This document shows, in pieces, positions 1-64,000 of a stretch of DNA of 64,000 nucleotides. The DNA lies in contig CAKRNO010000006.1 in assembly GCA_934371135.1 (NCBI GenBank), positions 7,751-71,750 on the forward strand, given 5' to 3'. The DNA is from an uncultured Eubacteriales bacterium (GTDB lineage Bacteria; Bacillota; Clostridia; Oscillospirales; CAG-272). Below the pieces are notes generated by a model. That model did not search any database. It was given only the letters and a program-made list of their open reading frames with translations, and was not told the DNA's origin. The translations under genes were made by a program, and so were the position numbers. How positions within the stretch are numbered: position 1 is the first letter of the stretch; every line of letters starts with the position of its first letter.

Positions 1-1
1 G

Positions 2-424
2 CGTGCGACGCTGGACGAGGAGATCTTCATGCGCGACCGTTTCCGAAAAGGACAGCACTGGCACACGCTCGAGGGGGCTTTCTATTTCCGCATCGGTGAC
101 GACCATTTCCTCACCTATTCCGGGAACTGCTATCAGAACGAAACCTATTATATCGGGTACGCGGTGGCACACGGGCACACCGATGACCTGACGAAGCTGC
201 ACTTCCATAAGTATCCGGACGACAACACCTATTGCCCGCTCGTCGCGAAGAACGACGTCGAGGAGGGCACGGGGCACAACAGCGTGCTCGCCGAGGGGGG
301 GCATCTCTACCTTTTCTACCACGGCAGAGATTACGGCACCCGCGGCACCGCCGCGGACGTGCGGACGGCGCGCGTCTGCGAGATCGCGGAGCGCGACGGG
401 AAACTCGAAGTCGTCAGTCGCTGA
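2..424 (+). CDS. GH43-like glycoside hydrolase, C-terminal fragment (start lies upstream of the window)
   Basis: The frame is open from the window edge to TGA 422-424. The translation (...FYFRIGDDHFLTYSGNCYQNETYYIGYAVA...GTGHNSVLAEGGHLYLFYHGRD) looks like the last propeller blades of GH43 enzymes. Confidence 0.65.
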   Translation, partial: RATLDEEIFMRDRFRKGQHWHTLEGAFYFRIGDDHFLTYSGNCYQNETYYIGYAVAHGHTDDLTKLHFHKYPDDNTYCPLVAKNDVEEGTGHNSVLAEGGHLYLFYHGRDYGTRGTAADVRTARVCEIAERDGKLEVVSR

Positions 425-437
425 AAAACAAAAAACC

Positions 438-480
438 GGAGGGGGATCCCCCTCCCGCCGGGCAGGGAACCTGCCCGGCG
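438..480. terminator. Two tandem GC hairpins after the GH43 fragment; the U-tract is only on the antisense side
   Basis: GGAGGGGGATCCCCCTCC (438-455) is followed by CGCCGGGCAGG-GAA-CCTGCCCGGCG (456-480). It is preceded by AAAAACAAAAAACC, the same A-tract that precedes the hairpin at 4692. Confidence 0.4.
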
Positions 481-557
481 GGAACAAGAAGACAACAACA
501 AAGAGCTGTTAACCGAGGCGGGTCGCCCCCGCAATAACCGAAAAAGGAGATCAGCCT

Positions 558-2783
558 ATGAAAACAAAATGGTGTATGACATTTCTTCTGGCGCTCGTGA
601 CCCTGCTGTCCGTTGCGCTCCTTGCCGCCTGCGGCGGGGACAAAACGCCCAAGAAGACTTATTTGTCGATGAAAATTGACGCGTCAGGGGTCGGCGCACT
701 CACGGACGGGGACCTCTTCGACCCGAAAACGCTCCGTGTCACCATGACCGCCGACCGCGGCGCCGACGGCGTTCTCAATCTCGGGGACGCTACCGTCACG
801 GTGGACGGCGCCGCCTATACCGGCTCACCGATCGAGGTGCATGAACCGTCCTGCACGGTGAAGATCGTGTACGAGCAGGGAGAGGGAAAGCAGACGCTCA
901 CAGGGGAAGTGACGCTGGACGTCGCGAAAAAGACCGATCCCGCGCCGACGCCGAAGAAAGCGAAAGTCATCATCATGGCAGGGCAGAGCAACATGGTCGG
1001 GCACAGCATGGTGGACAGTCTGACGCCGGAACAGTTGGCGAAGTATCAGGCGGGTTTCAAAAATGTGCTGATCTTCAATTCCTGCAATCCGTATAACCCC
1101 AAAACCGACAAACGGAATCTGACGACGAACTTCATTCCCGTCAAGACGGGTATGGGCAGGATCCCGGACGATACGACCAACTGGCCGAACTGGTGCTTCG
1201 GTCCCGAGCTCGGGCTCGCCGAGTATCTCTCGGAGACCTATCCCGACGAGACATTCTACATCATTAAAGACGCGACGGGCGGCACGACTCTGCACGACAA
1301 GTGGTATTCGCCCTCCTCGCTCGCCTATCTCGGGAAGGAAACCCTCGCGGAAAACAGCCTGTATGCTCACCTGCTCACCCGCGTGGACGAAGGCATGGGA
1401 CTGCTCGGGGAAAGCAACATTGATGCAGAGATCGTCGCCCTCCTCTGGATGCAGGGCGAGAGCGACGCGAGCCAGTATACCGCCGATTACGCGACGCTGT
1501 GGGCGAACTTCGCCGGCGACCTCGTCGCGGATTGGGAGAGCAAAGGCTATGTGACGGAGAACGGGCTCGCCACGATCGACGGCGGCATCACCGAATATTG
1601 GGCAAACTATGAAATTCTCAACGCCGTCAAAGAACTCTGGGCGGCAGAACACTCCAAAGGGTACTATGTGGACGTCCTCGGCGCGGGTCTGACCCGTAAG
1701 CCGAGCGACCCCGCCCATCTGGATTCTCCCTCGATGCTCCGCCTCGGGCGGCTGTTCGGAGAGAAACTCTCGCTCGCGATCGCCGACCTCGGGAATGCGG
1801 CGACTGTGACACCCGTTACGCTCCGCGGCACGGGCACGGCGGCCGATCCGTATCTCGTCGGGTCTTATGCCGAATGGCTGCGGCTCGCGCATACGGCGTT
1901 CATCGACGCAGACGCGCTCACGGGCAAGTACATCAGACTGACGTCCGATATCGGGAGTGCCGATGTGCCGGTGCGCGCATCGCTCGGTGTCACCTCCGTG
2001 AGACCCTTTGCCGGCACGATCGACGGCGACGGACACACCATTTACGTGAACCTCCGTAACCGGCAGTTCAAGACAGAGGGGCGCGCCATGGGGCTCATCG
2101 GCTACGCGAACGGCGCGACGCTCGAGAATCTCACGGTCGCGGGCGACGTGACCCTGACCGTCGGCAACTTCTACGCCGCCGGTTTCATCGGGATGGTGCA
2201 GTGGGCGAACGGCGCCGTGACCACCATCAGAAACTGCGTCAACATGGCGACGGTCAACGTGACCGGCGTGTCGAACGCCGCGGGCTTCGTCGGGCGGATG
2301 CTCGGCAACCTCACGGTGGAAAACTCGGAGAACAAAGGCAATGTGACAACCGCCGGTAACTATGCCGCAGGCATCGTCGGCTACATCAATATTTCGACCG
2401 CCGCGGGCGCCGGTGCGCCCTCCCTCACCGTCATCGGTACGGTGAACTCGGGGAATATTACGGGTCAGACGGGCGTCGGCGGTATCGTCGGTCTGTTCAT
2501 GACCGGGGCTTCCGGCGGGACGCACGTGCTGACGGATGTCTCGAATACAGGTACCCTCACGGGTAACACGCAGGTCGGCGGCATCATCGGCGTCGTGACG
2601 AGCCAGGCGGCGAGCGGCTTTCATATCACGGTTATTTACCTGGAGGCGGGGCTGAAAGACGAAAGCGGTGCGGACATCGTGATCGGCGCGGACGGCAACA
2701 AGCGGACAACCGCCGTCACGAAGCGGCTCGCCGCGGGCGACCCCGACGGGGGCAATTACGGAGAATTCAAGCCGTTCAAGTGA
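558..2783 (+). CDS. Lipoprotein: SASA/SGNH-type carbohydrate (sialate O-acetyl-like) esterase fused to a C-terminal GLUG-repeat domain
   Basis: RBS AAGGAGA. Lipobox LLAACGG. Esterase motifs IIMAGQSNMVGH and WMQGESDA. FAGTIDGDGHTIYVNL is followed by about 8 repeats containing AAGF(I/V)G, AAGIVG and GVGGIVG. Confidence 0.8.
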   Translation: MKTKWCMTFLLALVTLLSVALLAACGGDKTPKKTYLSMKIDASGVGALTDGDLFDPKTLRVTMTADRGADGVLNLGDATVTVDGAAYTGSPIEVHEPSCTVKIVYEQGEGKQTLTGEVTLDVAKKTDPAPTPKKAKVIIMAGQSNMVGHSMVDSLTPEQLAKYQAGFKNVLIFNSCNPYNPKTDKRNLTTNFIPVKTGMGRIPDDTTNWPNWCFGPELGLAEYLSETYPDETFYIIKDATGGTTLHDKWYSPSSLAYLGKETLAENSLYAHLLTRVDEGMGLLGESNIDAEIVALLWMQGESDASQYTADYATLWANFAGDLVADWESKGYVTENGLATIDGGITEYWANYEILNAVKELWAAEHSKGYYVDVLGAGLTRKPSDPAHLDSPSMLRLGRLFGEKLSLAIADLGNAATVTPVTLRGTGTAADPYLVGSYAEWLRLAHTAFIDADALTGKYIRLTSDIGSADVPVRASLGVTSVRPFAGTIDGDGHTIYVNLRNRQFKTEGRAMGLIGYANGATLENLTVAGDVTLTVGNFYAAGFIGMVQWANGAVTTIRNCVNMATVNVTGVSNAAGFVGRMLGNLTVENSENKGNVTTAGNYAAGIVGYINISTAAGAGAPSLTVIGTVNSGNITGQTGVGGIVGLFMTGASGGTHVLTDVSNTGTLTGNTQVGGIIGVVTSQAASGFHITVIYLEAGLKDESGADIVIGADGNKRTTAVTKRLAAGDPDGGNYGEFKPFK

Positions 2784-2811
2784 ACGGCGGGTTTAGCGAA
2801 AGGAGAATACC

Positions 2812-2964
2812 ATGAACGACCGCAAGCAGACCTGGGCACCGCCCGAAGTGGAGATCATTTTTCTCGGGGCAGACGACGTCATCCGTACCTCCGGCACAGA
2901 GATCAGGAACGAGGGCTACGGGGACACAACGACCTGGAACGACCTGTTCGGCGACAACGGTTGA
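2812..2964 (+). CDS. Unannotated small ORF, 50 aa acidic protein (MNDRKQTWAPPEVEIIFLGADDVIRTSGTEIRNEGYGDTTTWNDLFGDNG)
   Basis: ATG lies 7 nt after AAAGGAGA. About 80 percent G/C at third codon positions, like neighbouring genes. It fills the otherwise empty 220-nt gap between two GLUG genes. It is below the 60-aa cutoff of the ORF track. Confidence 0.5.
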   Translation: MNDRKQTWAPPEVEIIFLGADDVIRTSGTEIRNEGYGDTTTWNDLFGDNG

Positions 2965-3003
2965 CCGCCGACATCATCAGAACGAAACGAAAGGGTAACT
3001 AAC

Positions 3004-4671
3004 ATGAAAAAGATCATTTCGCTCCTACTCTGCATCGTTTTGACCGTGGCGGCGCTCGCCGTGTTCTCCGTGGCGGCATCCGCCGGGGAGACGGACACGC
3101 CCGCGGCAACAAACGACGTCACCCCGAAGGGGTATCAGAACCGTAACAGCGGTTACGGTGTGCGCATCGTGGCGCAGATCGCGAACGCGGAAAACTACCG
3201 CGAGGTCGGCTTTGTCCTCTCGGACGGCACAAAGGAAACGACGCGCGCGGCGACCTATATGTTCAAGACGCTGCTCGCCTCCGATACGGAGGGCGGCGAC
3301 ACCTACGTCACCCTCACGGCAGAGGAGGGCTGCTACCTCTTTGCGCTCGCGATTGAGGAGGTCGCGGCAGAGGGGGAGCTGACGCTCGTCTTCAAGCCGT
3401 ATGCCGTCGATAAGAACGGCAACACGCTGTACGGCGCCGAAAAGACGCTGGTGAAAGCGAAGAATGCGGGCTTTACGGAGGGAGAAGCGCATACCACCCA
3501 CACGCCGGTTCACCATGAAGCGACTGCCGCCACCGCGGCAAGTTACGCGACGGCATGGAACACGGAATACTGGTCCTGCGAAGGCTGTTCCAAACTGTTT
3601 AGTGACGCCGCTTGCACGACCGAGGTCGAGGCAGATGCGGTCATGGCACCGGCGCAGAAGGATAATGCGGACTTTGTCAACAGCGAAACGAATCCTTATC
3701 TGCTCGCGAACGTAGAGGACTACAATGCTTTTGCGGCAGCGGTCAGTGCGGGCGATACCATGGCGGGTAAATTCGCCAAGATCACCGTTGACCTCGGCAC
3801 GACGGAAGCACCGATTACGGCGCCGATTGGTACGGTGGACAAATATTTCGGCGGTACGCTTGACGGAGACAACCATACCGTCATCGTAGAACTGAACGAA
3901 AATGCCGCTGTCGGTCTTGTCAGTTACCTCGCGGGCGGCACGGTGAAAAACGTTACAGTTCGCGGTAACGTCACGCGTCAGACGGCTTCCAAAGCGTCCT
4001 ATGCGGGCGGTATCGTCGGTATGATCACTTCGGCAGGCGGTACTGTGACGAACTGCACGAATCGTGCGACCGTAACCGCACCTTCTAACTGCTATGCGGG
4101 CGGTATTATCGGGCATACAAACGGTGTTGCGACGATTGCAAATTGTGTTAACTATGGCTCTGTGACCGCAGGGCGCAACGTCGGCGGTATTATTGGCGGT
4201 TCCGGTCTTGCAGGCGCAAAGATGACCATTACCGATGTCACTAACCATGGTGCGGTGACGGGGAGTGCCAATTATGTCGGCGGTATCGTCGGATATATCA
4301 ACAGCAAGGGGAATGTGCTGACGAACTGTACCAATACCGGTGATGTGACAGGTGTTAATTGTGTCGGTGGTATCGTCGGGCTTCTGAACCAGAATGGTAT
4401 GTCTGCGACCGTGGACGGTGCAACGGTAGAGAACTGCACCATCTCCGGCACGCAGTCTGTCGGCGGCTGGATCGGCAGGATCGGTGCTAAATCGACCGCG
4501 ACCTACAAGAACTACACGGTTCCGACCGGTGTGACATACAAACTGAATGGTGCGGAGATGACTGCTACTGCGGGCTTTGACACCACCAACCGGACAGACG
4601 GTGCCAAAACGACTACGCCCGGCGAGGCGTTCGGTACCTGTGCGGGCACGGCGACCAACGTCACCGAATAA
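3004..4671 (+). CDS. Secreted GLUG-repeat protein with an unknown N-terminal beta-rich domain and a His/Cys motif
   Basis: Signal peptide MKKIISLLLCIVLTVAALAVFSVAASA. FGGTLDGDNHTVIVEL is followed by repeats containing YAGGIVG, YAGGIIG, NVGGIIG and CVGGIVG. A motif HTTHTPVHH...YWSCEGCSKLFSD is also present. Confidence 0.8.
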   Translation: MKKIISLLLCIVLTVAALAVFSVAASAGETDTPAATNDVTPKGYQNRNSGYGVRIVAQIANAENYREVGFVLSDGTKETTRAATYMFKTLLASDTEGGDTYVTLTAEEGCYLFALAIEEVAAEGELTLVFKPYAVDKNGNTLYGAEKTLVKAKNAGFTEGEAHTTHTPVHHEATAATAASYATAWNTEYWSCEGCSKLFSDAACTTEVEADAVMAPAQKDNADFVNSETNPYLLANVEDYNAFAAAVSAGDTMAGKFAKITVDLGTTEAPITAPIGTVDKYFGGTLDGDNHTVIVELNENAAVGLVSYLAGGTVKNVTVRGNVTRQTASKASYAGGIVGMITSAGGTVTNCTNRATVTAPSNCYAGGIIGHTNGVATIANCVNYGSVTAGRNVGGIIGGSGLAGAKMTITDVTNHGAVTGSANYVGGIVGYINSKGNVLTNCTNTGDVTGVNCVGGIVGLLNQNGMSATVDGATVENCTISGTQSVGGWIGRIGAKSTATYKNYTVPTGVTYKLNGAEMTATAGFDTTNRTDGAKTTTPGEAFGTCAGTATNVTE

Positions 4672-4691
4672 AAAACAAAAAACCAGCAACG

Positions 4692-4728
4692 CCCCTACGC
4701 GGATCGAATCCGCGTGGGGGAATTTTTC
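4692..4728. terminator. Bidirectional intrinsic terminator between the convergent GLUG gene and araC-family gene
   Basis: Stem CCCCTACGCGGAT/ATCCGCGTGGGGG is followed by AATTTTT on the plus strand. It is preceded by AAAAACAAAAAACC, which gives a U-tract on the minus strand. Confidence 0.6.
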
Positions 4729-4863
4729 CGGGGCATGACAAAGAGAGCCACCGTGTCGCGGTGGCTCTCTTGCTTATCTGTTTTGGGCGGTCGCTGTTTG
4801 GCGGCGCGGTCGTACTGCTTCACCGGGGGTGTGCGGTGCTGTTACCGGGCACGCCCCGGCGCG

Positions 4864-5697
4864 TCAGCGGTGGTTACGGAAATAATCTTTCGCGTACTCG
4901 GTCGGGGAGACGCCCGTTTCGAGTTTAAACATTTTGGAGAACGTGTAGACCGAGGAGTATCCCGTCATCTCGGCAATTCTCCCGATGGAGGCATCGTCAC
5001 CGATGAGCAGTTCCTTCGCCTTTTTGATACGGACGGTACGCAGGTACTTGATAGGCGACTCGCCGTACACACGGGTGAATACCTTGCGGAAATACACCGT
5101 CGAGATGCCCGCCATGGCGGCGAGGCTTTCGTTCGTGATATGTTTATCGAAATAGCGGGTGCGGATGTAGTCAATCACGGGCTCGAGCATATGCCGGTAG
5201 GAGCTCGGGAGGTAGGTCTCCTTGTGCTCTGTGACCGTTGCCTTGTCGAGAATTTTATAAAATATGGATTTGCACTTGAGGAGATAATTGTCTTTTTTGA
5301 GGTCCCAAAGGTTCGCGACGTTCAGGAGCATCGTGGCAATCTCCCGGCTGACGGCGTCGGAGAGGGGAAATTCATAGAAATCGAACGATTCTCCCTCGAG
5401 CTCTCCTTCGAACTCGATCGTGATACATTTCCCCTGCTGACCGAGCTGCCACTGGTAACGGGCGTCTTTCGAGATCAGGAGCAGGTGATGCGGGTCGGTG
5501 ACGTAGGTCTTGCCACCCGCGTAGTAGTAGGTCAACCCCTCGATCTTCAGCGTCAGGGCATAGGTCGAGCGGTCGTTGCGCGTGATGCGCTTCGTCTCGT
5601 ATCGGTAGATGGTGTTGACGGCGAGGATCCTGTGGAGGATCAGCCTTGAAATCGTTTTAGCATCCATAGTGAGGTTATTATAAAGCATTTTATACAA
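4864..5697 (-). CDS. AraC family transcriptional regulator
   Basis: C-terminal double HTH (ESLAAMAGISTVYFRKVFTRVYGESPIKYL...IGRIAEMTGYSSVYTFSKMFKLETGVSPTEY) and an N-terminal cupin-like sensor domain. The track start is a TTG at 5697. ATG 5667 (MDAKTISRL) is the likelier start (see promoter 5677-5705). Confidence 0.9.
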   Translation of the reverse strand: MYKMLYNNLTMDAKTISRLILHRILAVNTIYRYETKRITRNDRSTYALTLKIEGLTYYYAGGKTYVTDPHHLLLISKDARYQWQLGQQGKCITIEFEGELEGESFDFYEFPLSDAVSREIATMLLNVANLWDLKKDNYLLKCKSIFYKILDKATVTEHKETYLPSSYRHMLEPVIDYIRTRYFDKHITNESLAAMAGISTVYFRKVFTRVYGESPIKYLRTVRIKKAKELLIGDDASIGRIAEMTGYSSVYTFSKMFKLETGVSPTEYAKDYFRNHR

Positions 5698-5705
5698 AAA
5701 TTCAA
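5677..5705 (-). promoter_or_regulatory. Predicted sigma-A promoter of the araC-family gene (possibly near-leaderless)
   Basis: Minus strand reads TTGAAT, a 17-nt spacer, TATAAT, then only 9 nt to ATG 5667. There is no Shine-Dalgarno sequence in front of any candidate start. Confidence 0.4.
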
Positions 5706-5706
5706 C

Positions 5707-5736
5707 CGCTATTTTGATTTTTTAACGCTATTTTGA
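5707..5736. promoter_or_regulatory. Direct repeat CGCTATTTTGA x2 (19-nt period), candidate AraC-type binding site
   Basis: Exact 11-mers at 5707-5717 and 5726-5736. They lie in the divergent intergenic region, abutting the -35 of the minus-strand promoter and about 45-75 nt upstream of the plus-strand -35. Confidence 0.35.
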
Positions 5737-5779
5737 CACGGGTTAAGTATCATAACGGATAAAAATATCATAATGGGCA

Positions 5780-5809
5780 TTTACAGATTTTCAGGCATCC
5801 CCCTATAAT
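5780..5809 (+). promoter_or_regulatory. Predicted sigma-A promoter of the 5865-17559 operon
   Basis: TTTACA, an 18-nt spacer, then TATAAT, about 55 nt upstream of the oxidoreductase start. Confidence 0.5.
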
Positions 5810-5864
5810 AAAAATGTAAAACGGGCGCGCCCGCGCGCCTGCACCATTTCGAGAGGACAGAATC

Positions 5865-6914
5865 ATGGCGGAAAACGGAAAACTTCGCATCGGTATCTTC
5901 GGCATCGGACACAATCATGCGGCGGCAGCCATCAGCGCGCTCAGGGTGCGTGAGGACGTGGAAATCGTCGGACTGTGTGAGCCGGACGACGCGGTGCGGG
6001 AAAAGCGGCTGCGGGAGAATCCCAATGTCTACGGTGATATCCCTGTGATGAGCGAGGAGCGCCTTCTCGCTTCGGGTATCCGCGCCGCGATGGTCGAAGC
6101 CTCCGTCCCCGATCTTGTACCGACGGCGCTCCGCTGTGCGGAAGCCGGGCTCCATATCCACATGGATAAGCCCGCCGGTATCGATCTTTCGCTCTATCGC
6201 ACGTTCCTTGATGTCATGCGGGAGAAACACCTCGTCTTTCAGACCGGGTATATGTACCGCTACAACGCCGGTGTGCGTTACGTTCTGGAGCGCGTCCGCA
6301 CCGGGGCGCTCGGCAGGATCTACAACATCACGGCGGAGATGTGCACCAAGCACCCCGGCTGGTTCGAACGGCAGCTCATCGGCTACGGCGTCAAGGCGCC
6401 GGTCATGTACATCTTCGGCGGGCACCTCATCGACCTCTGTATGCAGGTCAAGGGGGTACCCGCGGAGCTGACCGCTTTCCACACCGAGTCGGGCGACGGC
6501 GACCTCCACTTCGAGGATACCTCTCTCGCGGTTCTGACCTATCCCGACGGGATCGCGACCGTGCGCGTCTCCTCCTGCGAGGTCAACGGCTGGGGGCTGC
6601 GCGAGTTCACGGTCTACGGGGAGCGCGGCACCATCTCGGTCAGCCCCCTGGAATCTCCCATGCACATCCGGGAGACCATGCTCGCCGAGCAGGAGCCGTG
6701 GAAGGACCGCTACCACACGGTGGAGATCCCCGAGGTCGGGCGGTACGACGTCATGATGCACGATTTCGTGTACATGGTGGAGGGGAAGATCCCCTACGAC
6801 GTCGATTTCACCCATGAATACCTGCTCCAGAAACTGACGCTCGAGGCGTGCGGTTACACGGCGGAGGAAATGAATGCCAACGCTTCCATCACTGCCCGTG
6901 CGTCGGGTGATTGA
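5865..6914 (+). CDS. Gfo/Idh/MocA family NAD(P)-dependent oxidoreductase
   Basis: N-terminal Rossmann segment LRIGIFGIGHNHAAAAISAL, length about 350 aa, RBS GAGAGGA. Confidence 0.85.
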   Translation: MAENGKLRIGIFGIGHNHAAAAISALRVREDVEIVGLCEPDDAVREKRLRENPNVYGDIPVMSEERLLASGIRAAMVEASVPDLVPTALRCAEAGLHIHMDKPAGIDLSLYRTFLDVMREKHLVFQTGYMYRYNAGVRYVLERVRTGALGRIYNITAEMCTKHPGWFERQLIGYGVKAPVMYIFGGHLIDLCMQVKGVPAELTAFHTESGDGDLHFEDTSLAVLTYPDGIATVRVSSCEVNGWGLREFTVYGERGTISVSPLESPMHIRETMLAEQEPWKDRYHTVEIPEVGRYDVMMHDFVYMVEGKIPYDVDFTHEYLLQKLTLEACGYTAEEMNANASITARASGD

Positions 6915-6940
6915 CAAACGAAACGCGAAAAGAGGATAAT
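6911..6940 (+). promoter_or_regulatory. Possible internal promoter ahead of the EamA gene
   Basis: TTGACA, an 18-nt spacer, then GATAAT. It overlaps the stop codon of the oxidoreductase gene. Confidence 0.3.
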
Positions 6941-7035
6941 ACAATTGAAAAGATCTGACGGAAAAGCTGCCATCGTGACCGGTGCCGGCGGCAGACATCC
7001 CGCCTCGCGCGGTAACGGGCCGAGGGACTGACACG

Positions 7036-8106
7036 GTGACGCATTCCATCCAAACGACACAAGCGGTGACGCCGCAGGCAGGTCAGCCGGACAGCACCGC
7101 CGGCACCACCCAAACGGGCGCAGAATCCGCCGGTAGCGGGAGCCGCAGAGCCACGCTGACGGCAGTCGGGCTCGGGCTCATCGTCATGCTCCTCTGGGGG
7201 TCACTGTTCCCCTTCGTCAAATACGGGTACAAGGTGTTCGAGATCGACACGTCGTTCTACCCGAACCTAGTCCTTTTCGCCGGGGTGCGGTTCCTTGTGA
7301 GCGGCGCGCTCCTCTCGGCGTTCTGCCTCGCGACGCGGCGGACGTACCTCCTCCGGCAACCGAAGAAGTGGCTACCGACCGCGCTCGTCGCCCTGTTTGC
7401 CGTGGTGCTCCACTATGCCTGCACCTATATCAGCCTCGGGCAGATCGACAGCTCCAAGACGGCGCTCCTCAAACAATCGGGTGTGCTCGTGTTCGTCTGC
7501 TTCTCGTTTCTGTTCTTCCGTGACGACCGACTGACGCCGGGGAAGATCATCGGCGCCGTGTGCGGCGTCGCCTCGGTGCTGGTCATCAATCTGGATTCCT
7601 TTAAGATCACGTTCGGTCTCGGGACGGCGCTCGTCATCGGGGCGAGCTTCTGCACCGTGATCTCCAACATCGTCTTCAAAAAGAGCTTTCACGACGTTCC
7701 CGCCGTGACCGTCACGGGGTACTCGCAGCTCATGGGCGGTCTGCTCCTGACCGTACTCGGGCTTGCCCTCGGGGGGCGGATCACCTCGTTCGGCTGGCGC
7801 GCCGCGCTCGTCATGCTGTATATCGTCGCGGCGACGGTCGTCAGCTACGGGCTGTGGTACTACGTCGTACAGAAATACGCCCTCTCGAAGCTCTTTATCA
7901 TCAAGATGGCGGAGCCGCTGTTCGCGGCGCTCGTCAGCGTGCTGTTGCCGCTCGGGACGCATCTGACCTGGCAGCACGCCGCTGCCTTTGCCCTCGTTGC
8001 CGTCGCCGTGTGCGTGAGCAACATACAATTCCCGAAACGAAGCAAAATCAAGAAAACCGTGTCCGCGGCAAGTAATGCCACGGAAGAAGAAGGAGAAACG
8101 AAATGA
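7036..8106 (+). CDS. EamA/DMT family transporter
   Basis: About 10 hydrophobic helices in two EamA-like halves. GTG 7036 has GAGGGA 8 nt upstream. The ORF is open back to GTG 6982, so the start is uncertain. Confidence 0.8.
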   Translation: MTHSIQTTQAVTPQAGQPDSTAGTTQTGAESAGSGSRRATLTAVGLGLIVMLLWGSLFPFVKYGYKVFEIDTSFYPNLVLFAGVRFLVSGALLSAFCLATRRTYLLRQPKKWLPTALVALFAVVLHYACTYISLGQIDSSKTALLKQSGVLVFVCFSFLFFRDDRLTPGKIIGAVCGVASVLVINLDSFKITFGLGTALVIGASFCTVISNIVFKKSFHDVPAVTVTGYSQLMGGLLLTVLGLALGGRITSFGWRAALVMLYIVAATVVSYGLWYYVVQKYALSKLFIIKMAEPLFAALVSVLLPLGTHLTWQHAAAFALVAVAVCVSNIQFPKRSKIKKTVSAASNATEEEGETK

Positions 8107-9092
8107 AAGCCATGCTGATCGATGCCGACAAACAGTTTGTCTGGAGCGACGTCGCGGAACCCGTCCTCACGGACGACGGCGTCATCGTCGAGATCTATGC
8201 CGCCGCGCTGAACCGCGCCGACCTCCTACAGCGGCAAGGGACGTATCCGTCGCCCGCCGGCTGGCCGCAGTGGCCGGGGCTCGAACTCGCGGGGAAGATC
8301 ATCGCGATGGGCAGGACCGCGGAGCGCGAGAGCGGGTATCACATCGGGGACAGCGTCTGCGCCCTCGTGGGCGGCGGCGCGTATGCGGAGCGCATCGCCC
8401 TGCCGTATCAACTGCTCCTGCCGGTGCCGCAGGGAATGAGCATGGAGGAAGCCTCTACGCTCCCCGAAGCCTATACGACCAGTTATCTGAACCTCTTTGT
8501 CGAGGGGCATCTCACCGCCGGTCAGGTGCTGTACGTTGCCGCCGGGGCGAGCGGGCTCGCCAGCGCGGCGATCCCGATGGGGAAGCTCAACGGCGCTTAC
8601 GTCGTGACGAGCGTACAGACGCGCGCCGCGGCAGAGAAAATCAAAAACCTCGGCGCCGATGAGATCATCATCCAGGAAGAAGAAAGCATCCCCGACGCGT
8701 TCGCGAGACTGGAGCGCGAGGGGCACCCGGTGAACGTCTGCATGGACTGCCTCGCCGGTAAAGATCTCGGCGACGCGATGCCTTTCATGGCGGCAGGTGG
8801 CTACTGGGTCGTCATCTCGACGCTCGCGGGCATCACGACGGAGATCAAACTCCGCCCGCTCCTGACGCGGGGACTGCACCTCGTCGGCAGTATGCTCCGC
8901 CGACGCTCGAACGACGAAAAGCACGAGCTGCTGACGGCTCTCCGCGACAATATGTGGCACTGGTTTGAGGACGGGACGCTGAAGCCGTCCGTCTATCGCG
9001 TACTGGATATTTCCGAAGTGGACGAAGCGCATGGGATCCTCGAACGATACGAGAACACCGGCAAGGTCGTCCTGCGTGTGAAACAACCGTAA
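8103..9092 (+). CDS. NAD(P)H:quinone oxidoreductase (zeta-crystallin/PIG3-type MDR family)
   Basis: LNRADLLQRQGTYP, VAAGASGLASAAI and a C-terminal TGKVVLRV. ATGA overlap with the EamA stop. Confidence 0.85.
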   Translation: MKAMLIDADKQFVWSDVAEPVLTDDGVIVEIYAAALNRADLLQRQGTYPSPAGWPQWPGLELAGKIIAMGRTAERESGYHIGDSVCALVGGGAYAERIALPYQLLLPVPQGMSMEEASTLPEAYTTSYLNLFVEGHLTAGQVLYVAAGASGLASAAIPMGKLNGAYVVTSVQTRAAAEKIKNLGADEIIIQEEESIPDAFARLEREGHPVNVCMDCLAGKDLGDAMPFMAAGGYWVVISTLAGITTEIKLRPLLTRGLHLVGSMLRRRSNDEKHELLTALRDNMWHWFEDGTLKPSVYRVLDISEVDEAHGILERYENTGKVVLRVKQP

Positions 9093-9102
9093 GGGAGGCA
9101 CT

Positions 9103-10539
9103 ATGAAAAAACACCTGCTATGGGCACTGTTCCTCCTGTGTGCCGTCCTGCTCCTCGCGGGGTGCGGCACCGCATACAGCTGGGACGACGAACGCCTGAA
9201 CTACAACATCACCGGGGAGACGGTGGAAAACGGGACGCTCTATGTGACGCGCAAGGGCGAAAAGGTCAAGCGCGCCGCCGAGGGCGATATCCTCTACGTC
9301 AATCTCGTGCCCGCTACGGGCTATGAGCGCGAGAGCATCACGGTCAACGGTGAGGCGATTGAGGGGTCGCAATTCACGATGCCTGCGGGCGACGTGACCG
9401 TGGCGGCGACCGTCCGCCCCATCATCAGCCGGATCACGGTGGACACCGCGCTCTCCGGCGGCACCGTCACGGCGGACAAGACGGAGGCGATGTACGGCGA
9501 GACCGTCACGCTGACCGTCACGCCCGAGGCGGAGTATGCGCTCATCGAGCGCAGCCTGACCGTGAACGGGGCGGAGATCTATCGCGGACAGGCGACGGAG
9601 GCGACGCGGGTCACGTTCCGTATGCCGCCGCATGACGTTCGCATCACCGCCCGCTTCCGGGATACGACCCTGCGGATCACCACGATCGACGAATACCGCG
9701 CGTTTGCCGCTCTTGTCAATGGCGGCACGGACTTCCGCGGGCGCCGCGTCATCATCGACGCGGATATCGGCTCCCCCGATGCACCGGTCGACGCCATTAT
9801 CGGGAACGCATCGGATAAGGCGTTCGCCGGTACGATTGAAGGGAACGGTCATACCGTGTATCTCAATCTGACCGGTGTCAAGGGCATCGGGCTCATCGGT
9901 TATTCCAACGGTGCAACGGTGAGAGATCTCACGGTCGCGGGGCAGGTCGAGCTGACCGCGGGCAATATGTATGCGGGCGGCTTTGTCGGTCTTGTCCAAT
10001 GGGCGAGCGGCAGGGTCACGACGCTCGAGAGATGCGTCAACGAAGCGACGGTCAACGTGACGGCTTCGTCCAACGCCGGCGGGTTCGTCGGGCGCGCGCT
10101 CGGCAGTCTCACGGTCACGGGCTGTGAGAACAGGGGCAACGTGACAACCACGGGTAACTACGCCGCGGGGGTCGTCGGATACGTCCATAACTCCAGCGCC
10201 ACCGGGGCGGGTTCTCCCGCCATCACCGTCACCGATACGGTGAACACGGGCAATATCACGGCAAACACGGGCGTCGGCGGTATCGTCGGTCTGTTCCACA
10301 AGGGTGCCGCAGGTGCCGTGCACCGCCTGACGAACGTCTCGAACACCGGGACGCTCACCGGTACCTCGCAGGTCGGCGGCATCGTCGCCGTCATCACGAG
10401 CCAGGCGACCGATGGCTTCGACATCACGATCACCTACCGTGAGGCGGGGCTGAAGGACGGAGCCGGGGCAGACCTCGTCGTCGGCGCGGACAACAACCGG
10501 AAGCCGACGGTCATCACGCACATCACCGAAAACGCATGA
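9103..10539 (+). CDS. Lipoprotein with InlB-B-repeat-like modules and a C-terminal GLUG-repeat domain
   Basis: Lipobox LLLAGCG. FAGTIEGNGHTVYLNL plus GLUG repeats. The C-terminal ~230 aa is roughly two-thirds identical (by eye) to the C-terminus of 558-2783. Confidence 0.85.
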   Translation: MKKHLLWALFLLCAVLLLAGCGTAYSWDDERLNYNITGETVENGTLYVTRKGEKVKRAAEGDILYVNLVPATGYERESITVNGEAIEGSQFTMPAGDVTVAATVRPIISRITVDTALSGGTVTADKTEAMYGETVTLTVTPEAEYALIERSLTVNGAEIYRGQATEATRVTFRMPPHDVRITARFRDTTLRITTIDEYRAFAALVNGGTDFRGRRVIIDADIGSPDAPVDAIIGNASDKAFAGTIEGNGHTVYLNLTGVKGIGLIGYSNGATVRDLTVAGQVELTAGNMYAGGFVGLVQWASGRVTTLERCVNEATVNVTASSNAGGFVGRALGSLTVTGCENRGNVTTTGNYAAGVVGYVHNSSATGAGSPAITVTDTVNTGNITANTGVGGIVGLFHKGAAGAVHRLTNVSNTGTLTGTSQVGGIVAVITSQATDGFDITITYREAGLKDGAGADLVVGADNNRKPTVITHITENA

Positions 10540-10550
10540 GGAGGGAAAAG

Positions 10551-12254
10551 ATGAAACGGAAACTGCTGGCACTGACCGTCCTCCTCTGTATGCTCCTGCC
10601 GCTCGCTCTTACCGGGTGCTCCGGCGGCGACAAGCTCGCATACGTCGCCTACGGCGAGGACATCAAGGAGTTCGATACCTCTCTTTTCTACGGCAACGTA
10701 GAGACCATGCAGGGCGCCGACCCGTCGCTCATCTGGGTGCCGGAAGCGCTCGATGAGAACGGGCAGGTGAAGGAGGACACCGGGTACTATTACGCGTATA
10801 TCACGGCGACCTCCACCATCAACGCATGGCGCACGCGGGATATGACCAACTGGCAGTATCTCGGCGCCGTGTTCCGCCCCGACCTCGACACGTTCTGGGC
10901 GTACATGAATTTCTGGGCGCCCGCCGTTCACTATGATGCCGAGGACGGCGTGTACTATATGTATTACAGCGCGACGTCGAAGAGCGTCTCGGAATACAAG
11001 ACGCATTACATCTCACTCGCCACCTCAACTTCTCCGATGGGGCCCTTCACCGAATGGGGCAGTATTTCGGAGCCGCTCATCGACTTCTCGAAGATGCCGA
11101 AAGATCATCCGCTCTATGAAGCGCACGGGGAAGGCACCACCTGGGCGGACGGCTATTTTGCCGCCATCGACGCCGAGCCTTTCGTGGACGTGAACGGGGA
11201 CATCTACCTGCTCTTTACGCACGATAAGGGCGCGGGGTACTCCTCCAGCTCCACCTATATCATGAAGATGAAAGAATGGTGGGAGCCGGACTACGAGAGC
11301 ATTACCTGCATCTCCCTCACAGGCTCCTGTGAGGTCGGCGGGACGGAGGTCATGGACGAGGGCACCGTCAACGAGGGGCCGTTCATGCTCTATCACGAAG
11401 GGCTTTACTACCTGACGTTCTCCGTCCACACCTACGATGAATCGTCTTATCAGGTGCGGCAGGCGGTCGGCACCTCGCCGATGGGTCCCTTCCACAAGAT
11501 CGCGACCGAGAAGGGCGGTACGGTCATCACGACCGACGGGCTGAACGCTTATACCAACTCTGCCGGGCACCATTCGTTCATCACCGTGGGCGATGAACTC
11601 TACATCAGTTACCACACGTTCAAGAATGACAAGTCCATTTCGCAGGCGCGGAAGATCCGCTTCGACAAGGTGTCCTTCGTCACCAATGACGACGGGATCC
11701 CCGTCATCTACGCGAACGGCCCCACCGTGACACTCCAGCCGCTCCCGACCGCCATCAGCGGGTACGAGAACAAGGCGACCTCGGCGCAGGTTACGGCGAC
11801 AGGGCTCCGCGAGGGCAGCAGCACCTACTGGCTGAACGACGGTACGCTCAAGATTCACGAGACGCCGGACATTGTCGACGAGACCTACTTTAACGTAGGG
11901 AAGAAAGCAAGTACCGTGACGCTGTCATGGGAGGACTACATTTCGGCAAAAGCCATCATGGTGTACAACAGTAATCTGTATGCCACCTCGTTCACCAAGA
12001 TCGACAACATCCGCATCTGGTACCGCGTCGGTGACACCGAGGGCGTGTGCGAGACGGGCGAGATCGCTTTCAGCTACGACCAGTATTCGCTGGTGCCGAA
12101 ACACTATAACTGTATCTTCGCCGGCGCGTCCTGCACGATCCAGTTCGCGGACATGGATATCAGACAAATCGAAATTACCGTATCGGAATCCAGCGGCGGC
12201 GAGGTCTTCGCCATCTCGGAGATCACGGTGCTCGGTAAAAAGGAGGGAAGATGA
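10551..12254 (+). CDS. GH43 family glycoside hydrolase lipoprotein with a C-terminal F5/8-type-C (CBM32-like) module
   Basis: RBS GAGGAGGGAAAAG, lipobox LALTGCSG, FWAPAVHYDAEDGVYYMYYSATS, EGPFMLYHEGLYYLTFS and a tail ...ISEITVLGKK. Confidence 0.85.
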   Translation: MKRKLLALTVLLCMLLPLALTGCSGGDKLAYVAYGEDIKEFDTSLFYGNVETMQGADPSLIWVPEALDENGQVKEDTGYYYAYITATSTINAWRTRDMTNWQYLGAVFRPDLDTFWAYMNFWAPAVHYDAEDGVYYMYYSATSKSVSEYKTHYISLATSTSPMGPFTEWGSISEPLIDFSKMPKDHPLYEAHGEGTTWADGYFAAIDAEPFVDVNGDIYLLFTHDKGAGYSSSSTYIMKMKEWWEPDYESITCISLTGSCEVGGTEVMDEGTVNEGPFMLYHEGLYYLTFSVHTYDESSYQVRQAVGTSPMGPFHKIATEKGGTVITTDGLNAYTNSAGHHSFITVGDELYISYHTFKNDKSISQARKIRFDKVSFVTNDDGIPVIYANGPTVTLQPLPTAISGYENKATSAQVTATGLREGSSTYWLNDGTLKIHETPDIVDETYFNVGKKASTVTLSWEDYISAKAIMVYNSNLYATSFTKIDNIRIWYRVGDTEGVCETGEIAFSYDQYSLVPKHYNCIFAGASCTIQFADMDIRQIEITVSESSGGEVFAISEITVLGKKEGR

Positions 12255-13807
12255 TGAAGAAACGGCTTATGCTCCCTCTTATCGCCTGCCTTCTGCTCCT
12301 GGCGGCGAGCCTCACCGCCTGCGGCGGCGGTTATACGTTCGCGCCGTATGCCTACACGAACAAGGCGCCGATCCCCACCGATATCCACGACTTTACGTCG
12401 GTGGACGGCATGACGGTAGACGGCGTGCGCGACGCGCAGTACGGCGACGCCGCACAGCACCGGCTCTATTACAAGAACAATGTCAACAGCGACATTTACG
12501 TCGACGCGTACCTGTACTTCGGTGATGAGGGGATTCACTGCTTCGTGTCCGTCAAGGACAATATCCTCTCGTTCAACGCCAACCGCTCGGTCTACCTCAA
12601 TTCTTCCGTGGAGCTTTTCTTCAACGCAGCGCAAACGAAAAGCGGCAAGCAGAAGACCTCGATCAATAACGCCACCTGTCAGTGGCGTATCGACTGCGGC
12701 GGGAAGTCCGCGAAGCTCTGCGGCATCGGCGGCAGAAACGCCTACACCGGCTCCTACTTTGACGGTCAGTTCGCCGTCAATCTGAACGGTGAACTCAATT
12801 CGCAGGACGCGACGGGCTTCGACGTTGAGACGTTCATTCCGTGGTACGAACTCGGCTTCACCCCGGACGAAAACGGGGACTACGGGGTCACGGAACTCAT
12901 GTTCAACGTGGCGTACAACCACAAGGACGATCCGTATGGGGCAGAGGACAACACCTCCCGCGCCCGTTCCATGAAGACCTTCAGTTATCAGGCGACCCCC
13001 TATACATGGGTGCCTCTTGCGAAGAACGCGGACGGCACGGCGCGGAACCTGACCTCGCCGGACGGCAACTTCTTCGGCACGCTCATCGTCGAGGGCGGTC
13101 TGCTCGCCGGGGTGTACGAGCCGACGTACCTTGTTGATCTCTCGCAGGATAACGACGAGGGCGGGAACAGGATGTTCATTCGCTCGGATTCTCCCACTGC
13201 TTATGCGGTCGTGAAGAACAGCACCTCCTCGCACTTCTACTATGAAGCGTATCTCAGCGGCATCTCGGGTGAGCAGAGCAACACGCCGAAAATCGGTATT
13301 ACGGTGCTGTTCCCCGCCAACCGGATTACGCTCTACATCAAAATGTACGACGGCGCTAATATTGCCGACGGGATATGCGGTGTGGTACAGCGGACAATCA
13401 CCAACGGCGGCTACAACTGGTCGGAGGCGGCAGACCCCAACGACGACACAATGAACTGGGGCTACTATACCAACAGTGCGTTCCGGGATCCGGACAATCA
13501 CTTCATCACCGAAGGTGTCAAACTCGCGATCTACCGCGAGGACGACATTCTGTGCTTCTTCGTCAACGACGAGTTGTATTTCGCGAACCAGGCGGCGATT
13601 GACGCCGGCTTCACCCCGCTGTGTAAGCAGCCTCTGAACCTTCACGACACTGCGAGCCGTGAGATCTTCGGCACGAAAATCGTGGACGACAGTATCGTTG
13701 GCGTGTTCTCGTTCGGCGCGAACGCCACTGTTTCGGACTACACGTTCGTCAAAGGCGACGATGCCTCGGCGCGTGTGGCGTCCTACCGCACCTCACAAGG
13801 CGATTGA
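12251..13807 (+). CDS. Lipoprotein with a CBM9-like carbohydrate-binding domain and a jelly-roll-like C-terminal half
   Basis: Lipobox SLTACGGG. VDGVRDAQYGDAA...VELFFN pattern typical of CBM9-like domains. Start overlaps the GH43 stop. Confidence 0.65.
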   Translation: MMKKRLMLPLIACLLLLAASLTACGGGYTFAPYAYTNKAPIPTDIHDFTSVDGMTVDGVRDAQYGDAAQHRLYYKNNVNSDIYVDAYLYFGDEGIHCFVSVKDNILSFNANRSVYLNSSVELFFNAAQTKSGKQKTSINNATCQWRIDCGGKSAKLCGIGGRNAYTGSYFDGQFAVNLNGELNSQDATGFDVETFIPWYELGFTPDENGDYGVTELMFNVAYNHKDDPYGAEDNTSRARSMKTFSYQATPYTWVPLAKNADGTARNLTSPDGNFFGTLIVEGGLLAGVYEPTYLVDLSQDNDEGGNRMFIRSDSPTAYAVVKNSTSSHFYYEAYLSGISGEQSNTPKIGITVLFPANRITLYIKMYDGANIADGICGVVQRTITNGGYNWSEAADPNDDTMNWGYYTNSAFRDPDNHFITEGVKLAIYREDDILCFFVNDELYFANQAAIDAGFTPLCKQPLNLHDTASREIFGTKIVDDSIVGVFSFGANATVSDYTFVKGDDASARVASYRTSQGD

Positions 13808-13834
13808 TTGAATGTAACTAAAGGAGACAAACAC

Positions 13835-15790
13835 ATGAAAAGATTTGTTGCCATCGCTCTCATGCTCGTGATGATGACGGCGCTCCTCGTGCCCCTGCTC
13901 AGCGGGTGCAAAAAGCGCGGGAGCGGCGTGGATATCTCGTTCGATGAGAACGGTAATCTGCTGCCGTCCTCCGGCACCACGATCCATGTCACCTCGTACT
14001 CCGAGGGGGACGAAGAAAAGCGTTTCTACCAGTTGTGCGATGCTTTCAACGAAAAGTACAAAGAGTACAACATCCGGGCGGTCTATGAGCCGAGTGACTC
14101 CAGCGGGTACGAGCAGACGATGAAGACGTCGCTCTCCTCCTCCACCTGTCAGGACGTCCTGCTCGTCTCCGACAGTTACTATAAGCAGTGGGCGACGCTC
14201 GGCTACCTCGAGCCGCTCGACGCATACATCAAGAGCCAGTACGCCGCGCTCAACTTCGAAAAGGAAGTCGCGGATATGTACGAGGGCGGCGTCGGCAGAT
14301 ACCTCTACGACGTCGTGACGACCACCTCGGACGGTCCGAACGCGCATTACTACGGGCTCCCGAAGGGCACCGGCGCGACCGCCATCTACTACAACAAGAC
14401 CTACATGAAGAACGCGAACATCAAGGAGATCTCGGTCTACGAGGAAGATATCGACGCGTTCAACGGCGGCGCGGCAGATGCCTACGGCAATACCAAGGCG
14501 TCGCTCGGTATCGACGGCACCGTACCGAAGAAGGCATTCTTCACCGTCGGCGGTCAGCGCGTGTTCAACAACAAGATCCCGATGAGCTGGCAGGAGTGTT
14601 CGGAACTCGCCGCCATTCTGCAGGCGGTCAATGCGGCGGCAGGCTGTAAGTATGGCTTCATCACCAGCTGGTGGTTCAATTACGGCTTCTCGGTGGGCGG
14701 CAGCTGTATGCAGTATCTGACGTCCGACGATACGGGGCTGACCGGCGGTTACTACACCTTCACCCTCGCGGACTCGACGGTCAACTACAAAGCCAAAGAA
14801 GATATTGCCGTCAACGGTCATACCTACAAGGCGGGCGAGATCGTCTCCTACGAGGATAAGTTCTACATGAGCGACACCCTTGCCGAAAAGTGCGAGGTGC
14901 TCCCCTCCCAGCGCGAGGCATTCGCGGAATACATGAGCCTCGCCGGCAAGGTGGGCAACAGCCACTACCATGCCGACGTCACCTACGGCGGTAAAACCTA
15001 CACCGGCGTGACGGACGCTTTCTGGTCGGTAATCCCGTATCAACTCGGTGCGACGCCCAAAGAGGCGATCGCCAAGAACGAAGAGCTGCTCCGCAGCCCG
15101 AACAATCTCGGAGATCCCGGCAGTGCCGGCGCACTCGCTGCGGCTTCGCACGAATATGTGATCGTGCAGAACAAGGGCATCTCGGTCAACCCGGCGACTC
15201 TGAACACGGACGGTCGTTTCACCCAGTTCACGCAGGGTTATACCGCCATGGTCGTTGACGTCCGCGTCAGCGTGGCGCAGGCGCGCCTGATCCGCGACTT
15301 CGAGTGGGATGTCGCCCCCATGCTCGTGTGGAAGGATTTTGACGACGAGGGCAACACGATCGCTTCCGGCGTCGAGGGCGCACACTCCGGCTCGAACGCG
15401 TGGGCGGTGTGGAGCAAATCCACGATCAAAAATGCGGCTTATCTGTTCCTCAAGTTCGCGGCAGGTGAGGAGGGGCAGAAGATCCTCGCCGAGGCGGGCA
15501 CCATTATCCCGAACCAGAAGAGCATCGCGAAAGAGATGATTCAGCAGGATCTTGCGAAGGGGCTTTCTCCCCGTAACATCGAGGTGTTCGAGCGCGGGGC
15601 AGAGTACCAGACCCCCGGTGACTGGTGGTTCCTCAAGGACGGCGACTGGATCGACGGCGACGGCTGCTGGGCAAACTACCTCAACCAGACCGTGCGTAAC
15701 TTCAAGGCGACCATGACGACCTTCTATACCGTGAACGACTATCTCAAGACTTTTGATACGCTGAAAAAATACACGGCAAAAGAGGACTGA
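13835..15790 (+). CDS. Large (651 aa) ABC transporter extracellular solute-binding lipoprotein
   Basis: RBS AAAGGAGA, lipobox LLSGCKK, family-1 solute-binding-protein-like sequence, followed by two permease genes. Confidence 0.85.
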   Translation: MKRFVAIALMLVMMTALLVPLLSGCKKRGSGVDISFDENGNLLPSSGTTIHVTSYSEGDEEKRFYQLCDAFNEKYKEYNIRAVYEPSDSSGYEQTMKTSLSSSTCQDVLLVSDSYYKQWATLGYLEPLDAYIKSQYAALNFEKEVADMYEGGVGRYLYDVVTTTSDGPNAHYYGLPKGTGATAIYYNKTYMKNANIKEISVYEEDIDAFNGGAADAYGNTKASLGIDGTVPKKAFFTVGGQRVFNNKIPMSWQECSELAAILQAVNAAAGCKYGFITSWWFNYGFSVGGSCMQYLTSDDTGLTGGYYTFTLADSTVNYKAKEDIAVNGHTYKAGEIVSYEDKFYMSDTLAEKCEVLPSQREAFAEYMSLAGKVGNSHYHADVTYGGKTYTGVTDAFWSVIPYQLGATPKEAIAKNEELLRSPNNLGDPGSAGALAAASHEYVIVQNKGISVNPATLNTDGRFTQFTQGYTAMVVDVRVSVAQARLIRDFEWDVAPMLVWKDFDDEGNTIASGVEGAHSGSNAWAVWSKSTIKNAAYLFLKFAAGEEGQKILAEAGTIIPNQKSIAKEMIQQDLAKGLSPRNIEVFERGAEYQTPGDWWFLKDGDWIDGDGCWANYLNQTVRNFKATMTTFYTVNDYLKTFDTLKKYTAKED

Positions 15791-15794
15791 GTCC

Positions 15795-16688
15795 ATGACG
15801 ATCACAAAGAGTAAAAAAGCGAGATCAGACGAACTCTGGGGCACGCTCTTCGCGGGGATCCCGGTGCTGGGGCTCATCATCTTTACCTATATACCGCTCC
15901 TCATGGCGGTCATCATGTCCTTCATGGAGGTGCCGGGGCTCACGCTGCAGGGGGCGAAGTTTTTCCCGCTGAAGCAGATCTTCACAAACTACGTCACGGT
16001 CATCAAGGATCAGTATTTCTGGAAGTCCATACTCAATAATATTGTGTTGATGATCGGTCTGCCGATTTCCATCATCCTGTCGATTGCGATTGCGGAACTG
16101 CTGACCAAGGGGCTCCGCGGCACCCGTTTCTTCAAGGTGTTGCTTTTCGTCCCGTATGTCTGCTCCGTCACAGCAACGACGTTCATGTGGAACTGGTTGC
16201 TCAACTATGACCACGGCGTCATCAACAGCATCCTCGGCAAGAATATCAACTGGTTTGGTCCTGACCTCTTTATCTGGTCGGTCATGATTATGACCATCTG
16301 GGCATCCTGCGGTTACCGCATCCTGCTCTTTACGGCGGCGATGACGAACGTCAACAGCTCGCTGAAGGAAGCGGCGGCGGTCGACGGCGCGAACAAGTTC
16401 CAGATCTTTGGTCACGTCACGCTTCCGTCTATCACGCCGACGATCTTCTACATCCTCGTCATGGGTACCATCGGCGTTCTGCAGGAATTTACCCGTATTC
16501 AGGTGTTGGATTCCACGGGCGCGAAGTGTACGACCGTCGTGTTCTATGTGTATAAGAAGATGCTGGTCGGTACCCCGGACGCGGGCGTCGGCTGTGCCGC
16601 GAGTATCATTCTCGCGCTTCTGGTCGCGCTCCTGACCAAACTGCATTTCACGATCTCGAAGAAGTGGGTGAGCTACGATGCAAGCTAA
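15795..16688 (+). CDS. Carbohydrate ABC transporter permease
   Basis: Six TM helices and the EAA loop EAAAVDGANKFQIFGHVTLP. Confidence 0.9.
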   Translation: MTITKSKKARSDELWGTLFAGIPVLGLIIFTYIPLLMAVIMSFMEVPGLTLQGAKFFPLKQIFTNYVTVIKDQYFWKSILNNIVLMIGLPISIILSIAIAELLTKGLRGTRFFKVLLFVPYVCSVTATTFMWNWLLNYDHGVINSILGKNINWFGPDLFIWSVMIMTIWASCGYRILLFTAAMTNVNSSLKEAAAVDGANKFQIFGHVTLPSITPTIFYILVMGTIGVLQEFTRIQVLDSTGAKCTTVVFYVYKKMLVGTPDAGVGCAASIILALLVALLTKLHFTISKKWVSYDAS

Positions 16689-17559
16689 CAAAACGAAAAA
16701 ACTGAAAAAGAACCATAAGCATCTGGATAACGCGCTTGTCTACGCGGGGCTCATCGTCGCGTCGCTCCTCGTCGTCCTGCCTTTTGCCATCGTATTCATG
16801 ACCTCGTTTATGACGGCGGAGGACGCGACGGCCGGCGGCTTCTCGCTCATCGGTCAGAGCGGCATGACGTTCCAGGGGTATAAGGAGTTCTTCAATTATA
16901 AGGACTACTATACCGGCGTGCCGCGTTTCCTCACCGGTCTTGCGAGTACCATGGTGACGTCGCTCGTCCCGACCCTCGCCTCGCTTTTCTGTGCGGCGCT
17001 CGCGGCGTTCGCTTTCGCGAAGATCCGCTTCCGCATGAGCAAGGTGTTCTTCAACATCATCCTGTTCACGATGATGATCCCCGGCACAATCCTCATGGTG
17101 CCGCACTACCTGATGTATGAATCCTTCGGGTGGATTGACACCTACCTGCCGCTCATCATTCCCGGGCTGTTCGGCGGTGCGAGCATGATCTTCTTCCTCC
17201 GCCAGTTTATGTTCGGGATCCCCGACTCGCTGATCGAGGCAGGAAAGGTGGACGGGCTCTCGTGGTTCGGTATCTTTATCCGCGTGGTTCTGCCGCTGAC
17301 GGTGCCGGCGCTCCTCGCGCAGGGGCTCCTCAGCTTCATCGCGCACTACAACGCCTACCTCGGCCCGCGTCTCTATCTCAAGAGTCGCGATCTCGCCACC
17401 CTGCAACTTGTGGTCGCGAACTTCAAGGATGCCGCGAAGTTCAACCACCCCGCCGTCATGGCGTGCTGTATCGTGACGATACTGCCGATCCTGATTCTCT
17501 ACACGGTGTTCCAGAAGTACTTTGTCGAGGGCATCGCCACGACGGGTATGAAACTGTAA
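16678..17559 (+). CDS. Carbohydrate ABC transporter permease
   Basis: EAA loop EAGKVDGLSWFGIFIRVVLP. Overlaps the preceding permease gene. Confidence 0.9.
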   Translation: MQANKTKKLKKNHKHLDNALVYAGLIVASLLVVLPFAIVFMTSFMTAEDATAGGFSLIGQSGMTFQGYKEFFNYKDYYTGVPRFLTGLASTMVTSLVPTLASLFCAALAAFAFAKIRFRMSKVFFNIILFTMMIPGTILMVPHYLMYESFGWIDTYLPLIIPGLFGGASMIFFLRQFMFGIPDSLIEAGKVDGLSWFGIFIRVVLPLTVPALLAQGLLSFIAHYNAYLGPRLYLKSRDLATLQLVVANFKDAAKFNHPAVMACCIVTILPILILYTVFQKYFVEGIATTGMKL

Positions 17560-17577
17560 CGGTAACATAAACAGAGA

Positions 17578-17620
17578 ACGGAGAGCGCCTCCCAACCGGA
17601 AGCGGCTCTCCGTTTTGCTG
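17578..17620 (+). terminator. Intrinsic terminator of the 5865-17559 operon
   Basis: Stem ACGGAGAGC/GCTCTCCGT is followed by TTTTGCTGTATTTT. Confidence 0.6.
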
Positions 17621-17640
17621 TATTTTCGCTTTGCGTACCG

Positions 17641-17727
17641 TTATCCGCGGCGGCTTTTGACGATGTTCATGGCGATATAGACGCCGATGAAGAGCAGGAT
17701 ACGGGGCAGCTGCAGAGACCGGAGCAT
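17641..17727 (-). pseudogene. Relic of the 3' end of an ABC-2 permease gene (28 codons)
   Basis: Translation MLRSLQLPRILLFIGVYIAMNIVKSRRG* matches the C-terminus ...SILLLIGIYVAFNIVASRRRK* of the permease at 39597-40499. About 75 percent DNA identity (by eye) over ~45 nt. A stop codon sits immediately upstream of the ATG. Confidence 0.5.
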
Positions 17728-17841
17728 TTATGCCACCGCAAAATGTAAGAGCAGCTCGCCTTGGGGCGTCTGATCGGTGTGCCTCGTTTTTCCAGTGTGT
17801 CATGCGACGAGAATGAGATCGCCGAGGCAGAGAAATACAGT

Positions 17842-17880
17842 AACGGAGAGCCGCATTCGGAACGAATACGGCTCTCCGTT
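17842..17880 (-). terminator. Long hairpin downstream of the HAD/GH38 operon
   Basis: Perfect 12-bp stem AACGGAGAGCCG/CGGCTCTCCGTT, extendable through the loop. The T-rich flank is weak on the minus strand, so terminator function is uncertain. Confidence 0.45.
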
Positions 17881-17944
17881 TGTCGGTTTGGTTGGTCGTC
17901 TGCCGTCAAGTCGGAAGGCAGGGGATAAACGGGGTATGTAGCGG

Positions 17945-18952
17945 TTATGACGGCTCACTCGCGTTCCACTCGCGGATGACGGCGAGAACCTCGTCGAAGC
18001 CGTCACAGTAGCGGTCGCAGAGCGCTTTGGTACCGGACTTCTCAATATTGCCGCCGGCGAAGCCGATGACGGGGAAGCCCGCAAGGCGGATGGAGCAGAC
18101 GCCGGCGCCGCTGTCCTCAATGCCGACGACATGGCAGCGGTCGGATTCCGGCACGCCGAGCCCGACGGTCGCCGCCTCGGCGTACAACCAGGGGTGCGGC
18201 TTCGGCGACAGCTCGCCGAGGGTGCCGACCTCGCCGCGGCGGAGCGGGAAGCCCGCGGAGATAGAGCAGTCATAGAAGTCCTTGGGGTCGCCCATACCGA
18301 GGGTATCAAAGGCGGATTTGATCTCCGGCCACGCCTTTTCGTAAAGGCCGCTCGTGACGAGCCCGATCTTGACACCCATGGCTTTGAGCGCGAGCAGGAA
18401 CTCTTTCAGGTGTTCGCTCGGCGTGAAGGCGCCGGCTTTGCCGCGCCCCTCCATGATCTCGTGCATCTCGCGGTGGGTGTGCTCGAAGTAGAATTCACGC
18501 GCTCTCTCGAGCGAGGCACCGGGGCAATATTTGTCGATACAGTATTGCAGATGCTCGGAGACCGAATGCCCCGAGACAAACGGCAGATCCACCTCGGAGA
18601 GACGGAAACTCATATCGTCGAGCAGGGACGCCGTCGTCTGTTCGATGATCCAGATCCAGAAGGATTCACTCTTGACACTGGTGCCGTCGAGGTCCATAAG
18701 GACCGCGCGGATGGGGCCCTTCGGGGTCACTGGCTTAACCGGATAGTAGGCGGGGTAATTCATCGCGGAGAGGACGTAGGCAAGGGTGTGGTCGCGGAAC
18801 GCGATGAACTGCACCTTGCCGTCGCCCGTGGCATAAATGCCCGTGACGCCGTCCTCACCGACGCGGAAATGTCCGTCGCTGCACTCTGCTCGCGGGACAA
18901 GTCCGCTCGTTTCGTCAAAGTCCCCGAGGTCGGGGATGTGATAGGTTGCCAT
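17945..18952 (-). CDS. HAD-superfamily hydrolase (beta-phosphoglucomutase-like) with an ~85-aa unknown N-terminal extension
   Basis: Motif I LMDLDGTSV and motif IV VGIEDSGAGV. AAAGGA lies 9 nt before ATG 18952 (MATYHIPDL). The ORF is open to 18973. Confidence 0.8.
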   Translation of the reverse strand: MATYHIPDLGDFDETSGLVPRAECSDGHFRVGEDGVTGIYATGDGKVQFIAFRDHTLAYVLSAMNYPAYYPVKPVTPKGPIRAVLMDLDGTSVKSESFWIWIIEQTTASLLDDMSFRLSEVDLPFVSGHSVSEHLQYCIDKYCPGASLERAREFYFEHTHREMHEIMEGRGKAGAFTPSEHLKEFLLALKAMGVKIGLVTSGLYEKAWPEIKSAFDTLGMGDPKDFYDCSISAGFPLRRGEVGTLGELSPKPHPWLYAEAATVGLGVPESDRCHVVGIEDSGAGVCSIRLAGFPVIGFAGGNIEKSGTKALCDRYCDGFDEVLAVIREWNASEPS

Positions 18953-18973
18953 CGTTCTGTGTCCTTTTGTCAA

Positions 18974-21817
18974 TCAGTTGCTTTTCTTCAGCAGGAAGGT
19001 CTCGATCTTATGCGGAGCGAGTGTCAGACCGAAAGCGCCGTTCTCAAAGGCGACGGGCTCCGGCTGGGTCTCGTCGAGGCGCACGCGCTCGACACCCGCG
19101 ATCGGGAGGATCGTCTTGATCTCGAGCGGCAGAGCCTCGCCGGTGGTGTTCCAGACACGCAGGACGAAGTCCTGACCGTTCTCCGCGAGCTTCAGGGCAG
19201 AGGTCAGCACCTGTTTTTCGGGCGAGACGGTGATGAAGCTTGCCTCGACGGGCAGCGACCCCTCGTGCGGGACGCCCTGCGCCGCCTTGACCGGTACCTT
19301 GAAGGCGTAGGCGGTGTTCAGCACCTCTGCGCTCTGCCAGTTGCCGGTGTGCGGATAGATCGCGTAGTCGTATTCGAGCGTGCCGAAGCTGTGCTGACCG
19401 GTATATTTGTCAAGTTCTTCGACGTTCATCTTGGAGTTTGCCGTCATGTAGGCGCGCTGGGTGCGGATGAGCGTAATCTTGACCGTCCGCTCGCTGTCGT
19501 CCTCGACCTCGTACTCGCGCAGACCGCGGGTCATGATGGCGGTGCCGATCTTGCCGTCCGAGATGTCCACGAAGTTCTGCATGGGCTGGAACGGGAAGAA
19601 GCCCTCGGCGTTGTCCTTATGGTCGCGCCAGCGGATGGTGCGCGAGGCGACGTCCCATGCGCTCTCGACGTCCGCGAAGTTCGCCCCCGCAACGCCGGTC
19701 GGGAAGTTGACCGTGAGCTTGTGGTCGCGGATCTCGTTTGTCAGTTTGGTGTGAATCTTCAGATACCGCGCGTCCTTTTCGAGCGTCAGCGTGGTCGTGA
19801 TCGGGAGCTCGCGCATCTCACGGGTGCGGTCGTCGCCCTCCACGGTCGCCGCCGCGGGCAGGAGCATCGAGAGCTCAATGCGGAATTTGCCGCGCAGCGT
19901 GTTGCTCTCCAGCATCGTAATGCGGGCATTCGCGCCGAGAGAGGTATAGATCGCGTTGCGCTTCGGCACATTCGAGATGTGCGCGGAGCCGACCTCGCCG
20001 CTGTCGGTGAAGAAGTGCAGGTTCTTCATCGTCCGCCCGGTCTCCTTATCGAGCATATCGAAGGTGCCGTTCGGGTGCAGAGTGACCTTGAGATAGCGGT
20101 TCTCGAGCGTGCCGCCGTCGCGGGCGATGAGCGCCCGGTCGGGCATGATTTCCGGGTGGTAGGCAAACTCGGGCTCTCTCATGCGCACGGCGTAAGTAAC
20201 ATAACCGTTCTGCGGTACCCGGGCTTTGACGAGCAGGCGCTTGCGGTTCGCGTTGAACTTGATCGCCTTGGTATCCAGCTCGCGCTCGACACCGATCGCG
20301 ATGTCGTCGCGGCTGAGCTCCACATATTCAATTTTGTTGCCGTTCTGGTCGATGATGTCGAAGAAGTCGCCGAGGACGGCGGCACCGCCGACACCGATGT
20401 CACCACCGGCGCCCTTGACTTCCTTGGGCGTATCGACGACGAGCTCCACCACTTCTTCCCGCTCGTAGGGGAGGGTGTTGAACAGCGTGAGCGTATAGTC
20501 GCTCTGACGATAGACACCGAGAGAGCCGATACTGCCGGTGAGGCTGATGACGCTGCGGTTGGTGCACTCCTCCGCCACCGTCTTGGCGAGGGAGAAGTTG
20601 TACATCATATCTTCATGCGCGCGGTCGACGGCGGCGCCGCAGATGCTGTCGTGCGCATGGTTCTTGAGCAGGTACTTCCACGCGCGCTTGATGTTCGTGC
20701 GCGGATATTCCTTGCCGTAGAGGGCGGCGTACGTGGAGAGCGGTTCGCAGAGGTTGATGAGGTTGTTCTCCACATCGTCGTTATAGAGCTTGATCCTGAT
20801 ACGCGAGGAGTGCGTCGCACCGAGCAGGGCGTTGAAGTTGTTATACTCCATCGTTGTGTAGCGGAGCTCGCCCGTGTGATGCGCGCGCTCGTAGCCGGGG
20901 ACGGACGAGATGGCAGCCATATAATCGTCCATGCTGTCCTGTATGATCTCCACGTCCGGGTACAGCTTGTTCATGTCGGCGATGAGCTCGGGGAGGTACC
21001 GGTACGGCTCGTCGTTGTCCTCCATGTTGAGCGCGAGGATATGGTCGCCGATCTTGTACGGCTCCGCCTGCGCGAGCAGGTGGTCGAGCGCCTCCTTCTG
21101 CACCTTGGGGTCGTGGATATAGTCGAAGTCCTCATGCAGGAGCGTGAACGCCTTCTCATAGGACTGCATATCCGCCATGTGTGCGGGGAGCTGCGAGGCA
21201 TCATAGGTATAGGTCAGGTCCTTCAGTCCCTTGCCGAGGACGGCGGGACCGTGGACATAGAAGAACCAGTTTGTCCGCGTCACCTCGTCAAAGGTGCGCA
21301 GGGTGGTGATGGTGCTGCCGTCCGGCGCCGACCAGTCGAAAAGGGGCGTCAGGACGTGCTTGTTCGTGCCGCGGTAGAAGATCGCGTTCTCGATACCGAA
21401 CCCGCGGTACAGCTGCGGGAGCTGGGAGGGCTGACCGTAGGAGGTCGCCGTGTAACCCGATTTCATGCCGCCACCGAGGGCGTCCGCCATCTGGTGCCCG
21501 AGCAGGAGGTTCCGGATGAGTGCCTCGGGGGCGACGGTGTTCGTCTCGGGCAGGGTGTACCAGTTGACGACGAACAGGCGCTTGTCCGCAATCAGTTTTT
21601 TGACGCGGTCGCGGTTCTCCGGGCGGATGGTGAAGTAGTCCTCGAGGACAATGGTACCGCCGTCTACGCAGAAGTAGGAATACTGGGGCTTCGTTTCGAG
21701 AAGATGAATAATATTGTCCATCAGATCGGCGAGCCGCAGTTTGCTCTGCTCGGCGGTGTGTCGCCACTCCCGATCCCAGTGTGTGCCGCTGATCAAGTGT
21801 ACAATACGACGTTTCAT
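18974..21817 (-). CDS. GH38 family alpha-mannosidase (cytosolic, MngB-like)
   Basis: RBS AAGGAGA before MKRRIVHLISGTHWDREWRH, the typical GH38 N-terminal metal-site motif. 947 aa and no signal peptide. Confidence 0.9.
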   Translation of the reverse strand: MKRRIVHLISGTHWDREWRHTAEQSKLRLADLMDNIIHLLETKPQYSYFCVDGGTIVLEDYFTIRPENRDRVKKLIADKRLFVVNWYTLPETNTVAPEALIRNLLLGHQMADALGGGMKSGYTATSYGQPSQLPQLYRGFGIENAIFYRGTNKHVLTPLFDWSAPDGSTITTLRTFDEVTRTNWFFYVHGPAVLGKGLKDLTYTYDASQLPAHMADMQSYEKAFTLLHEDFDYIHDPKVQKEALDHLLAQAEPYKIGDHILALNMEDNDEPYRYLPELIADMNKLYPDVEIIQDSMDDYMAAISSVPGYERAHHTGELRYTTMEYNNFNALLGATHSSRIRIKLYNDDVENNLINLCEPLSTYAALYGKEYPRTNIKRAWKYLLKNHAHDSICGAAVDRAHEDMMYNFSLAKTVAEECTNRSVISLTGSIGSLGVYRQSDYTLTLFNTLPYEREEVVELVVDTPKEVKGAGGDIGVGGAAVLGDFFDIIDQNGNKIEYVELSRDDIAIGVERELDTKAIKFNANRKRLLVKARVPQNGYVTYAVRMREPEFAYHPEIMPDRALIARDGGTLENRYLKVTLHPNGTFDMLDKETGRTMKNLHFFTDSGEVGSAHISNVPKRNAIYTSLGANARITMLESNTLRGKFRIELSMLLPAAATVEGDDRTREMRELPITTTLTLEKDARYLKIHTKLTNEIRDHKLTVNFPTGVAGANFADVESAWDVASRTIRWRDHKDNAEGFFPFQPMQNFVDISDGKIGTAIMTRGLREYEVEDDSERTVKITLIRTQRAYMTANSKMNVEELDKYTGQHSFGTLEYDYAIYPHTGNWQSAEVLNTAYAFKVPVKAAQGVPHEGSLPVEASFITVSPEKQVLTSALKLAENGQDFVLRVWNTTGEALPLEIKTILPIAGVERVRLDETQPEPVAFENGAFGLTLAPHKIETFLLKKSN

Positions 21818-21856
21818 GAGGCAATCTCCTTTTTTGGATTTCATTTTCGGTATCAT

Positions 21857-21873
21857 GAAAAAACCGTTTTTCT
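21857..21873. promoter_or_regulatory. Predicted LacI-type operator O1 (GAAAAAACCGTTTTTCT)
   Basis: Contains the 14-mer AAAACCGTTTTTCT and the 13-nt palindrome AAAAAC-C-GTTTTT. Lies 3 nt downstream of the -10 of the GH38 promoter. Confidence 0.5.
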
Positions 21874-21875
21874 TA

Positions 21876-21904
21876 ATCATATCACGGCATTTCGTGTTTG
21901 TAAA
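21876..21904 (-). promoter_or_regulatory. Predicted sigma-A promoter of the GH38-HAD operon
   Basis: Minus strand reads TTTACA, a 17-nt spacer, then TATGAT. Confidence 0.45.
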
Positions 21905-21943
21905 CAAAAAAATGAAAAAATCTCAAAAAATTTTAGATTAATA

Positions 21944-21972
21944 GTGCAAAGTACGTCGGAATATGCTATAAT
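21944..21972 (+). promoter_or_regulatory. Predicted extended -10 promoter of the cytosolic GxGYxYP gene
   Basis: TGcTATAAT at 21964-21972 with a weak -35 (GTGCAA) 17 nt upstream. Confidence 0.4.
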
Positions 21973-21976
21973 AGAT

Positions 21977-21992
21977 AAAAAATCGGTTTTCT
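21977..21992. promoter_or_regulatory. Predicted operator O2, degenerate copy (AAAAAATCGGTTTTCT)
   Basis: Resembles O1/O3 at 13 of 16 positions. Lies 5 nt downstream of the -10 at 21967-21972. Confidence 0.35.
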
Positions 21993-22009
21993 AATTGGGG
22001 GATATAACC

Positions 22010-23506
22010 ATGGTGTACGCAATCAGGGCAGGGGAAATGAGCCGGGAGGCGTTCGCGCTCGCGATCTTTTTGCAGGGCGGTGTCAATCGGCGCAGCCGCC
22101 GGCTGGTGCTGGACATTGACAACTATCTTTCTTATATAAAGGATGAGATCGAATACCTGACGCTCGGGGAGGCGATCGCGCGTTTTGCCGGCGAGTTCGA
22201 CGGGCTCGCGGTCTTTGACCTCGGGACGGGGGATGTGTCCGTCAACCTCGCCGCCACGGTCTGCGCGGCGGAGAACCTGCTCGGCGTGCCGCGCGGACTC
22301 CTTGGGCTCCTGCCTGCCGGTCGGGTAGTGTTTGATGCGGCGGATATCCACGGGACGAACGCCGAGCGGCAACGGGAAATATTCTACCGCTATCGTGATA
22401 AACTCGATCGCCGCGGGCTCGTGCATCAGGTGGTCGTCGGCGACGATTACCACCTGCAGCTACGCGACTTTGCCATCGCGCGGGGGTATCTGACCTTCTT
22501 CACCGACGAGACGGAAGAAGATCTGGCACTCCGGCGGGAGGTGCTGACATGGGCAGAGCGCAACATCCCAGTGTACGGCTGGACGACGGACGAGATCGGC
22601 TTCGTCCGCAGCATTTCCGAGTACGGGAACTATGTCATCCCCATGGACTGGTCGTGTAACCACAGTTATTTCGGTACTGACCGGGCGGTGTGCGTGAAGC
22701 AGCAGGCGGACCCGCCGAAGCCCCTCACACCGGGGAAGCATTATCTGACCATCGTCGTATCGGACGGGGATAACGTGCAGTGGCTGGAGCGCGATTTCTC
22801 GACGACGAGCCACTACGGCCAGCGCATACGCTCGGCACATGGCTATCCGATGAACTGGACGATCGCCCCTGCCATGGCGCATCTTTGCCCCGAGGTGTTG
22901 CGCTATATTTACGGGCAGGCAGAGCACGATTACTTTATCACAGGCGTTTCCGGCGTGGGGTACAACAACATCATGACCTACCCGCGCGAGCATCTGTCGC
23001 GGTATGCGGAGCTGACGGCGGAAGCCATGGCATCGGCAGACCTTACCTATATGTGTATGCTCGATAACCTCGCCACTACCCGGGATACGGCAGAGGTGAC
23101 GGCACGGCTCGACGAATTTGCGAAGTATGACGGCATCGGCGGCGGCATCTGGGAGCTTGACCCCGATCGGTACGAGTCGGGGCGGGGGCGCGTCTTTTTC
23201 TCCTCGAACGGAAAGCCGTTCGTCTCCGTCCGCCTGTCGCTCTGGCACCCCTCCAACCGACCGGAGAATGTGACCGCCGAATGGGTGGAGAGCTATGCCG
23301 AACGTATCAACGCGTTGCCGATAAAACCTGACTCCATCGACGGTTATACCGTCCTGAACGTCCACCCGTGGACGACGAACATCGCGGAGCTCGATGACCT
23401 GGTGGCGCACCTCGCCGACCATGTGGAGATCGTCTCCGTCCGGGACTTCCTCGAAGGCGTGCGGCAGAATATCCCGCACAAAAACGCCTGCCCCGAAGCG
23501 TTATGA
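22010..23506 (+). CDS. GxGYxYP-family protein (putative glycoside hydrolase), cytosolic paralogue
   Basis: No signal peptide. Blocks VVSDGDNVQWLERDF, SGVGYNNIMTYP and VLNVHPWT are shared with 31433-34459 and 34536-36170. ATG 22010 follows GGGGGA; the track TTG is at 21995. Confidence 0.75.
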   Translation: MVYAIRAGEMSREAFALAIFLQGGVNRRSRRLVLDIDNYLSYIKDEIEYLTLGEAIARFAGEFDGLAVFDLGTGDVSVNLAATVCAAENLLGVPRGLLGLLPAGRVVFDAADIHGTNAERQREIFYRYRDKLDRRGLVHQVVVGDDYHLQLRDFAIARGYLTFFTDETEEDLALRREVLTWAERNIPVYGWTTDEIGFVRSISEYGNYVIPMDWSCNHSYFGTDRAVCVKQQADPPKPLTPGKHYLTIVVSDGDNVQWLERDFSTTSHYGQRIRSAHGYPMNWTIAPAMAHLCPEVLRYIYGQAEHDYFITGVSGVGYNNIMTYPREHLSRYAELTAEAMASADLTYMCMLDNLATTRDTAEVTARLDEFAKYDGIGGGIWELDPDRYESGRGRVFFSSNGKPFVSVRLSLWHPSNRPENVTAEWVESYAERINALPIKPDSIDGYTVLNVHPWTTNIAELDDLVAHLADHVEIVSVRDFLEGVRQNIPHKNACPEAL

Positions 23507-23515
23507 AAATAATAC

Positions 23516-23544
23516 TTTACAAGACTTTTCAATTTGTATATAAT
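23516..23544 (+). promoter_or_regulatory. Predicted sigma-A promoter of the LacI-family gene
   Basis: TTTACA, a 17-nt spacer, then TATAAT. Confidence 0.5.
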
Positions 23545-23646
23545 ACAGGAAGAAACCCTTTGGGAAATCCTCCCTCCGTTTCCCGTATCTGACGGGGAGG
23601 AGCCGTAATCTGAACGCACCGCGCTGTGTGAAAAGGAGAAAACAAC

Positions 23647-24654
23647 ATGGTAACGATCAGTGATATTGCGGAGAAGGCGGGTGTCGCCAAATCCACCGTA
23701 TCCAATGCGCTCACCGGGAAGAAATTCGTCAGCGAGCCGCTGAAACAACGGATCCTGCAGATCTGTGAGGAAATGAATTTCAGCCCGAACTTTTACGCAT
23801 CGGGGCTGTACGGGCATCGTACCAATATCATCGGGTTGTTCCTCGAGGAGAGCAAGGGCGGCACCTACCATGCCTACTATACGGAGCTCATCGAATCCTG
23901 CCTGAAGTATGTATCCAAGCACGGCTACAATCTTCTCATCTATTATAATCTGGAATCGGGCAGACGCAAAAATGCGCTCACAAAGGGGAGGTCTCCGATC
24001 GACGGCGCCATTGTCAGCGCGCCGCTGATCGAAGATCACCGTATCTTGCAGATCGAGAACAACTCCACCCCGTGCGTGAGCATCGGTAAACCGGGGGACA
24101 ACACACATTTGAGTTATGTCGACATCGACAACGTGAAGCTCATACATGATGCCGTGAACATACTTGCCGTCAACGGTTACGAGCGTATTTATCTGCTCAA
24201 CAGTGATGAGCACCTGTCGATCTCGCAGGAGCGTACCGCCGCATTCCACGCGGCGAAGGAGGAGCGCTCGCTGCCGGTCCATGAAGGAGACGTCGTGTAT
24301 GCGCGCGGGAGCAGCGCGGACGAAGGTAAACATTTTGCTGACGGATTGCTTCGGAAAAATGTCGCTTTCCTCACGGCGAATACCCGTCTTGCCGAGGGTG
24401 TGTATGCCGCGGCGGAGGCGGCGGGACTGGAAATCGGGCGCGAGGTCGGGGTGTTCGCACTCGGCGGAGAAAAGAACGAGAAGGTGACGCCGAACCTCGC
24501 CTATGCGAGCCAGGACTATGCGCGCCTTGCCAAAATGGCGGCAAAATGCCTCATCAAGCAGCTGGAGGGGGCAATCGAGGATGAAGCCCCCGCAGTGGAG
24601 ACTGCGCTGATCGCCAGTAAGATTCACTTCGACTCCTCTGTGAACCGGGGTTGA
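23647..24654 (+). CDS. LacI family transcriptional regulator
   Basis: N-terminal HTH MVTISDIAEKAGVAKSTVSNALTGKKFVS and a periplasmic-binding-protein-like core. RBS AAAGGAGAA. Confidence 0.9.
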   Translation: MVTISDIAEKAGVAKSTVSNALTGKKFVSEPLKQRILQICEEMNFSPNFYASGLYGHRTNIIGLFLEESKGGTYHAYYTELIESCLKYVSKHGYNLLIYYNLESGRRKNALTKGRSPIDGAIVSAPLIEDHRILQIENNSTPCVSIGKPGDNTHLSYVDIDNVKLIHDAVNILAVNGYERIYLLNSDEHLSISQERTAAFHAAKEERSLPVHEGDVVYARGSSADEGKHFADGLLRKNVAFLTANTRLAEGVYAAAEAAGLEIGREVGVFALGGEKNEKVTPNLAYASQDYARLAKMAAKCLIKQLEGAIEDEAPAVETALIASKIHFDSSVNRG

Positions 24655-24687
24655 CCCGCACCCCCATGCGCCATTCGGCGCTTCGAC

Positions 24688-24726
24688 ATACCGCCCCGGT
24701 GGAGATCTCCGGAGCGGTATTTTTTC
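24688..24726 (+). terminator. Intrinsic terminator after the LacI gene
   Basis: Stem ATACCGC..CCGG/CCGG..GCGGTAT is followed by TTTTTT. Confidence 0.65.
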
Positions 24727-24929
24727 GGTGCGGCACCGACGGGGCTCCCGGGCGCCGGCTATAAGACCCGGGCGCCGGGGCAATTGCCTACCTTATAAGT
24801 AATTCACGCGCGCATCTTGCCGTGGGACACAGAAAAAACAGCAGGGAAATAGGAGAGTCTGCACGTTCCAAAAGGAAAGGCAACCAAAAATCCCAAAACT
24901 TTTTTGTCGAAAATGTCAAAATAAAGGTA

Positions 24930-24959
24930 TTGACAACTGACGTTTTCGTGCGTTATAAT
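24930..24959 (+). promoter_or_regulatory. Consensus sigma-A promoter of the 25370-38165 operon
   Basis: Perfect TTGACA, an 18-nt spacer, then perfect TATAAT. It lies in an AT-rich pocket about 400 nt upstream of the first start codon. Confidence 0.6.
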
Positions 24960-24971
24960 AAATTGAACAAC

Positions 24972-24987
24972 AAAAAACCGTTTTTCT
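24972..24987. promoter_or_regulatory. Predicted operator O3 (AAAAAACCGTTTTTCT)
   Basis: Same 16-mer as O1. Starts 13 nt after the -10, so it covers the expected transcription start. Confidence 0.5.
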
Positions 24988-25112
24988 ACTTGCGCATACA
25001 TCGCCGGTCGGCGTCATGTAGCCGGTAGGGAAAGAACCACTCCGTCTCCACTGTTGGCTCATGTAAAAGGCTGACCGCCTCCGCGGTAGACGGGGTCATT
25101 TTTAGACCGTTC

Positions 25113-25128
25113 AGAAAAACGGTTTTCC
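25113..25128. promoter_or_regulatory. Predicted auxiliary operator O4 (inverted copy)
   Basis: The reverse complement contains the same 14-mer AAAACCGTTTTTCT. Centre-to-centre distance to O3 is about 140 bp. Confidence 0.4.
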
Positions 25129-25369
25129 AAATCCGGCGGCAAAATCACGCGGCAAATGCCGTGCCGGTACCGCGGTCTCCCGCCATGGATGCCATGGTCG
25201 CTGCCACAGAGGGCAGAAAAGCGGCACGGCGTGACGTAGCCGTCCGCTTCGATAAGACCCCCGGCTCCGGGACGGTTTCTCGCAGGGGGCAAAAACAAGT
25301 GAATCCGGGCATACGCCCAAAAAATAAACCACCGCGTACGCATACGCAAAAAAAGAAAGGATGGACCCC

Positions 25370-28048
25370 ATGAAAAAAAGAGCACTGGTCATTCTCCTCT
25401 GTCTGTGTCTGTGCCTGACGCTGTGCTTCTTCGTTGCTTGCGGCGACGAGGAGGACACGACGCCCTGCACCGAACACACGGACACGAACAACGACGGTAT
25501 CTGCGATCGTTGCGGCGCAAAGATTGAAAAGCCCAGCAAACCGGATCAACCGGACAATCCGAATCCGCCCGACCAGCCGGACAATCCGGATCCGCCTGCC
25601 AAGACACCCGTGACGGGCATCACGGTCTCCACCGATGATGACGAAGGCGACGGTTCCATGGAGAACCCCTTCACCGTCCGTGTGGCGCAGGGCAATCAGT
25701 TGCAGCTCTCTTACGCTGTCAGACCGAGCGGCGCGACCGACAAGACCTTCGCCTGGGCGGCGGGGACGGTTGCGAACGGCGTGTTCACTGCGGCGGACAA
25801 TACCGGTCTTTCCTTTACCGATAACGGTACGCGCCTGACGATCGAGGCCTCTGCCACCGCCACCTCGGCGGTCGTCCGCGGTCTCGCGAACGACGGCAGC
25901 GGCGTCAGCGTGTATCTCTCCGTCGTCGTCGAGACGTACAATCCCGTGACCGGGATCACCTCCGGCAAGCTGCCGACGTCCGATGACGAAACCTACAACT
26001 ACATTTTCGTGACCGCTCTCGGCACCAAGTGGGATATGAGCGGTGCGCAGCTCGGCCGCAGAGACGAGCTCCTGAACGGTCAGATCTTCGGCGGCAAACA
26101 GGCGCCGCGCAACCTGACCTATTGGCCGAACCTGCACAACTTTGCAATTGCGGTCTCGCCCGACGATGCGACCAATCCCGCGATTGTCATCAGCTACACC
26201 GATGATACCGTCATCCGTGTAGACGTGAACGGCACCTGGACCGCCCTGAAGGCAGGCGTGACCGTCGTGACGGTGTCTTCCTACACCGAGCCGAGCGTCG
26301 CCATCAAGATCAAGGTCGTCGTCAAAGAGACCCTGTATCCCGGTATCCTCATGGAGGACTATCTGAATACCACGACATCCACCCTGGATTCCTGGGATCT
26401 CGATACTGACCATGCGAGCCCGGCACAGGACGCGCGCTATGACGACTGGCACCTGGTGATGCTCCAGACCAACCAGGAGCGCGGTCAGACCGGTGCCGAC
26501 AACAACCAGAAGATCTTCTACATGGGTACCGCCGATCGTCCGTACGGCATCTGCCTCGAGAACAATATCGGCGCGAACTCCGGTGGGTCTCTCTTGGAGG
26601 CAGCATCGCTCATGTGGGCGAAGCTGACGATCCCCTCCGGCGCCGTGACCTTCAACATCAAGTTGAGCAACAACGATAAGGTGCACGGTCAGTACCGCGT
26701 CCTCTTTGTCTCCGAAGACGGCACTGTGACCGTTCTCACGAACGGTTGGCAGGGCTTCTCCGGTCCGATCAACGAAACGACCCAGAAACTCGTTCTGCCG
26801 GAATCCATCAAGGGGCAGACCGGTGCGATGGTCATCGAACACCGCGTGACCGAGTTCGATAACAACGCCGAGTTGCAGATCAAAGTGATGAAGTTCGAGG
26901 GACAGGTCGGTGTCACCGGCGTCAACCTCGTTAAGTCCTCCGGCACCTACAAGCCGGGTCAGAGCTTCACGCTCGTTGCCTCTGTTTCCCCGAGCAACGC
27001 CACCAATGATAAGATCCTGTTCTACATCAAGGACGAGAGCGCGAACCTCGGCGTGACGGTCGATCCGAACACGGGCGTCGTGACGATTGCAGAGGGGACC
27101 GCGGCAGGCACCTACTACATTATGGCGAGATCTGCAGAGAACGCCAACATTACCGCGACTTACACACTCACTGTGACCGCCGATGAGATCGAGGTCAACC
27201 AGTGGGAGGGCAAGTCGGAGATCCTGGACGGCGTGCAGGGCATCCTCTGGACGATCGTCGGTGACTATGACGCGGGCGTCGGCGAAGGTGCTGACCTCCG
27301 TATGGGCGGCGGCGACTGGTCTGCTCTGAAACTGGCTGATCGCAAGATCAAGAACAACGCTTACATCCTGACCTTCGGCGCGCGTGTGTTCCACCGCGAC
27401 GGAGAGACCTATCCGAAGTTCGTGGTGAAGGTCAACGGTACCGTCATCCGCGGCATCGGGCAGACCGAGGACTGGTTCTATGTCGATACCGACGCGACCC
27501 AGTACTGCAGCTATGACCTCTCGGCTTACGTCGGGCAGACCGTCACGATCGAGATCGGTATCACGCAGGGCACGCACGCTGTTGTGCAGAAGATTGCGTT
27601 TACCGGAACGTCTGCGACGCTCTGGGAGAACAAGGCGGATATGCTCGACGAACAGAACGATCCGTGGACGCTGACGGGTAACTGGGACGCAGGCGTCGGT
27701 GAAGGCTACGATATCAAGGACACCGGTTCCGCCATCTCCAACACCTTTGTCATCGGCGCAGGCTACAACAGCCAGTTCACCTTCAAGGCACGCGTATTTC
27801 ACCGTGACGGTGAAACGTATCCGGATATCAAAGTGACCGTGAAGGTCGGAGACGGCGATCCCGTCGTCATCCGCGCCATCGGGGTCGACGGCGACACCGT
27901 CCATGTGGACACCGACGCCGAGCAGTCCTTTACCTACGACCTCTCTGCCTATGCAGGGCAGGAGATCACGATTTCCATTACCCTTGAGAATGCGGCAACG
28001 CACTGCGTCATCACCTACATCGCGATGACGGGCAAGACCGCTGAATAA
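25370..28048 (+). CDS. Large surface lipoprotein: Cys/His/Asp mini-module, Big_2 Ig-like domains and two tandem CBM-like C-terminal modules
   Basis: RBS AAAGGA, lipobox FFVACG, CTEHTDTNNDGICDRCG. Big_2-like segments (VTGITVS..., VTGVNLVKSSGTYKPGQSFTLVASVSPSNATND). Duplicated ~139-aa modules start with WT(I/L)(V/T)G(D/N)(Y/W)DAGVGEG. Confidence 0.8.
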   Translation: MKKRALVILLCLCLCLTLCFFVACGDEEDTTPCTEHTDTNNDGICDRCGAKIEKPSKPDQPDNPNPPDQPDNPDPPAKTPVTGITVSTDDDEGDGSMENPFTVRVAQGNQLQLSYAVRPSGATDKTFAWAAGTVANGVFTAADNTGLSFTDNGTRLTIEASATATSAVVRGLANDGSGVSVYLSVVVETYNPVTGITSGKLPTSDDETYNYIFVTALGTKWDMSGAQLGRRDELLNGQIFGGKQAPRNLTYWPNLHNFAIAVSPDDATNPAIVISYTDDTVIRVDVNGTWTALKAGVTVVTVSSYTEPSVAIKIKVVVKETLYPGILMEDYLNTTTSTLDSWDLDTDHASPAQDARYDDWHLVMLQTNQERGQTGADNNQKIFYMGTADRPYGICLENNIGANSGGSLLEAASLMWAKLTIPSGAVTFNIKLSNNDKVHGQYRVLFVSEDGTVTVLTNGWQGFSGPINETTQKLVLPESIKGQTGAMVIEHRVTEFDNNAELQIKVMKFEGQVGVTGVNLVKSSGTYKPGQSFTLVASVSPSNATNDKILFYIKDESANLGVTVDPNTGVVTIAEGTAAGTYYIMARSAENANITATYTLTVTADEIEVNQWEGKSEILDGVQGILWTIVGDYDAGVGEGADLRMGGGDWSALKLADRKIKNNAYILTFGARVFHRDGETYPKFVVKVNGTVIRGIGQTEDWFYVDTDATQYCSYDLSAYVGQTVTIEIGITQGTHAVVQKIAFTGTSATLWENKADMLDEQNDPWTLTGNWDAGVGEGYDIKDTGSAISNTFVIGAGYNSQFTFKARVFHRDGETYPDIKVTVKVGDGDPVVIRAIGVDGDTVHVDTDAEQSFTYDLSAYAGQEITISITLENAATHCVITYIAMTGKTAE

Positions 28049-28061
28049 CTACGCGACCCGC

Positions 28062-28096
28062 GAATGTAGCCGCCCCTCGGCGGGGCGGCTACATTC
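28062..28096 (+). other. Intercistronic 15-bp GC-rich stem-loop
   Basis: Stem GAATGTAGCCGCCCC/GGGGCGGCTACATTC with only a weak U-tract. It looks more like an mRNA stabiliser or partial attenuator than a full terminator. Confidence 0.4.
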
Positions 28097-28133
28097 CCGA
28101 ATTTCTTGACTCAACCCTTTGGAGGAACAGCAA

Positions 28134-29474
28134 ATGAAACACAGAATTACAGCACTTCTTATGGCTGTCATGATCGTGATGACGGCTCTTGTCACGCTCG
28201 TGGGTTGCCGCGTCGGCGGAAACGGTGACGGCGGCGGAACGGGTGGCAAGGGGGATTTGAGCGGCTCTATCACTGTCTGGTGGCCGGGTGGTTCCTCCAC
28301 GACGGAAGCTGCTATCAACAACGCAAAAGCCAAGTATGAGGCGGATCATCCGGGCGTTACCATCAATATCGAATTTCAGAGCACCAGCGATTTCTACGCA
28401 AGCTATACGATGGCGCTGATGGGAAAGAACTTCCCGGACGTTGCCTATGTGGATCATGTATTTGTCCAGCGTCTTGCGTTCGACGGGCTGATTGCCAACC
28501 TGACGGAACTCGGTCTTAATGACCTCAAGGACAACTATATTGATTCTCTCTGGACCCCGAACCTCTCCGGCGACCAGCTGTATGCGTTGCCGATGAGCTC
28601 CAACATCCTGGCACGGGTCTATAACAAAGCCTTGCTTTCCAAGGTGACAGGGAAAGATTTCACGGACGATGATCTGCCGAAAAACTGGAATGAGTTCATC
28701 GCCCTCGGCGAGCAGATCGAAGCCTATAACCAGGCGCACAATCTGACCGGTAACGACAAACTTTATCTGACGACGATTCCCGCCGGCTCGGGTAACGAGT
28801 CGATGGGTGCAATGTTCTTCCTCGCGTATTCCGCACGCAGCGGCGGGACGCTGATGAATGCGGATCTCACCGAGATGACTCTCGCGACGAAAGCAAATAT
28901 CGACGCCGCGACGAAGATCAAATATCTCGCGGATCACGGCTACACGACGACGACCTTCAGCGAGAGCAAGTTCGAGACGGGGAAGGTGGCTTTCATCGAA
29001 ATGGGTCCCTGGAAGCTGACCGACTATTCCCGTATCGACGCCGCAAGCGACGATATCGATTACGGCTACTCGCAGGTGATGCCTTTTGAGAACGGCGGCG
29101 ACATTTCCTCGACCCTGGGGCTCTACTCGCTCGTTATTACGAAAAAGAGCAACAAACAGGCGCTGGCGGCGGACTTCATCAAGTATGTGACGACCGACAC
29201 CGAGGTACAGCTCGCGCACAACACGGTGCAGAACCTCATGCCGACGACCAAAGCCGCGATCGAAAACGAGTTCTACAAGACGCCCGAATGGACGGTTTTT
29301 GTCAACCAGCTCTCGCACGCGGTCGCCCGCCCCGGCTCCGCCGCATGGCCCTCGATCCAGAAGCTCGTGGCGGAATACACGACCGGGCTCCTCAACGGCA
29401 CGCGAGAGGTGGATTATATCTACTCCCTGCAGGCGGCTCTGACCGAGAAACTTGAGGACCTGGAGGACGAATAA
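28134..29474 (+). CDS. Carbohydrate ABC transporter solute-binding lipoprotein
   Basis: RBS GGAGGA, lipobox LVGCRVG, family-1 solute-binding-protein-like sequence. Confidence 0.9.
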   Translation: MKHRITALLMAVMIVMTALVTLVGCRVGGNGDGGGTGGKGDLSGSITVWWPGGSSTTEAAINNAKAKYEADHPGVTINIEFQSTSDFYASYTMALMGKNFPDVAYVDHVFVQRLAFDGLIANLTELGLNDLKDNYIDSLWTPNLSGDQLYALPMSSNILARVYNKALLSKVTGKDFTDDDLPKNWNEFIALGEQIEAYNQAHNLTGNDKLYLTTIPAGSGNESMGAMFFLAYSARSGGTLMNADLTEMTLATKANIDAATKIKYLADHGYTTTTFSESKFETGKVAFIEMGPWKLTDYSRIDAASDDIDYGYSQVMPFENGGDISSTLGLYSLVITKKSNKQALAADFIKYVTTDTEVQLAHNTVQNLMPTTKAAIENEFYKTPEWTVFVNQLSHAVARPGSAAWPSIQKLVAEYTTGLLNGTREVDYIYSLQAALTEKLEDLEDE

Positions 29475-30415
29475 TGGAGGGTGCGGAAGTCTCGGGCACC
29501 AAAGCTCGGAAGAAACACAAGTTTCAGCATGAGCTAAAGGCCTATTCACTGCTTGGCTTCCCGCTCGCGTGGTGGACGCTGTTCTTCGTCGTCGCGTTCT
29601 TTACCGCTCTGTTCTTCAGTTTCACGAACGTATCGCTCAACAAACTGGCAACAGGGGCGGAGATCAAATTTACCCTCGACAACTACAAGCGCATTTTCGG
29701 CTTCGGCTGGAAAAAGTTCGATAAAGAATTCTGGAGCAGTCTCGGCGTGACGATCCGTTGGACGCTGGTGATGACCCTCGGGAATAACCTGATGGGGCTC
29801 CTGTGTGCGTTCCTCATCCACTCGCTGAAACGCGGGAAACGCTTTTTCCTCGCTCTGCTGTTCTGGCCGTCCCTGGTCTCCGGCGTCGTCGGCTCCGATG
29901 TGACGAAGCTGGTCTTCGACTCCGGCAGCAACAGCCTTGCGAACAAACTGATTATGGCATTCGGGCACGAACCGATCCAATGGCTGACGGACGAAAAATA
30001 CGCCCTCATCTCCCTGATGATCATGCCGTTCTTCTTCGGCTTCTGCACCAAAATGCTGATCTATTATTCCTCGATTATCGCGATCCCGAATACGTACAAG
30101 GAAGCGGCGACGCTGGATACCGACAGCCATGTGAAGGTCTTCTTCCATGTGACGCTGCCGCTGATGAAAAACGCATTGATCCTGAATCTGCTCCTGTCGA
30201 TCATCGACGGGTTCAAGATCCTCGGTCCCATGCAGCTCATCACGAACGGCGGCTACGGTACGAATTCGTCCATGCTGTATATTTACAATACGGCGTTTGA
30301 GGACGGGCTGTTCGGGCGTTCCTGCGCGTATGCGACCATTCTGTTCCTGATCATCCTCGCGTTTACGCTCGTACAGCGTAAAATCTCCGGGTCGGAGGTG
30401 GATACCATTGAGTAA
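29474..30415 (+). CDS. Carbohydrate ABC transporter permease
   Basis: Six TM helices and the EAA-type loop EAATLDTDSHVKVFFHVTLP. RBS GGAGGA. Confidence 0.9.
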   Translation: MEGAEVSGTKARKKHKFQHELKAYSLLGFPLAWWTLFFVVAFFTALFFSFTNVSLNKLATGAEIKFTLDNYKRIFGFGWKKFDKEFWSSLGVTIRWTLVMTLGNNLMGLLCAFLIHSLKRGKRFFLALLFWPSLVSGVVGSDVTKLVFDSGSNSLANKLIMAFGHEPIQWLTDEKYALISLMIMPFFFGFCTKMLIYYSSIIAIPNTYKEAATLDTDSHVKVFFHVTLPLMKNALILNLLLSIIDGFKILGPMQLITNGGYGTNSSMLYIYNTAFEDGLFGRSCAYATILFLIILAFTLVQRKISGSEVDTIE

Positions 30416-30482
30416 CTTCTTGAAGAAATGTATCTGTCTGCCCGCCGGGGGTGTCTCCGCGTCCGAGGTCTGGGAGACGGCG

Positions 30483-31406
30483 ATGCCGGAAGCTCCCGTA
30501 GCGCCCGTCGAAAAAGAGGAGGCGCCCGCCGCGCCGATGAGTGCGGAAAAGGAGAAGAAGGTCAGGTCCGCGAGGCGGAAAGAGATCACGTTCCAGGTGA
30601 TCTGCATCCTGCTTCTTTCGCTCATTGCCTTCTGCCAGCTGTTCCCGTTCTGGCTCAAGCTGGTGGACTCGCTCCAGAGCCCGGATCTCATCCCGGACAG
30701 CGACGTGCTGTACGTCTGGCCGGTGAACGGAACGCTCAAAAACTATGCGACCGCCCTGAAGGTCAGCGGCTTCTGGCGCGCGCTCGGCAACACGCTGTTC
30801 CACTCGGTGATGTTCACCGCCATCAGTCTCCTGATTGCCATCGTCGTCGGGTATGTACTCGCCAAGATGGAGTTCCGGGGGAAAAAGGTCGTGAGCAATC
30901 TGCTGCTCTGCACCATGATGGTACCGGGCGAGGTGCTGATGATCCCGAACTATATTCTCGTGATGAATATGGGGCTGAACTACTCCATCTGGGGGCTGAT
31001 CCTGCCCGGTATCGTCAATGTGTTCGGCATCTTCCTCATCAAGCAGTACATGGCGAATATCCCGCAGTCAGTGCTTGAGAGCGGGGAGCTTGACGGATGC
31101 GGTGAGCTCCGCAAGATCTTCCTCATCGTCGTCCCGATGTCCAAGCCAGTCCTCATCACCTATGTGATCCTGACCTTCGTCAGTACCTGGAATGAGTACC
31201 TCTGGCCGATGGTCATGCAGTCGAGCGGCAGTACGGTCGAGACGCTCCAGCTCATCATGTACAAGTTCTATCCCGCGCTCGGGAACTACGCGGACGGGTT
31301 TGTCCGCTCGGCGGGCATGATCCTGATCACGCTGCCGATCATCATTATGTATATCATCTTCCAGCGCTACTTTTTGGAACAAAACAACGTGGGCGGCCTC
31401 AAATAA
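30483..31406 (+). CDS. Carbohydrate ABC transporter permease with a charged N-terminal extension
   Basis: EAA loop ESGELDGCGELRKIFLIVVP. ATG 30483 has GGGAGA 6 nt upstream. The ORF is open back to TTG 30408. Confidence 0.85.
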   Translation: MPEAPVAPVEKEEAPAAPMSAEKEKKVRSARRKEITFQVICILLLSLIAFCQLFPFWLKLVDSLQSPDLIPDSDVLYVWPVNGTLKNYATALKVSGFWRALGNTLFHSVMFTAISLLIAIVVGYVLAKMEFRGKKVVSNLLLCTMMVPGEVLMIPNYILVMNMGLNYSIWGLILPGIVNVFGIFLIKQYMANIPQSVLESGELDGCGELRKIFLIVVPMSKPVLITYVILTFVSTWNEYLWPMVMQSSGSTVETLQLIMYKFYPALGNYADGFVRSAGMILITLPIIIMYIIFQRYFLEQNNVGGLK

Positions 31407-31432
31407 CCGCCCCTCCAAGGAAGGAGAACCCC

Positions 31433-34400
31433 ATGAAAAGACAGACACGAATCAGACTCCTGACGATGCTCGTGTGCTTTGTCCTGATGTTCGCCTGCAC
31501 GCTCAGCGCCTGCAAGGACGCTGTGCCGACGCCGGACCCGGATAAGGTGGATACCTGTACCACCCATGTGGACAAGGACGGCGACGGCAAGTGTGATAAG
31601 TGCGGTGCCGAGGTGCCGAAGACACCGACGACCTGCACCGTGCACGTGGACAGTGACGGCGACGGCAAGTGCGATAAGTGCGGCGCCGATATGCCGATCA
31701 CCTCGGAGACGTTCTCGTATTTCGGGAATACAAAGCTTACCGAGGACAAGAAAGTGTACCTTTTGAACAGCACCGCCGACGGCTACAACTACGACGGCGA
31801 CCAGCTGTTCCTCTGCCAGGCGTTGCAGGGGCTCTTTGCAAGAAAGAACGTCACGTTTTATGTCGACAGCCACTATATGACGAACGGCACGAACGTGGAT
31901 ATGTTCTATCTCGAGCAGGCAAAAGAAAACTACGGCGTGACGTATGAGTCGATCTCGCTCGAGCAGGCAGTACAGATGTACATTGACACATGGAGTGCCA
32001 ATGTGGCGGACGGCACCTGGGGCTCCCAGATCGCGCTCGACAGCTACAACAACGTGGTGGGCGTCACCGCCTACACCGAGACCTCCGGCGCCGGGTACAG
32101 CACCCCCGGCTACATCGTGTACAAAGCGGGCGACGTTTCGGTCAATATCGCGGCGACCCTGTGCGGGATTACCGGGTTCCTGCCCGTATGCGAGGACGAC
32201 GTCAATGCCTGCAAGGCAATGGGTCTTGTTGAGAAATTCAATGTGAACAGCGCCGCTCTGACCTACAAGTGGCTGTTCAACAACGTCATGAGCGAGCTCT
32301 CCACCTCCGGCCTTGTACACCAGAACTATACCTCCCCCGAGGGGACGAACAAGTTCATCAAGGACTACGGTATCTGCAATAAGTTCTTCCACGTCTACTA
32401 CGATGAGACGTCGATCGTCGGTACGAGCTTCAAGAAGACGCTCCACAGCTTCCTTGAGCCGAACTGCCCGATCTTCGGCTACACCTATTCCGAGGACAGA
32501 GACGTGGCGTTCTTCTCCCAGTACGGGCAGTTCATCATTCCGACGGACTATACCTGCAACCTGACCTTCCTCGCGGCAGATGCCTTTGCGGGGCAGACGT
32601 TCAGCCAGCCCAACAAGGATTACGAAAAGCCGGCGGAATCCGGTAAACACTATGTGGCGTTCGTCGTCTCCGACGGCGATAACGCGACCTACTGGCAGAA
32701 TACCGCCGCTTTCGCGACCAACTACATGAACGCAGCGGGGCGCGAGAACGATACCTTCCCGGTCACCTGGTCGATCACCCCCTCGCTCGCCGACCTGATG
32801 CCTCTGGTGCTGGCGAACGTGTATGCCAACCAGGCGAACGCATACGACTACTTCTGCGCACCGGTCTCCGGGCAGGGGTATATCAATGCGGGCAATTACG
32901 CGGCGCAGAAGAACGGCGAGTATTTCGCGGACTTCTGCAGCAAGCTGGATGTGTATATGAAGAAAGCTGGACTGTCCGTTGCGACGGTCATCGGCGGCAA
33001 CAGCCAGAACGACGTCGCAAACGTCCTCGCAGGCTATGCCGGATGCGAGAGCGTCAAGGGCGGTATCGTCTATGACGGTTACAAGTATTTCGGCACGAAC
33101 CCGGGCGGCGTCATGTGGGTGAACGGCAAGCCGTTTATCCAGCCCCGCGACAGCCTGTGGGAGACGACCCCGGCGTACATCGCGGCGCGTATCAACACCT
33201 ATTCCACCGACATTACGACCATTGACGCCTATACCATCGTCAATGTGCATCCGTGGAGCCACTCCTACGCGGATATCCGTACCATTGTCGGTATGCTGAA
33301 TGACAATGTGGAGGTTGTCAGCGTGGACAGACTGGTCACGATGATGACCGATAACGTCACCGATAAATCCAGCACGAACTCCTTCCAGGTGCCGGAGCGC
33401 AACGGTATCAGCATCTCCGAGGACTACCTGCGGCAGAACCCCTCGCTGATCCCCGTCGATCCGCTTTTCAACGACTTCCTGCTGTGGGCGGAGGACTGGA
33501 CCGGCAGCGGCGTGACCTATAACAGCAGCGACCGCGCCTGCTCCAACGTCGGCGCCATGTATAAGGGCAATATTTCCATTGCGGCGGGCTCGACCGGCAC
33601 CAAGACGCAGTTCACCCTGCCGGATATCGCCGACTACTGGTTGAGCTTCAATGCCCGCTGTGACGCGGAAAATCCCGCGACGACAGCTACCTTCGACGTC
33701 ATTATGACGGTGGACGGCGTCCGCAAGACCGTGATGAAGAACGTGACGCTCCGCGGCGTTTCCGGGACGGAGACGCAGACCGTGAACGGTGACGGCTGGC
33801 AGTGCTTCGCGTTCCCGATTGCGCAGTATTTCGCCGGTTACCGCGGCAAGACCTGCACGCTGGAGATCGACGTGCATGACGGCGGTGCGGGGATCCGCCT
33901 CGACCAGGTCACGTTCAAGGACAGAACCGTCGATCCGGCGGTCGACCAGACGACGGTCAATCCTTTCGACAACCGGTTCGGCTCCTCGACCGAGGACTGG
34001 ATGCTCGGCGAGCAGTACAAGACCAGCCAGTACTACTGGTGGGATGTCATCGACCGTGAGAACCTCGCTCCCACGAACTCGCTGCAGATCGACTGCTCCG
34101 ACGGCGGCGGTGACGAGAAGCGCAACGGCAACACGAATATGTGGATGGCGAAGCACTATGTCCTGCCCGAGAGCGACAAGATCACGCTTACGTTCCGCGT
34201 GACGAGCGATAACGACACCGGCGCGTACATGAAGATATCGCTGTATGTCGACGGTCAGTACATCGTACTGTACGACTGGCAGAGCGCACGGGACAGCAAG
34301 GGCAATACGACCGTGACGGTCAACCTCAGCGAGACCTATCCCGATATCGATTTCAGCGGTCAGGAAGTGACCGTTGTGTTCGAGGCGCGTGACGGCGGCC

Positions 34401-34459
34401 GTAACAACGGCGTCGGCGAAGCGTGCAAGCTCCACTACTTTACGACCAAAGCGGACTAA
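31433..34459 (+). CDS. 1008-aa lipoprotein: two Cys/His/Asp mini-modules, a GxGYxYP-family core and two C-terminal CBM-like modules
   Basis: RBS AAGGAAGGAGAA, lipobox LSACKD, VVSDGDNATYWQNTAAF, SGQGYINAG and IVNVHPWS. Confidence 0.8.
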   Translation: MKRQTRIRLLTMLVCFVLMFACTLSACKDAVPTPDPDKVDTCTTHVDKDGDGKCDKCGAEVPKTPTTCTVHVDSDGDGKCDKCGADMPITSETFSYFGNTKLTEDKKVYLLNSTADGYNYDGDQLFLCQALQGLFARKNVTFYVDSHYMTNGTNVDMFYLEQAKENYGVTYESISLEQAVQMYIDTWSANVADGTWGSQIALDSYNNVVGVTAYTETSGAGYSTPGYIVYKAGDVSVNIAATLCGITGFLPVCEDDVNACKAMGLVEKFNVNSAALTYKWLFNNVMSELSTSGLVHQNYTSPEGTNKFIKDYGICNKFFHVYYDETSIVGTSFKKTLHSFLEPNCPIFGYTYSEDRDVAFFSQYGQFIIPTDYTCNLTFLAADAFAGQTFSQPNKDYEKPAESGKHYVAFVVSDGDNATYWQNTAAFATNYMNAAGRENDTFPVTWSITPSLADLMPLVLANVYANQANAYDYFCAPVSGQGYINAGNYAAQKNGEYFADFCSKLDVYMKKAGLSVATVIGGNSQNDVANVLAGYAGCESVKGGIVYDGYKYFGTNPGGVMWVNGKPFIQPRDSLWETTPAYIAARINTYSTDITTIDAYTIVNVHPWSHSYADIRTIVGMLNDNVEVVSVDRLVTMMTDNVTDKSSTNSFQVPERNGISISEDYLRQNPSLIPVDPLFNDFLLWAEDWTGSGVTYNSSDRACSNVGAMYKGNISIAAGSTGTKTQFTLPDIADYWLSFNARCDAENPATTATFDVIMTVDGVRKTVMKNVTLRGVSGTETQTVNGDGWQCFAFPIAQYFAGYRGKTCTLEIDVHDGGAGIRLDQVTFKDRTVDPAVDQTTVNPFDNRFGSSTEDWMLGEQYKTSQYYWWDVIDRENLAPTNSLQIDCSDGGGDEKRNGNTNMWMAKHYVLPESDKITLTFRVTSDNDTGAYMKISLYVDGQYIVLYDWQSARDSKGNTTVTVNLSETYPDIDFSGQEVTVVFEARDGGRNNGVGEACKLHYFTTKAD
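31556..31684 (+). repeat. In-frame tandem repeat (78-nt period) encoding CT(T/V)HVD(K/S)DGDGKCDKCG twice
   Basis: GACGGCGACGGCAAGTG(T/C)GATAAGTGCGG occurs twice, 78 nt apart. Confidence 0.9.
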
Positions 34460-34471
34460 AAAATACTGATG

Positions 34472-34511
34472 CCCCGGGGCAGCGGGCGCGGTGACGCGCC
34501 CGCCTCCGGGG
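34472..34511 (+). other. Intercistronic GC-rich stem-loop between the two GxGYxYP lipoprotein genes
   Basis: Stem CCCCGGGGCAGCGGGCGCG-GTGA-CGCGCCCGCCTCCGGGG with no proper U-tract. Confidence 0.4.
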
Positions 34512-34535
34512 TCATTTCGGAGAAAGTAAAAGTAT

Positions 34536-36170
34536 ATGAAAAGAATCATCGCATTGGGCATGGCGCTTGTCATGCTGCTTCTGACGCTCACGGGTATGCT
34601 CACCGCCTGCGGGGGGGACGATGTGACCCCGCCGGACGACACGCCGACTCCCGCGGAGCCGGAAAAGTTCGGCTATGCCGACGGCTTTTCCTACTATCAG
34701 GAACTGGTTATGAACCCCGATAAGCACCTGTACGTCTATAACCGGACGGAGACGCTCACGAACGAGGAAACGGTGCTGGCGGAGGCGATCCAGGGCATCT
34801 ACGCCCGCACGGGTGCGAAGTATTACCGCTACTCGAACGATGCCTATGCCACATGGCTTGACGACATGATCGAGCACTACGGCTTCACCGCCGAGGACAT
34901 CACCCTGCGCGAGATGGTCGAGGGCTTTATCCGCGACTACGGCAACAAGTACGTCCTGTACGATTGGCAGACCCTCGCGGAGAGCATCAACAGCGCCTGC
35001 ACGATCGCCGGCGCGCTGGATTACCTGCCGGTCGATGTGACCCTGCGCGAAAAGGCGGAGGCGTGGGGGCTGACGCTCGGCGTAGACGCTTCCCAAATGA
35101 CGGAAAAAGCCTGCTTTACGGCTTACAAGGACAAGTTGAGCAATACGGGTCTCGTGCAGCAGTCGGCGGGGAATATCCGCCTGCGCGACTACGGCATTGC
35201 CTGCCGCTATTTCTTCTTCTACCGTGCCGGGCAGGAGACGGAGGACATGATGTTCCGCGGTCAGGTGCAGGGCTGGGTCGAGGAGAATGCGCCCGTGTTC
35301 GGCTGGGGCCCGAATGAGGAGGCGGAGCACGTGACGGTTTCTTCGCAGTACGGGCAGTTCACCATCCCGAGCGACCACTGCTTCAATATGTCCGTGTTCG
35401 CCTGCCGTGCGGCGTTCGGCGAGGTGGACTTTACGCAGAGTGCCAAGACCACCGGGGTCCGCGCTGAAGCGGGCAAGCACTACGTCTGCATTATGATGAG
35501 CGACGGCGACAATGTGCAGACGTGGTATAACACCTTCCCGTTCAACAGCAAATACTTCGGGGCGGAGCGCGCGGATTTCCCCATGGGGTGGAGCGTACAG
35601 CCCTCCCTTTCCGACCTCGGACCGAATGTTCTCGGCTACCTGAAACGGAACGCGAACGCCAAAGACTATTTTGTCTGCTCGGTCTCCGGGCAGGGATATA
35701 TGTATCCGCAGATCTATCCCGATCTCAAGGGCTTCACGCAGGGGCTCAGTGCCTACCTGCGGCGGACGGATCTCTCCGTCGTGCAGATCCTCGACTCGGG
35801 CTACAGCGCCAAGGTCGTGGAGGCGTACGCGCAGATTCCCGAGCTGAAAGGCGCGATCTACTGCTACGGTGACAAATATGCCGCGGGTAACGGTTCGGTC
35901 TACTGGTCGAACGGCAAGCCCTTTGTAGCCATCCGCGAGACGCTGTGGAGTGCCAATGTCGAGGCAATGGCGGAGCGTATCAATGGCTATGCAAAGGATC
36001 CGACGACGATCGAGGGCTATACCGCCATCAATCTGCACCCGTGGTCGATGAGTTATCAGGATGTCGTAAAACTGGTGGAGCTGCTGGATGACGATGTCGT
36101 CGTGGTCACGGCGGACGATTTCATCCGATTGATTGCCGAGAACGTCCCTCAGACCGACGTCTCCCGGTAA
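34536..36170 (+). CDS. GxGYxYP-family lipoprotein (putative glycoside hydrolase)
   Basis: RBS GGAGAAAG, lipobox MLTACGG, MMSDGDNVQTWYNTFPF, an exact GQGYMYP motif, and INLHPWS. Confidence 0.8.
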   Translation: MKRIIALGMALVMLLLTLTGMLTACGGDDVTPPDDTPTPAEPEKFGYADGFSYYQELVMNPDKHLYVYNRTETLTNEETVLAEAIQGIYARTGAKYYRYSNDAYATWLDDMIEHYGFTAEDITLREMVEGFIRDYGNKYVLYDWQTLAESINSACTIAGALDYLPVDVTLREKAEAWGLTLGVDASQMTEKACFTAYKDKLSNTGLVQQSAGNIRLRDYGIACRYFFFYRAGQETEDMMFRGQVQGWVEENAPVFGWGPNEEAEHVTVSSQYGQFTIPSDHCFNMSVFACRAAFGEVDFTQSAKTTGVRAEAGKHYVCIMMSDGDNVQTWYNTFPFNSKYFGAERADFPMGWSVQPSLSDLGPNVLGYLKRNANAKDYFVCSVSGQGYMYPQIYPDLKGFTQGLSAYLRRTDLSVVQILDSGYSAKVVEAYAQIPELKGAIYCYGDKYAAGNGSVYWSNGKPFVAIRETLWSANVEAMAERINGYAKDPTTIEGYTAINLHPWSMSYQDVVKLVELLDDDVVVVTADDFIRLIAENVPQTDVSR

Positions 36171-36281
36171 GAGCACCAAGCCTTGTCGAACGGGTTGCCC
36201 GTGCCATCGCGCGGTGTGACCCGTTTTGTCGGGTGCGCCGACGGCGCATCCCGCCTGCAATGTTGGAATAAAGGAGACAGT

Positions 36282-37232
36282 ATGGAGACGAAACCGATTT
36301 TATTCACCCCGGCGACGAAGTCGTATCTGTGGGGCGGGACGGCACTGATGGAGAAGTGGGGCAAGACTTCGCCCGAAGCGACGGTCGCCGAGTGCTGGGA
36401 ACTTTCCGCGTATGCGGGGTGTGAGAGCATCGCTCGGGGCGGAGACTGCGACGGAATGCCCCTCGGGGAGATTGTGGAAACTCACCCGGATTGGTTCGGC
36501 GCCGCCGTTCGGGACGGGTTCCCGATCCTCGTCAAGCTCATCGACGCGGCGAAAGACCTGTCCGTGCAGGTACACCCGGACGATCTGTATGCCCGCGTGC
36601 ATGAGGGAGATCGGGGCAAGACCGAGATGTGGTATATTGCGGACGCCGTACCGGGTGCCGCCATCTATTACGGCTTTGCACGGGACGTCAGCCGTGAGGA
36701 AGTGGAAAAGAGTATCCGGGAGAATACCGTCACCACCCTGTTACAGAAGGTCCCCGTTACAAGGGGAGATGCGTTTCTTGTCCCAGCAGGGACGGTACAC
36801 GCTCTCCTTGCCGGGGTGACGGTCATTGAAATTCAGGAGAGCTCCAACGTGACCTACCGGGTGTATGACTATGACCGCCGGGATAAGGACGGCAACCCGA
36901 GACCGTTACATATTGAGAAAGCCTTGGAGGTGATGAACCTCCGGGCAAGGGAAGTACCGCAAGCCAAAACAGCCACTACAGTTTCTACCGGTGTCACGGA
37001 ACGCAAGCTCGCCTGCTGTCATTACTTCCGCACGTCGGAAATTAATATCCATGACGGAACCTATGAGATAGCCCCGAAAGATACCTTTGTGACCTTTACG
37101 GTCGCGGACGGTGAGGGGATCTTCACGGACGACGGGAGAGAAATCCGAAAAGGGCAGACATGGCTCATCCCGAACGGCTGCTCTGCAAGAATAGAAGGAA
37201 AAGGTCTGACACTTGTCACGACGGTTGTCTGA
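36282..37232 (+). CDS. manA: Mannose-6-phosphate isomerase, class I
   Basis: RBS AAAGGAGA before METKPILFTPATKSYLWGG. Metal-site motifs SVQVHPDD and KTEMWYI. The track start at 36183 is an unsupported extension. Confidence 0.85.
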   Translation: METKPILFTPATKSYLWGGTALMEKWGKTSPEATVAECWELSAYAGCESIARGGDCDGMPLGEIVETHPDWFGAAVRDGFPILVKLIDAAKDLSVQVHPDDLYARVHEGDRGKTEMWYIADAVPGAAIYYGFARDVSREEVEKSIRENTVTTLLQKVPVTRGDAFLVPAGTVHALLAGVTVIEIQESSNVTYRVYDYDRRDKDGNPRPLHIEKALEVMNLRAREVPQAKTATTVSTGVTERKLACCHYFRTSEINIHDGTYEIAPKDTFVTFTVADGEGIFTDDGREIRKGQTWLIPNGCSARIEGKGLTLVTTVV

Positions 37233-37235
37233 ACT

Positions 37236-38165
37236 ATGAAATACTATATCGGAATCGACATCGGCGGTACCTCTATCAAGGCAGGTATCGTCGATGAGAA
37301 TGGGAATATCCTCGTCAAGGGTGCCGTAAAGACCGACGCAAGACAGGAACGCCTTGCCCCCGATGCCGCCGCCCTCGCAGAACAGCTTCTCCTACAGGCG
37401 GGGCTCAAAAAAGAGAATATTACCGGGGTCGGTATGGGCATCCCCGGGACAGTTGACGCGAAAAACGGGATTGTACGGTACTCGAATAATATCGCCATCA
37501 GCGACCTGCCCATTGCGGCACAGTTCCGCGCCATCTTCGACTGCCCGATCGAGATCGGGAACGACGCAGACGCGGCGGCACTCGGGGAGTTGTATTTCGG
37601 CTCCGCCCGGGGGACGCAGAACGTCGTATTTGTTACGCTCGGTACCGGGGTCGGTACGGGCATCATCCAGAACGGCAAGCTGCTTGCCGGGAGCGAGGGG
37701 GGACACCTCTGCATCCGTACCGGCGGGGTACAGTGTACCTGCGGCAGACACGGCTGTTGGGAAGCCTATGCTTCCGTCACGGCACTGAAACGTCAGACCC
37801 ACGCCGCCTTTATCCGTCGGCAGAGCGCAGTAACTGCCGCCGTCAGCCGTAAAGACATCACCGGGCGGACCGCCTTTGACTGCGCCCGTGCGGGGGACGA
37901 GATCGCCGCCGCCGTGGTGGAACGGTACCTCGGCTATGTGGCGGAGGGGATCGCCGACCTTGTGAACGTGTTTCATCCGGAATGTGTCCTCATCGGCGGT
38001 GGGCTCTCGAATGAGGAACCGAAATACTTTGAGCGCATTGCCGCCCTCGCGAATGCGGAGGTGTTCGGACATGAGCGCCTCACCCCGACGCCGATCCGCG
38101 CCGCCGCCCTCAAAAACGACGCCGGGCTCCTCGGCGCCGCCGGTCTTGCCATCGCGGCGGAGTAA
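37236..38165 (+). CDS. ROK family sugar kinase (gluco/manno/fructokinase-like)
   Basis: IGIDIGGTSIKAGIV ATP-binding motif and the ROK zinc motif CTCGRHGCWEAY. Confidence 0.9.
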   Translation: MKYYIGIDIGGTSIKAGIVDENGNILVKGAVKTDARQERLAPDAAALAEQLLLQAGLKKENITGVGMGIPGTVDAKNGIVRYSNNIAISDLPIAAQFRAIFDCPIEIGNDADAAALGELYFGSARGTQNVVFVTLGTGVGTGIIQNGKLLAGSEGGHLCIRTGGVQCTCGRHGCWEAYASVTALKRQTHAAFIRRQSAVTAAVSRKDITGRTAFDCARAGDEIAAAVVERYLGYVAEGIADLVNVFHPECVLIGGGLSNEEPKYFERIAALANAEVFGHERLTPTPIRAAALKNDAGLLGAAGLAIAAE

Positions 38166-38362
38166 AGAAGCCGAACCTTTGCCGAAGAAAACCACAAATC
38201 CGTACCCCAAATGAAACGCAAACTCATACCGCAAATAAAACGGCGCGCCGCCCGAAGAACCGGGCGCATCCCCGTCCGAAACAGCTTATCATAAGACAAG
38301 AGTTTCACAACAGACGCAAAACGAGGAGCTGTGTCAAATGGCTGTTCAAACGGGACGTCAAT

Positions 38363-39130
38363 GTGCTTACCATGTCCCCCGGGAAAAAGGACTACAGCCA
38401 CCACAACTACCCGCTCGAGCGGGTGGAGGCTGCCATCGCGTGGCTGAAAAACGCAGGGAATGAGAAGATCGGTATCGCCGGTGCATCCACCACGGGGGCG
38501 CTCGCCCTCACTGCCGCATCGTATTTCCCGGAGATCACGCTCACGATCGCCATGACCCCCAGCGATTTTATATGGCAGGGGTTCGCACAGGGGAAAAAGG
38601 ATGGCTGCGGCGAATGGCCGATCGAGGGGGAATCGCTGTTCACCTACCGCGGCGTGCCGCTGCCGTATATGCCGTTCTGCTATAAGCACCCCGACTACTG
38701 GCGGGTCATGCGGGAGGAAGCAAAGCGCACCGTAAACATGACCGCATCACGCAAGGTGTTCGACGATTCCGAGGCGGCGCATCCGATCACCGAGGACGAG
38801 TTTATCAAGGTCGAGAACATCCACGGGAAGCTCCTGATGATCGGGGCGGAGGATGATTGCCTGTGGGACGCGGCAAAGTATGTCAGACGCGCCGAGAGCC
38901 GCCTTCGCGAGAAGCCCCACGATTGTGACGTGGAGGCACTGACGTATCAGCACGGGACGCATTTCGTATTCCCCAAGAGCCTGCTCAAAACGATCTTTCC
39001 CGTCGGTGCGGGGCTGCTGCTGAAGTGGATGTTCCGGGCGGCAAAAGAGTATCCGAAAGAGTGCAAGGCGACGCGGATCGATATCGACCGTCACATCGTC
39101 AGTACCATAGAGACGTGGAAAAACGCATGA
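38363..39130 (+). CDS. BAAT/acyl-CoA thioesterase C-terminal-domain-like alpha/beta hydrolase, apparently 5'-truncated
   Basis: PLERVEAAIAWLKNAGNEKIGIAGASTTGALALTAAS and later dienelactone-hydrolase-like blocks. Homology (VKWLFKRDVNVL) continues upstream of the first possible start codon, GTG 38363, in the same frame. Confidence 0.55.
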   Translation: MLTMSPGKKDYSHHNYPLERVEAAIAWLKNAGNEKIGIAGASTTGALALTAASYFPEITLTIAMTPSDFIWQGFAQGKKDGCGEWPIEGESLFTYRGVPLPYMPFCYKHPDYWRVMREEAKRTVNMTASRKVFDDSEAAHPITEDEFIKVENIHGKLLMIGAEDDCLWDAAKYVRRAESRLREKPHDCDVEALTYQHGTHFVFPKSLLKTIFPVGAGLLLKWMFRAAKEYPKECKATRIDIDRHIVSTIETWKNA

Positions 39131-39383
39131 AATACAGGCCCGTACCTGAAATGCCGCGGGGCGGCTCCGCGGCACCTCCTTCGGGGGTGCCTGATATGAA
39201 TGCTCCGGGAGGATGACCCGGAAACGGTGGCAAAGGCGGCACACATAAGGGCCCGGGAGATTTTCTCCGACGGCACGGCAGCCGGCAAAACGACCGGTTC
39301 CCTCAAAACGACACCGCCTATGCGTGAGTCCATACGCCGTCGGGGGCAGCAAATATGGCGATTGCCACTACGACCACAAAGGA

Positions 39384-39422
39384 TAAAAACGAGGAGTTGC
39401 CCGGAGAACCGGGCAACTCCTC
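39384..39422 (-). terminator. Intrinsic terminator of the ABC-2 exporter operon
   Basis: Perfect 14-bp stem GAGGAGTTGCCCGG/CCGGGCAACTCCTC is followed on the minus strand by GTTTTTAT. Confidence 0.7.
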
Positions 39423-39596
39423 GCTGCTTTTACGGAATTTTCGTATAAGGGATGCGTCTGTCGCCGAGCACGAGATATTTGCCCTCACTCTCCACATAGA
39501 AGATATGGAGGATGCGATACTGCTCGACAAGATTGTCGCGCCAGGTCGGCTCTCCCGCTGTGAAGCGGTATTCACGGACGGCAGACCGCAGGGCGC

Positions 39597-40499
39597 TTAT
39601 TTTCTCCGGCGGCTCGCGACGATGTTGAACGCGACGTAGATGCCGATGAGCAGGAGAATACTGCACACGAGGATGGCATACATGGCGCCGATCGGGACGA
39701 CCTTGCCGAAGAAAGCAGGGGTGCAGTCCACGCTTTCACGGATGCCCTCCACCACCGCATCGGGAAACCCCTCCGCACGCATTTTTTCAAATGCACCGCG
39801 CATGGCATGGTTGCGCAGCAGGCTCGTACCGTAGGTGCCGGGGAGGAAGGAGAGAACGTTCTGCAACCCTTTGCCGAAATTGGAGATCGGCATATAAGCG
39901 CCGCAGATGAAGCCGTAGCCGGCGCTGACGATGGTGCCGACCGCCGATGCCTGTCCGTCCGTTACGAGGAAGAAGTTGATGCAGGAGGAGAGCGCGGTGC
40001 CGAACATGGTCAGGAGGAGTACGTCGAGGAGCAAGAGGAATATATCCCCGACCGAGAGACACCAGCCGACGATGCCGAGGTAGATAAATCCGACCGCGGT
40101 CGCCGTCAGGCAGATGATGAGGGTGGAGAACAGGGTGGCGAGGTAGTACCCGAGCCCGAGGACGCCGAAGCGCACAGGGGTGATGGTCAGGTCGTGGATC
40201 GCGCCCGAGGTCTTATCCCGGATCATGAGGAGGTTGGAGCAGAACGCGACGGTCACACAGCAGACTGCGAGCAAAGCGGAGATGAGCTGGCCGCCGACGC
40301 ACCCGTTCAGCACGGCGTCGGAAATGGTGGCACCCGCCGCCTCGACTGCCGAGCGGAAAGAGTCGGCATAGATCTTACGCAGGAAGGTCGCGTACAGGAC
40401 GAGCAGGATGAGGGGCGTGATAAGGGAGGAGAAAAACAATCCTTTATCCTTGAAATACAGCTTGGTATTGCGTTTTGTCAGTGCCCAGAGTCCGGTCAT
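39597..40499 (-). CDS. ABC-2 type transporter permease
   Basis: Six TM helices. Overlaps the ATPase gene stop by 4 nt. Confidence 0.85.
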   Translation of the reverse strand: MTGLWALTKRNTKLYFKDKGLFFSSLITPLILLVLYATFLRKIYADSFRSAVEAAGATISDAVLNGCVGGQLISALLAVCCVTVAFCSNLLMIRDKTSGAIHDLTITPVRFGVLGLGYYLATLFSTLIICLTATAVGFIYLGIVGWCLSVGDIFLLLLDVLLLTMFGTALSSCINFFLVTDGQASAVGTIVSAGYGFICGAYMPISNFGKGLQNVLSFLPGTYGTSLLRNHAMRGAFEKMRAEGFPDAVVEGIRESVDCTPAFFGKVVPIGAMYAILVCSILLLIGIYVAFNIVASRRRK

Positions 40500-41410
40500 T
40501 TCTCATCGCCTCCCGTCAGTTTTTTGCCCGTCACGGCAAGGAAGACGTCGTCCATCTTGCCCTTGGTGATCTCGAAGTCACGGAACAGCTCCGGATGCTT
40601 GATGATGAGGTCGGTCGCCGCCGCCGTGTCGGGCACGGAGACCCGGTAGGCGTCGCGCAGGGGCTCGTACGGAGCGCCCAGCCGCTTCACGGCATCCTCC
40701 TCCACGCCGTACAGGGTGATGAAGTCGCCGGTATAGGCGTTTTTCAGCGTCAGGGGCGTCCCCTCTGCCACGATCTCACCGTGATCGAGGATGATGACAT
40801 AGTCGGCGTCCGCTGCCTCCTCCATGTAGTGGGTGGTGAGGAAAACGGTGAGGTTCTTTTCCCGCCGCAGGTCGGCGATGACCTTCCACAGCAGGTTGCG
40901 CGTCTGCGGGTCGAGGCCCGTCGTCGGCTCGTCGAGAATGAGGATCTTCGGCTCGTGCAGGAGGGCGCGGGCAATATCGATGCGGCGCCGCTGCCCGCCG
41001 GAGAGCTTTCCTACCGGGCGGCGGAGGAGGTCTCCGAAGTCCAGCAGGGCGGCGAGCTTGGCGAGCCGCTCGCGGAATGCCTCGCCGCGGATGCCGTAGA
41101 GCGCCGCGCGGCTCTCCAGGTTGTCCCGCACCGAAAGGTCCTTGTCGAGGACGGAGTTCTGGAATACGACGCCGAGCGTGCGTTTGATGCGGTCGGGGTC
41201 GCGGTCGAGGTCCGTCTCGCAGATCTCGACGTCACCGCCGTCCTTTTTGAGCTCGCCGCAGAGAATGTTGATGGTGGTGGACTTACCGGCACCGTTGACG
41301 CCGAGAAAGGCAAAGAGCTCGCCCTCTTTCACGCGGAAGGAGAGGTCGCGCACGGCGTGGACGTCGCCGAAGTGCTTTTGCAGGTGGTCAATGCGGATCA
41401 TGTCAGTCAT
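40496..41410 (-). CDS. ABC transporter ATP-binding protein
   Basis: Walker A GVNGAGKST, signature LSGGQRRR, Walker B ILILDEPT. RBS GAGGAAG before MTDMIRIDHL. The track start at 41521 is an unsupported extension. Confidence 0.9.
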   Translation of the reverse strand: MTDMIRIDHLQKHFGDVHAVRDLSFRVKEGELFAFLGVNGAGKSTTINILCGELKKDGGDVEICETDLDRDPDRIKRTLGVVFQNSVLDKDLSVRDNLESRAALYGIRGEAFRERLAKLAALLDFGDLLRRPVGKLSGGQRRRIDIARALLHEPKILILDEPTTGLDPQTRNLLWKVIADLRREKNLTVFLTTHYMEEAADADYVIILDHGEIVAEGTPLTLKNAYTGDFITLYGVEEDAVKRLGAPYEPLRDAYRVSVPDTAAATDLIIKHPELFRDFEITKGKMDDVFLAVTGKKLTGGDEK

Positions 41411-41412
41411 GG

Positions 41413-42402
41413 TTACTTCCTCGCATTTTCGTTTGTTGTGGCGGGAGTGCCGACAGGGGTCTCTTGCGCCGCCTCCGGCGTGCCGATGAGGGCGATCTCC
41501 CGATAGGTGCCGAGGCGGCACCGGACAGAACGGAGGGCGGTGTGTGTCAGCCCGAGCAGACTGTCCATCTCCCGCGCGGCGTTCTCATAGATGCCGTTTG
41601 TGTGGTGGACGAGCAGATAGTCCGCTTCACCGATTTGCCCCGCTGCCTCCTGACAGAAGCGCCGGATCGGCGCCGAGAGGGAGAAGACCCAGATCGGGGA
41701 GCAGATCGTCACGTGACGGAAGGCAGAGAGGTCGGGGGTGACAGGCTCGATCGGCATCCCCCAGCGGTGCATACCGTACCGCCCGCACCACCAGAAGCCG
41801 GCGGTGCCCGCCGTCCGTTCTCTGGCTCTCACCTCCCAGAGCATAGCGCCAGTGCGGTTCGCTTCCTCGTACGCCAGCTTTCTGACATACCCCATGCGGG
41901 AGAAGTAAACGACCAGCCGCTCCGGATGCGTGCCGATGTGCGGATAATCGACAGGATCAAATGTAAAGTCTCCTTGACGAGCGGAGACGTAGGCAATATA
42001 GCCCGTGATTGCCTGCGCAAGTCCGAAGAAAAAGTAGATCGTGGACATGAAGTTCAGGGGGAACATATAGAACTGGATGCAGATCCACAGCATGAGCGTC
42101 ACACCGAAGATACCGCCGAGGATGATGCCAACCCGCTTTTTCATAAGGAGCAGCACCGCTGCCGTGAGGTTGGTGAGCCCGTTGACAATGAGGAGCGCGA
42201 TGCCGGAAAACAGGAGGTCCCGGAACAGCACGTCCGCAAAAGGGAGCACCGCAAAGTAAGGGAGCATGGCATCCATGCCCATGGCTTTCCCCGTCGGGTC
42301 GATGAGCATCCCCGTCGCTCCGGCGACGGCGCCGATGCCGATGAACAGCGTCCAGAAGATCAGTAGCCGCCGCGTGACGCGGTAGCGCAGAGTCGTATGC
42401 AT
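41413..42402 (-). CDS. Membrane protein: N-terminal 4-TM domain fused to a C-terminal flavodoxin-like domain
   Basis: Hydrophobic N-terminal ~150 aa. Then RLVVYFSRMGYVRKLAYEEA...GFWWCGRYGM...ICSPIWVFSLSAPIRRF, resembling the Flavodoxin_4-type fold. Confidence 0.65.
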   Translation of the reverse strand: MHTTLRYRVTRRLLIFWTLFIGIGAVAGATGMLIDPTGKAMGMDAMLPYFAVLPFADVLFRDLLFSGIALLIVNGLTNLTAAVLLLMKKRVGIILGGIFGVTLMLWICIQFYMFPLNFMSTIYFFFGLAQAITGYIAYVSARQGDFTFDPVDYPHIGTHPERLVVYFSRMGYVRKLAYEEANRTGAMLWEVRARERTAGTAGFWWCGRYGMHRWGMPIEPVTPDLSAFRHVTICSPIWVFSLSAPIRRFCQEAAGQIGEADYLLVHHTNGIYENAAREMDSLLGLTHTALRSVRCRLGTYREIALIGTPEAAQETPVGTPATTNENARK

Positions 42403-42598
42403 ATACAGTCGCCTCTTATAAGACTTATATCGAAACGGAAAGCAAACTTTCCGTATGTATCGGGTGCCACTTCCGGCATCTGGAGCTACCGGGGCGTGCG
42501 CTTATAGCCGCGCGCCGTGGGGGTCCCGCCCCGCGTCCGTGCGCCACGGTACGACGCCCGATTTTACCGGGGAAATCATCCGGTGGCTTCTGTACGTC

Positions 42599-42627
42599 AT
42601 TATAACAGCATCTCTTTCTCAATGCAA
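42599..42627 (-). promoter_or_regulatory. Predicted sigma-A promoter of the membrane-flavodoxin/ABC-2 operon
   Basis: Minus strand reads TTGCAT, a 17-nt spacer, then TATAAT. This leaves a GC-rich leader of about 190 nt. Confidence 0.45.
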
Positions 42628-42631
42628 GAGA

Positions 42632-42667
42632 AAAGGGCAAAAAGCGGGCGGGAGAGCTCCCGCCCGC
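42632..42667 (-). terminator. Intrinsic terminator after the alpha/beta hydrolase gene
   Basis: Stem GCGGGCGGGAG/CTCCCGCCCGC is followed on the minus strand by TTTTTGCCCTTTTCTC. Confidence 0.7.
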
Positions 42668-42679
42668 TGTGGGCTCCGG

Positions 42680-43639
42680 TCAGACGCCGAAAAAGCCCAG
42701 CATATCGTCGTAATAGGAAAAGACGGTCTCGTCGTCCGAGCCGAAGATCTCATGCTTTGCGGTTGCAAGGGTGCGTGTCGTGCAGTGGGGGAGCCTGGCG
42801 GCGAGCGCCAGTTGTGGCGGGCGTGAGACGGTGGTGTCACAGCCGCCGAGCGCCATCCGTACCGGGGTGACGACGCGCTCCGGCGCGCCTTTTTTCAGCA
42901 GCTGCCGCCGGACGCGCAGGGACTGATACGCCCAGCCGTAGGTGCAGCAGGTCGTTTGAAATTCCGGGGTACTCTCTTTGATGGCTTCGTATTCGTCGAA
43001 GCGCTCGCGGCAGGTCTTGCAGGAGCTCTCGAACGTCTCTTTGCCCTCGTAGGGGGCAGAGATGAAAGCGCGCTTTTTGCCCTTGCCGAGCAGTATGGCA
43101 CATTTCAGTATCATCTTTGCGAGAAAGACAGGGACCCTGCCGTTCTCCGGCGCGACCATGGGAGAGGACAGAAACGCCTTTTCAAAGTTGTCGGGATGTT
43201 TTTCCATGTAGAGCAATCCGATGGCGCAACCCATGGAGTGAGCGAACAGGTACGGTTTACCATCCGTGTCCTTCAGCACTTCGTTCATGATGCACGAAAA
43301 GTCGTCGACATACTCCTCGAAGCGGTCGATGTGCGTGAGCGACGGGTCGCTGACGGCGCGCGGGGAGTGCCCGTGCCCCCTGTGCTCGGGGATCACGACC
43401 CGGAAGCCGCTTTTCAGGAAATAGTAGACGAGCTCGTGGTATTTTTCGATCCCCTCGGTGAAACCGTGGGAGACGACCAGCGTCCTGTCGCCCCTCTCCG
43501 GTGTGAAAACGGCATAGTGCAGCGGCTGACCGTCGTAGCCGCGGATGTATCCGTCCCGCCGACGCTCCCGTAGGTAGGGCAGGACCGTGGCGGGGAACCG
43601 CTCCGGTATGTCGGCGGCGGCGATATAAAAGTCCCTCAC
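42680..43639 (-). CDS. Alpha/beta hydrolase (lysophospholipase/monoacylglycerol-lipase-like)
   Basis: VVSHGFTEG, GHGHS and the nucleophile elbow AHSMGC. GTG start overlaps the symporter stop. Confidence 0.8.
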   Translation of the reverse strand: MRDFYIAAADIPERFPATVLPYLRERRRDGYIRGYDGQPLHYAVFTPERGDRTLVVSHGFTEGIEKYHELVYYFLKSGFRVVIPEHRGHGHSPRAVSDPSLTHIDRFEEYVDDFSCIMNEVLKDTDGKPYLFAHSMGCAIGLLYMEKHPDNFEKAFLSSPMVAPENGRVPVFLAKMILKCAILLGKGKKRAFISAPYEGKETFESSCKTCRERFDEYEAIKESTPEFQTTCCTYGWAYQSLRVRRQLLKKGAPERVVTPVRMALGGCDTTVSRPPQLALAARLPHCTTRTLATAKHEIFGSDDETVFSYYDDMLGFFGV

Positions 43640-44997
43640 GGCGTCTCCTCCGCGTCGTGCCCGGGGGCGGGGGTAGCTGCCGGTGCGGCGATGATATCCA
43701 TCACCGATTTTTCGTTATAGAAGAAGAACAGTACAGCGCCGACAATGCAGCAGACGGTTGCGATGATGGCGGTTATACGGTAACGGAGCGGGGAGTCATA
43801 AACAGTGACCGATGTGAAGATGAGCAGGGAGAGCGCCTGCCCGAGCTTCATGGCAAAGGTGCGCGCGGCGAAGAACATCCCGCTCCGCTGTTCGCCGTAG
43901 GTGCGCGCGTCCGCTTCCGCAATGTCGGCGACGACCGCCTGCGGCAGGATGCCGAGGATCGCCATGGGTACGCCTGCGAGGACGGCGATGAGGTAGCCCC
44001 ACCACAGCCCCTCGCCGCAGATCGAGGTGATGAGGAAGACGGCGGCGTAGGCGAAGAAGCCGACAATGATGATGCGCTTTTTACCGAACCTGGGGGCGAG
44101 CCGGTTGACGACGGGGTAGAGGCACAGGCTGACCACCGTCATGACAACGGTCAGGAGGAAGGTATTGCTTTCCGACGCGTGCATGAGGCGGGTGATATAG
44201 AAGGCGAGCCCTGTCTGAAACAGCGTCACGGCAAAGAAGTAAATGACGTCCGAATACACGAAACGACGGAACTGTTTGTTTCTGAAGGACTTGAACAGGG
44301 AAGAAAAAGCTTTGGTCTTGACCGGCACGGATGCAATATAATCGCGCTCCCGGATGCAGAAGGCCGGGACCAGCATCGCGATCGCCGCGACGGCGGCAAG
44401 GATGGCGATGGCGAGGCGGACGGCGTTCGCCGCTCCGAGCGCGTCGGTAAAGAGACCGGCGAGGTTGGGCAGCAGATAGGCGACCGACAGACCGGCGATA
44501 TAGGTAAACGAGATGTAGGTCGAGACGTTGATGCGGTTTTTCTGCGTGTCGCCGAGCTCCGCGATGAGCGCGTTATACGGTGTGCAGTAGATGGTCATAA
44601 AGAGGTAGAACAGCATCAGTGTGACAAAGAGGATGATGTCGTTGGCAATCACGCTCCCGGTCGCGGGGAAGGCAAAGACGCCGACGGTGACAGCGGCGAA
44701 GGGGATGGCAATCACCTTCATGAACGGGATGCGCCTGCCGCCCCTGAAATTGCTTGCGTCCGACCATCCTGCGATGAGCGGGTCCGTAACGGCGTCGAAC
44801 AGTCTGCCGACCGCTGTGATGAGCCCGAACAGCGTGATACCGAGGAACAGGGACTGACCGGTGATAGCGCCGCCGAAGACAGCGTTTTCCCCGGTGTAGT
44901 AGTACACCATCCAGCTGCTGATGATGCCTGCCAGGAGGCTCCAGCCGAACTGACCGACGGCAAAGAGCCACAGGACCTTATTGGTGATCTTCTTCAT
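43636..44997 (-). CDS. MFS transporter, glycoside-pentoside-hexuronide (GPH):cation symporter family
   Basis: 12 TM helices and a MelB-like N-terminus with DAVTDPLIAGWSD. RBS GGGAGG. Confidence 0.85.
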   Translation of the reverse strand: MKKITNKVLWLFAVGQFGWSLLAGIISSWMVYYYTGENAVFGGAITGQSLFLGITLFGLITAVGRLFDAVTDPLIAGWSDASNFRGGRRIPFMKVIAIPFAAVTVGVFAFPATGSVIANDIILFVTLMLFYLFMTIYCTPYNALIAELGDTQKNRINVSTYISFTYIAGLSVAYLLPNLAGLFTDALGAANAVRLAIAILAAVAAIAMLVPAFCIRERDYIASVPVKTKAFSSLFKSFRNKQFRRFVYSDVIYFFAVTLFQTGLAFYITRLMHASESNTFLLTVVMTVVSLCLYPVVNRLAPRFGKKRIIIVGFFAYAAVFLITSICGEGLWWGYLIAVLAGVPMAILGILPQAVVADIAEADARTYGEQRSGMFFAARTFAMKLGQALSLLIFTSVTVYDSPLRYRITAIIATVCCIVGAVLFFFYNEKSVMDIIAAPAATPAPGHDAEETP

Positions 44998-45120
44998 GTA
45001 TCAAACCTCCCGGATATGCTTAACATACCACGTCAATTATACAATTTATACATTTATGTTGTCAATCGACTTTATAACATTGTCGATGGTGAATAACTAT
45101 CTATTGGACGGGCGTTGCAC

Positions 45121-45149
45121 TTGTCAAATCGGCGGCTGTGTGGTACAAT
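45121..45149 (+). promoter_or_regulatory. Predicted extended -10 promoter of the PHP gene
   Basis: TTGTCA, a 17-nt spacer, then TACAAT, with TG one nt upstream of the -10. Confidence 0.5.
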
Positions 45150-45171
45150 CGACGCGGGAGGCGGAGAGGTC

Positions 45172-45846
45172 ATGGAATACAGATACGAAACACATTTGCA
45201 TACGGCACCCGTCAGCGGGTGCGCCCGGGCGACGGTCGCGGAAGCGCTGGAATTTTACCGGGGCGCCGGCTATGACGGCGTGTTTATCACCAATCATTTT
45301 CTGGACGGAAATATCCGCATCGACAAGAGTCGCACGTACCGGGAAAAGATCGATTTTTATTTCTCGGATGCGGAGGCGGGCGAGCGCTTCGGGCGCGCGA
45401 TCGGGCTCAAGGTTTTCTGCGGTGTGGAAATGTCGGATGCCGGTACGGACTTTCTCGTCTACGGGCTCGACCGGGTGTGGTATCTCGCCCATCCGGAGAT
45501 TATGGAGATGCCGTACCGTGAGCGGCTGGATTTTCTGCGCGCTTCCGGCGCGTTTGTCGTGCAGGCGCACCCTTACCGGGAGGCGCACTACATCGACCAT
45601 ATCCGTCTGTTCCCCCGCAGCGTTGATGCCGTCGAGGTCATCAACGGCGGCAATACGGAGGAGCAGAACGCGCTCGCGGCGATCTATGCCGCGCATTACG
45701 GACTGCCCGGGGTGGCGGGCTCGGATAATCATCTCGGGGGTGCCTTCAGCGGTACGCTCGCCGGGGTCGTGACCGAGGCGCCGCTCACCTCCGTCGCCGA
45801 TTACGTCCGCGCGGTGCGGACGGGCGCCTATCGCATCTTCGGGTGA
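45172..45846 (+). CDS. PHP-domain metal-dependent phosphoesterase
   Basis: RBS GGAGAGG before MEYRYETHLHTAPVSGCA. Later motifs ITNHF and QAHPYRE. Confidence 0.8.
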   Translation: MEYRYETHLHTAPVSGCARATVAEALEFYRGAGYDGVFITNHFLDGNIRIDKSRTYREKIDFYFSDAEAGERFGRAIGLKVFCGVEMSDAGTDFLVYGLDRVWYLAHPEIMEMPYRERLDFLRASGAFVVQAHPYREAHYIDHIRLFPRSVDAVEVINGGNTEEQNALAAIYAAHYGLPGVAGSDNHLGGAFSGTLAGVVTEAPLTSVADYVRAVRTGAYRIFG

Positions 45847-45906
45847 TTGAGGGGGCAGTGTGCCCCCGGCATCCGCCAACGAAAAAAGAAATATGAAAAC
45901 GGAGAG

Positions 45907-45963
45907 TGCCCCGGTGGGGCATTTTTAGCCGGAAGAACTGCGCTACGCGCTGTTCTGTCCCGT
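45907..45963 (+). repeat. Repeat copy A: hairpin, T5, AGCCGGAAG, second hairpin, GTCCCGT
   Basis: TGCCCC-GGT-GGGGCA, TTTTT, AGCCGGAAG, AGAACTGCGC-TAC-GCGCTGTTCT, GTCCCGT. Confidence 0.6.
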
Positions 45964-45974
45964 TCACGAGCACC

Positions 45975-46000
45975 AAAAAAGAGCACTCTGTCGAGTGCTC
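45975..46000 (-). terminator. Minus-strand intrinsic terminator-like hairpin between repeat copies A and B
   Basis: Stem GAGCACTC-GACA-GAGTGCTC is followed by TTTTTT on the minus strand. Confidence 0.4.
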
Positions 46001-46059
46001 CGGTTAGTCTTGAAAGCGACCCTGATATCAAAGTGCGAGAGATGTCCGGCGTCGAGAAA

Positions 46060-46123
46060 ACACCCCAGTGGGGTGTTTTTAGCCGGAAGAATTGAGTTTA
46101 CTCAATTCTGTCCCGTCTCTCTC
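46060..46123 (+). repeat. Repeat copy B, same architecture as copy A with compensatory stem changes
   Basis: ACACCCC-AGT-GGGGTGT, TTTT, AGCCGGAAG, AGAATTGAG-TTTA-CTCAATTCT, GTCCCGTCTCTCTC. Confidence 0.6.
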
Positions 46124-46127
46124 ATAG

Positions 46128-46157
46128 TCAAAAGAGGCACCGTTGCGGTGCCTCTTT
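46128..46157 (-). terminator. Hairpin terminator immediately 3' of tRNA-Leu
   Basis: Stem AAAGAGGCAC/GTGCCTCTTT followed by TTG on the minus strand. It is the centre of a 72-nt palindrome (46110-46181). Confidence 0.55.
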
Positions 46158-46163
46158 CGACTA

Positions 46164-46247
46164 TGGTGCGAGAGACGGGACTTGAACCCGTATGGATAAA
46201 CCACACGCCCCTCAAACGTGCGCGTCTGCCAGTTTCGCCACTCTCGC
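46164..46247 (-). tRNA. tRNA-Leu (anticodon GAG), class II with a long variable arm and encoded CCA
   Basis: Hand fold: acceptor GCGAGAG/CTCTCGC, D arm GCG-AAACTGGCAGA-CGC, anticodon arm CACGT-TTGAGGG-GCGTG, variable arm TGGTTTATCCATAC, T arm ACGGG-TTCAAGT-CCCGT, discriminator A plus CCA. Confidence 0.9.
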
Positions 46248-46259
46248 GTGGACCACTTT

Positions 46260-46288
46260 ATTATACAGAAGGCGGGAGGGTTTGTCAA
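46260..46288 (-). promoter_or_regulatory. Consensus sigma-A promoter of tRNA-Leu
   Basis: Minus strand reads TTGACA, a 17-nt spacer, then TATAAT, ending 12 nt before the mature 5' end. Confidence 0.65.
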
Positions 46289-46481
46289 GGGGGAGTTTCG
46301 GATTTTGCGAGATTTTTTGCGGGATGCCTTTTTCCGCTGTTTTATACAAACGTGCGGGGCATTTTTTGTGATAACACGGAATTGCTTTTCGAGGCGGCAT
46401 CATGTAAAATAGGATATGTATATTTCTTTGTGCTCCGTCTGTTTATCTGCCGGGATACCGGGCGGGAGGAAAGGGAAGTCC

Positions 46482-47114
46482 ATGAAACAACGAACACGAT
46501 CGGCTGCCGCCCTCATGGTGGTCCTGATCCTCGCCGCCGTGCTGTCGCTCGGCGCGTGCGGCAAACGGGATGCCATCCGGGAGACGCGGGAGATACTCGC
46601 CGCCGCCGAAAACTTTACCTTTATTTATACGATAGAGGGGCGCGACAGCACAGAAAAGATTGCCCTCCCGTACCTCCTCGCAGTCACGGCGGACGCCGCC
46701 TCCGAGGAAAACGGAGTCGAGACGACGTACGCCACCATCTCCGCGGCGGGGGCGACCATCTGGCGCCCGTACGGGGACAACTACGCGCCGACCGACTGTA
46801 CGCTCGCGACCTATCGGGAGCGGACGCGCGGCTCGGACAGCTACTACGGGCGTTTTCTCTCCTATCTTGACCCCTCCGCATGGAAGTGGGATAAACAGCG
46901 CGATGCCTTCGTGCCGAAAAATTACGCTATGTTTGCCTCCCTCGGACTGGAGATCACCGACATGGAGCTTGCCATCACCGATACGACCTGCTATATCATG
47001 GGGCAGGCGGTGAAGACGGATCGCAATGTGCGCTACGAGCTGATTATCACCATGGCGGTGACGCACATCGGGGCGACAGAGGTGAAGCTGCCCGAGGAGA
47101 TCACCGCCGATTAA
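46482..47114 (+). CDS. Hypothetical lipoprotein
   Basis: RBS GGGAGGAAAGGGAAG. MKQRTRSAAALMVVLILAAVLSLGACGK lipobox. No recognisable domain. Confidence 0.7.
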   Translation: MKQRTRSAAALMVVLILAAVLSLGACGKRDAIRETREILAAAENFTFIYTIEGRDSTEKIALPYLLAVTADAASEENGVETTYATISAAGATIWRPYGDNYAPTDCTLATYRERTRGSDSYYGRFLSYLDPSAWKWDKQRDAFVPKNYAMFASLGLEITDMELAITDTTCYIMGQAVKTDRNVRYELIITMAVTHIGATEVKLPEEITAD

Positions 47115-47614
47115 CGGACATCCTCCCACGAGAAGCTTGTGGGCGACCCCTCGGAGAGCAGACCAGCAAAGTCGCGCTGGCGCAGCACCTCATAGACCGC
47201 GACTGCCACGCTGTTGGACAGGTTGAGCGACCGCAGCCCCTCCCGCATCGGAATACGCACGCAGGTGTCGGGTCTCTCCCGGAGGATGTGCTCGGGCAGC
47301 CCTGCGGTCTCCCGCCCGAACATCAGGAACACGTCGTCGGGGTAGGTGACCTCCGTGTAGGCGCGCGGGCTTTTGGTCGAGAAGCAGTAGATGGTTTTGT
47401 CAGCGTGGAGCCGGAAAAACGCCTCCTCGTTGTCATAATAGGTGATATTCAGCTTGTCCCAGTAGTCGAGCCCGGCGCGCTTTAATTTGCGGTCGTCGAT
47501 CTCAAAACCGAGCGGACGGATGAGGTGCAATGCCGCCCCGGTCGCGGCACAGGTACGGGCAATATTCCCGGTATTCTGCGGGATTTCCGGGCAGTGTAAC
47601 ACAATATTGATCAT
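47111..47614 (-). CDS. trmL: tRNA (cytidine/uridine(34)-2'-O)-methyltransferase TrmL (SpoU/TrmH family)
   Basis: MINIVLHCPEIPQNTGNIARTCAATGAALHLIRPLGF..., about 165 aa, SPOUT knot motifs near the C-terminus. Confidence 0.9.
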   Translation of the reverse strand: MINIVLHCPEIPQNTGNIARTCAATGAALHLIRPLGFEIDDRKLKRAGLDYWDKLNITYYDNEEAFFRLHADKTIYCFSTKSPRAYTEVTYPDDVFLMFGRETAGLPEHILRERPDTCVRIPMREGLRSLNLSNSVAVAVYEVLRQRDFAGLLSEGSPTSFSWEDVR

Positions 47615-47685
47615 GACAGACTCCTTTGCTTTTCCATAAACATTCTATCCGGATGCGCGGAAAAGTCAAGGGGGCGGGAGGAAGT

Positions 47686-48420
47686 ATGAAGATCCTTGCA
47701 CTCGGAAACAGTTTTTCGGAGGATGCGACCGCCTATCTGGAGGGCATCGCCCCGAGCCTTTATGTCCGCAATCTGCACATCGCAGGCTGCTCGCTCGAGA
47801 TGCACGCGGCGCACCTCGCCGCGGGCGACCCTGCCTATGTGTGGGAGGAACACGCCCGCGCCATCACGCCGGAGCGCGTCTCTGCGAACGATAAGATGCA
47901 GGGGGAGGCGTGGGACGTCGTGACCGTCCAGCAGGCGAGCCACTTTTCCGGTATGCCGGAGAGTTACGAGCCGCATCTGACGCACGTTCTCGACGCTGTC
48001 AGGGCACTCTGCCCCGGGGCGCGCATCGTGTTCCATGAAACGTGGGCGTATGCACCGGATTCCACCCATGCGCAGTTTGTCCGGTACCATAACAGCCAGC
48101 CGGAAATGGCGCGCGCCATCCGTGCCGCCGCCACCGCGGCGGCAAACGCGCACGGGCTGGACATCATCCCGACCGGGCGCTTCATCGCGTATCTGCGAGC
48201 GCACGGCCCCGCTTTCGGGGACGACTGCACCCGGGACGGCTTCCACCTGCATATTCCGTACGGGCGCTATGCCGCCGCCCTCGTGTGGGCACATTTCTTC
48301 GGCGCCCCGGTGACGGATTTTGTGCCGGACGGCGCTGACCCTGTCCTGCTGCGCGCCATCCGCGAGCAATACACCCGTTTCGCGGCGGAGCTGGGCTATA
48401 AAGACGGGGAGGAGCCGTAA
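47686..48420 (+). CDS. DUF4886-like SGNH-fold hydrolase
   Basis: RBS GGGAGGAAG before MKILALGNSFSEDA (SGNH block I). Confidence 0.75.
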   Translation: MKILALGNSFSEDATAYLEGIAPSLYVRNLHIAGCSLEMHAAHLAAGDPAYVWEEHARAITPERVSANDKMQGEAWDVVTVQQASHFSGMPESYEPHLTHVLDAVRALCPGARIVFHETWAYAPDSTHAQFVRYHNSQPEMARAIRAAATAAANAHGLDIIPTGRFIAYLRAHGPAFGDDCTRDGFHLHIPYGRYAAALVWAHFFGAPVTDFVPDGADPVLLRAIREQYTRFAAELGYKDGEEP

Positions 48421-48506
48421 ATTTCGCCTCCGCACCGTCCGGGCACCCGCGGCGGATGCCCCTGCACCGGGTGTCGGCTTGCTCTCATCGCCGGTCCCGC
48501 CGCACC

Positions 48507-48540
48507 AATGCGCCCCCTTTCCCGGGGGCGCATTTTCTGT
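48507..48540 (+). terminator. Intrinsic terminator after the DUF4886-like gene
   Basis: Stem AATGCGCCCCC/GGGGGCGCATT followed by TTTCTGT. Confidence 0.6.
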
Positions 48541-48647
48541 ACCTCGGGGGCGATCACGGACAATTTACATTTTGCACTGGTATTTTTGCACCGGCTATGT
48601 TACAATGATAGACTGTATAATAATATCACCCCCGGGGAGGAAATTGC

Positions 48648-51600
48648 ATGGGACTTTTTAAAGCCATTTTCGGCACATACAGCGAGCGGGAGGTCAAGCG
48701 GCTGGAACGCCTGGCGGCACCGATCGAGGCGCTCGCCGACACCTACGCGGCAAAAAGCGACGCGGAGCTCCGCGCCATGACCGGGATCCTGAAAAAACGT
48801 CTTGAAGACGGTGAGACCACCGATGATATCCTGCCGGACGCCTTCGCGGTCGTCCGGGAGGCGGATGCGCGCGTGCTCGGCAAGCGGCCGTATCATGTGC
48901 AGCTGCTCGGCGGCATTGTGCTCCACCAGGGCAGAATTGCCGAGATGAAGACCGGTGAGGGTAAGACGCTCGTCGCGACCCTGCCTGCCTATCTGAACGC
49001 CCTCACGGGTAAGGGCGTGCACATCGTCACGGTCAACGAGTACCTCGCCCGCCGCGACAGCGAGGAGATGGGGCGCGTCTATGATTTTCTCGGGCTCACG
49101 ACCGGGCTCATCGTCCAGGGGCTGACCACGGCAGAGCGCCAGAAAGCGTATAACGCCGACATCACCTACGGTACCAACAGCGAGTTCGGCTTCGACTACC
49201 TGCGTGACAATATGCAGACCCGCCGCGAGAACATCACACAGCGCCCGCTCCATTTTGCCATTGTTGACGAGGTGGACTCCATCCTGATCGACGAGGCGCG
49301 CACCCCGCTCATTATTTCCGGGATGCGGAACGAATCCGTGGACGTTTACAAAAAGGCGGATGCCTTCGTCCGTTCGCTCAGTCGTTTTGAGCTCGACGAG
49401 ATGGACAAGGCGTATGAGGAAAACCGCCACCGCACCTCGCTGTCCGAGGAGCGGGTGAAGGAGCTGCGGCAGGAACTCGCCTCCTTCTTCGCAGGGCTGA
49501 CGGTGCGGCCGTCTGCCACCCGCGGCAAAGCCACGGAGGAGGAGGACTGCGACGTCATCCGCGGTGCGGAGGGGGAGATCGGTCATCTGACGCGGCGCGG
49601 CGAGACCAAATACCGCGCGCATTTCGGCGAGATGATGAAGGACAAAGAGGTGCGGGCAGAGCTCGACTACCTCGCTGTGTATGCCCTCGCCGCGGCTACG
49701 CGCTGGGAAAAGGATAAGGATTACCGCATCCGCGGCAATTCGGTGATACCCGTGAGCTTCCGTTTCCATAATGCGCTCAAAAGCGAGACGGGCGATATGG
49801 AGGTGCTCTGCGCCCTCGGGGCAAAGCACGGTATCGCGCCGGAGTTTGACTATGTGGTGGACGAGAAGAACCGCGTGGCGACCCTGACCAGTGCCGGTAT
49901 CAAAAAGGCAGAACAGTATTTCGGCGTCAGCTTCGGCGGCGACGGGGAGACCGAGGACTACACCGACGAGAGCGAGGCGCTGGGAGAGCTCCTGCCTTAC
50001 GTCAAGCAGGCGCTGCAGGCACACGGCGTGATGGAGCGCGATCGTGACTACGTCGTGCACCGTGGCGAGGTGCTCATCGTAGACCACTACACCGGGCGCG
50101 TCATGCCGGGCAGACGGTTCAGCCAGGGGCTGCATCAGGCGCTCGAAGCCAAAGAGGGCGTGCAGATCCAGGGGGAGAACCAGACCATCGCCTCCATCAC
50201 CTATCAGAACTTCTTCCGTCTGTACGAGAAGCTCTCCGGTATGACCGGTACAGCCCTCACGGAGGCACAGGAATTTGAGGAAATCTACGGGCTCGACGTC
50301 GTGGAGATCCCGACCAACCGCCCCATGATCCGCGTGGATCATCATGACATCGTTTACCGCACCGAGGCGGGGAAATACCAGGCGGTACTGGACATCGTCC
50401 GTGCCTGCCGGGAAAAAGGGCAGCCGATCCTCATCGGTACCGCATCGGTGGAGAAATCCGAGCAGCTGGATGCGTTCCTCACGAAGCACGGCATCAAAGC
50501 CGCCGTGCTGAACGCGAAGAACCACGAGCGTGAGGCGCACATCATCGCACAGGCGGGGACGCCCGGCGCCGTCACCATTTCGACCAATATGGCAGGGCGC
50601 GGCACCGATATCCTCCTCGGGGGCAACCCCGAGTACCTCGCGAAGGACGCGCTCGCCCGTGAGGGCGTGGACGCGGAGCTTATCGCGCAGTGCGACGGCA
50701 CGCGCCCGACCGAGGACGAAGCGCTCCTCGCCGTGCGGGCACGGTATCGTGAGCTGCTTGAAAAATACCGCGAAGAAGTGGCACCCGCGGCACAGCGCGT
50801 GCGCGATGCCGGCGGGCTTTTCATCCTCGGCACCGAGCGGCATGAGAGCCGTCGTATCGACGACCAGCTCCGCGGGCGCAGCGGGCGTCAGGGAGACCCC
50901 GGTGAATCGCTCTTTATCGTATCGCTGGAGGACAATCTCCTGCGTCTGTTCGGCGGTGAGCTCACTGCCCAGCGGCTCGCCCGCGTGTCGGGCGGGGAGG
51001 ATGTACCGCTCCAGTTCGGGCTCCTGTCCCGCTTCATCCGCAATGCGCAGAAGTCGGTGGAGGGGCGTCATTTCCAGGCGCGCAAGAGCGTGCTTGAATA
51101 CGACGATGTCATGAACCAGCAGCGCGAGGTCATCTACGGGGAGCGCCGCCGCGTCCTGTTCGCGGAGGATGCAATGCCGATCGTCATGCGGATGGTCGGG
51201 GAGTATATCGATGACGTGCTCGCCGCATGGGACAACGGGCATGACCCGCAGGTGCTGACCTCCAAGCTGCCTTTCCTGCTCCGCTCCCCCGAGGAGACGG
51301 AGGGCATGAAGGAAAAGGAACTGCGTGAAATGCTCATGACCCGTGCCGAGGAGCGGGTGAACGCCAACCTCGAAAAGGTCGCGGAGGCGACGGGCGAGCC
51401 TGCCTCCAACCACGCGCGCACCATCCTGCTCGCGACCATCGACCGTCTCTGGATGAAACACCTCGGCGACATGGATGATATCCGCGAGACGGTGGGTCTG
51501 AATTCCTATGCACAGAGAAAGCCGATCGTCGAATACCGCCTCATCGGCGGTCAGGCGTTCGACGACATGATCGCGGAGCTCAAAAAGAAGGTGGCGGAGA

Positions 51601-51773
51601 CCGTCCTCAGCCTGCGCGTGCGCGTGGAGCGCGCCCGCCCGACACCGCCCCCGATGCCGAAACCGGCAGGGGAGAGCGGCGGTACCCGCCGCGTCACGAA
51701 AAAGGTCGGCCCCAACGAGAAATGCCCCTGCGGCAGCGGTAAAAAGTACAAATACTGCTGCGGGATGAAGTAA
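48648..51773 (+). CDS. secA: Preprotein translocase ATPase SecA (1041 aa, enlarged preprotein-crosslinking domain)
   Basis: [20 protein letters not shown] (Walker A), [29 protein letters not shown] and the C-terminal zinc motif [14 protein letters not shown]. Confidence 0.95.
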   Translation: [1041 protein letters not shown]

Positions 51774-52489
51774 TGGGCTTCGGCTGGCTTCTGATCGGGG
51801 AGCTGCTCCTGTTCCCGATCACGGTCGGATTTTTCTATACGGTGCCGGTCGCGGCGGTGTTCCTGTGCCTTGCGGGGTACAGGCTCGCCCGCGTCAACCG
51901 TCCGTTCGGAGTGAGTTTTTACCTTTCGCTGCTCTCGGGGGTGCTTTCCGTCCCCGCCATTGTCCTGCGGGTGGTCCCCACGACCGGGGGCATCGCCCAT
52001 TATGCCGAGGCGGCGGTGCTCCTGTGCATCTGCGCCTGGCATCTCGCCGCCCTGACCGGTATGGCGTGGGTGACCAAGGAGACGGGGCTCGTCAAACTGC
52101 ACGCGGCGGCGTATCGCAACCGTGTTTTCTGCTGTATCTATTTTGCGCTTGCCGTATTCCTGACCTCGGCAGACGGACTGCCCGTTTCAGAGGAGGCGAG
52201 GCGCTTCCTCACCGGTGCGAACTATGCCGTGGTCGCCGTCGGGTTCGCAGTGCTCGTGCTCAATGCCTGCCTCATGTTCCGCGCCTATGCGAACATCTGT
52301 ATGCCCGAGGACCTTGAGATGCCGCGCCGCGCGTCGCGCTTCCGCTTTGTCAACGAGGCGCGTGAAAAGGCGGATGCCCGCGAGGCTGCCGCCCGTGAGC
52401 TGTCGCTCAAAAAGCAGGCGGAATACCGCGAGCGCAGGCGCGCCGAATGGGCGGCGAAACAGGAGAAGAAGAAAGGCGGGAAAAAATGA
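51773..52489 (+). CDS. Hypothetical multi-pass membrane protein with a Lys/Arg/Glu-rich cytoplasmic tail
   Basis: Start overlaps the secA stop. About 6 hydrophobic helices. Tail REKADAREAAARELSLKKQAEYRERRRAEWAAKQEKKKGGKK. Confidence 0.6.
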   Translation: MGFGWLLIGELLLFPITVGFFYTVPVAAVFLCLAGYRLARVNRPFGVSFYLSLLSGVLSVPAIVLRVVPTTGGIAHYAEAAVLLCICAWHLAALTGMAWVTKETGLVKLHAAAYRNRVFCCIYFALAVFLTSADGLPVSEEARRFLTGANYAVVAVGFAVLVLNACLMFRAYANICMPEDLEMPRRASRFRFVNEAREKADAREAAARELSLKKQAEYRERRRAEWAAKQEKKKGGKK

Positions 52490-53877
52490 AACGAGGCTTT
52501 GCTTTCTGCACGGCTGCCGTCATTGCCGCCGCGGTCATGCTCTGTAACCCGTCGCCGATGTATTTTGATATACTCCCCGACGTGTTCGGTTTTCTGCTCC
52601 TGTATTTTGCCCTCCGTCGCCTTGCCGAGCTGGTACCCGCATTCGCCGATGCGCGTGATGCGGGGAACAAGCTGCTGCTCATCACCGCGCTGAAGATCCC
52701 TGCCTGGGTCGCGATGATGACGGTGTGGGGGGGCGACGCCCGTCAGCGGTCGCTCATCGCCGTCGTGTGCTTCGCGTCCGCCATCCTGGAGATCTGTCAC
52801 CTGATCCCCTGGATCCACCGGCTGTTCGAGGCATTTTATCGGCTCGGGGAACAGTATGACTGCACGTCTGCCATCACGGTCTCGGGGCGGCGTTTCCGCA
52901 TGGCGCCCGAGAAGCTGGAGACTTTGACCGTTGCCTTTTTCTCGGTCCGCGCGGCGCTGTCCTGCCTGCCGGAGATGGCACTGGTGCCGGTCTACGACAG
53001 CGCGGAGAAATATACCCTGAACTGGAACCGTCTGTATGTGCCGCTCGCCACTGTTGCCGCGGTCATTGTCCTGGTCTTCGGGCTTGTCTGGCTGTGCTAT
53101 TTTGCCGCTTATGTCCGCCGCGTCGGGCGGGAAGTGGCAGGCTGTGAGGCGCTCGCCGCCCTGGATGCAGTGACGCCCTGCCGTTACCGTGAGCCGCCGG
53201 CGCGGCTCCGCATGGCGTCCTTTCTGTATCTTGCCGGTGTGCTCCTCTCGGCGGATTTTTACATTGACGGGATCAATTATCTGCCCGATATCCTTTCGGC
53301 GCTCGCCTTTGCAGCGTGCGGCTGGTACCTTTTCCGGATCCGCGGTCGCTGTCGCTTGACGTGGGTCCTGCCGCTCGTTTACGGTGCGGCGACGCTCGTA
53401 CATACCGCCCTGTGGACGCGCTTTTTCAGGACGTATTCCATCGGCGCGGCGGAGCGTCTCACGGATGCCGCGCGGGACTATCGCGTCATCCTCGGCGTGG
53501 CGTCGGTGTGCGAGGCGCTCTCTGTCGCGACGGCGGTCGTGCTGTTCGCGGCGCTCCTCGACGTGGTGCGCCGCTTTGTGGGGAACCCCGGCGCCGGCGG
53601 GCATCTCCTGCGCGCCGACCTCTCCTCGCGCCGCGCCCTGACGCGCAGCCTTTCGGTGAGCCTCGCTTTCGCGTGCCTGTGCGCGGGGCTGTCCCTGTTC
53701 TATGAGTTTTCGCTTTCCGAGACCGTGGATATCGCGACGGACCATTCGTATATCTCCGTCCCGCGGTTCGAGTGGTCGCTGTTCGCTCTGTGGGTGGCGA
53801 CGGCGGCGTGGCTGATTGCCTCTCTGCACTTTTTCAATCGTCTGAAAGAGGAGATTGGCGACCCGGAGGACGCGTGA
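52486..53877 (+). CDS. Hypothetical multi-pass membrane protein (463 aa)
   Basis: ATGA overlap with the upstream gene. About 10-12 hydrophobic helices. N-terminal block FDILPDVFGFLLLYFALRRLA loosely echoes the upstream protein. Confidence 0.65.
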   Translation: MKRGFAFCTAAVIAAAVMLCNPSPMYFDILPDVFGFLLLYFALRRLAELVPAFADARDAGNKLLLITALKIPAWVAMMTVWGGDARQRSLIAVVCFASAILEICHLIPWIHRLFEAFYRLGEQYDCTSAITVSGRRFRMAPEKLETLTVAFFSVRAALSCLPEMALVPVYDSAEKYTLNWNRLYVPLATVAAVIVLVFGLVWLCYFAAYVRRVGREVAGCEALAALDAVTPCRYREPPARLRMASFLYLAGVLLSADFYIDGINYLPDILSALAFAACGWYLFRIRGRCRLTWVLPLVYGAATLVHTALWTRFFRTYSIGAAERLTDAARDYRVILGVASVCEALSVATAVVLFAALLDVVRRFVGNPGAGGHLLRADLSSRRALTRSLSVSLAFACLCAGLSLFYEFSLSETVDIATDHSYISVPRFEWSLFALWVATAAWLIASLHFFNRLKEEIGDPEDA

Positions 53878-53893
53878 TTGACGCCGGTGCCAT

Positions 53894-53932
53894 AAACAGT
53901 GCGGAGCCGATAAAATCGGCTCCGCACTGTTT
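53894..53932. terminator. Bidirectional terminator between convergent genes
   Basis: Perfect 18-bp stem AAACAGTGCGGAGCCGAT-AAA-ATCGGCTCCGCACTGTTT with A/T runs on both sides. Confidence 0.7.
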
Positions 53933-53943
53933 TATGTGATGGT

Positions 53944-55398
53944 TCAGCGGAGGGCACTGTCAAGCAACGGGGTTGCCGCGAGCTCCGCCCGCCGCGCCAT
54001 GGTCTCATCGTAATCGTGCTCAATGAGGACGAGCGCTACGGTGGTGAAGAAGGTGGGGTAAAAATTGAACATCGGATTGTCGAACATACCGACCCCGACG
54101 ATTGCCGCCACCATGAGACCCAGGCAGAAACGTCTGCCGTTTGTGCGTCGGAGGATGAGCTGTATGGTGCGCGCGCGGTAGGCGAGGTAGGAGATACCGC
54201 CGAAAGCGCCGGAAACACAGAACAGCTCGATGACGGTGTTGTGGAGCATACCGGGCATGGCACTGCCCGCCCATGAATTGAAAAGCCCGTAGTAGGCTAC
54301 GGCATTGAAGCCGCCGCCGAAGATCGGGTACCGGCGGAAGATGTCGATGCCGCCGCGCCAGAGGGTAAAGCGCCCCTCGTCCGAAAATCCGAGATTGAAC
54401 AGGAACGAAAACGTCTCGATGATCTGCGTCCGCAGAGCAATCAGTGTGACAGCACCGGTCGCGAGGGATACGCCGAGCAGGAGGCGGAACAGATTGCGGT
54501 TGGTGCCGTAGAAGCAGCCGGTGATGAACCCGGCGAGGAAAATGACGGCGCCGACCAGGAGCGCGGCGCGGCACATGGAGAGGACGGTGGCGGCAAAGGC
54601 GGCGACAATGAGCAGGAACTGGATCCAGCCGTTTTTCCGCGTATAAGCCAGGTAAAAGAGAGCGGGGAGCAGGATGGTCATGGCGGCGCCGTAATTGTTG
54701 TTGATGCCCCAGCCGAGGAAGATGCGTCCCTCCACGATGATGCCGTTCACGAGGACGTCACGCGTGATGTACACATAGAAAAGCTCAAGGATGAGCAGGA
54801 TTGCCGTCCACTGACAGGACACCGCGAAATAACGTACGGTCTCCTCTCCCGGGGAGAGCCCGAAGCGGAAGACGAGGTAGAGGAAAAACCAGACGAAAAT
54901 AAGGGCGACGGAATAGGTGATGTTGATGGGTGCATACCCCTCCGCAAAGATACCGTTGCAGAGCAGAGCAACGGCGAGAGGGAGGATGAACCACGTCAGG
55001 CGCGTTTTCTTCCGGAACATGGCGGTGAAACCGCCCCAGATGACGTAGTGCAGCACCAGCGCCGTCAGCAGGACGAGGATGAGGATGGCAAAGGAGACGA
55101 GCACCGGCGTCTGAAAATAGTAGTCGGAGTAGGTCGGCCGTTTCGGCGCGTGCTTGAGCGTGAGCGCAAAGGTGAACATGAAAAGCGGCGGCAACAGCGT
55201 TTTCAGATCCCGGAAAAGGATGAGCGTCACCGACGCGAAAGCAATGAGCACGGTGGCGAACAGCATCTCGTAGTCGGAGCAGTATGCCATGAAGACGATC
55301 AGACAGACGAGTGCCGGGTAAAACTCGCTCTCCGCGGCACGCTGTATGACACGCACGCCGGGGCTGTTTTCCAGATAGGTACGCAGTCGCTCTCGCAT
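53944..55398 (-). CDS. O-antigen ligase/polymerase-like (Wzy_C-type) membrane protein
   Basis: RBS AAAGGAGGAG before MRERLRTYLE. About 11-12 TM helices with a large loop segment. The track start at 55824 is an unsupported extension. Confidence 0.65.
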   Translation of the reverse strand: MRERLRTYLENSPGVRVIQRAAESEFYPALVCLIVFMAYCSDYEMLFATVLIAFASVTLILFRDLKTLLPPLFMFTFALTLKHAPKRPTYSDYYFQTPVLVSFAILILVLLTALVLHYVIWGGFTAMFRKKTRLTWFILPLAVALLCNGIFAEGYAPINITYSVALIFVWFFLYLVFRFGLSPGEETVRYFAVSCQWTAILLILELFYVYITRDVLVNGIIVEGRIFLGWGINNNYGAAMTILLPALFYLAYTRKNGWIQFLLIVAAFAATVLSMCRAALLVGAVIFLAGFITGCFYGTNRNLFRLLLGVSLATGAVTLIALRTQIIETFSFLFNLGFSDEGRFTLWRGGIDIFRRYPIFGGGFNAVAYYGLFNSWAGSAMPGMLHNTVIELFCVSGAFGGISYLAYRARTIQLILRRTNGRRFCLGLMVAAIVGVGMFDNPMFNFYPTFFTTVALVLIEHDYDETMARRAELAATPLLDSALR

Positions 55399-55679
55399 AT
55401 TGCTCCTCCTTTCACCGGTTATCCGGTCAGTCGCTCCCTTTATTATAAAGACTTGCGGCAGGAAAGTCAACCCGCAAAGCGGGCGCGCGTCGCGGACGCG
55501 CGCGATAGTATAAGGATAGCTTTTTGCGTGCGGGCGGCAGATACCCGCCATCACCGCCGATATAATGCAGATTTTCCCGCGCGGGCGCCGGCGCAGCGCC
55601 TGTACATCCCACACAGGGGCGTTGGGCAGAGTGAACAAAATATGAACACCTGCTTTTCCTTTTTTGGACGGTTTACCAG

Positions 55680-55709
55680 TTGCTTTTTTGTCGATGAGTG
55701 TTGTATAAT
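55680..55709 (+). promoter_or_regulatory. Predicted promoter of xpt
   Basis: TTGCTT, an 18-nt spacer, then TATAAT. This leaves a leader of about 175 nt. Confidence 0.4.
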
Positions 55710-55809
55710 GGTCACAGTTGATTCCTTCGTAGAAAAGGACGGTACCGCGTCGGCGCCCCGGTCGGGGAGGCAGGCGTGAATCGCAGGTCTTTTTTAAACG
55801 AAGCGGAAT

Positions 55810-55850
55810 GGCGGGAAAACGCATCTACGCTTTTCTGCCTTTTTTCTTTT
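55810..55850 (+). terminator. Intrinsic terminator inside the xpt leader (candidate attenuator)
   Basis: Stem GGCGGGAAAACG...CGCTTTTCTGCC (12 pairs including 2 G-U and 1 mismatch), followed by TTTTTTCTTTT. It lies 40 nt before the xpt start. Confidence 0.5.
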
Positions 55851-55889
55851 CAAAACCGCCTCGCCATAAAAAAGAAAGGAGACCGCCCC

Positions 55890-56465
55890 ATGAAAGCAAT
55901 GGAAGAAAAAATCCTTGCCGAAGGAACCGTTTTGCCCGGTAATATCCTGAAAGTGGGCAGTTTTCTGAATCAACAGCTTGACGTGCAATTTCTCCGCGAA
56001 GTCGGAGAGGAGATTGCACGCCTTTTTCGTGCTGACGGCGTGACGAAGGTCCTGACCCTGGAGGCTTCCGGCATCGCGATCGCGACCCTTGCGGCGCTCT
56101 CGCTGAACGTCCCGGCGGTCATTGTCAAAAAGCACGCATCTGCCAACCAGTCGAAAGACGTATATGAGGCGGAGATTGCTTCCTTTACACATAAGAACAC
56201 CTATGTCGCCGCCGTTGCGAAAGAGTATCTGCAGGCGTCCGACCGGGTTCTCATCGTCGATGACTTCCTCGCGTGCGGGAACGCGATCCGCGGTCTCATG
56301 CACATGGTGAATGAGGCGGGTGCGACGCTTGTCGGCTGTGCCATCGCAATCGAAAAGAAATTCCAGGGTGGCGGGGACGAGCTCCGCGCGGAGGGCATCC
56401 GCGTCGAGTCGCTCGCCATGGTGGACCACATGACAGACGATAGTCTGTCCTTCTGGCGGCCGTAA
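55890..56465 (+). CDS. xpt: Xanthine phosphoribosyltransferase
   Basis: MKAMEEKILAEGTVLPGNILKVGSFLNQQLD and the PRPP loop VLIVDDFLACGNA. RBS AAAGGAGA. Confidence 0.9.
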   Translation: MKAMEEKILAEGTVLPGNILKVGSFLNQQLDVQFLREVGEEIARLFRADGVTKVLTLEASGIAIATLAALSLNVPAVIVKKHASANQSKDVYEAEIASFTHKNTYVAAVAKEYLQASDRVLIVDDFLACGNAIRGLMHMVNEAGATLVGCAIAIEKKFQGGGDELRAEGIRVESLAMVDHMTDDSLSFWRP

Positions 56466-56556
56466 GAGACGCAATCGTTCTCGCGGCCTTTTCACTTGTT
56501 TACTTTGGGCGACCGCCCGGTAAAAATAACAATATCTTTTTTGGAGGAAAAAGACA

Positions 56557-57819
56557 ATGTTCAAGAAGATTCTTTCCCTGGTTCTCGTTGCCGTCATGTG
56601 CGTCGGCGCCTGCGCTGCTCTCGCTTCCTGCGGCGACAAGAAAGATGAAGGAATGGAGGACGTCCTCGAGACGGTTGAGCTCGGTGCGAAGTTCACGGTC
56701 CCCGCTGACTTCAAGATCGGCTTCATCTGCCTGCATGACGAAAACTCCACCTATGACCTCAACTTCATCAACGCTGCCAAGAAGGTGCAGGAGCACCTCG
56801 GCCTTAAGGACGAGCAGGTCATCATCATGACGAACGTTCCCGAGGAGGGCGACGACTGCTTCAACAAAGCTGAGGAGCTTGTCAACCGCGGCTGCAAGGT
56901 CGTTTTCGCCGATTCCTTCGGTCATGAGGCCAACATGGTCAAGGCTGCCAAGAAGTATCCGAACGTGCAGTTCTGCCACGCTACCGGTACGAAGGCACTG
57001 GTCGAGGAGAGCCTCTCCAACTTCCACAATGCTTTTGCCTCCATTTATGAGGGCCGTTACCTCGCCGGCGTTGCCGCTGGTCTGAAGCTCAACGAGATGA
57101 TCGAGGAGAAGAAGATCACCGCAGAGCAGGCTGTCATCGGTTATGTGGGTGCATTCCCCTATGCCGAGGTCGTTTCCGGCTACACCTCCTTCTTCCTCGG
57201 TGCGAGATCCGTTTGCCCCTCCGCCACGATGAAGGTCCGTTACACCACCTCCTGGTATGACTACGACGCCGAGATGGCTTCCGCCAAGACGCTGATCAAA
57301 GAAGGCTGCGTCCTCATTTCCCAGCACGCTGACTCCATGGGTGCTCCTACCGCCTGCGAGACCGCCGGTGTCCCCAACGTCTCCTACAACGGCAGCACCG
57401 TGAAGGATTGCCCCGATTCCTTCATCATCTCCTCTGCGATCAACTGGGCTCCTTACTACTACTACATCATCAAGAGCACTGTGGAAGGTACCGCCATCGA
57501 TAAGAACTGGACCGGCACCATCGCGACCGGCTCCGTGATCCTCTCCGGCCTCAACAACAAGGTTGCCGCCAAGGGGACTGCCGATGAGCTCCGCAAGGTT
57601 GCCGCAGAGCTGAAGGCCGGCACCCGCCACGTGTTTGACACCTCCAAGTTCACCGTTGACGGCAAGACCGTGACCACCTATCTCGCCGATGTCGTCGACA
57701 TGGGTGACTACGCGGGCGAGACCGAGGCGATCAAGGACGGTTACTTCAATGAATCCGCCTATCGCTCGGCACCGTACTTCGATCTCCGCATTGACGGGAT
57801 CACCGAAATCAATAAGTAA
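56557..57819 (+). CDS. BMP-family (PnrA-like) ABC transporter nucleoside-binding lipoprotein
   Basis: Lipobox ALASCGD, BMP-like core, RBS GGAGGAAAAAG. Confidence 0.85.
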   Translation: MFKKILSLVLVAVMCVGACAALASCGDKKDEGMEDVLETVELGAKFTVPADFKIGFICLHDENSTYDLNFINAAKKVQEHLGLKDEQVIIMTNVPEEGDDCFNKAEELVNRGCKVVFADSFGHEANMVKAAKKYPNVQFCHATGTKALVEESLSNFHNAFASIYEGRYLAGVAAGLKLNEMIEEKKITAEQAVIGYVGAFPYAEVVSGYTSFFLGARSVCPSATMKVRYTTSWYDYDAEMASAKTLIKEGCVLISQHADSMGAPTACETAGVPNVSYNGSTVKDCPDSFIISSAINWAPYYYYIIKSTVEGTAIDKNWTGTIATGSVILSGLNNKVAAKGTADELRKVAAELKAGTRHVFDTSKFTVDGKTVTTYLADVVDMGDYAGETEAIKDGYFNESAYRSAPYFDLRIDGITEINK

Positions 57820-57897
57820 TTCTGCAATCGGGTATAAGGCGGAGCGAAAGCCCCGCCTTCTATCCGTTTTTAGTGTAAAGTATCAGGAGGAAGCAGT

Positions 57898-59610
57898 GTG
57901 ACAACTACTACGGCACTGGAACTGCGTCATGTGACCAAGCGGTTCGGCAGCGTTGTGGCAAACCACGATGTGGATCTTGAGGTGCGGCACGGAGAAATCC
58001 TGGCAATCCTCGGAGAAAACGGCAGTGGCAAGACGACGCTGATGAACATGATCGCCGGCATCTACTACCCGGATGAGGGTGAAATGTATGTGGACGGCGA
58101 AAGGGTGGAGGTTCGTTCTCCGAAGGATGCCTTCCGGTACAGAATCGGCATGATTCATCAGCATTTCAAGCTGGTCGATGTGTTTACGGCGACGGAGAAC
58201 ATCGTTCTCGGTATCAAGGAAGAGAAGGGCACCCGCTTCAACCTGAAGCGCGAGGGAGAGGAAGTCTCCCGGATTGCCGAAAAATACGGCTTTGATATCC
58301 AGCCGGACCGCAAGATATATGACATGGCTGTTTCCGAAAAGCAGACGGTCGAGATCATCAAGGTGCTCTACCGCGGCGCCGACATTCTGATCCTGGACGA
58401 GCCTACCGCCGTCCTGACCCCGCAGGAGACCGCGAAGCTGTTTGCCGTCCTGCGCCGTATGCGCGATGACGGGAAGTCCATTATCATCATCACGCACAAG
58501 ATGCACGAGGTGCTCTCCATTTCCGACCGTGTGGCGGTGCTCCGCCGCGGTGAACACATCGCGACGGTGGAGACGAAGAGCACGAACGAAGCTGACCTGA
58601 CCGAGATGATGGTTGGTAAGAAGGTGACGCTCAACATTGAGCGGGGTGAGCCGAAGAACCCGGCGGACCGCCTGTGCATCGAGGGGCTCTGCCTGAAGAA
58701 CCAGGAGGGCACGCAGGTGCTGGACAATGTGTCCTTCACCGTGCGTTCGGGTGAGATCCTCGGGATCGCCGGTATCGCGGGCAGCGGTCAGCGCGAGCTC
58801 CTCGAGGCGATTGCCGGTCTCCAGCATCTGGAGGCGGGGAGCCTGATCTTCCACAACCCGAAAAAAGACCAGCCGGTCACATTCTTCCACAAGGATCTGC
58901 ACCGCGTGAAGCAGCTTGCCGCGGAGGGCGCCTTCCGTTATGAGGACGGAGAAACGGTGAGCTTCACCGGTATGACGGATAAGGAGATCCGCGCACTGGT
59001 AAACGAGGGGAAAGTGCTTTTCAAGGAAGATGAGGTCATCAACCTGAAAGACAAGACCCCGCTCCAGATCCGCGAGCTCGGCATCCGGCTGTCCTTCGTC
59101 CCGGAGGACCGCCTCGGCATGGGTCTCGTCGGGAATATGGACATCGTAGACAACATGATGCTCCGCAGCTACCGGAAAGGGAAGACCATGTTTGTCGACC
59201 GGGCGAAGCCGGGGGCACTCGCCGACCAGGTGATCCACGATCTCGAGGTCGTTACCCCGTCGGCACATACACCCGTCCGTCGGCTCTCCGGCGGTAACGT
59301 GCAGAAGGTCCTGGTCGGGCGCGAGATCGCCGCGGCGCCGAAGGTGCTGATGGCGGCATACCCCGTGCGCGGGCTGGACATCAACTCATCGTATATGATT
59401 TATAACCTGCTCAATCAGCAGAAAGAGCATGGGACGGCGGTTGTTTTCGTCGGGGAGGACCTGGACGTGCTGCTTGCCCTCTGCGACCGGATCATGGTCA
59501 TCGGCGGTGGCCGCGTGACCGGGGTCGTCGATGGCAGAACGGCGACCAAAGAGCAGGTCGGGCTCCTGATGACCAAGACGGAAGGAGGGGATACTCATGA
59601 AGAAAAATGA
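57898..59610 (+). CDS. ABC transporter ATP-binding protein with duplicated ATPase domains (nucleoside/simple-sugar type)
   Basis: GTG start after AGGAGGAAG. Walker A motifs GENGSGKTT and GIAGSGQRE, signature LSGGNVQK. About 60 extra residues in the second domain. Confidence 0.9.
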   Translation: MTTTTALELRHVTKRFGSVVANHDVDLEVRHGEILAILGENGSGKTTLMNMIAGIYYPDEGEMYVDGERVEVRSPKDAFRYRIGMIHQHFKLVDVFTATENIVLGIKEEKGTRFNLKREGEEVSRIAEKYGFDIQPDRKIYDMAVSEKQTVEIIKVLYRGADILILDEPTAVLTPQETAKLFAVLRRMRDDGKSIIIITHKMHEVLSISDRVAVLRRGEHIATVETKSTNEADLTEMMVGKKVTLNIERGEPKNPADRLCIEGLCLKNQEGTQVLDNVSFTVRSGEILGIAGIAGSGQRELLEAIAGLQHLEAGSLIFHNPKKDQPVTFFHKDLHRVKQLAAEGAFRYEDGETVSFTGMTDKEIRALVNEGKVLFKEDEVINLKDKTPLQIRELGIRLSFVPEDRLGMGLVGNMDIVDNMMLRSYRKGKTMFVDRAKPGALADQVIHDLEVVTPSAHTPVRRLSGGNVQKVLVGREIAAAPKVLMAAYPVRGLDINSSYMIYNLLNQQKEHGTAVVFVGEDLDVLLALCDRIMVIGGGRVTGVVDGRTATKEQVGLLMTKTEGGDTHEEK

Positions 59611-60838
59611 GATGCCGGAAAACGAGCGGCAGGAGGCGGAGACCGTGACGGAACCCGCAACGGAAACCACAGCGGATACCGCACCCGTGGCAGTGGAAAA
59701 AGAGAAAAAAGAGCCGCTGTTCCACCTGATCCGCCGCGCGAATGTCACCCCTCTGCAAGCGGCAAGAGTGCGCGCTATCGCCATTGTCGCCGGTCTTATC
59801 CTCTGCGGCATCCTCGCCGCCATCATTACCAAAACCAATCCGTTTGCCTTTTACGGCGCCATGTTCAAGGGGGCGTTCGGCAGTGTCTATAACCTCCTTG
59901 TGACGGTCCATAAGGTGGCAATTCTCCTCGGCGTTTCCCTGGCGGTGACGCCTGCGTTCAAAATGCGTTTCTGGAACACCGGTGCCGAGGGGCAGGTGCT
60001 CATCGGGGCGCTCGCGACGGCGTCCTGTATGTACTGGTTCGGGTCGCTCCCGCTGGGTCTGCTCCTGGTCTGTATGCTGCTCAGCGCGCTTGCCGCCGGT
60101 GCCATCTGGGGCATCATCCCCGCCGTCTGCAAGGCGAAATGGGGGACCAACGAAACGCTGTTCACCCTGATGCTGAACTATGTGGCAATGCAGCTCATTT
60201 CGTTCTTCATGCGACTGTGGAACAAAAAGAGCGCCGGCATTGACTTCACACAGCTGGATCCCACACTGCGCATCAATCATTTCTTCAACGGTTCGACGTC
60301 GACCGGTATCCGCCGGTACATCATCGAGGTGGTCTTCATCCTCGCGCTGACGGTGGGGCTGTATGTGTATCTCCGCTTCAGCAAGCACGGCTATGAGCTC
60401 TCGGTCGTCGGCGAAAGCGAGAATACGGCAAAATACGTCGGTATCAATGTGAAGAAGGTCATCATCCGGACGATGGCGCTCTCCGGTGCCATCTGCGGTG
60501 TCATCGGCTTCCTGCTCGCAGGGACGACCCAGACGGTCTCCCCCGGCCTTGCCGACGGGCGCGGCTTTACCGCCATCATGGTCTCCTGGCTCGCGAAGTT
60601 TGATCCGGCGATCATGGTATTCGCGGCGCTGCTCCTGGTGTTCCTCGACGTCGGTGCCTCCAATATCGCCACCGACCTGAAGGTGGACCAGTCCTTCGCG
60701 GAGATCGTTTCGGGCATTTTGCTGTTCTTTATCATCGGTTGCGAGTTCTTTATCCAGTATCGGATGCTCCCGAGCGACCGGCTGAAAAACCGTTTCCCCA
60801 AGCTGTTCGGGGATAAGAAAACACAGGAGGAGAAATGA
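59597..60838 (+). CDS. ABC transporter permease (BMP/nucleoside system) with an acidic N-terminal extension
   Basis: About 9 TM helices. Overlaps both neighbouring genes. Confidence 0.85.
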   Translation: MKKNEMPENERQEAETVTEPATETTADTAPVAVEKEKKEPLFHLIRRANVTPLQAARVRAIAIVAGLILCGILAAIITKTNPFAFYGAMFKGAFGSVYNLLVTVHKVAILLGVSLAVTPAFKMRFWNTGAEGQVLIGALATASCMYWFGSLPLGLLLVCMLLSALAAGAIWGIIPAVCKAKWGTNETLFTLMLNYVAMQLISFFMRLWNKKSAGIDFTQLDPTLRINHFFNGSTSTGIRRYIIEVVFILALTVGLYVYLRFSKHGYELSVVGESENTAKYVGINVKKVIIRTMALSGAICGVIGFLLAGTTQTVSPGLADGRGFTAIMVSWLAKFDPAIMVFAALLLVFLDVGASNIATDLKVDQSFAEIVSGILLFFIIGCEFFIQYRMLPSDRLKNRFPKLFGDKKTQEEK

Positions 60839-61818
60839 TGGACGCAGTAGCATTGTTCCTGAATGATGCGGTCCTGTACGGCACGCCGCTGCTGTTCGGC
60901 GCGACCGGCGAGATCCTCACGGAAAAGTCGGGGAACCTGAACCTCGGCATCCCCGGCATCATGTATATCGGCGCCATCTCCGGTACGATGGGCGCCTTCG
61001 CCTACAAGGAGATGGCATCCACTGTCAACGGGTTCCTGGGCATTACCATTTCCCTGATCTGCTGCATTGTGGGCGCTCTCCTCGCATCGCTGATCTATTG
61101 TCTCCTGACGGTGACGTTGCGTGCCAACCAGAACGTCACGGGGCTTGCCCTGACCACCTTCGGTGTTGGCTTCGCCGATTTCTTCGGCGGCTCCATTATC
61201 AAGCTGGTCGGCGGTAATACCGGTAGCTTTGCCGCTACCGCAGTTGCCAAGAAGTTCAACTGGCACCTGCCCATCGCCGATAAGATGGGGTGGTTCGGCA
61301 AGATCTTCCTCTCCTACAGCTTTATGATCTACTTTGCCCTCATCCTCGCGATCGTCGCCACCTATGTGTTGCAGAAGACGCGCGTCGGTCTGCACCTGCG
61401 CGCCGTGGGTGAAAATCCGGCGACGGCAGACGCGGCGGGCATCAATGTGACGGCGTATAAATACGGTGCCACCTGCATCGGCGGCGTGATCGCCGGTCTC
61501 GGCGGGCTCGCTTACATCATGAACTGCCGTATGGGCGGCTGGTCGAACGGCGCCCTCGGCGACCGCGGCTGGCTCGCTATCGCGCTCGTCATTTTTGCGA
61601 CCTGGAAGCCCTGGATCAGCATCTTCGGCTCCTACCTGTTCGGCGGTCTGTATATCCTCAACAACCACATCAAAGCGCCGACGCAGGTACAGCCTCTCAT
61701 CCAGATGCTGCCGTATGTGGCAACGATCATCGTCCTTGTCATCAGCTCTGTCCGCAGAAAGCGCGAGAACCAGGCGCCGGCGGCGCTCGGTCTCTCCTAT
61801 TTCCGAGAGGACAGGTGA
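60835..61818 (+). CDS. ABC transporter permease (BMP/nucleoside system)
   Basis: About 9 TM helices. ATGA overlap with the previous gene. Confidence 0.9.
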   Translation: MMDAVALFLNDAVLYGTPLLFGATGEILTEKSGNLNLGIPGIMYIGAISGTMGAFAYKEMASTVNGFLGITISLICCIVGALLASLIYCLLTVTLRANQNVTGLALTTFGVGFADFFGGSIIKLVGGNTGSFAATAVAKKFNWHLPIADKMGWFGKIFLSYSFMIYFALILAIVATYVLQKTRVGLHLRAVGENPATADAAGINVTAYKYGATCIGGVIAGLGGLAYIMNCRMGGWSNGALGDRGWLAIALVIFATWKPWISIFGSYLFGGLYILNNHIKAPTQVQPLIQMLPYVATIIVLVISSVRRKRENQAPAALGLSYFREDR

Positions 61819-61919
61819 CCCCGCGGGCGCTCCCGCAGCTCCTGTGCTCCCACGACGCCATGTTGCCGTGAGCGCCCCTCAAAAGGCAATTCCCGTCAAT
61901 GGCGTCCCATAATGATTTC

Positions 61920-61955
61920 GCGACCCGGCTCCAAATGCCGGGTCGCTCTTTTTTT
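61920..61955 (+). terminator. Intrinsic terminator of the xpt/nucleoside-transport cluster
   Basis: Stem GCGACCCGG-CTCCAAATG-CCGGGTCGC followed by TCTTTTTTT. Confidence 0.75.
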
Positions 61956-61995
61956 GTCTTCTCGCGCATATAGTAGCGGGGAGGAGGGACGCCTT

Positions 61996-62733
61996 TTGGA
62001 TATCATCATTTGCGGTGCGGAGGGCAAGCTCGGGGGGGCGCTCCGCTGTGCGATCGCCGCGCGGCGGGACTGCCGCCTCGCCGCGGGGGTCGATCCCCGC
62101 CCCGGCGGGGGAGCCTACCCGTGGTACGGAGAGCTGGGGGCTGCTCCGGCGGCAGACGTCATCATTGACGCATCGTTCCATACCGCGCTCCCCGACATCG
62201 CGGGAGAGGCGCTCCGCCGCGGCTCGGCGCTCGTGGTCGCCGCGACAGGGCACACGCGTGAGGAGAGGGCGGCGCTGTCACACGCCGCCGCCGGCATCCC
62301 CGTTTTCGTGAGCGCCAATTATTCGCTCGGTGCGGCGTTGCTCTGCGAGTTCGCCCGCCGGGCGGCGGCGGTCTTCCCCGGCGGGGAGATGGAGATCGTC
62401 GAGGCGCACCACAGCGGGAAGCGGGATGCCCCGAGCGGCACCGCGCTCGCCCTTTTTGAGGCGATCCGGGAGGTCCGCCCGCGTGCCCGCGCGCACCCGG
62501 GGCGGGTCGGCGGTGCGGTACGGCGCCCCGAGGAGGTGGGCATCCACTCTCTGCGGCTCGGGTCTCTCCCGGGGACCCATTCGGTCTGTATCGCGACGGG
62601 GGAGGAGACGCTGACCCTGACGCACACCGCCCTGACCCCGGCGGTCTTTGCCGTGGGGATCCTGCGCGCTGCCGCGTATGTGCAGGGGCGGGCACCGGGG
62701 CTTTATACGATGTCGGATCTTTTATATATGTGA
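61996..62733 (+). CDS. dapB: 4-hydroxy-tetrahydrodipicolinate reductase
   Basis: IVEAHHSGKRDAPSGTAL catalytic motif. TTG 61996 lies after GGAGGAGGGA. The track ATG at 61912 runs through the upstream terminator, so it was rejected. Confidence 0.8.
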   Translation: MDIIICGAEGKLGGALRCAIAARRDCRLAAGVDPRPGGGAYPWYGELGAAPAADVIIDASFHTALPDIAGEALRRGSALVVAATGHTREERAALSHAAAGIPVFVSANYSLGAALLCEFARRAAAVFPGGEMEIVEAHHSGKRDAPSGTALALFEAIREVRPRARAHPGRVGGAVRRPEEVGIHSLRLGSLPGTHSVCIATGEETLTLTHTALTPAVFAVGILRAAAYVQGRAPGLYTMSDLLYM

Positions 62734-62739
62734 GGGCTT

Positions 62740-63582
62740 ATGGAAATACAGTTTATCAAGATGCAGGGCCTCGGGAATGACTATGTGTATATCGACACCG
62801 GGGTGCAGGACATGACGGAGATCGACGAGGCGGCGCTGGCGCGCGCGGTCAGCGCGCGGCACTTTTCGGTCGGGGCAGACGGGCTCATTGTCATCGACCG
62901 CTGCCCGGGCGCAGACGTCCGGATGCGGATGTACAACGCGGACGGCAGCCGCGGGGAGGTGTGCGGCAACGGGCTGCGCTGCGTCGCAAAATACTGTCAG
63001 GACGCCGGCATCGTCACGGGGGATACGGTGACCGTGATGACCGACGCGGGGGAGCGCCGCGCGAAGATCCTGAACGCCACGCCGCGCACTGCCGTCGTCG
63101 AGGTGGAGATGGGCAGAGTGGAGCGCATACCGGAGCGCATCCCCATCGTCGGGCAGAACAACCGGATACAGCTCGCGGCGGGTGACCGCTCCTTTTACCT
63201 GTACGCCTGTTCGGTGGGTAACCCGCACGCCGTGACCTTCCTCGACAGCCTGAACATTGACGTGGAGCGGTACGGCAGGATGATCGGGAGCGATCGCATT
63301 TTCCCCGCCGGGGCGAACGTGTCGTTTGTCCGTCCGCTGCGGGTCGGTACCTTGCAGGCGCGGGTCTGGGAGCGCGGCAGCGGAGAAACGCTCGCTTGCG
63401 GGAGCGGCGCCTGTGCCGCTACCGTGGCGGCGATCGAGGAGGGGTATGCCGGGTATGGGATGCCGGTGCGCGTGATCCTGCCCGGCGGCGTCCTGACCGT
63501 GACGGTGCGGGAGACGGGCGAGGTCATACAGCGCGGCGAGGCGGTCACCGTGGCGCGGGGGGTGTTCCTGTGGGAGGGATGA
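62740..63582 (+). CDS. dapF: Diaminopimelate epimerase
   Basis: FIKMQGLGNDYVYID plus the two catalytic Cys contexts EVCGNGLRC and ACGSGACA. Confidence 0.9.
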   Translation: MEIQFIKMQGLGNDYVYIDTGVQDMTEIDEAALARAVSARHFSVGADGLIVIDRCPGADVRMRMYNADGSRGEVCGNGLRCVAKYCQDAGIVTGDTVTVMTDAGERRAKILNATPRTAVVEVEMGRVERIPERIPIVGQNNRIQLAAGDRSFYLYACSVGNPHAVTFLDSLNIDVERYGRMIGSDRIFPAGANVSFVRPLRVGTLQARVWERGSGETLACGSGACAATVAAIEEGYAGYGMPVRVILPGGVLTVTVRETGEVIQRGEAVTVARGVFLWEG

Positions 63583-64000
63583 ATCCTGGTTTTGCGTCGC
63601 TCGCACCGCAGTACCTGTTCCAGGAGATCGCGAAACGGCGCGCCGCCTATGAAACCGGGCACCCCGCGGATGAAGTGCTTTCGCTCGGCGTCGGGGATGT
63701 GACGCGCCCGCTTGCGCCGACCGTCGCCGCTGCCATGGCATCGGCGGCGCTGGAGATGGAAACACGCGCGGGCTTCCGCGGTTATCCGCCCGCTCTCGGA
63801 TATGATTTTCTCCGTCGGGCGATCGCCGCACGTTATGCTGCACGGGGTGTCGGACTTTCGCCGGAGGAGATTTATGTCTCGGACGGCGCCAAGACGGATG
63901 CCGCCATGTTCCCCCACCTGTTCGGCGACGTGACGGTCGCCCTGCCGGACCCGACCTACCCCGTGTACCGGGACGCCCACCGGCTCGCCGGGCACCGCGT
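63579..64000 (+). CDS. dapL: LL-diaminopimelate aminotransferase, N-terminal part (continues beyond the window)
   Basis: ATGA overlap with the dapF stop. My translation is MNPGFASLAPQYLFQEIAKRRAAYETGHPADEVLSLGVGDVTRPL...GYPPALGYDFLRRAIAARY...IYVSDGAKTD. Not in the ORF track because the frame has no stop inside the window. Confidence 0.8.
   Translation, partial: MNPGFASLAPQYLFQEIAKRRAAYETGHPADEVLSLGVGDVTRPLAPTVAAAMASAALEMETRAGFRGYPPALGYDFLRRAIAARYAARGVGLSPEEIYVSDGAKTDAAMFPHLFGDVTVALPDPTYPVYRDAHRLAGHR

Follow-up and report, generated by a model that had tools for sequence, protein, structure and literature searches.

A mannose-linked locus with three GxGYxYP paralogues, a LacI regulator and an ABC importer in an uncultured gut Clostridia bacterium

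Gene content of the locus

The window, i.e., the whole 64,000-nt stretch of DNA that was analysed, comes from an uncultured gut Clostridia bacterium. Between 17.9 and 38.2 kb it carries three GxGYxYP paralogues, and Pfam and NCBIfam profiles place around them a LacI regulator, a lipoprotein solute-binding protein (SBP) with two permeases, a Big_2 lipoprotein, a GH38 alpha-mannosidase, a HAD hydrolase, a class I mannose-6-phosphate isomerase (PMI) and a ROK kinase, as listed in an earlier sequence-only reading of this DNA. That reading had also seen no secreted member of a classical endo-glycanase family in the block, and domain profiles found no classical endo-glycanase in 17.9–38.2 kb. Likewise, no classical endo-glycanase recurs among the 99 other ORFs neighbouring related loci.

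The three proteins, all encoded on the plus strand, score above the Pfam gathering cut-offs of the GxGYxYP family and are old paralogues, mutually 30–33% identical. GxG_A (22010–23506; 498 aa) matches the C domain with 152.7 bits and the third domain with 50.7; GxG_B (31433–34459; 1008 aa) reaches 136, 46.9 and 32.1 bits for the C, third and second domains, the first being slightly under the cut-off; GxG_C (34536–36170; 544 aa) gives 183.7 (C), 60.8 (third), 32.9 (N) and 25.3 (second). The signature blocks quoted in the sequence-only reading were found in all three, in the order A, B, C: VVSDGDNVQW, VVSDGDNATYW and MMSDGDNVQTWY; SGVGY, SGQGY and SGQGYMYP, the last containing an exact GQGYMYP; NVHPWT, NVHPWS and NLHPWS. 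Its reading of the N-termini holds as well: GxG_A has no signal peptide, while lipoboxes predicted by eye are present in GxG_B (LSAC/K) and GxG_C (LTAC/G).

The only solved structure of the family is 3SGG (BT2193), and no later characterisation or newly solved relative following Rigden et al. (2014) was found up to April 2026. The AF2 model of GxG_C (pLDDT 93) matches 3SGG in Foldseek with E 6e-38 and TM 0.81/0.86; by this model, the fold of GxG_C is that of 3SGG. The candidate residues are a Glu and an Asp-x-Asp, namely the putative triads E195, D252 and D254 in GxG_A (SDGDN at 251–255), E354/D355, D414 and D416 in the GxGYxYP module of GxG_B (~91–642), and E262, D323 and D325 in GxG_C. Both the SDGDN block and the glutamate of the triad proposed from 3SGG are kept in all three paralogues. 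For the A type and the C type alike, 119 of 120 homologues have SDGDN, and E262, D323, D325, H315 and H501 (GxG_C numbering) are invariant in 50 sequences. [quoted passage not shown] However, identity to this superfamily is at most 15%, the domain reportedly lacks the catalytic residues found there, and the conserved Glu is supplied by the N-terminal three-repeat domain.

GxG_A orthologues measure 488–505 aa and form more than 120 clusters; those without signal peptide and with visible flanks adjoin GH38. In GxG_B the lipobox is followed by two Cys-rich repeats; at ~660–1008 lie two mutually related beta-sandwich-like modules (hhalign 87%, E 4e-6), which also show a weak relationship to modules of the Big_2 protein. 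The Big_2 protein (25361 or 25370–28048, plus strand; 895 aa, or 892 from the second Met; Pfam Big_2; lipobox FVAC/G predicted by eye) is a string of Ig-like and CBM-like domains ending in two tandem C-terminal modules. Its AF2 model is all-beta (pLDDT 87.5), Foldseek returns only binding- or scaffold-type matches, and neither reveals a catalytic fold. The protein belongs to a narrow family that is found together with GxGYxYP genes, and its C-terminal modules are also found fused to GxGYxYP proteins of ~900 aa. It is a putative surface glycan-binding partner.

Downstream follow, on the plus strand, the lipoprotein SBP of a CUT1-type sugar importer (28134–29474; Pfam SBP_bac_1 and SBP_bac_8; lipobox LVGC, also by eye), for which PDB similarity gave no hint of a ligand, and two BPD_transp_1 permeases (29474–30415 and 30408–31406). 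The locus has no ABC ATPase gene; in 13 related loci a MalK/MsiK-type ATPase adjoins PMI.

GH38 (18974–21817, minus strand; 947 aa) contains four GH38 Pfam domains, and its nearest solved structures are those of Enterococcus faecalis (3LVT/5KBP, E 2e-95) and Streptococcus pyogenes (2WYH). It is predicted to be cytosolic, its N-terminus (MKRRIVHLISGTHWDREW) having no signal peptide. Directly after it lies the HAD-IA type hydrolase (17945–18973, minus strand; Pfam HAD_2 and Hydrolase), 342 aa long from a TTG, with an ATG 7 codons into the ORF, the motif MDLDGT and an N-terminal extension of ~85 aa. Its matches to NCBIfam subfamilies are weak and no PDB relative was found. The GH38-HAD pair is conserved in nine related loci (L009, L013, L045, L055, L063, L066, L070, L087 and L088). 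At the other end, on the plus strand, are the class I PMI (36282–37232; Pfam PMI_typeI_cat; TIGR00218, 145 bits, cut-off 116.2) and the ROK-family sugar kinase (37236–38165; Pfam ROK, 227.8 bits), which has no DNA-binding domain and is probably a hexokinase or mannokinase; it scores 232 bits against TIGR00744, under the cut-off of 260.

Operators and conservation of the gene order

The LacI-family repressor (23647–24654, plus strand; Pfam LacI and Peripla_BP_3) lies between GxG_A and the transporter genes, a position conserved across related loci. A palindrome of the type AGAAAAACGGTTTTTCT occurs at four sites in the window, at the divergent GH38/GxG_A promoters and upstream of the Big_2 gene. 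The predicted operator O1 (21858–21873) is directly downstream of a predicted minus-strand GH38 promoter (TTTACA-17-TATGAT, 21904–21876), and O2 (21977–21992) directly downstream of the TATAAT (~21966) preceding GxG_A. O3 (24972–24987) is immediately 3′ of a predicted sigma-70 promoter with 12/12 consensus matches (TTGACA-18-TATAAT, 24930–24959, plus strand), which would serve a Big_2-to-ROK operon, while O4 (25113–25128), which matches GAAAACCGTTTTTCT exactly, lies in the ~400-nt leader, 141 bp from O3. In total, 11 operator matches are observed in the window against 0.91 expected, 8 of them on the four promoter-proximal sites. Of 81 related loci, 33 have the operator at the corresponding promoters. 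The loci contain 74 sites (vs 3.2 in shuffles), which lie in front of Big_2 or SBP genes, between GH38 and GxG_A, or in front of PMI, MsiK and GxGYxYP genes. The promoter/operator geometry in the window fits repression; binding of the operators by LacI, lipidation and operon structure are predictions from sequence.

Dozens of species-level genomes share this gene order, which argues that the grouping is more than chance; the carriers include Clostridia, Bacilli and genomes of Mollicutes type. The full order, HAD-GH38 divergent from GxG_A-LacI-Big_2-SBP-permease-permease-GxG_B-GxG_C, is found also in L087/L004 and, over the stretch of flanking DNA covered, in L088; L045 shows it minus GxG_C and with PMI-ROK, and in L013 the core is followed by GH38, HAD and PMI. 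In Paenibacillus and Bacillus, pairs of GxGYxYP genes are flanked by GH92, GH38 and GH125. GH38, PMI, GH92, GH125 or GH130 lies within 10 kb in at least 34 of the 81 related loci, an underestimate given the limited flank length per locus. Relatives also contain PMI-ROK (L088) and GxG_A-LacI fusion proteins. Taken together, the conserved synteny, the common operator and these fusions support a single mannose-tied functional unit made up of the three GxGYxYP genes, the ABC system, GH38-HAD and PMI-ROK, and the mannose link of the locus is strong.

Relation to known systems

Gram-positive polysaccharide utilisation loci (PULs) consist of a regulator, an ABC transporter and CAZymes. The present locus resembles them in its co-regulated block of LacI regulator, lipoprotein SBP, two permeases and glycoside hydrolases, but its presumed key enzymes belong to a family apparently outside CAZy. 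The high-mannose N-glycan systems of Streptococcus pneumoniae and Bifidobacterium longum also include an ABC importer and a ROK gene. They are based on EndoD/GH92/GH38/GH125 and on an operon of three GH38 plus GH125 genes, respectively (PMC10154615), and share the sequence of surface enzyme step, ABC import, cytosolic exo-alpha-mannosidases and mannose catabolism. However, their endo-enzymes are GH85 or GH18, a position taken here by GxGYxYP lipoproteins, and a GlcNAc-related gene is not seen in the present locus.

The sequence-only reading had proposed a mannose locus that would give GxGYxYP its first substrate context in a Gram-positive PUL-like system. While the single mannose-tied unit stands, a first substrate context does not: Rigden et al. 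(2014; PMC4071793) had earlier pointed to GxGYxYP genes in PUL69 of Bacteroides thetaiotaomicron, which responds to alpha-mannan, and, in Caldithrix, beside GH92, GH38 and ROK. They proposed bonds of alpha-mannan or the N-glycan core as targets, and reported that the mannan-PUL proteins were assayed and no activity was found. Yeast mannan induces MAN-PUL3, to which BT3857 and BT3859 belong (PMC7825182). MAN-PUL3/PUL69 (BT3853–BT3862) is likewise an alpha-mannan-tied locus with two adjacent GxGYxYP genes; MAN-PUL3 has GH92 and an endo-acting GH99, whereas the present locus has no classical endo-enzyme and is distinguished by the cytosolic paralogue, GH38-HAD and PMI-ROK. With the family as defined on BT2193/3SGG (PMC4071793), the present proteins share the Pfam domains, the fold (GxG_C), the conserved Glu plus Asp-x-Asp-Asn site and a carbohydrate-locus context of GH92, GH38 and ROK. 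They differ in being predicted Gram-positive lipoproteins plus a cytosolic form, in having an ABC importer and LacI instead of SusC/D and a hybrid two-component sensor, and in the dedicated Big_2 lipoprotein family. New are the ABC-type arrangement in a Gram-positive, which includes a cytosolic paralogue and a defined palindromic LacI operator, the putative Big_2 partner lipoprotein and the conservation of the gene order (Clostridia, Bacilli, Mollicutes-type).

Proposed function and alternative readings

We give a probability of about one half to the reading in which 17.9–38.2 kb is one LacI-repressed Gram-positive regulon for utilisation of an alpha-mannose-rich glycan, most likely fungal mannan/mannoprotein or a high-mannose-type N-glycan, with GxGYxYP proteins cutting at the surface. 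When inducer is missing, LacI on O1–O4 would block three promoters, those of the divergent GH38-HAD and GxG_A-LacI units and that of the Big_2-to-ROK operon. At the cell surface, the chain of beta-sandwich modules in the Big_2 lipoprotein would hold the glycan, while GxG_B, with its two extra binding-type modules, and GxG_C, which we infer to be the depolymerases, would cut it into oligosaccharides through the conserved Glu and Asp-x-Asp site, which lies in the cleft where the repeat domain meets the 7-stranded barrel. The fragments would be imported by the SBP and permeases with an ATPase encoded elsewhere. In the cytosol, GH38 would remove alpha-linked mannose, the HAD enzyme may remove phosphate, much as a phosphatase acts alongside GH38 in the yeast-mannan breakdown of Bacteroides (PMC10154615), GxG_A could cleave a bond type that GH38 cannot, and the ROK kinase and PMI would convert mannose to fructose-6-P. 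Against this reading stand the unsuccessful assays of the mannan-PUL proteins (PMC4071793) and the likeness of the barrel to CE4 deacetylases and PuuE; the mannose genes indicate the end product, not the bond cut by the GxGYxYP proteins.

That bond might instead lie in the N-glycan core. The surface proteins would then be endo-beta-N-acetylglucosaminidase-like or other cutters of the beta-linked core, freeing high-mannose, plant or fungal N-glycans, and GxG_A would finish the beta-linked core (e.g., Man-beta-1,4-GlcNAc) after GH38. The loci are without GH18, GH85 and PNGase, and without GH2, GH5 and GH130 at the steps where N-glycan systems require them (PMC10154615), and L006, which has GH130, has no GxG_A in the flanking DNA covered. 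Rigden et al. (PMC4071793) favoured beta-linkages because of a GH9-like inverting triad, and BT2193 adjoins GH29 and GH2 in a mannan-unresponsive PUL. We nevertheless regard core cleavage as doubtful: GlcNAc catabolic genes or a hexosaminidase are not seen in the regulon of any locus among the best 25 of 139 families, and the conserved GH38-HAD pair better suits phosphomannan.

It is unlikely that GxGYxYP proteins are CE4-like, metal-independent hydrolases removing a group (acyl, phosphodiester-linked or amide) that blocks GH38 or other exo-mannosidases, even though the barrel has no structural neighbours other than PuuE allantoinase, CE4 deacetylases and the NDST1 deacetylase domain. The invariant H315, D323, D325, D420 and H501 in the strand-end motifs SDGDN, ILDSG and NLHPW, the conserved HAD phosphatase partner, the existence of fusions with PTP-like phytase domains and the glycosidase assays unsuccessful by 2014 (PMC4071793) also point in this direction. 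On the other hand, Rigden et al. [quoted passage not shown] Finally, activity has been demonstrated for no GxGYxYP member in the literature up to April 2026, which would suit lipoproteins that only bind glycan. Such a role is very improbable: it does not explain why a cytosolic paralogue shares these invariant acidic residues, and the locus is already provided with a dedicated binding-type lipoprotein and an SBP. Equally improbable is functionally meaningless adjacency, since synteny and a shared operator across distant genomes exclude chance.

In one related genome, the LacI and PMI-ROK flanks are kept while the cassette between them is another one (GH127-like, RicinB-like and one long GxGYxYP gene). 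This counts against the main reading and suggests that the cassette may target a non-mannose decoration.

GxGYxYP proteins: family membership, putative site and fold

The sequence-only reading had assigned three proteins of the window, here called GxG_A (22010-23506), GxG_B (31433-34459) and GxG_C (34536-36170), to the GxGYxYP family. The Pfam profiles of the family (PF14323, PF16216, PF20957 and PF20958) confirm this assignment, the C-terminal domain scoring 152.7, 136.0 and 183.7 bits, respectively, against a gathering score of 27. In the N-terminal three-repeat domain, the third repeat exceeds its Pfam cut-off in all three proteins. Every repeat does so in GxG_C, the first repeat of GxG_B scores 21.2 vs. 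a cut-off of 23.9, and repeats 1 and 2 of GxG_A have no Pfam match, the whole length of this protein aligning to residues 70-541 of GxG_C. None of the three matches an NCBIfam model. With pairwise identities of 30-33%, they are paralogues of long standing, not products of recent duplication. GxG_B and GxG_C carry lipoboxes and GxG_A has no signal peptide, as had been read from the sequence. The family comprises 3,701 clusters at 50% identity and is over-represented in the gut (PMC4071793); dockerins, lectin-type modules, cell-wall-binding modules and, in a single case, a PTP-like phytase domain are attached to its long members. A protein identical to the 544-aa GxG_C is present in Hadza human-gut metagenomes.

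The only solved structure of the family is that of BT2193 (PDB 3SGG; Rigden et al., 2014, PMC4071793). The exact GxGYxYP motif is found only in GxG_C (GQGYMYP), while the corresponding positions read GVGYNNI in GxG_A, GQGYINA in GxG_B and GSSYIFP in BT2193; since BT2193 itself deviates, the motif appears loose throughout the family. The SDGDN block is kept in 119 of 120 homologues, of A type and C type alike. This block corresponds to Asp331-x-Asp333-Asn334 of BT2193 and the equivalent of Glu272 is also present; Glu272, Asp331 and Asp333 form the catalytic triad proposed by Rigden et al. (PMC4071793). By sequence comparison with BT2193, the putative triad and the adjacent Asn are retained as E195, D252, D254 and N255 in GxG_A, as E354 (adjoined by D355), D414, D416 and N417 in GxG_B, and as E262, D323, D325 and N326 in GxG_C (motif positions, as residues and as coordinates, are manual counts). 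The check by structure prediction and Foldseek, made for GxG_C, gave a model (AF2, pLDDT 93) with the fold of 3SGG (E 6e-38, TM 0.81/0.86). Searching the PDB by sequence, profile and fold, up to April 2026, we fail to detect any other solved relative.

Partner genes, shared operator and related loci

All the elements listed in the sequence-only reading were found in their places by ORF listing and Pfam scans. The GxGYxYP genes are flanked by genes for a LacI regulator, two permeases, a class I mannose-6-phosphate isomerase (PMI) and a ROK kinase, and on the opposite strand by those for a cytosolic GH38 enzyme and a HAD hydrolase. With LacI, a solute-binding protein (SBP) plus two permeases, and GH38 co-located, the locus qualifies as a Gram-positive polysaccharide utilisation locus (PUL). 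The GH38 protein has the features of an alpha-mannosidase of this family: it contains four GH38 Pfam domains (N-terminal, middle and two C-terminal), has the metal-binding H-x-D at its N-terminus (GTHWDREW) and is homologous to 3LVT and 2WYH. The isomerase matches the TIGR00218 equivalog (145 bits vs. a cut-off of 116.2). The kinase scores 227.8 bits with Pfam ROK and misses the glucokinase subfamily TIGR00744 (232.2 vs. 260.35 bits). No solved relative of the HAD hydrolase was found in the PDB at E 1e-3, and comparison of the SBP with solved binding proteins gave no clue to its ligand. Lipoboxes (a signal peptide ending in L-x-x-C), searched by eye and with a simple regular expression, are present in the Big_2 protein, the SBP, GxG_B and GxG_C.

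The Big_2 lipoprotein (25361-28048, 895 aa) belongs to a narrow family of about 50 clusters, all unnamed and encoded on contigs shared with GxG genes, and has no NCBIfam match. In the predicted model, Ig-like and CBM-like domains follow one another in an all-beta chain, for which the structure search returned no catalytic-fold match. The two C-terminal modules are tandem copies, and homologous modules are joined to GxGYxYP proteins of about 900 aa in other genomes. We read the Big_2 protein as a probable surface glycan-binding partner, with a module that would act in trans in this locus and in cis in other genomes. Directly after the lipobox, a short Cys-rich motif, C-T-x-H-x-D-x-(D/N)-x-D-G-x-C-D-(K/R)-C-G, occurs once in the Big_2 lipoprotein (25466-25516) and twice in GxG_B (31556-31606 and 31634-31684). 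It recurs in some orthologues of the two proteins (4/34 and 5/35 ORFs, respectively), is absent elsewhere in the window and the related loci, and has no Pfam match; a metal-binding stalk, or a module for anchoring or contact common to both proteins, is conceivable.

The window contains four sites with a palindrome of the type AGAAAAACGGTTTTTCT: two fall within the 192 bp that separate the GH38 and GxG_A genes, and two lie upstream of Big_2. Counting both strands, the pattern is matched 11 times in the window (0.91 expected), and 8 of these matches fall on the four sites. Just upstream of each site lies a promoter-like element, in one case a perfect TTGACA-18-TATAAT (24930-24959); only such individual promoters adjoining operators were used, while the scan for terminators and promoters, taken overall, did no better than shuffles. 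Of 81 loci from distant genomes, 33 carry the same motif at the corresponding promoters (74 sites vs. 3.2 in block shuffles): ahead of the Big_2/SBP genes, of PMI, of the gene for an MsiK-type ATPase and of additional GxG genes, or in the GH38-GxG_A interval. No other observation speaks as strongly as this predicted operator for a single regulon comprising the GxGYxYP genes, the importer, GH38-HAD and mannose catabolism, in which the LacI protein would bind the motif. Between the consensus promoter and the start codon of Big_2 there is a leader of about 400 nt (24960-25360), which holds the second of the two Big_2 operators, 141 bp from the first; Rfam finds nothing in the window, this leader included.

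Some 80 related loci were collected by looking up gene neighbourhoods and by scanning one genome for each species. The order Big_2 lipoprotein, SBP, two permeases, long GxG, short GxG is found in about 30 of them; PMI directly follows this block in several, and GH38-HAD-PMI follows it in one (L013). Another locus (L045) has the arrangement GxG_A-LacI-Big_2-SBP-permeases-GxG_B-PMI-ROK, with HAD-GH38 on the opposite strand. Look-ups starting from GxG_A show HAD-GH38 diverging from GxG_A-LacI-Big_2-SBP and permeases in two further loci, L087 and L088, and the cytosolic GxG_A orthologues with visible flanks adjoin GH38. Mannose genes lie near the core in at least 7 of 25 core loci, counted in a 10-kb flank that stops at the Big_2 gene. 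This is an underestimate, since the GxG_A look-ups place GH38-HAD just upstream, beyond the flank; indeed, L087 is on the same contig as L004, a locus whose examined DNA ended at the Big_2 gene. Paenibacillus and Bacillus have a pair of lipoprotein GxG genes between GH92 and GH38-GH125. Among genomes, the nearest are MAGs of uncultured Eubacteriales/Clostridia, and one of these shows 84% protein identity. The closest public contig (L015, CAVDSZ010000017.1; 91.5% DNA identity over 11 kb) is labelled Akkermansia muciniphila; we rejected this label as a probable binning or labelling error, all other relatives being Clostridia or Bacilli MAGs.

Several variant arrangements were observed. Three clusters (P0226, P0264 and P0273; 813-823 aa) join GxG_A and the LacI regulator in one protein, PMI is fused to ROK in L088 (2097-3953, 618 aa), and in P0360 the C-terminal part of GH38 is joined to a GxGYxYP module, although this may be a partial gene call. 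In a related Hadza MAG (L048, 1-15751), the LacI and PMI-ROK flanks are 88-89% DNA-identical to window positions 23822-24655 and 36290-38330 and enclose an SBP, two permeases, RicinB-like and GH127-like proteins and one GxGYxYP protein of about 900 aa; this looks like a cassette swap within the same regulon frame. Finally, a family of about 700 aa with no recorded Pfam match directly adjoins GxGYxYP genes and GH38 in several genomes (L006, at 11699-13840, L027, L075, L080 and L084), with Paenibacillus and Bacillus among its carriers, and could represent a further pathway enzyme that has escaped recognition.

A candidate pathway and alternative roles

Most likely, these genes encode a pathway under LacI repression by which an alpha-mannose-rich glycan is used. 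The glycan would be bound and cut at the surface by the Big_2 protein, GxG_B and GxG_C, taken up by the ABC importer and broken down in the cytosol by GH38, HAD and GxG_A, the ROK kinase and then PMI acting last. We give roughly one chance in three to the proposal that GxGYxYP is a new glycoside hydrolase family working in two compartments, the surface lipoproteins replacing GH18/GH85 or GH76/GH99 endo-enzymes and the cytosolic form finishing the imported fragments. The family would then provide the central step so far lacking in a LacI-controlled route that serves alpha-mannose-rich glycans and is widespread among uncultured gut Clostridia, Bacilli and Mollicutes-type bacteria; the Big_2 lipoprotein, with the modules that it shares with long GxGYxYP proteins, would define a new carbohydrate-binding module family. 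Among 99 other neighbouring ORFs, a Pfam census (best 25 of 139 families) revealed no recurrent classical endo-glycanase or other extra CAZyme family.

The bonds proposed as targets by Rigden et al. (2014, PMC4071793) were those of alpha-mannan or of the N-glycan core, and a role of the GxGYxYP proteins on the latter appears unlikely to us. In the yeast-mannan route of Bacteroides, a GH38 releases the mannose that is linked through phosphate before phosphatases strip off the phosphate (PMC10154615). The conserved GH38-HAD pair recalls this order, and because of the resemblance the balance tips slightly, by analogy, toward fungal mannan or mannoprotein as the substrate. A non-glycosidase role is a still more doubtful alternative. 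It has to be weighed beside the assays of mannan-PUL GxGYxYP proteins that, according to Rigden et al. (2014, PMC4071793), gave no activity, and beside the Foldseek matches of GxG_C beyond 3SGG, which are weak and confined to the barrel (PuuE allantoinase, CE4 deacetylases and a heparan-sulfate N-deacetylase). Against this role, the acidic triad superposes on a GH9 site.

The mannose-glycan interpretation advanced from the sequence is partly supported, the shared operator joining the GxGYxYP genes and the importer with GH38-HAD and mannose catabolism in one predicted regulon. Its further claim, that the locus gives the family its first substrate context, does not hold: Rigden et al. (2014, PMC4071793) had linked GxGYxYP to mannose, placing BT3857 and BT3859 in the alpha-mannan-responsive PUL69 and noting GH92, GH38 and ROK neighbours in Caldithrix. 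The PUL of BT3857 and BT3859 is induced on yeast mannan (PMC7825182). In the literature searched, only Rigden et al. (2014) and a passing mention turned up, with no later characterisation, and twelve years past its solved structure GxGYxYP is still without known activity. What is new here is the Gram-positive ABC-type version, the cytosolic paralogue tied to GH38-HAD, the partner lipoprotein family and a defined predicted operator. For now, the locus adds context to a published hypothesis. Together with its relatives it offers a compact, well-delimited test bed, with a defined regulon, a predicted operator, three enzyme architectural classes and a dedicated binding partner, and cultured carriers exist (Paenibacillus spp., Bacillus spp. 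and Mycoplasmatota strain zrk7). Should an activity be found, CAZy would gain a family, and it would become clear how mannose-rich glycans can be used, in many uncultured Gram-positive gut bacteria, without the known endo-enzymes.

Other features of the window

Upstream lies a second lipoprotein-rich glycan locus (558-17559), in which no operator of the GxGYxYP-regulon type was found. It encodes a SASA-type esterase (558-2783), a GLUG protein (3004-4671), an Flg_new_2 protein (9103-10539), a GH43 lipoprotein (10536-12254), a 518-aa lipoprotein without Pfam match (12251-13807) and a 660-aa SBP with two permeases (13808-17559). The esterase and the GLUG and Flg_new_2 proteins have in common a C-terminal domain of about 250 aa, up to 62% identical. 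Opposite to real genes, and overlapping them, lie very long antisense ORFs (up to 1287 aa), at 13793-15880 (-), 18131-21994 (+), 31367-34642 (-) and 25145-28003 (-), one of them exceeding the true gene in length. The ORF at 13793-15880, the one scanned, has no Pfam match, and these ORFs appear to be a by-product of the G+C content of about 59%.
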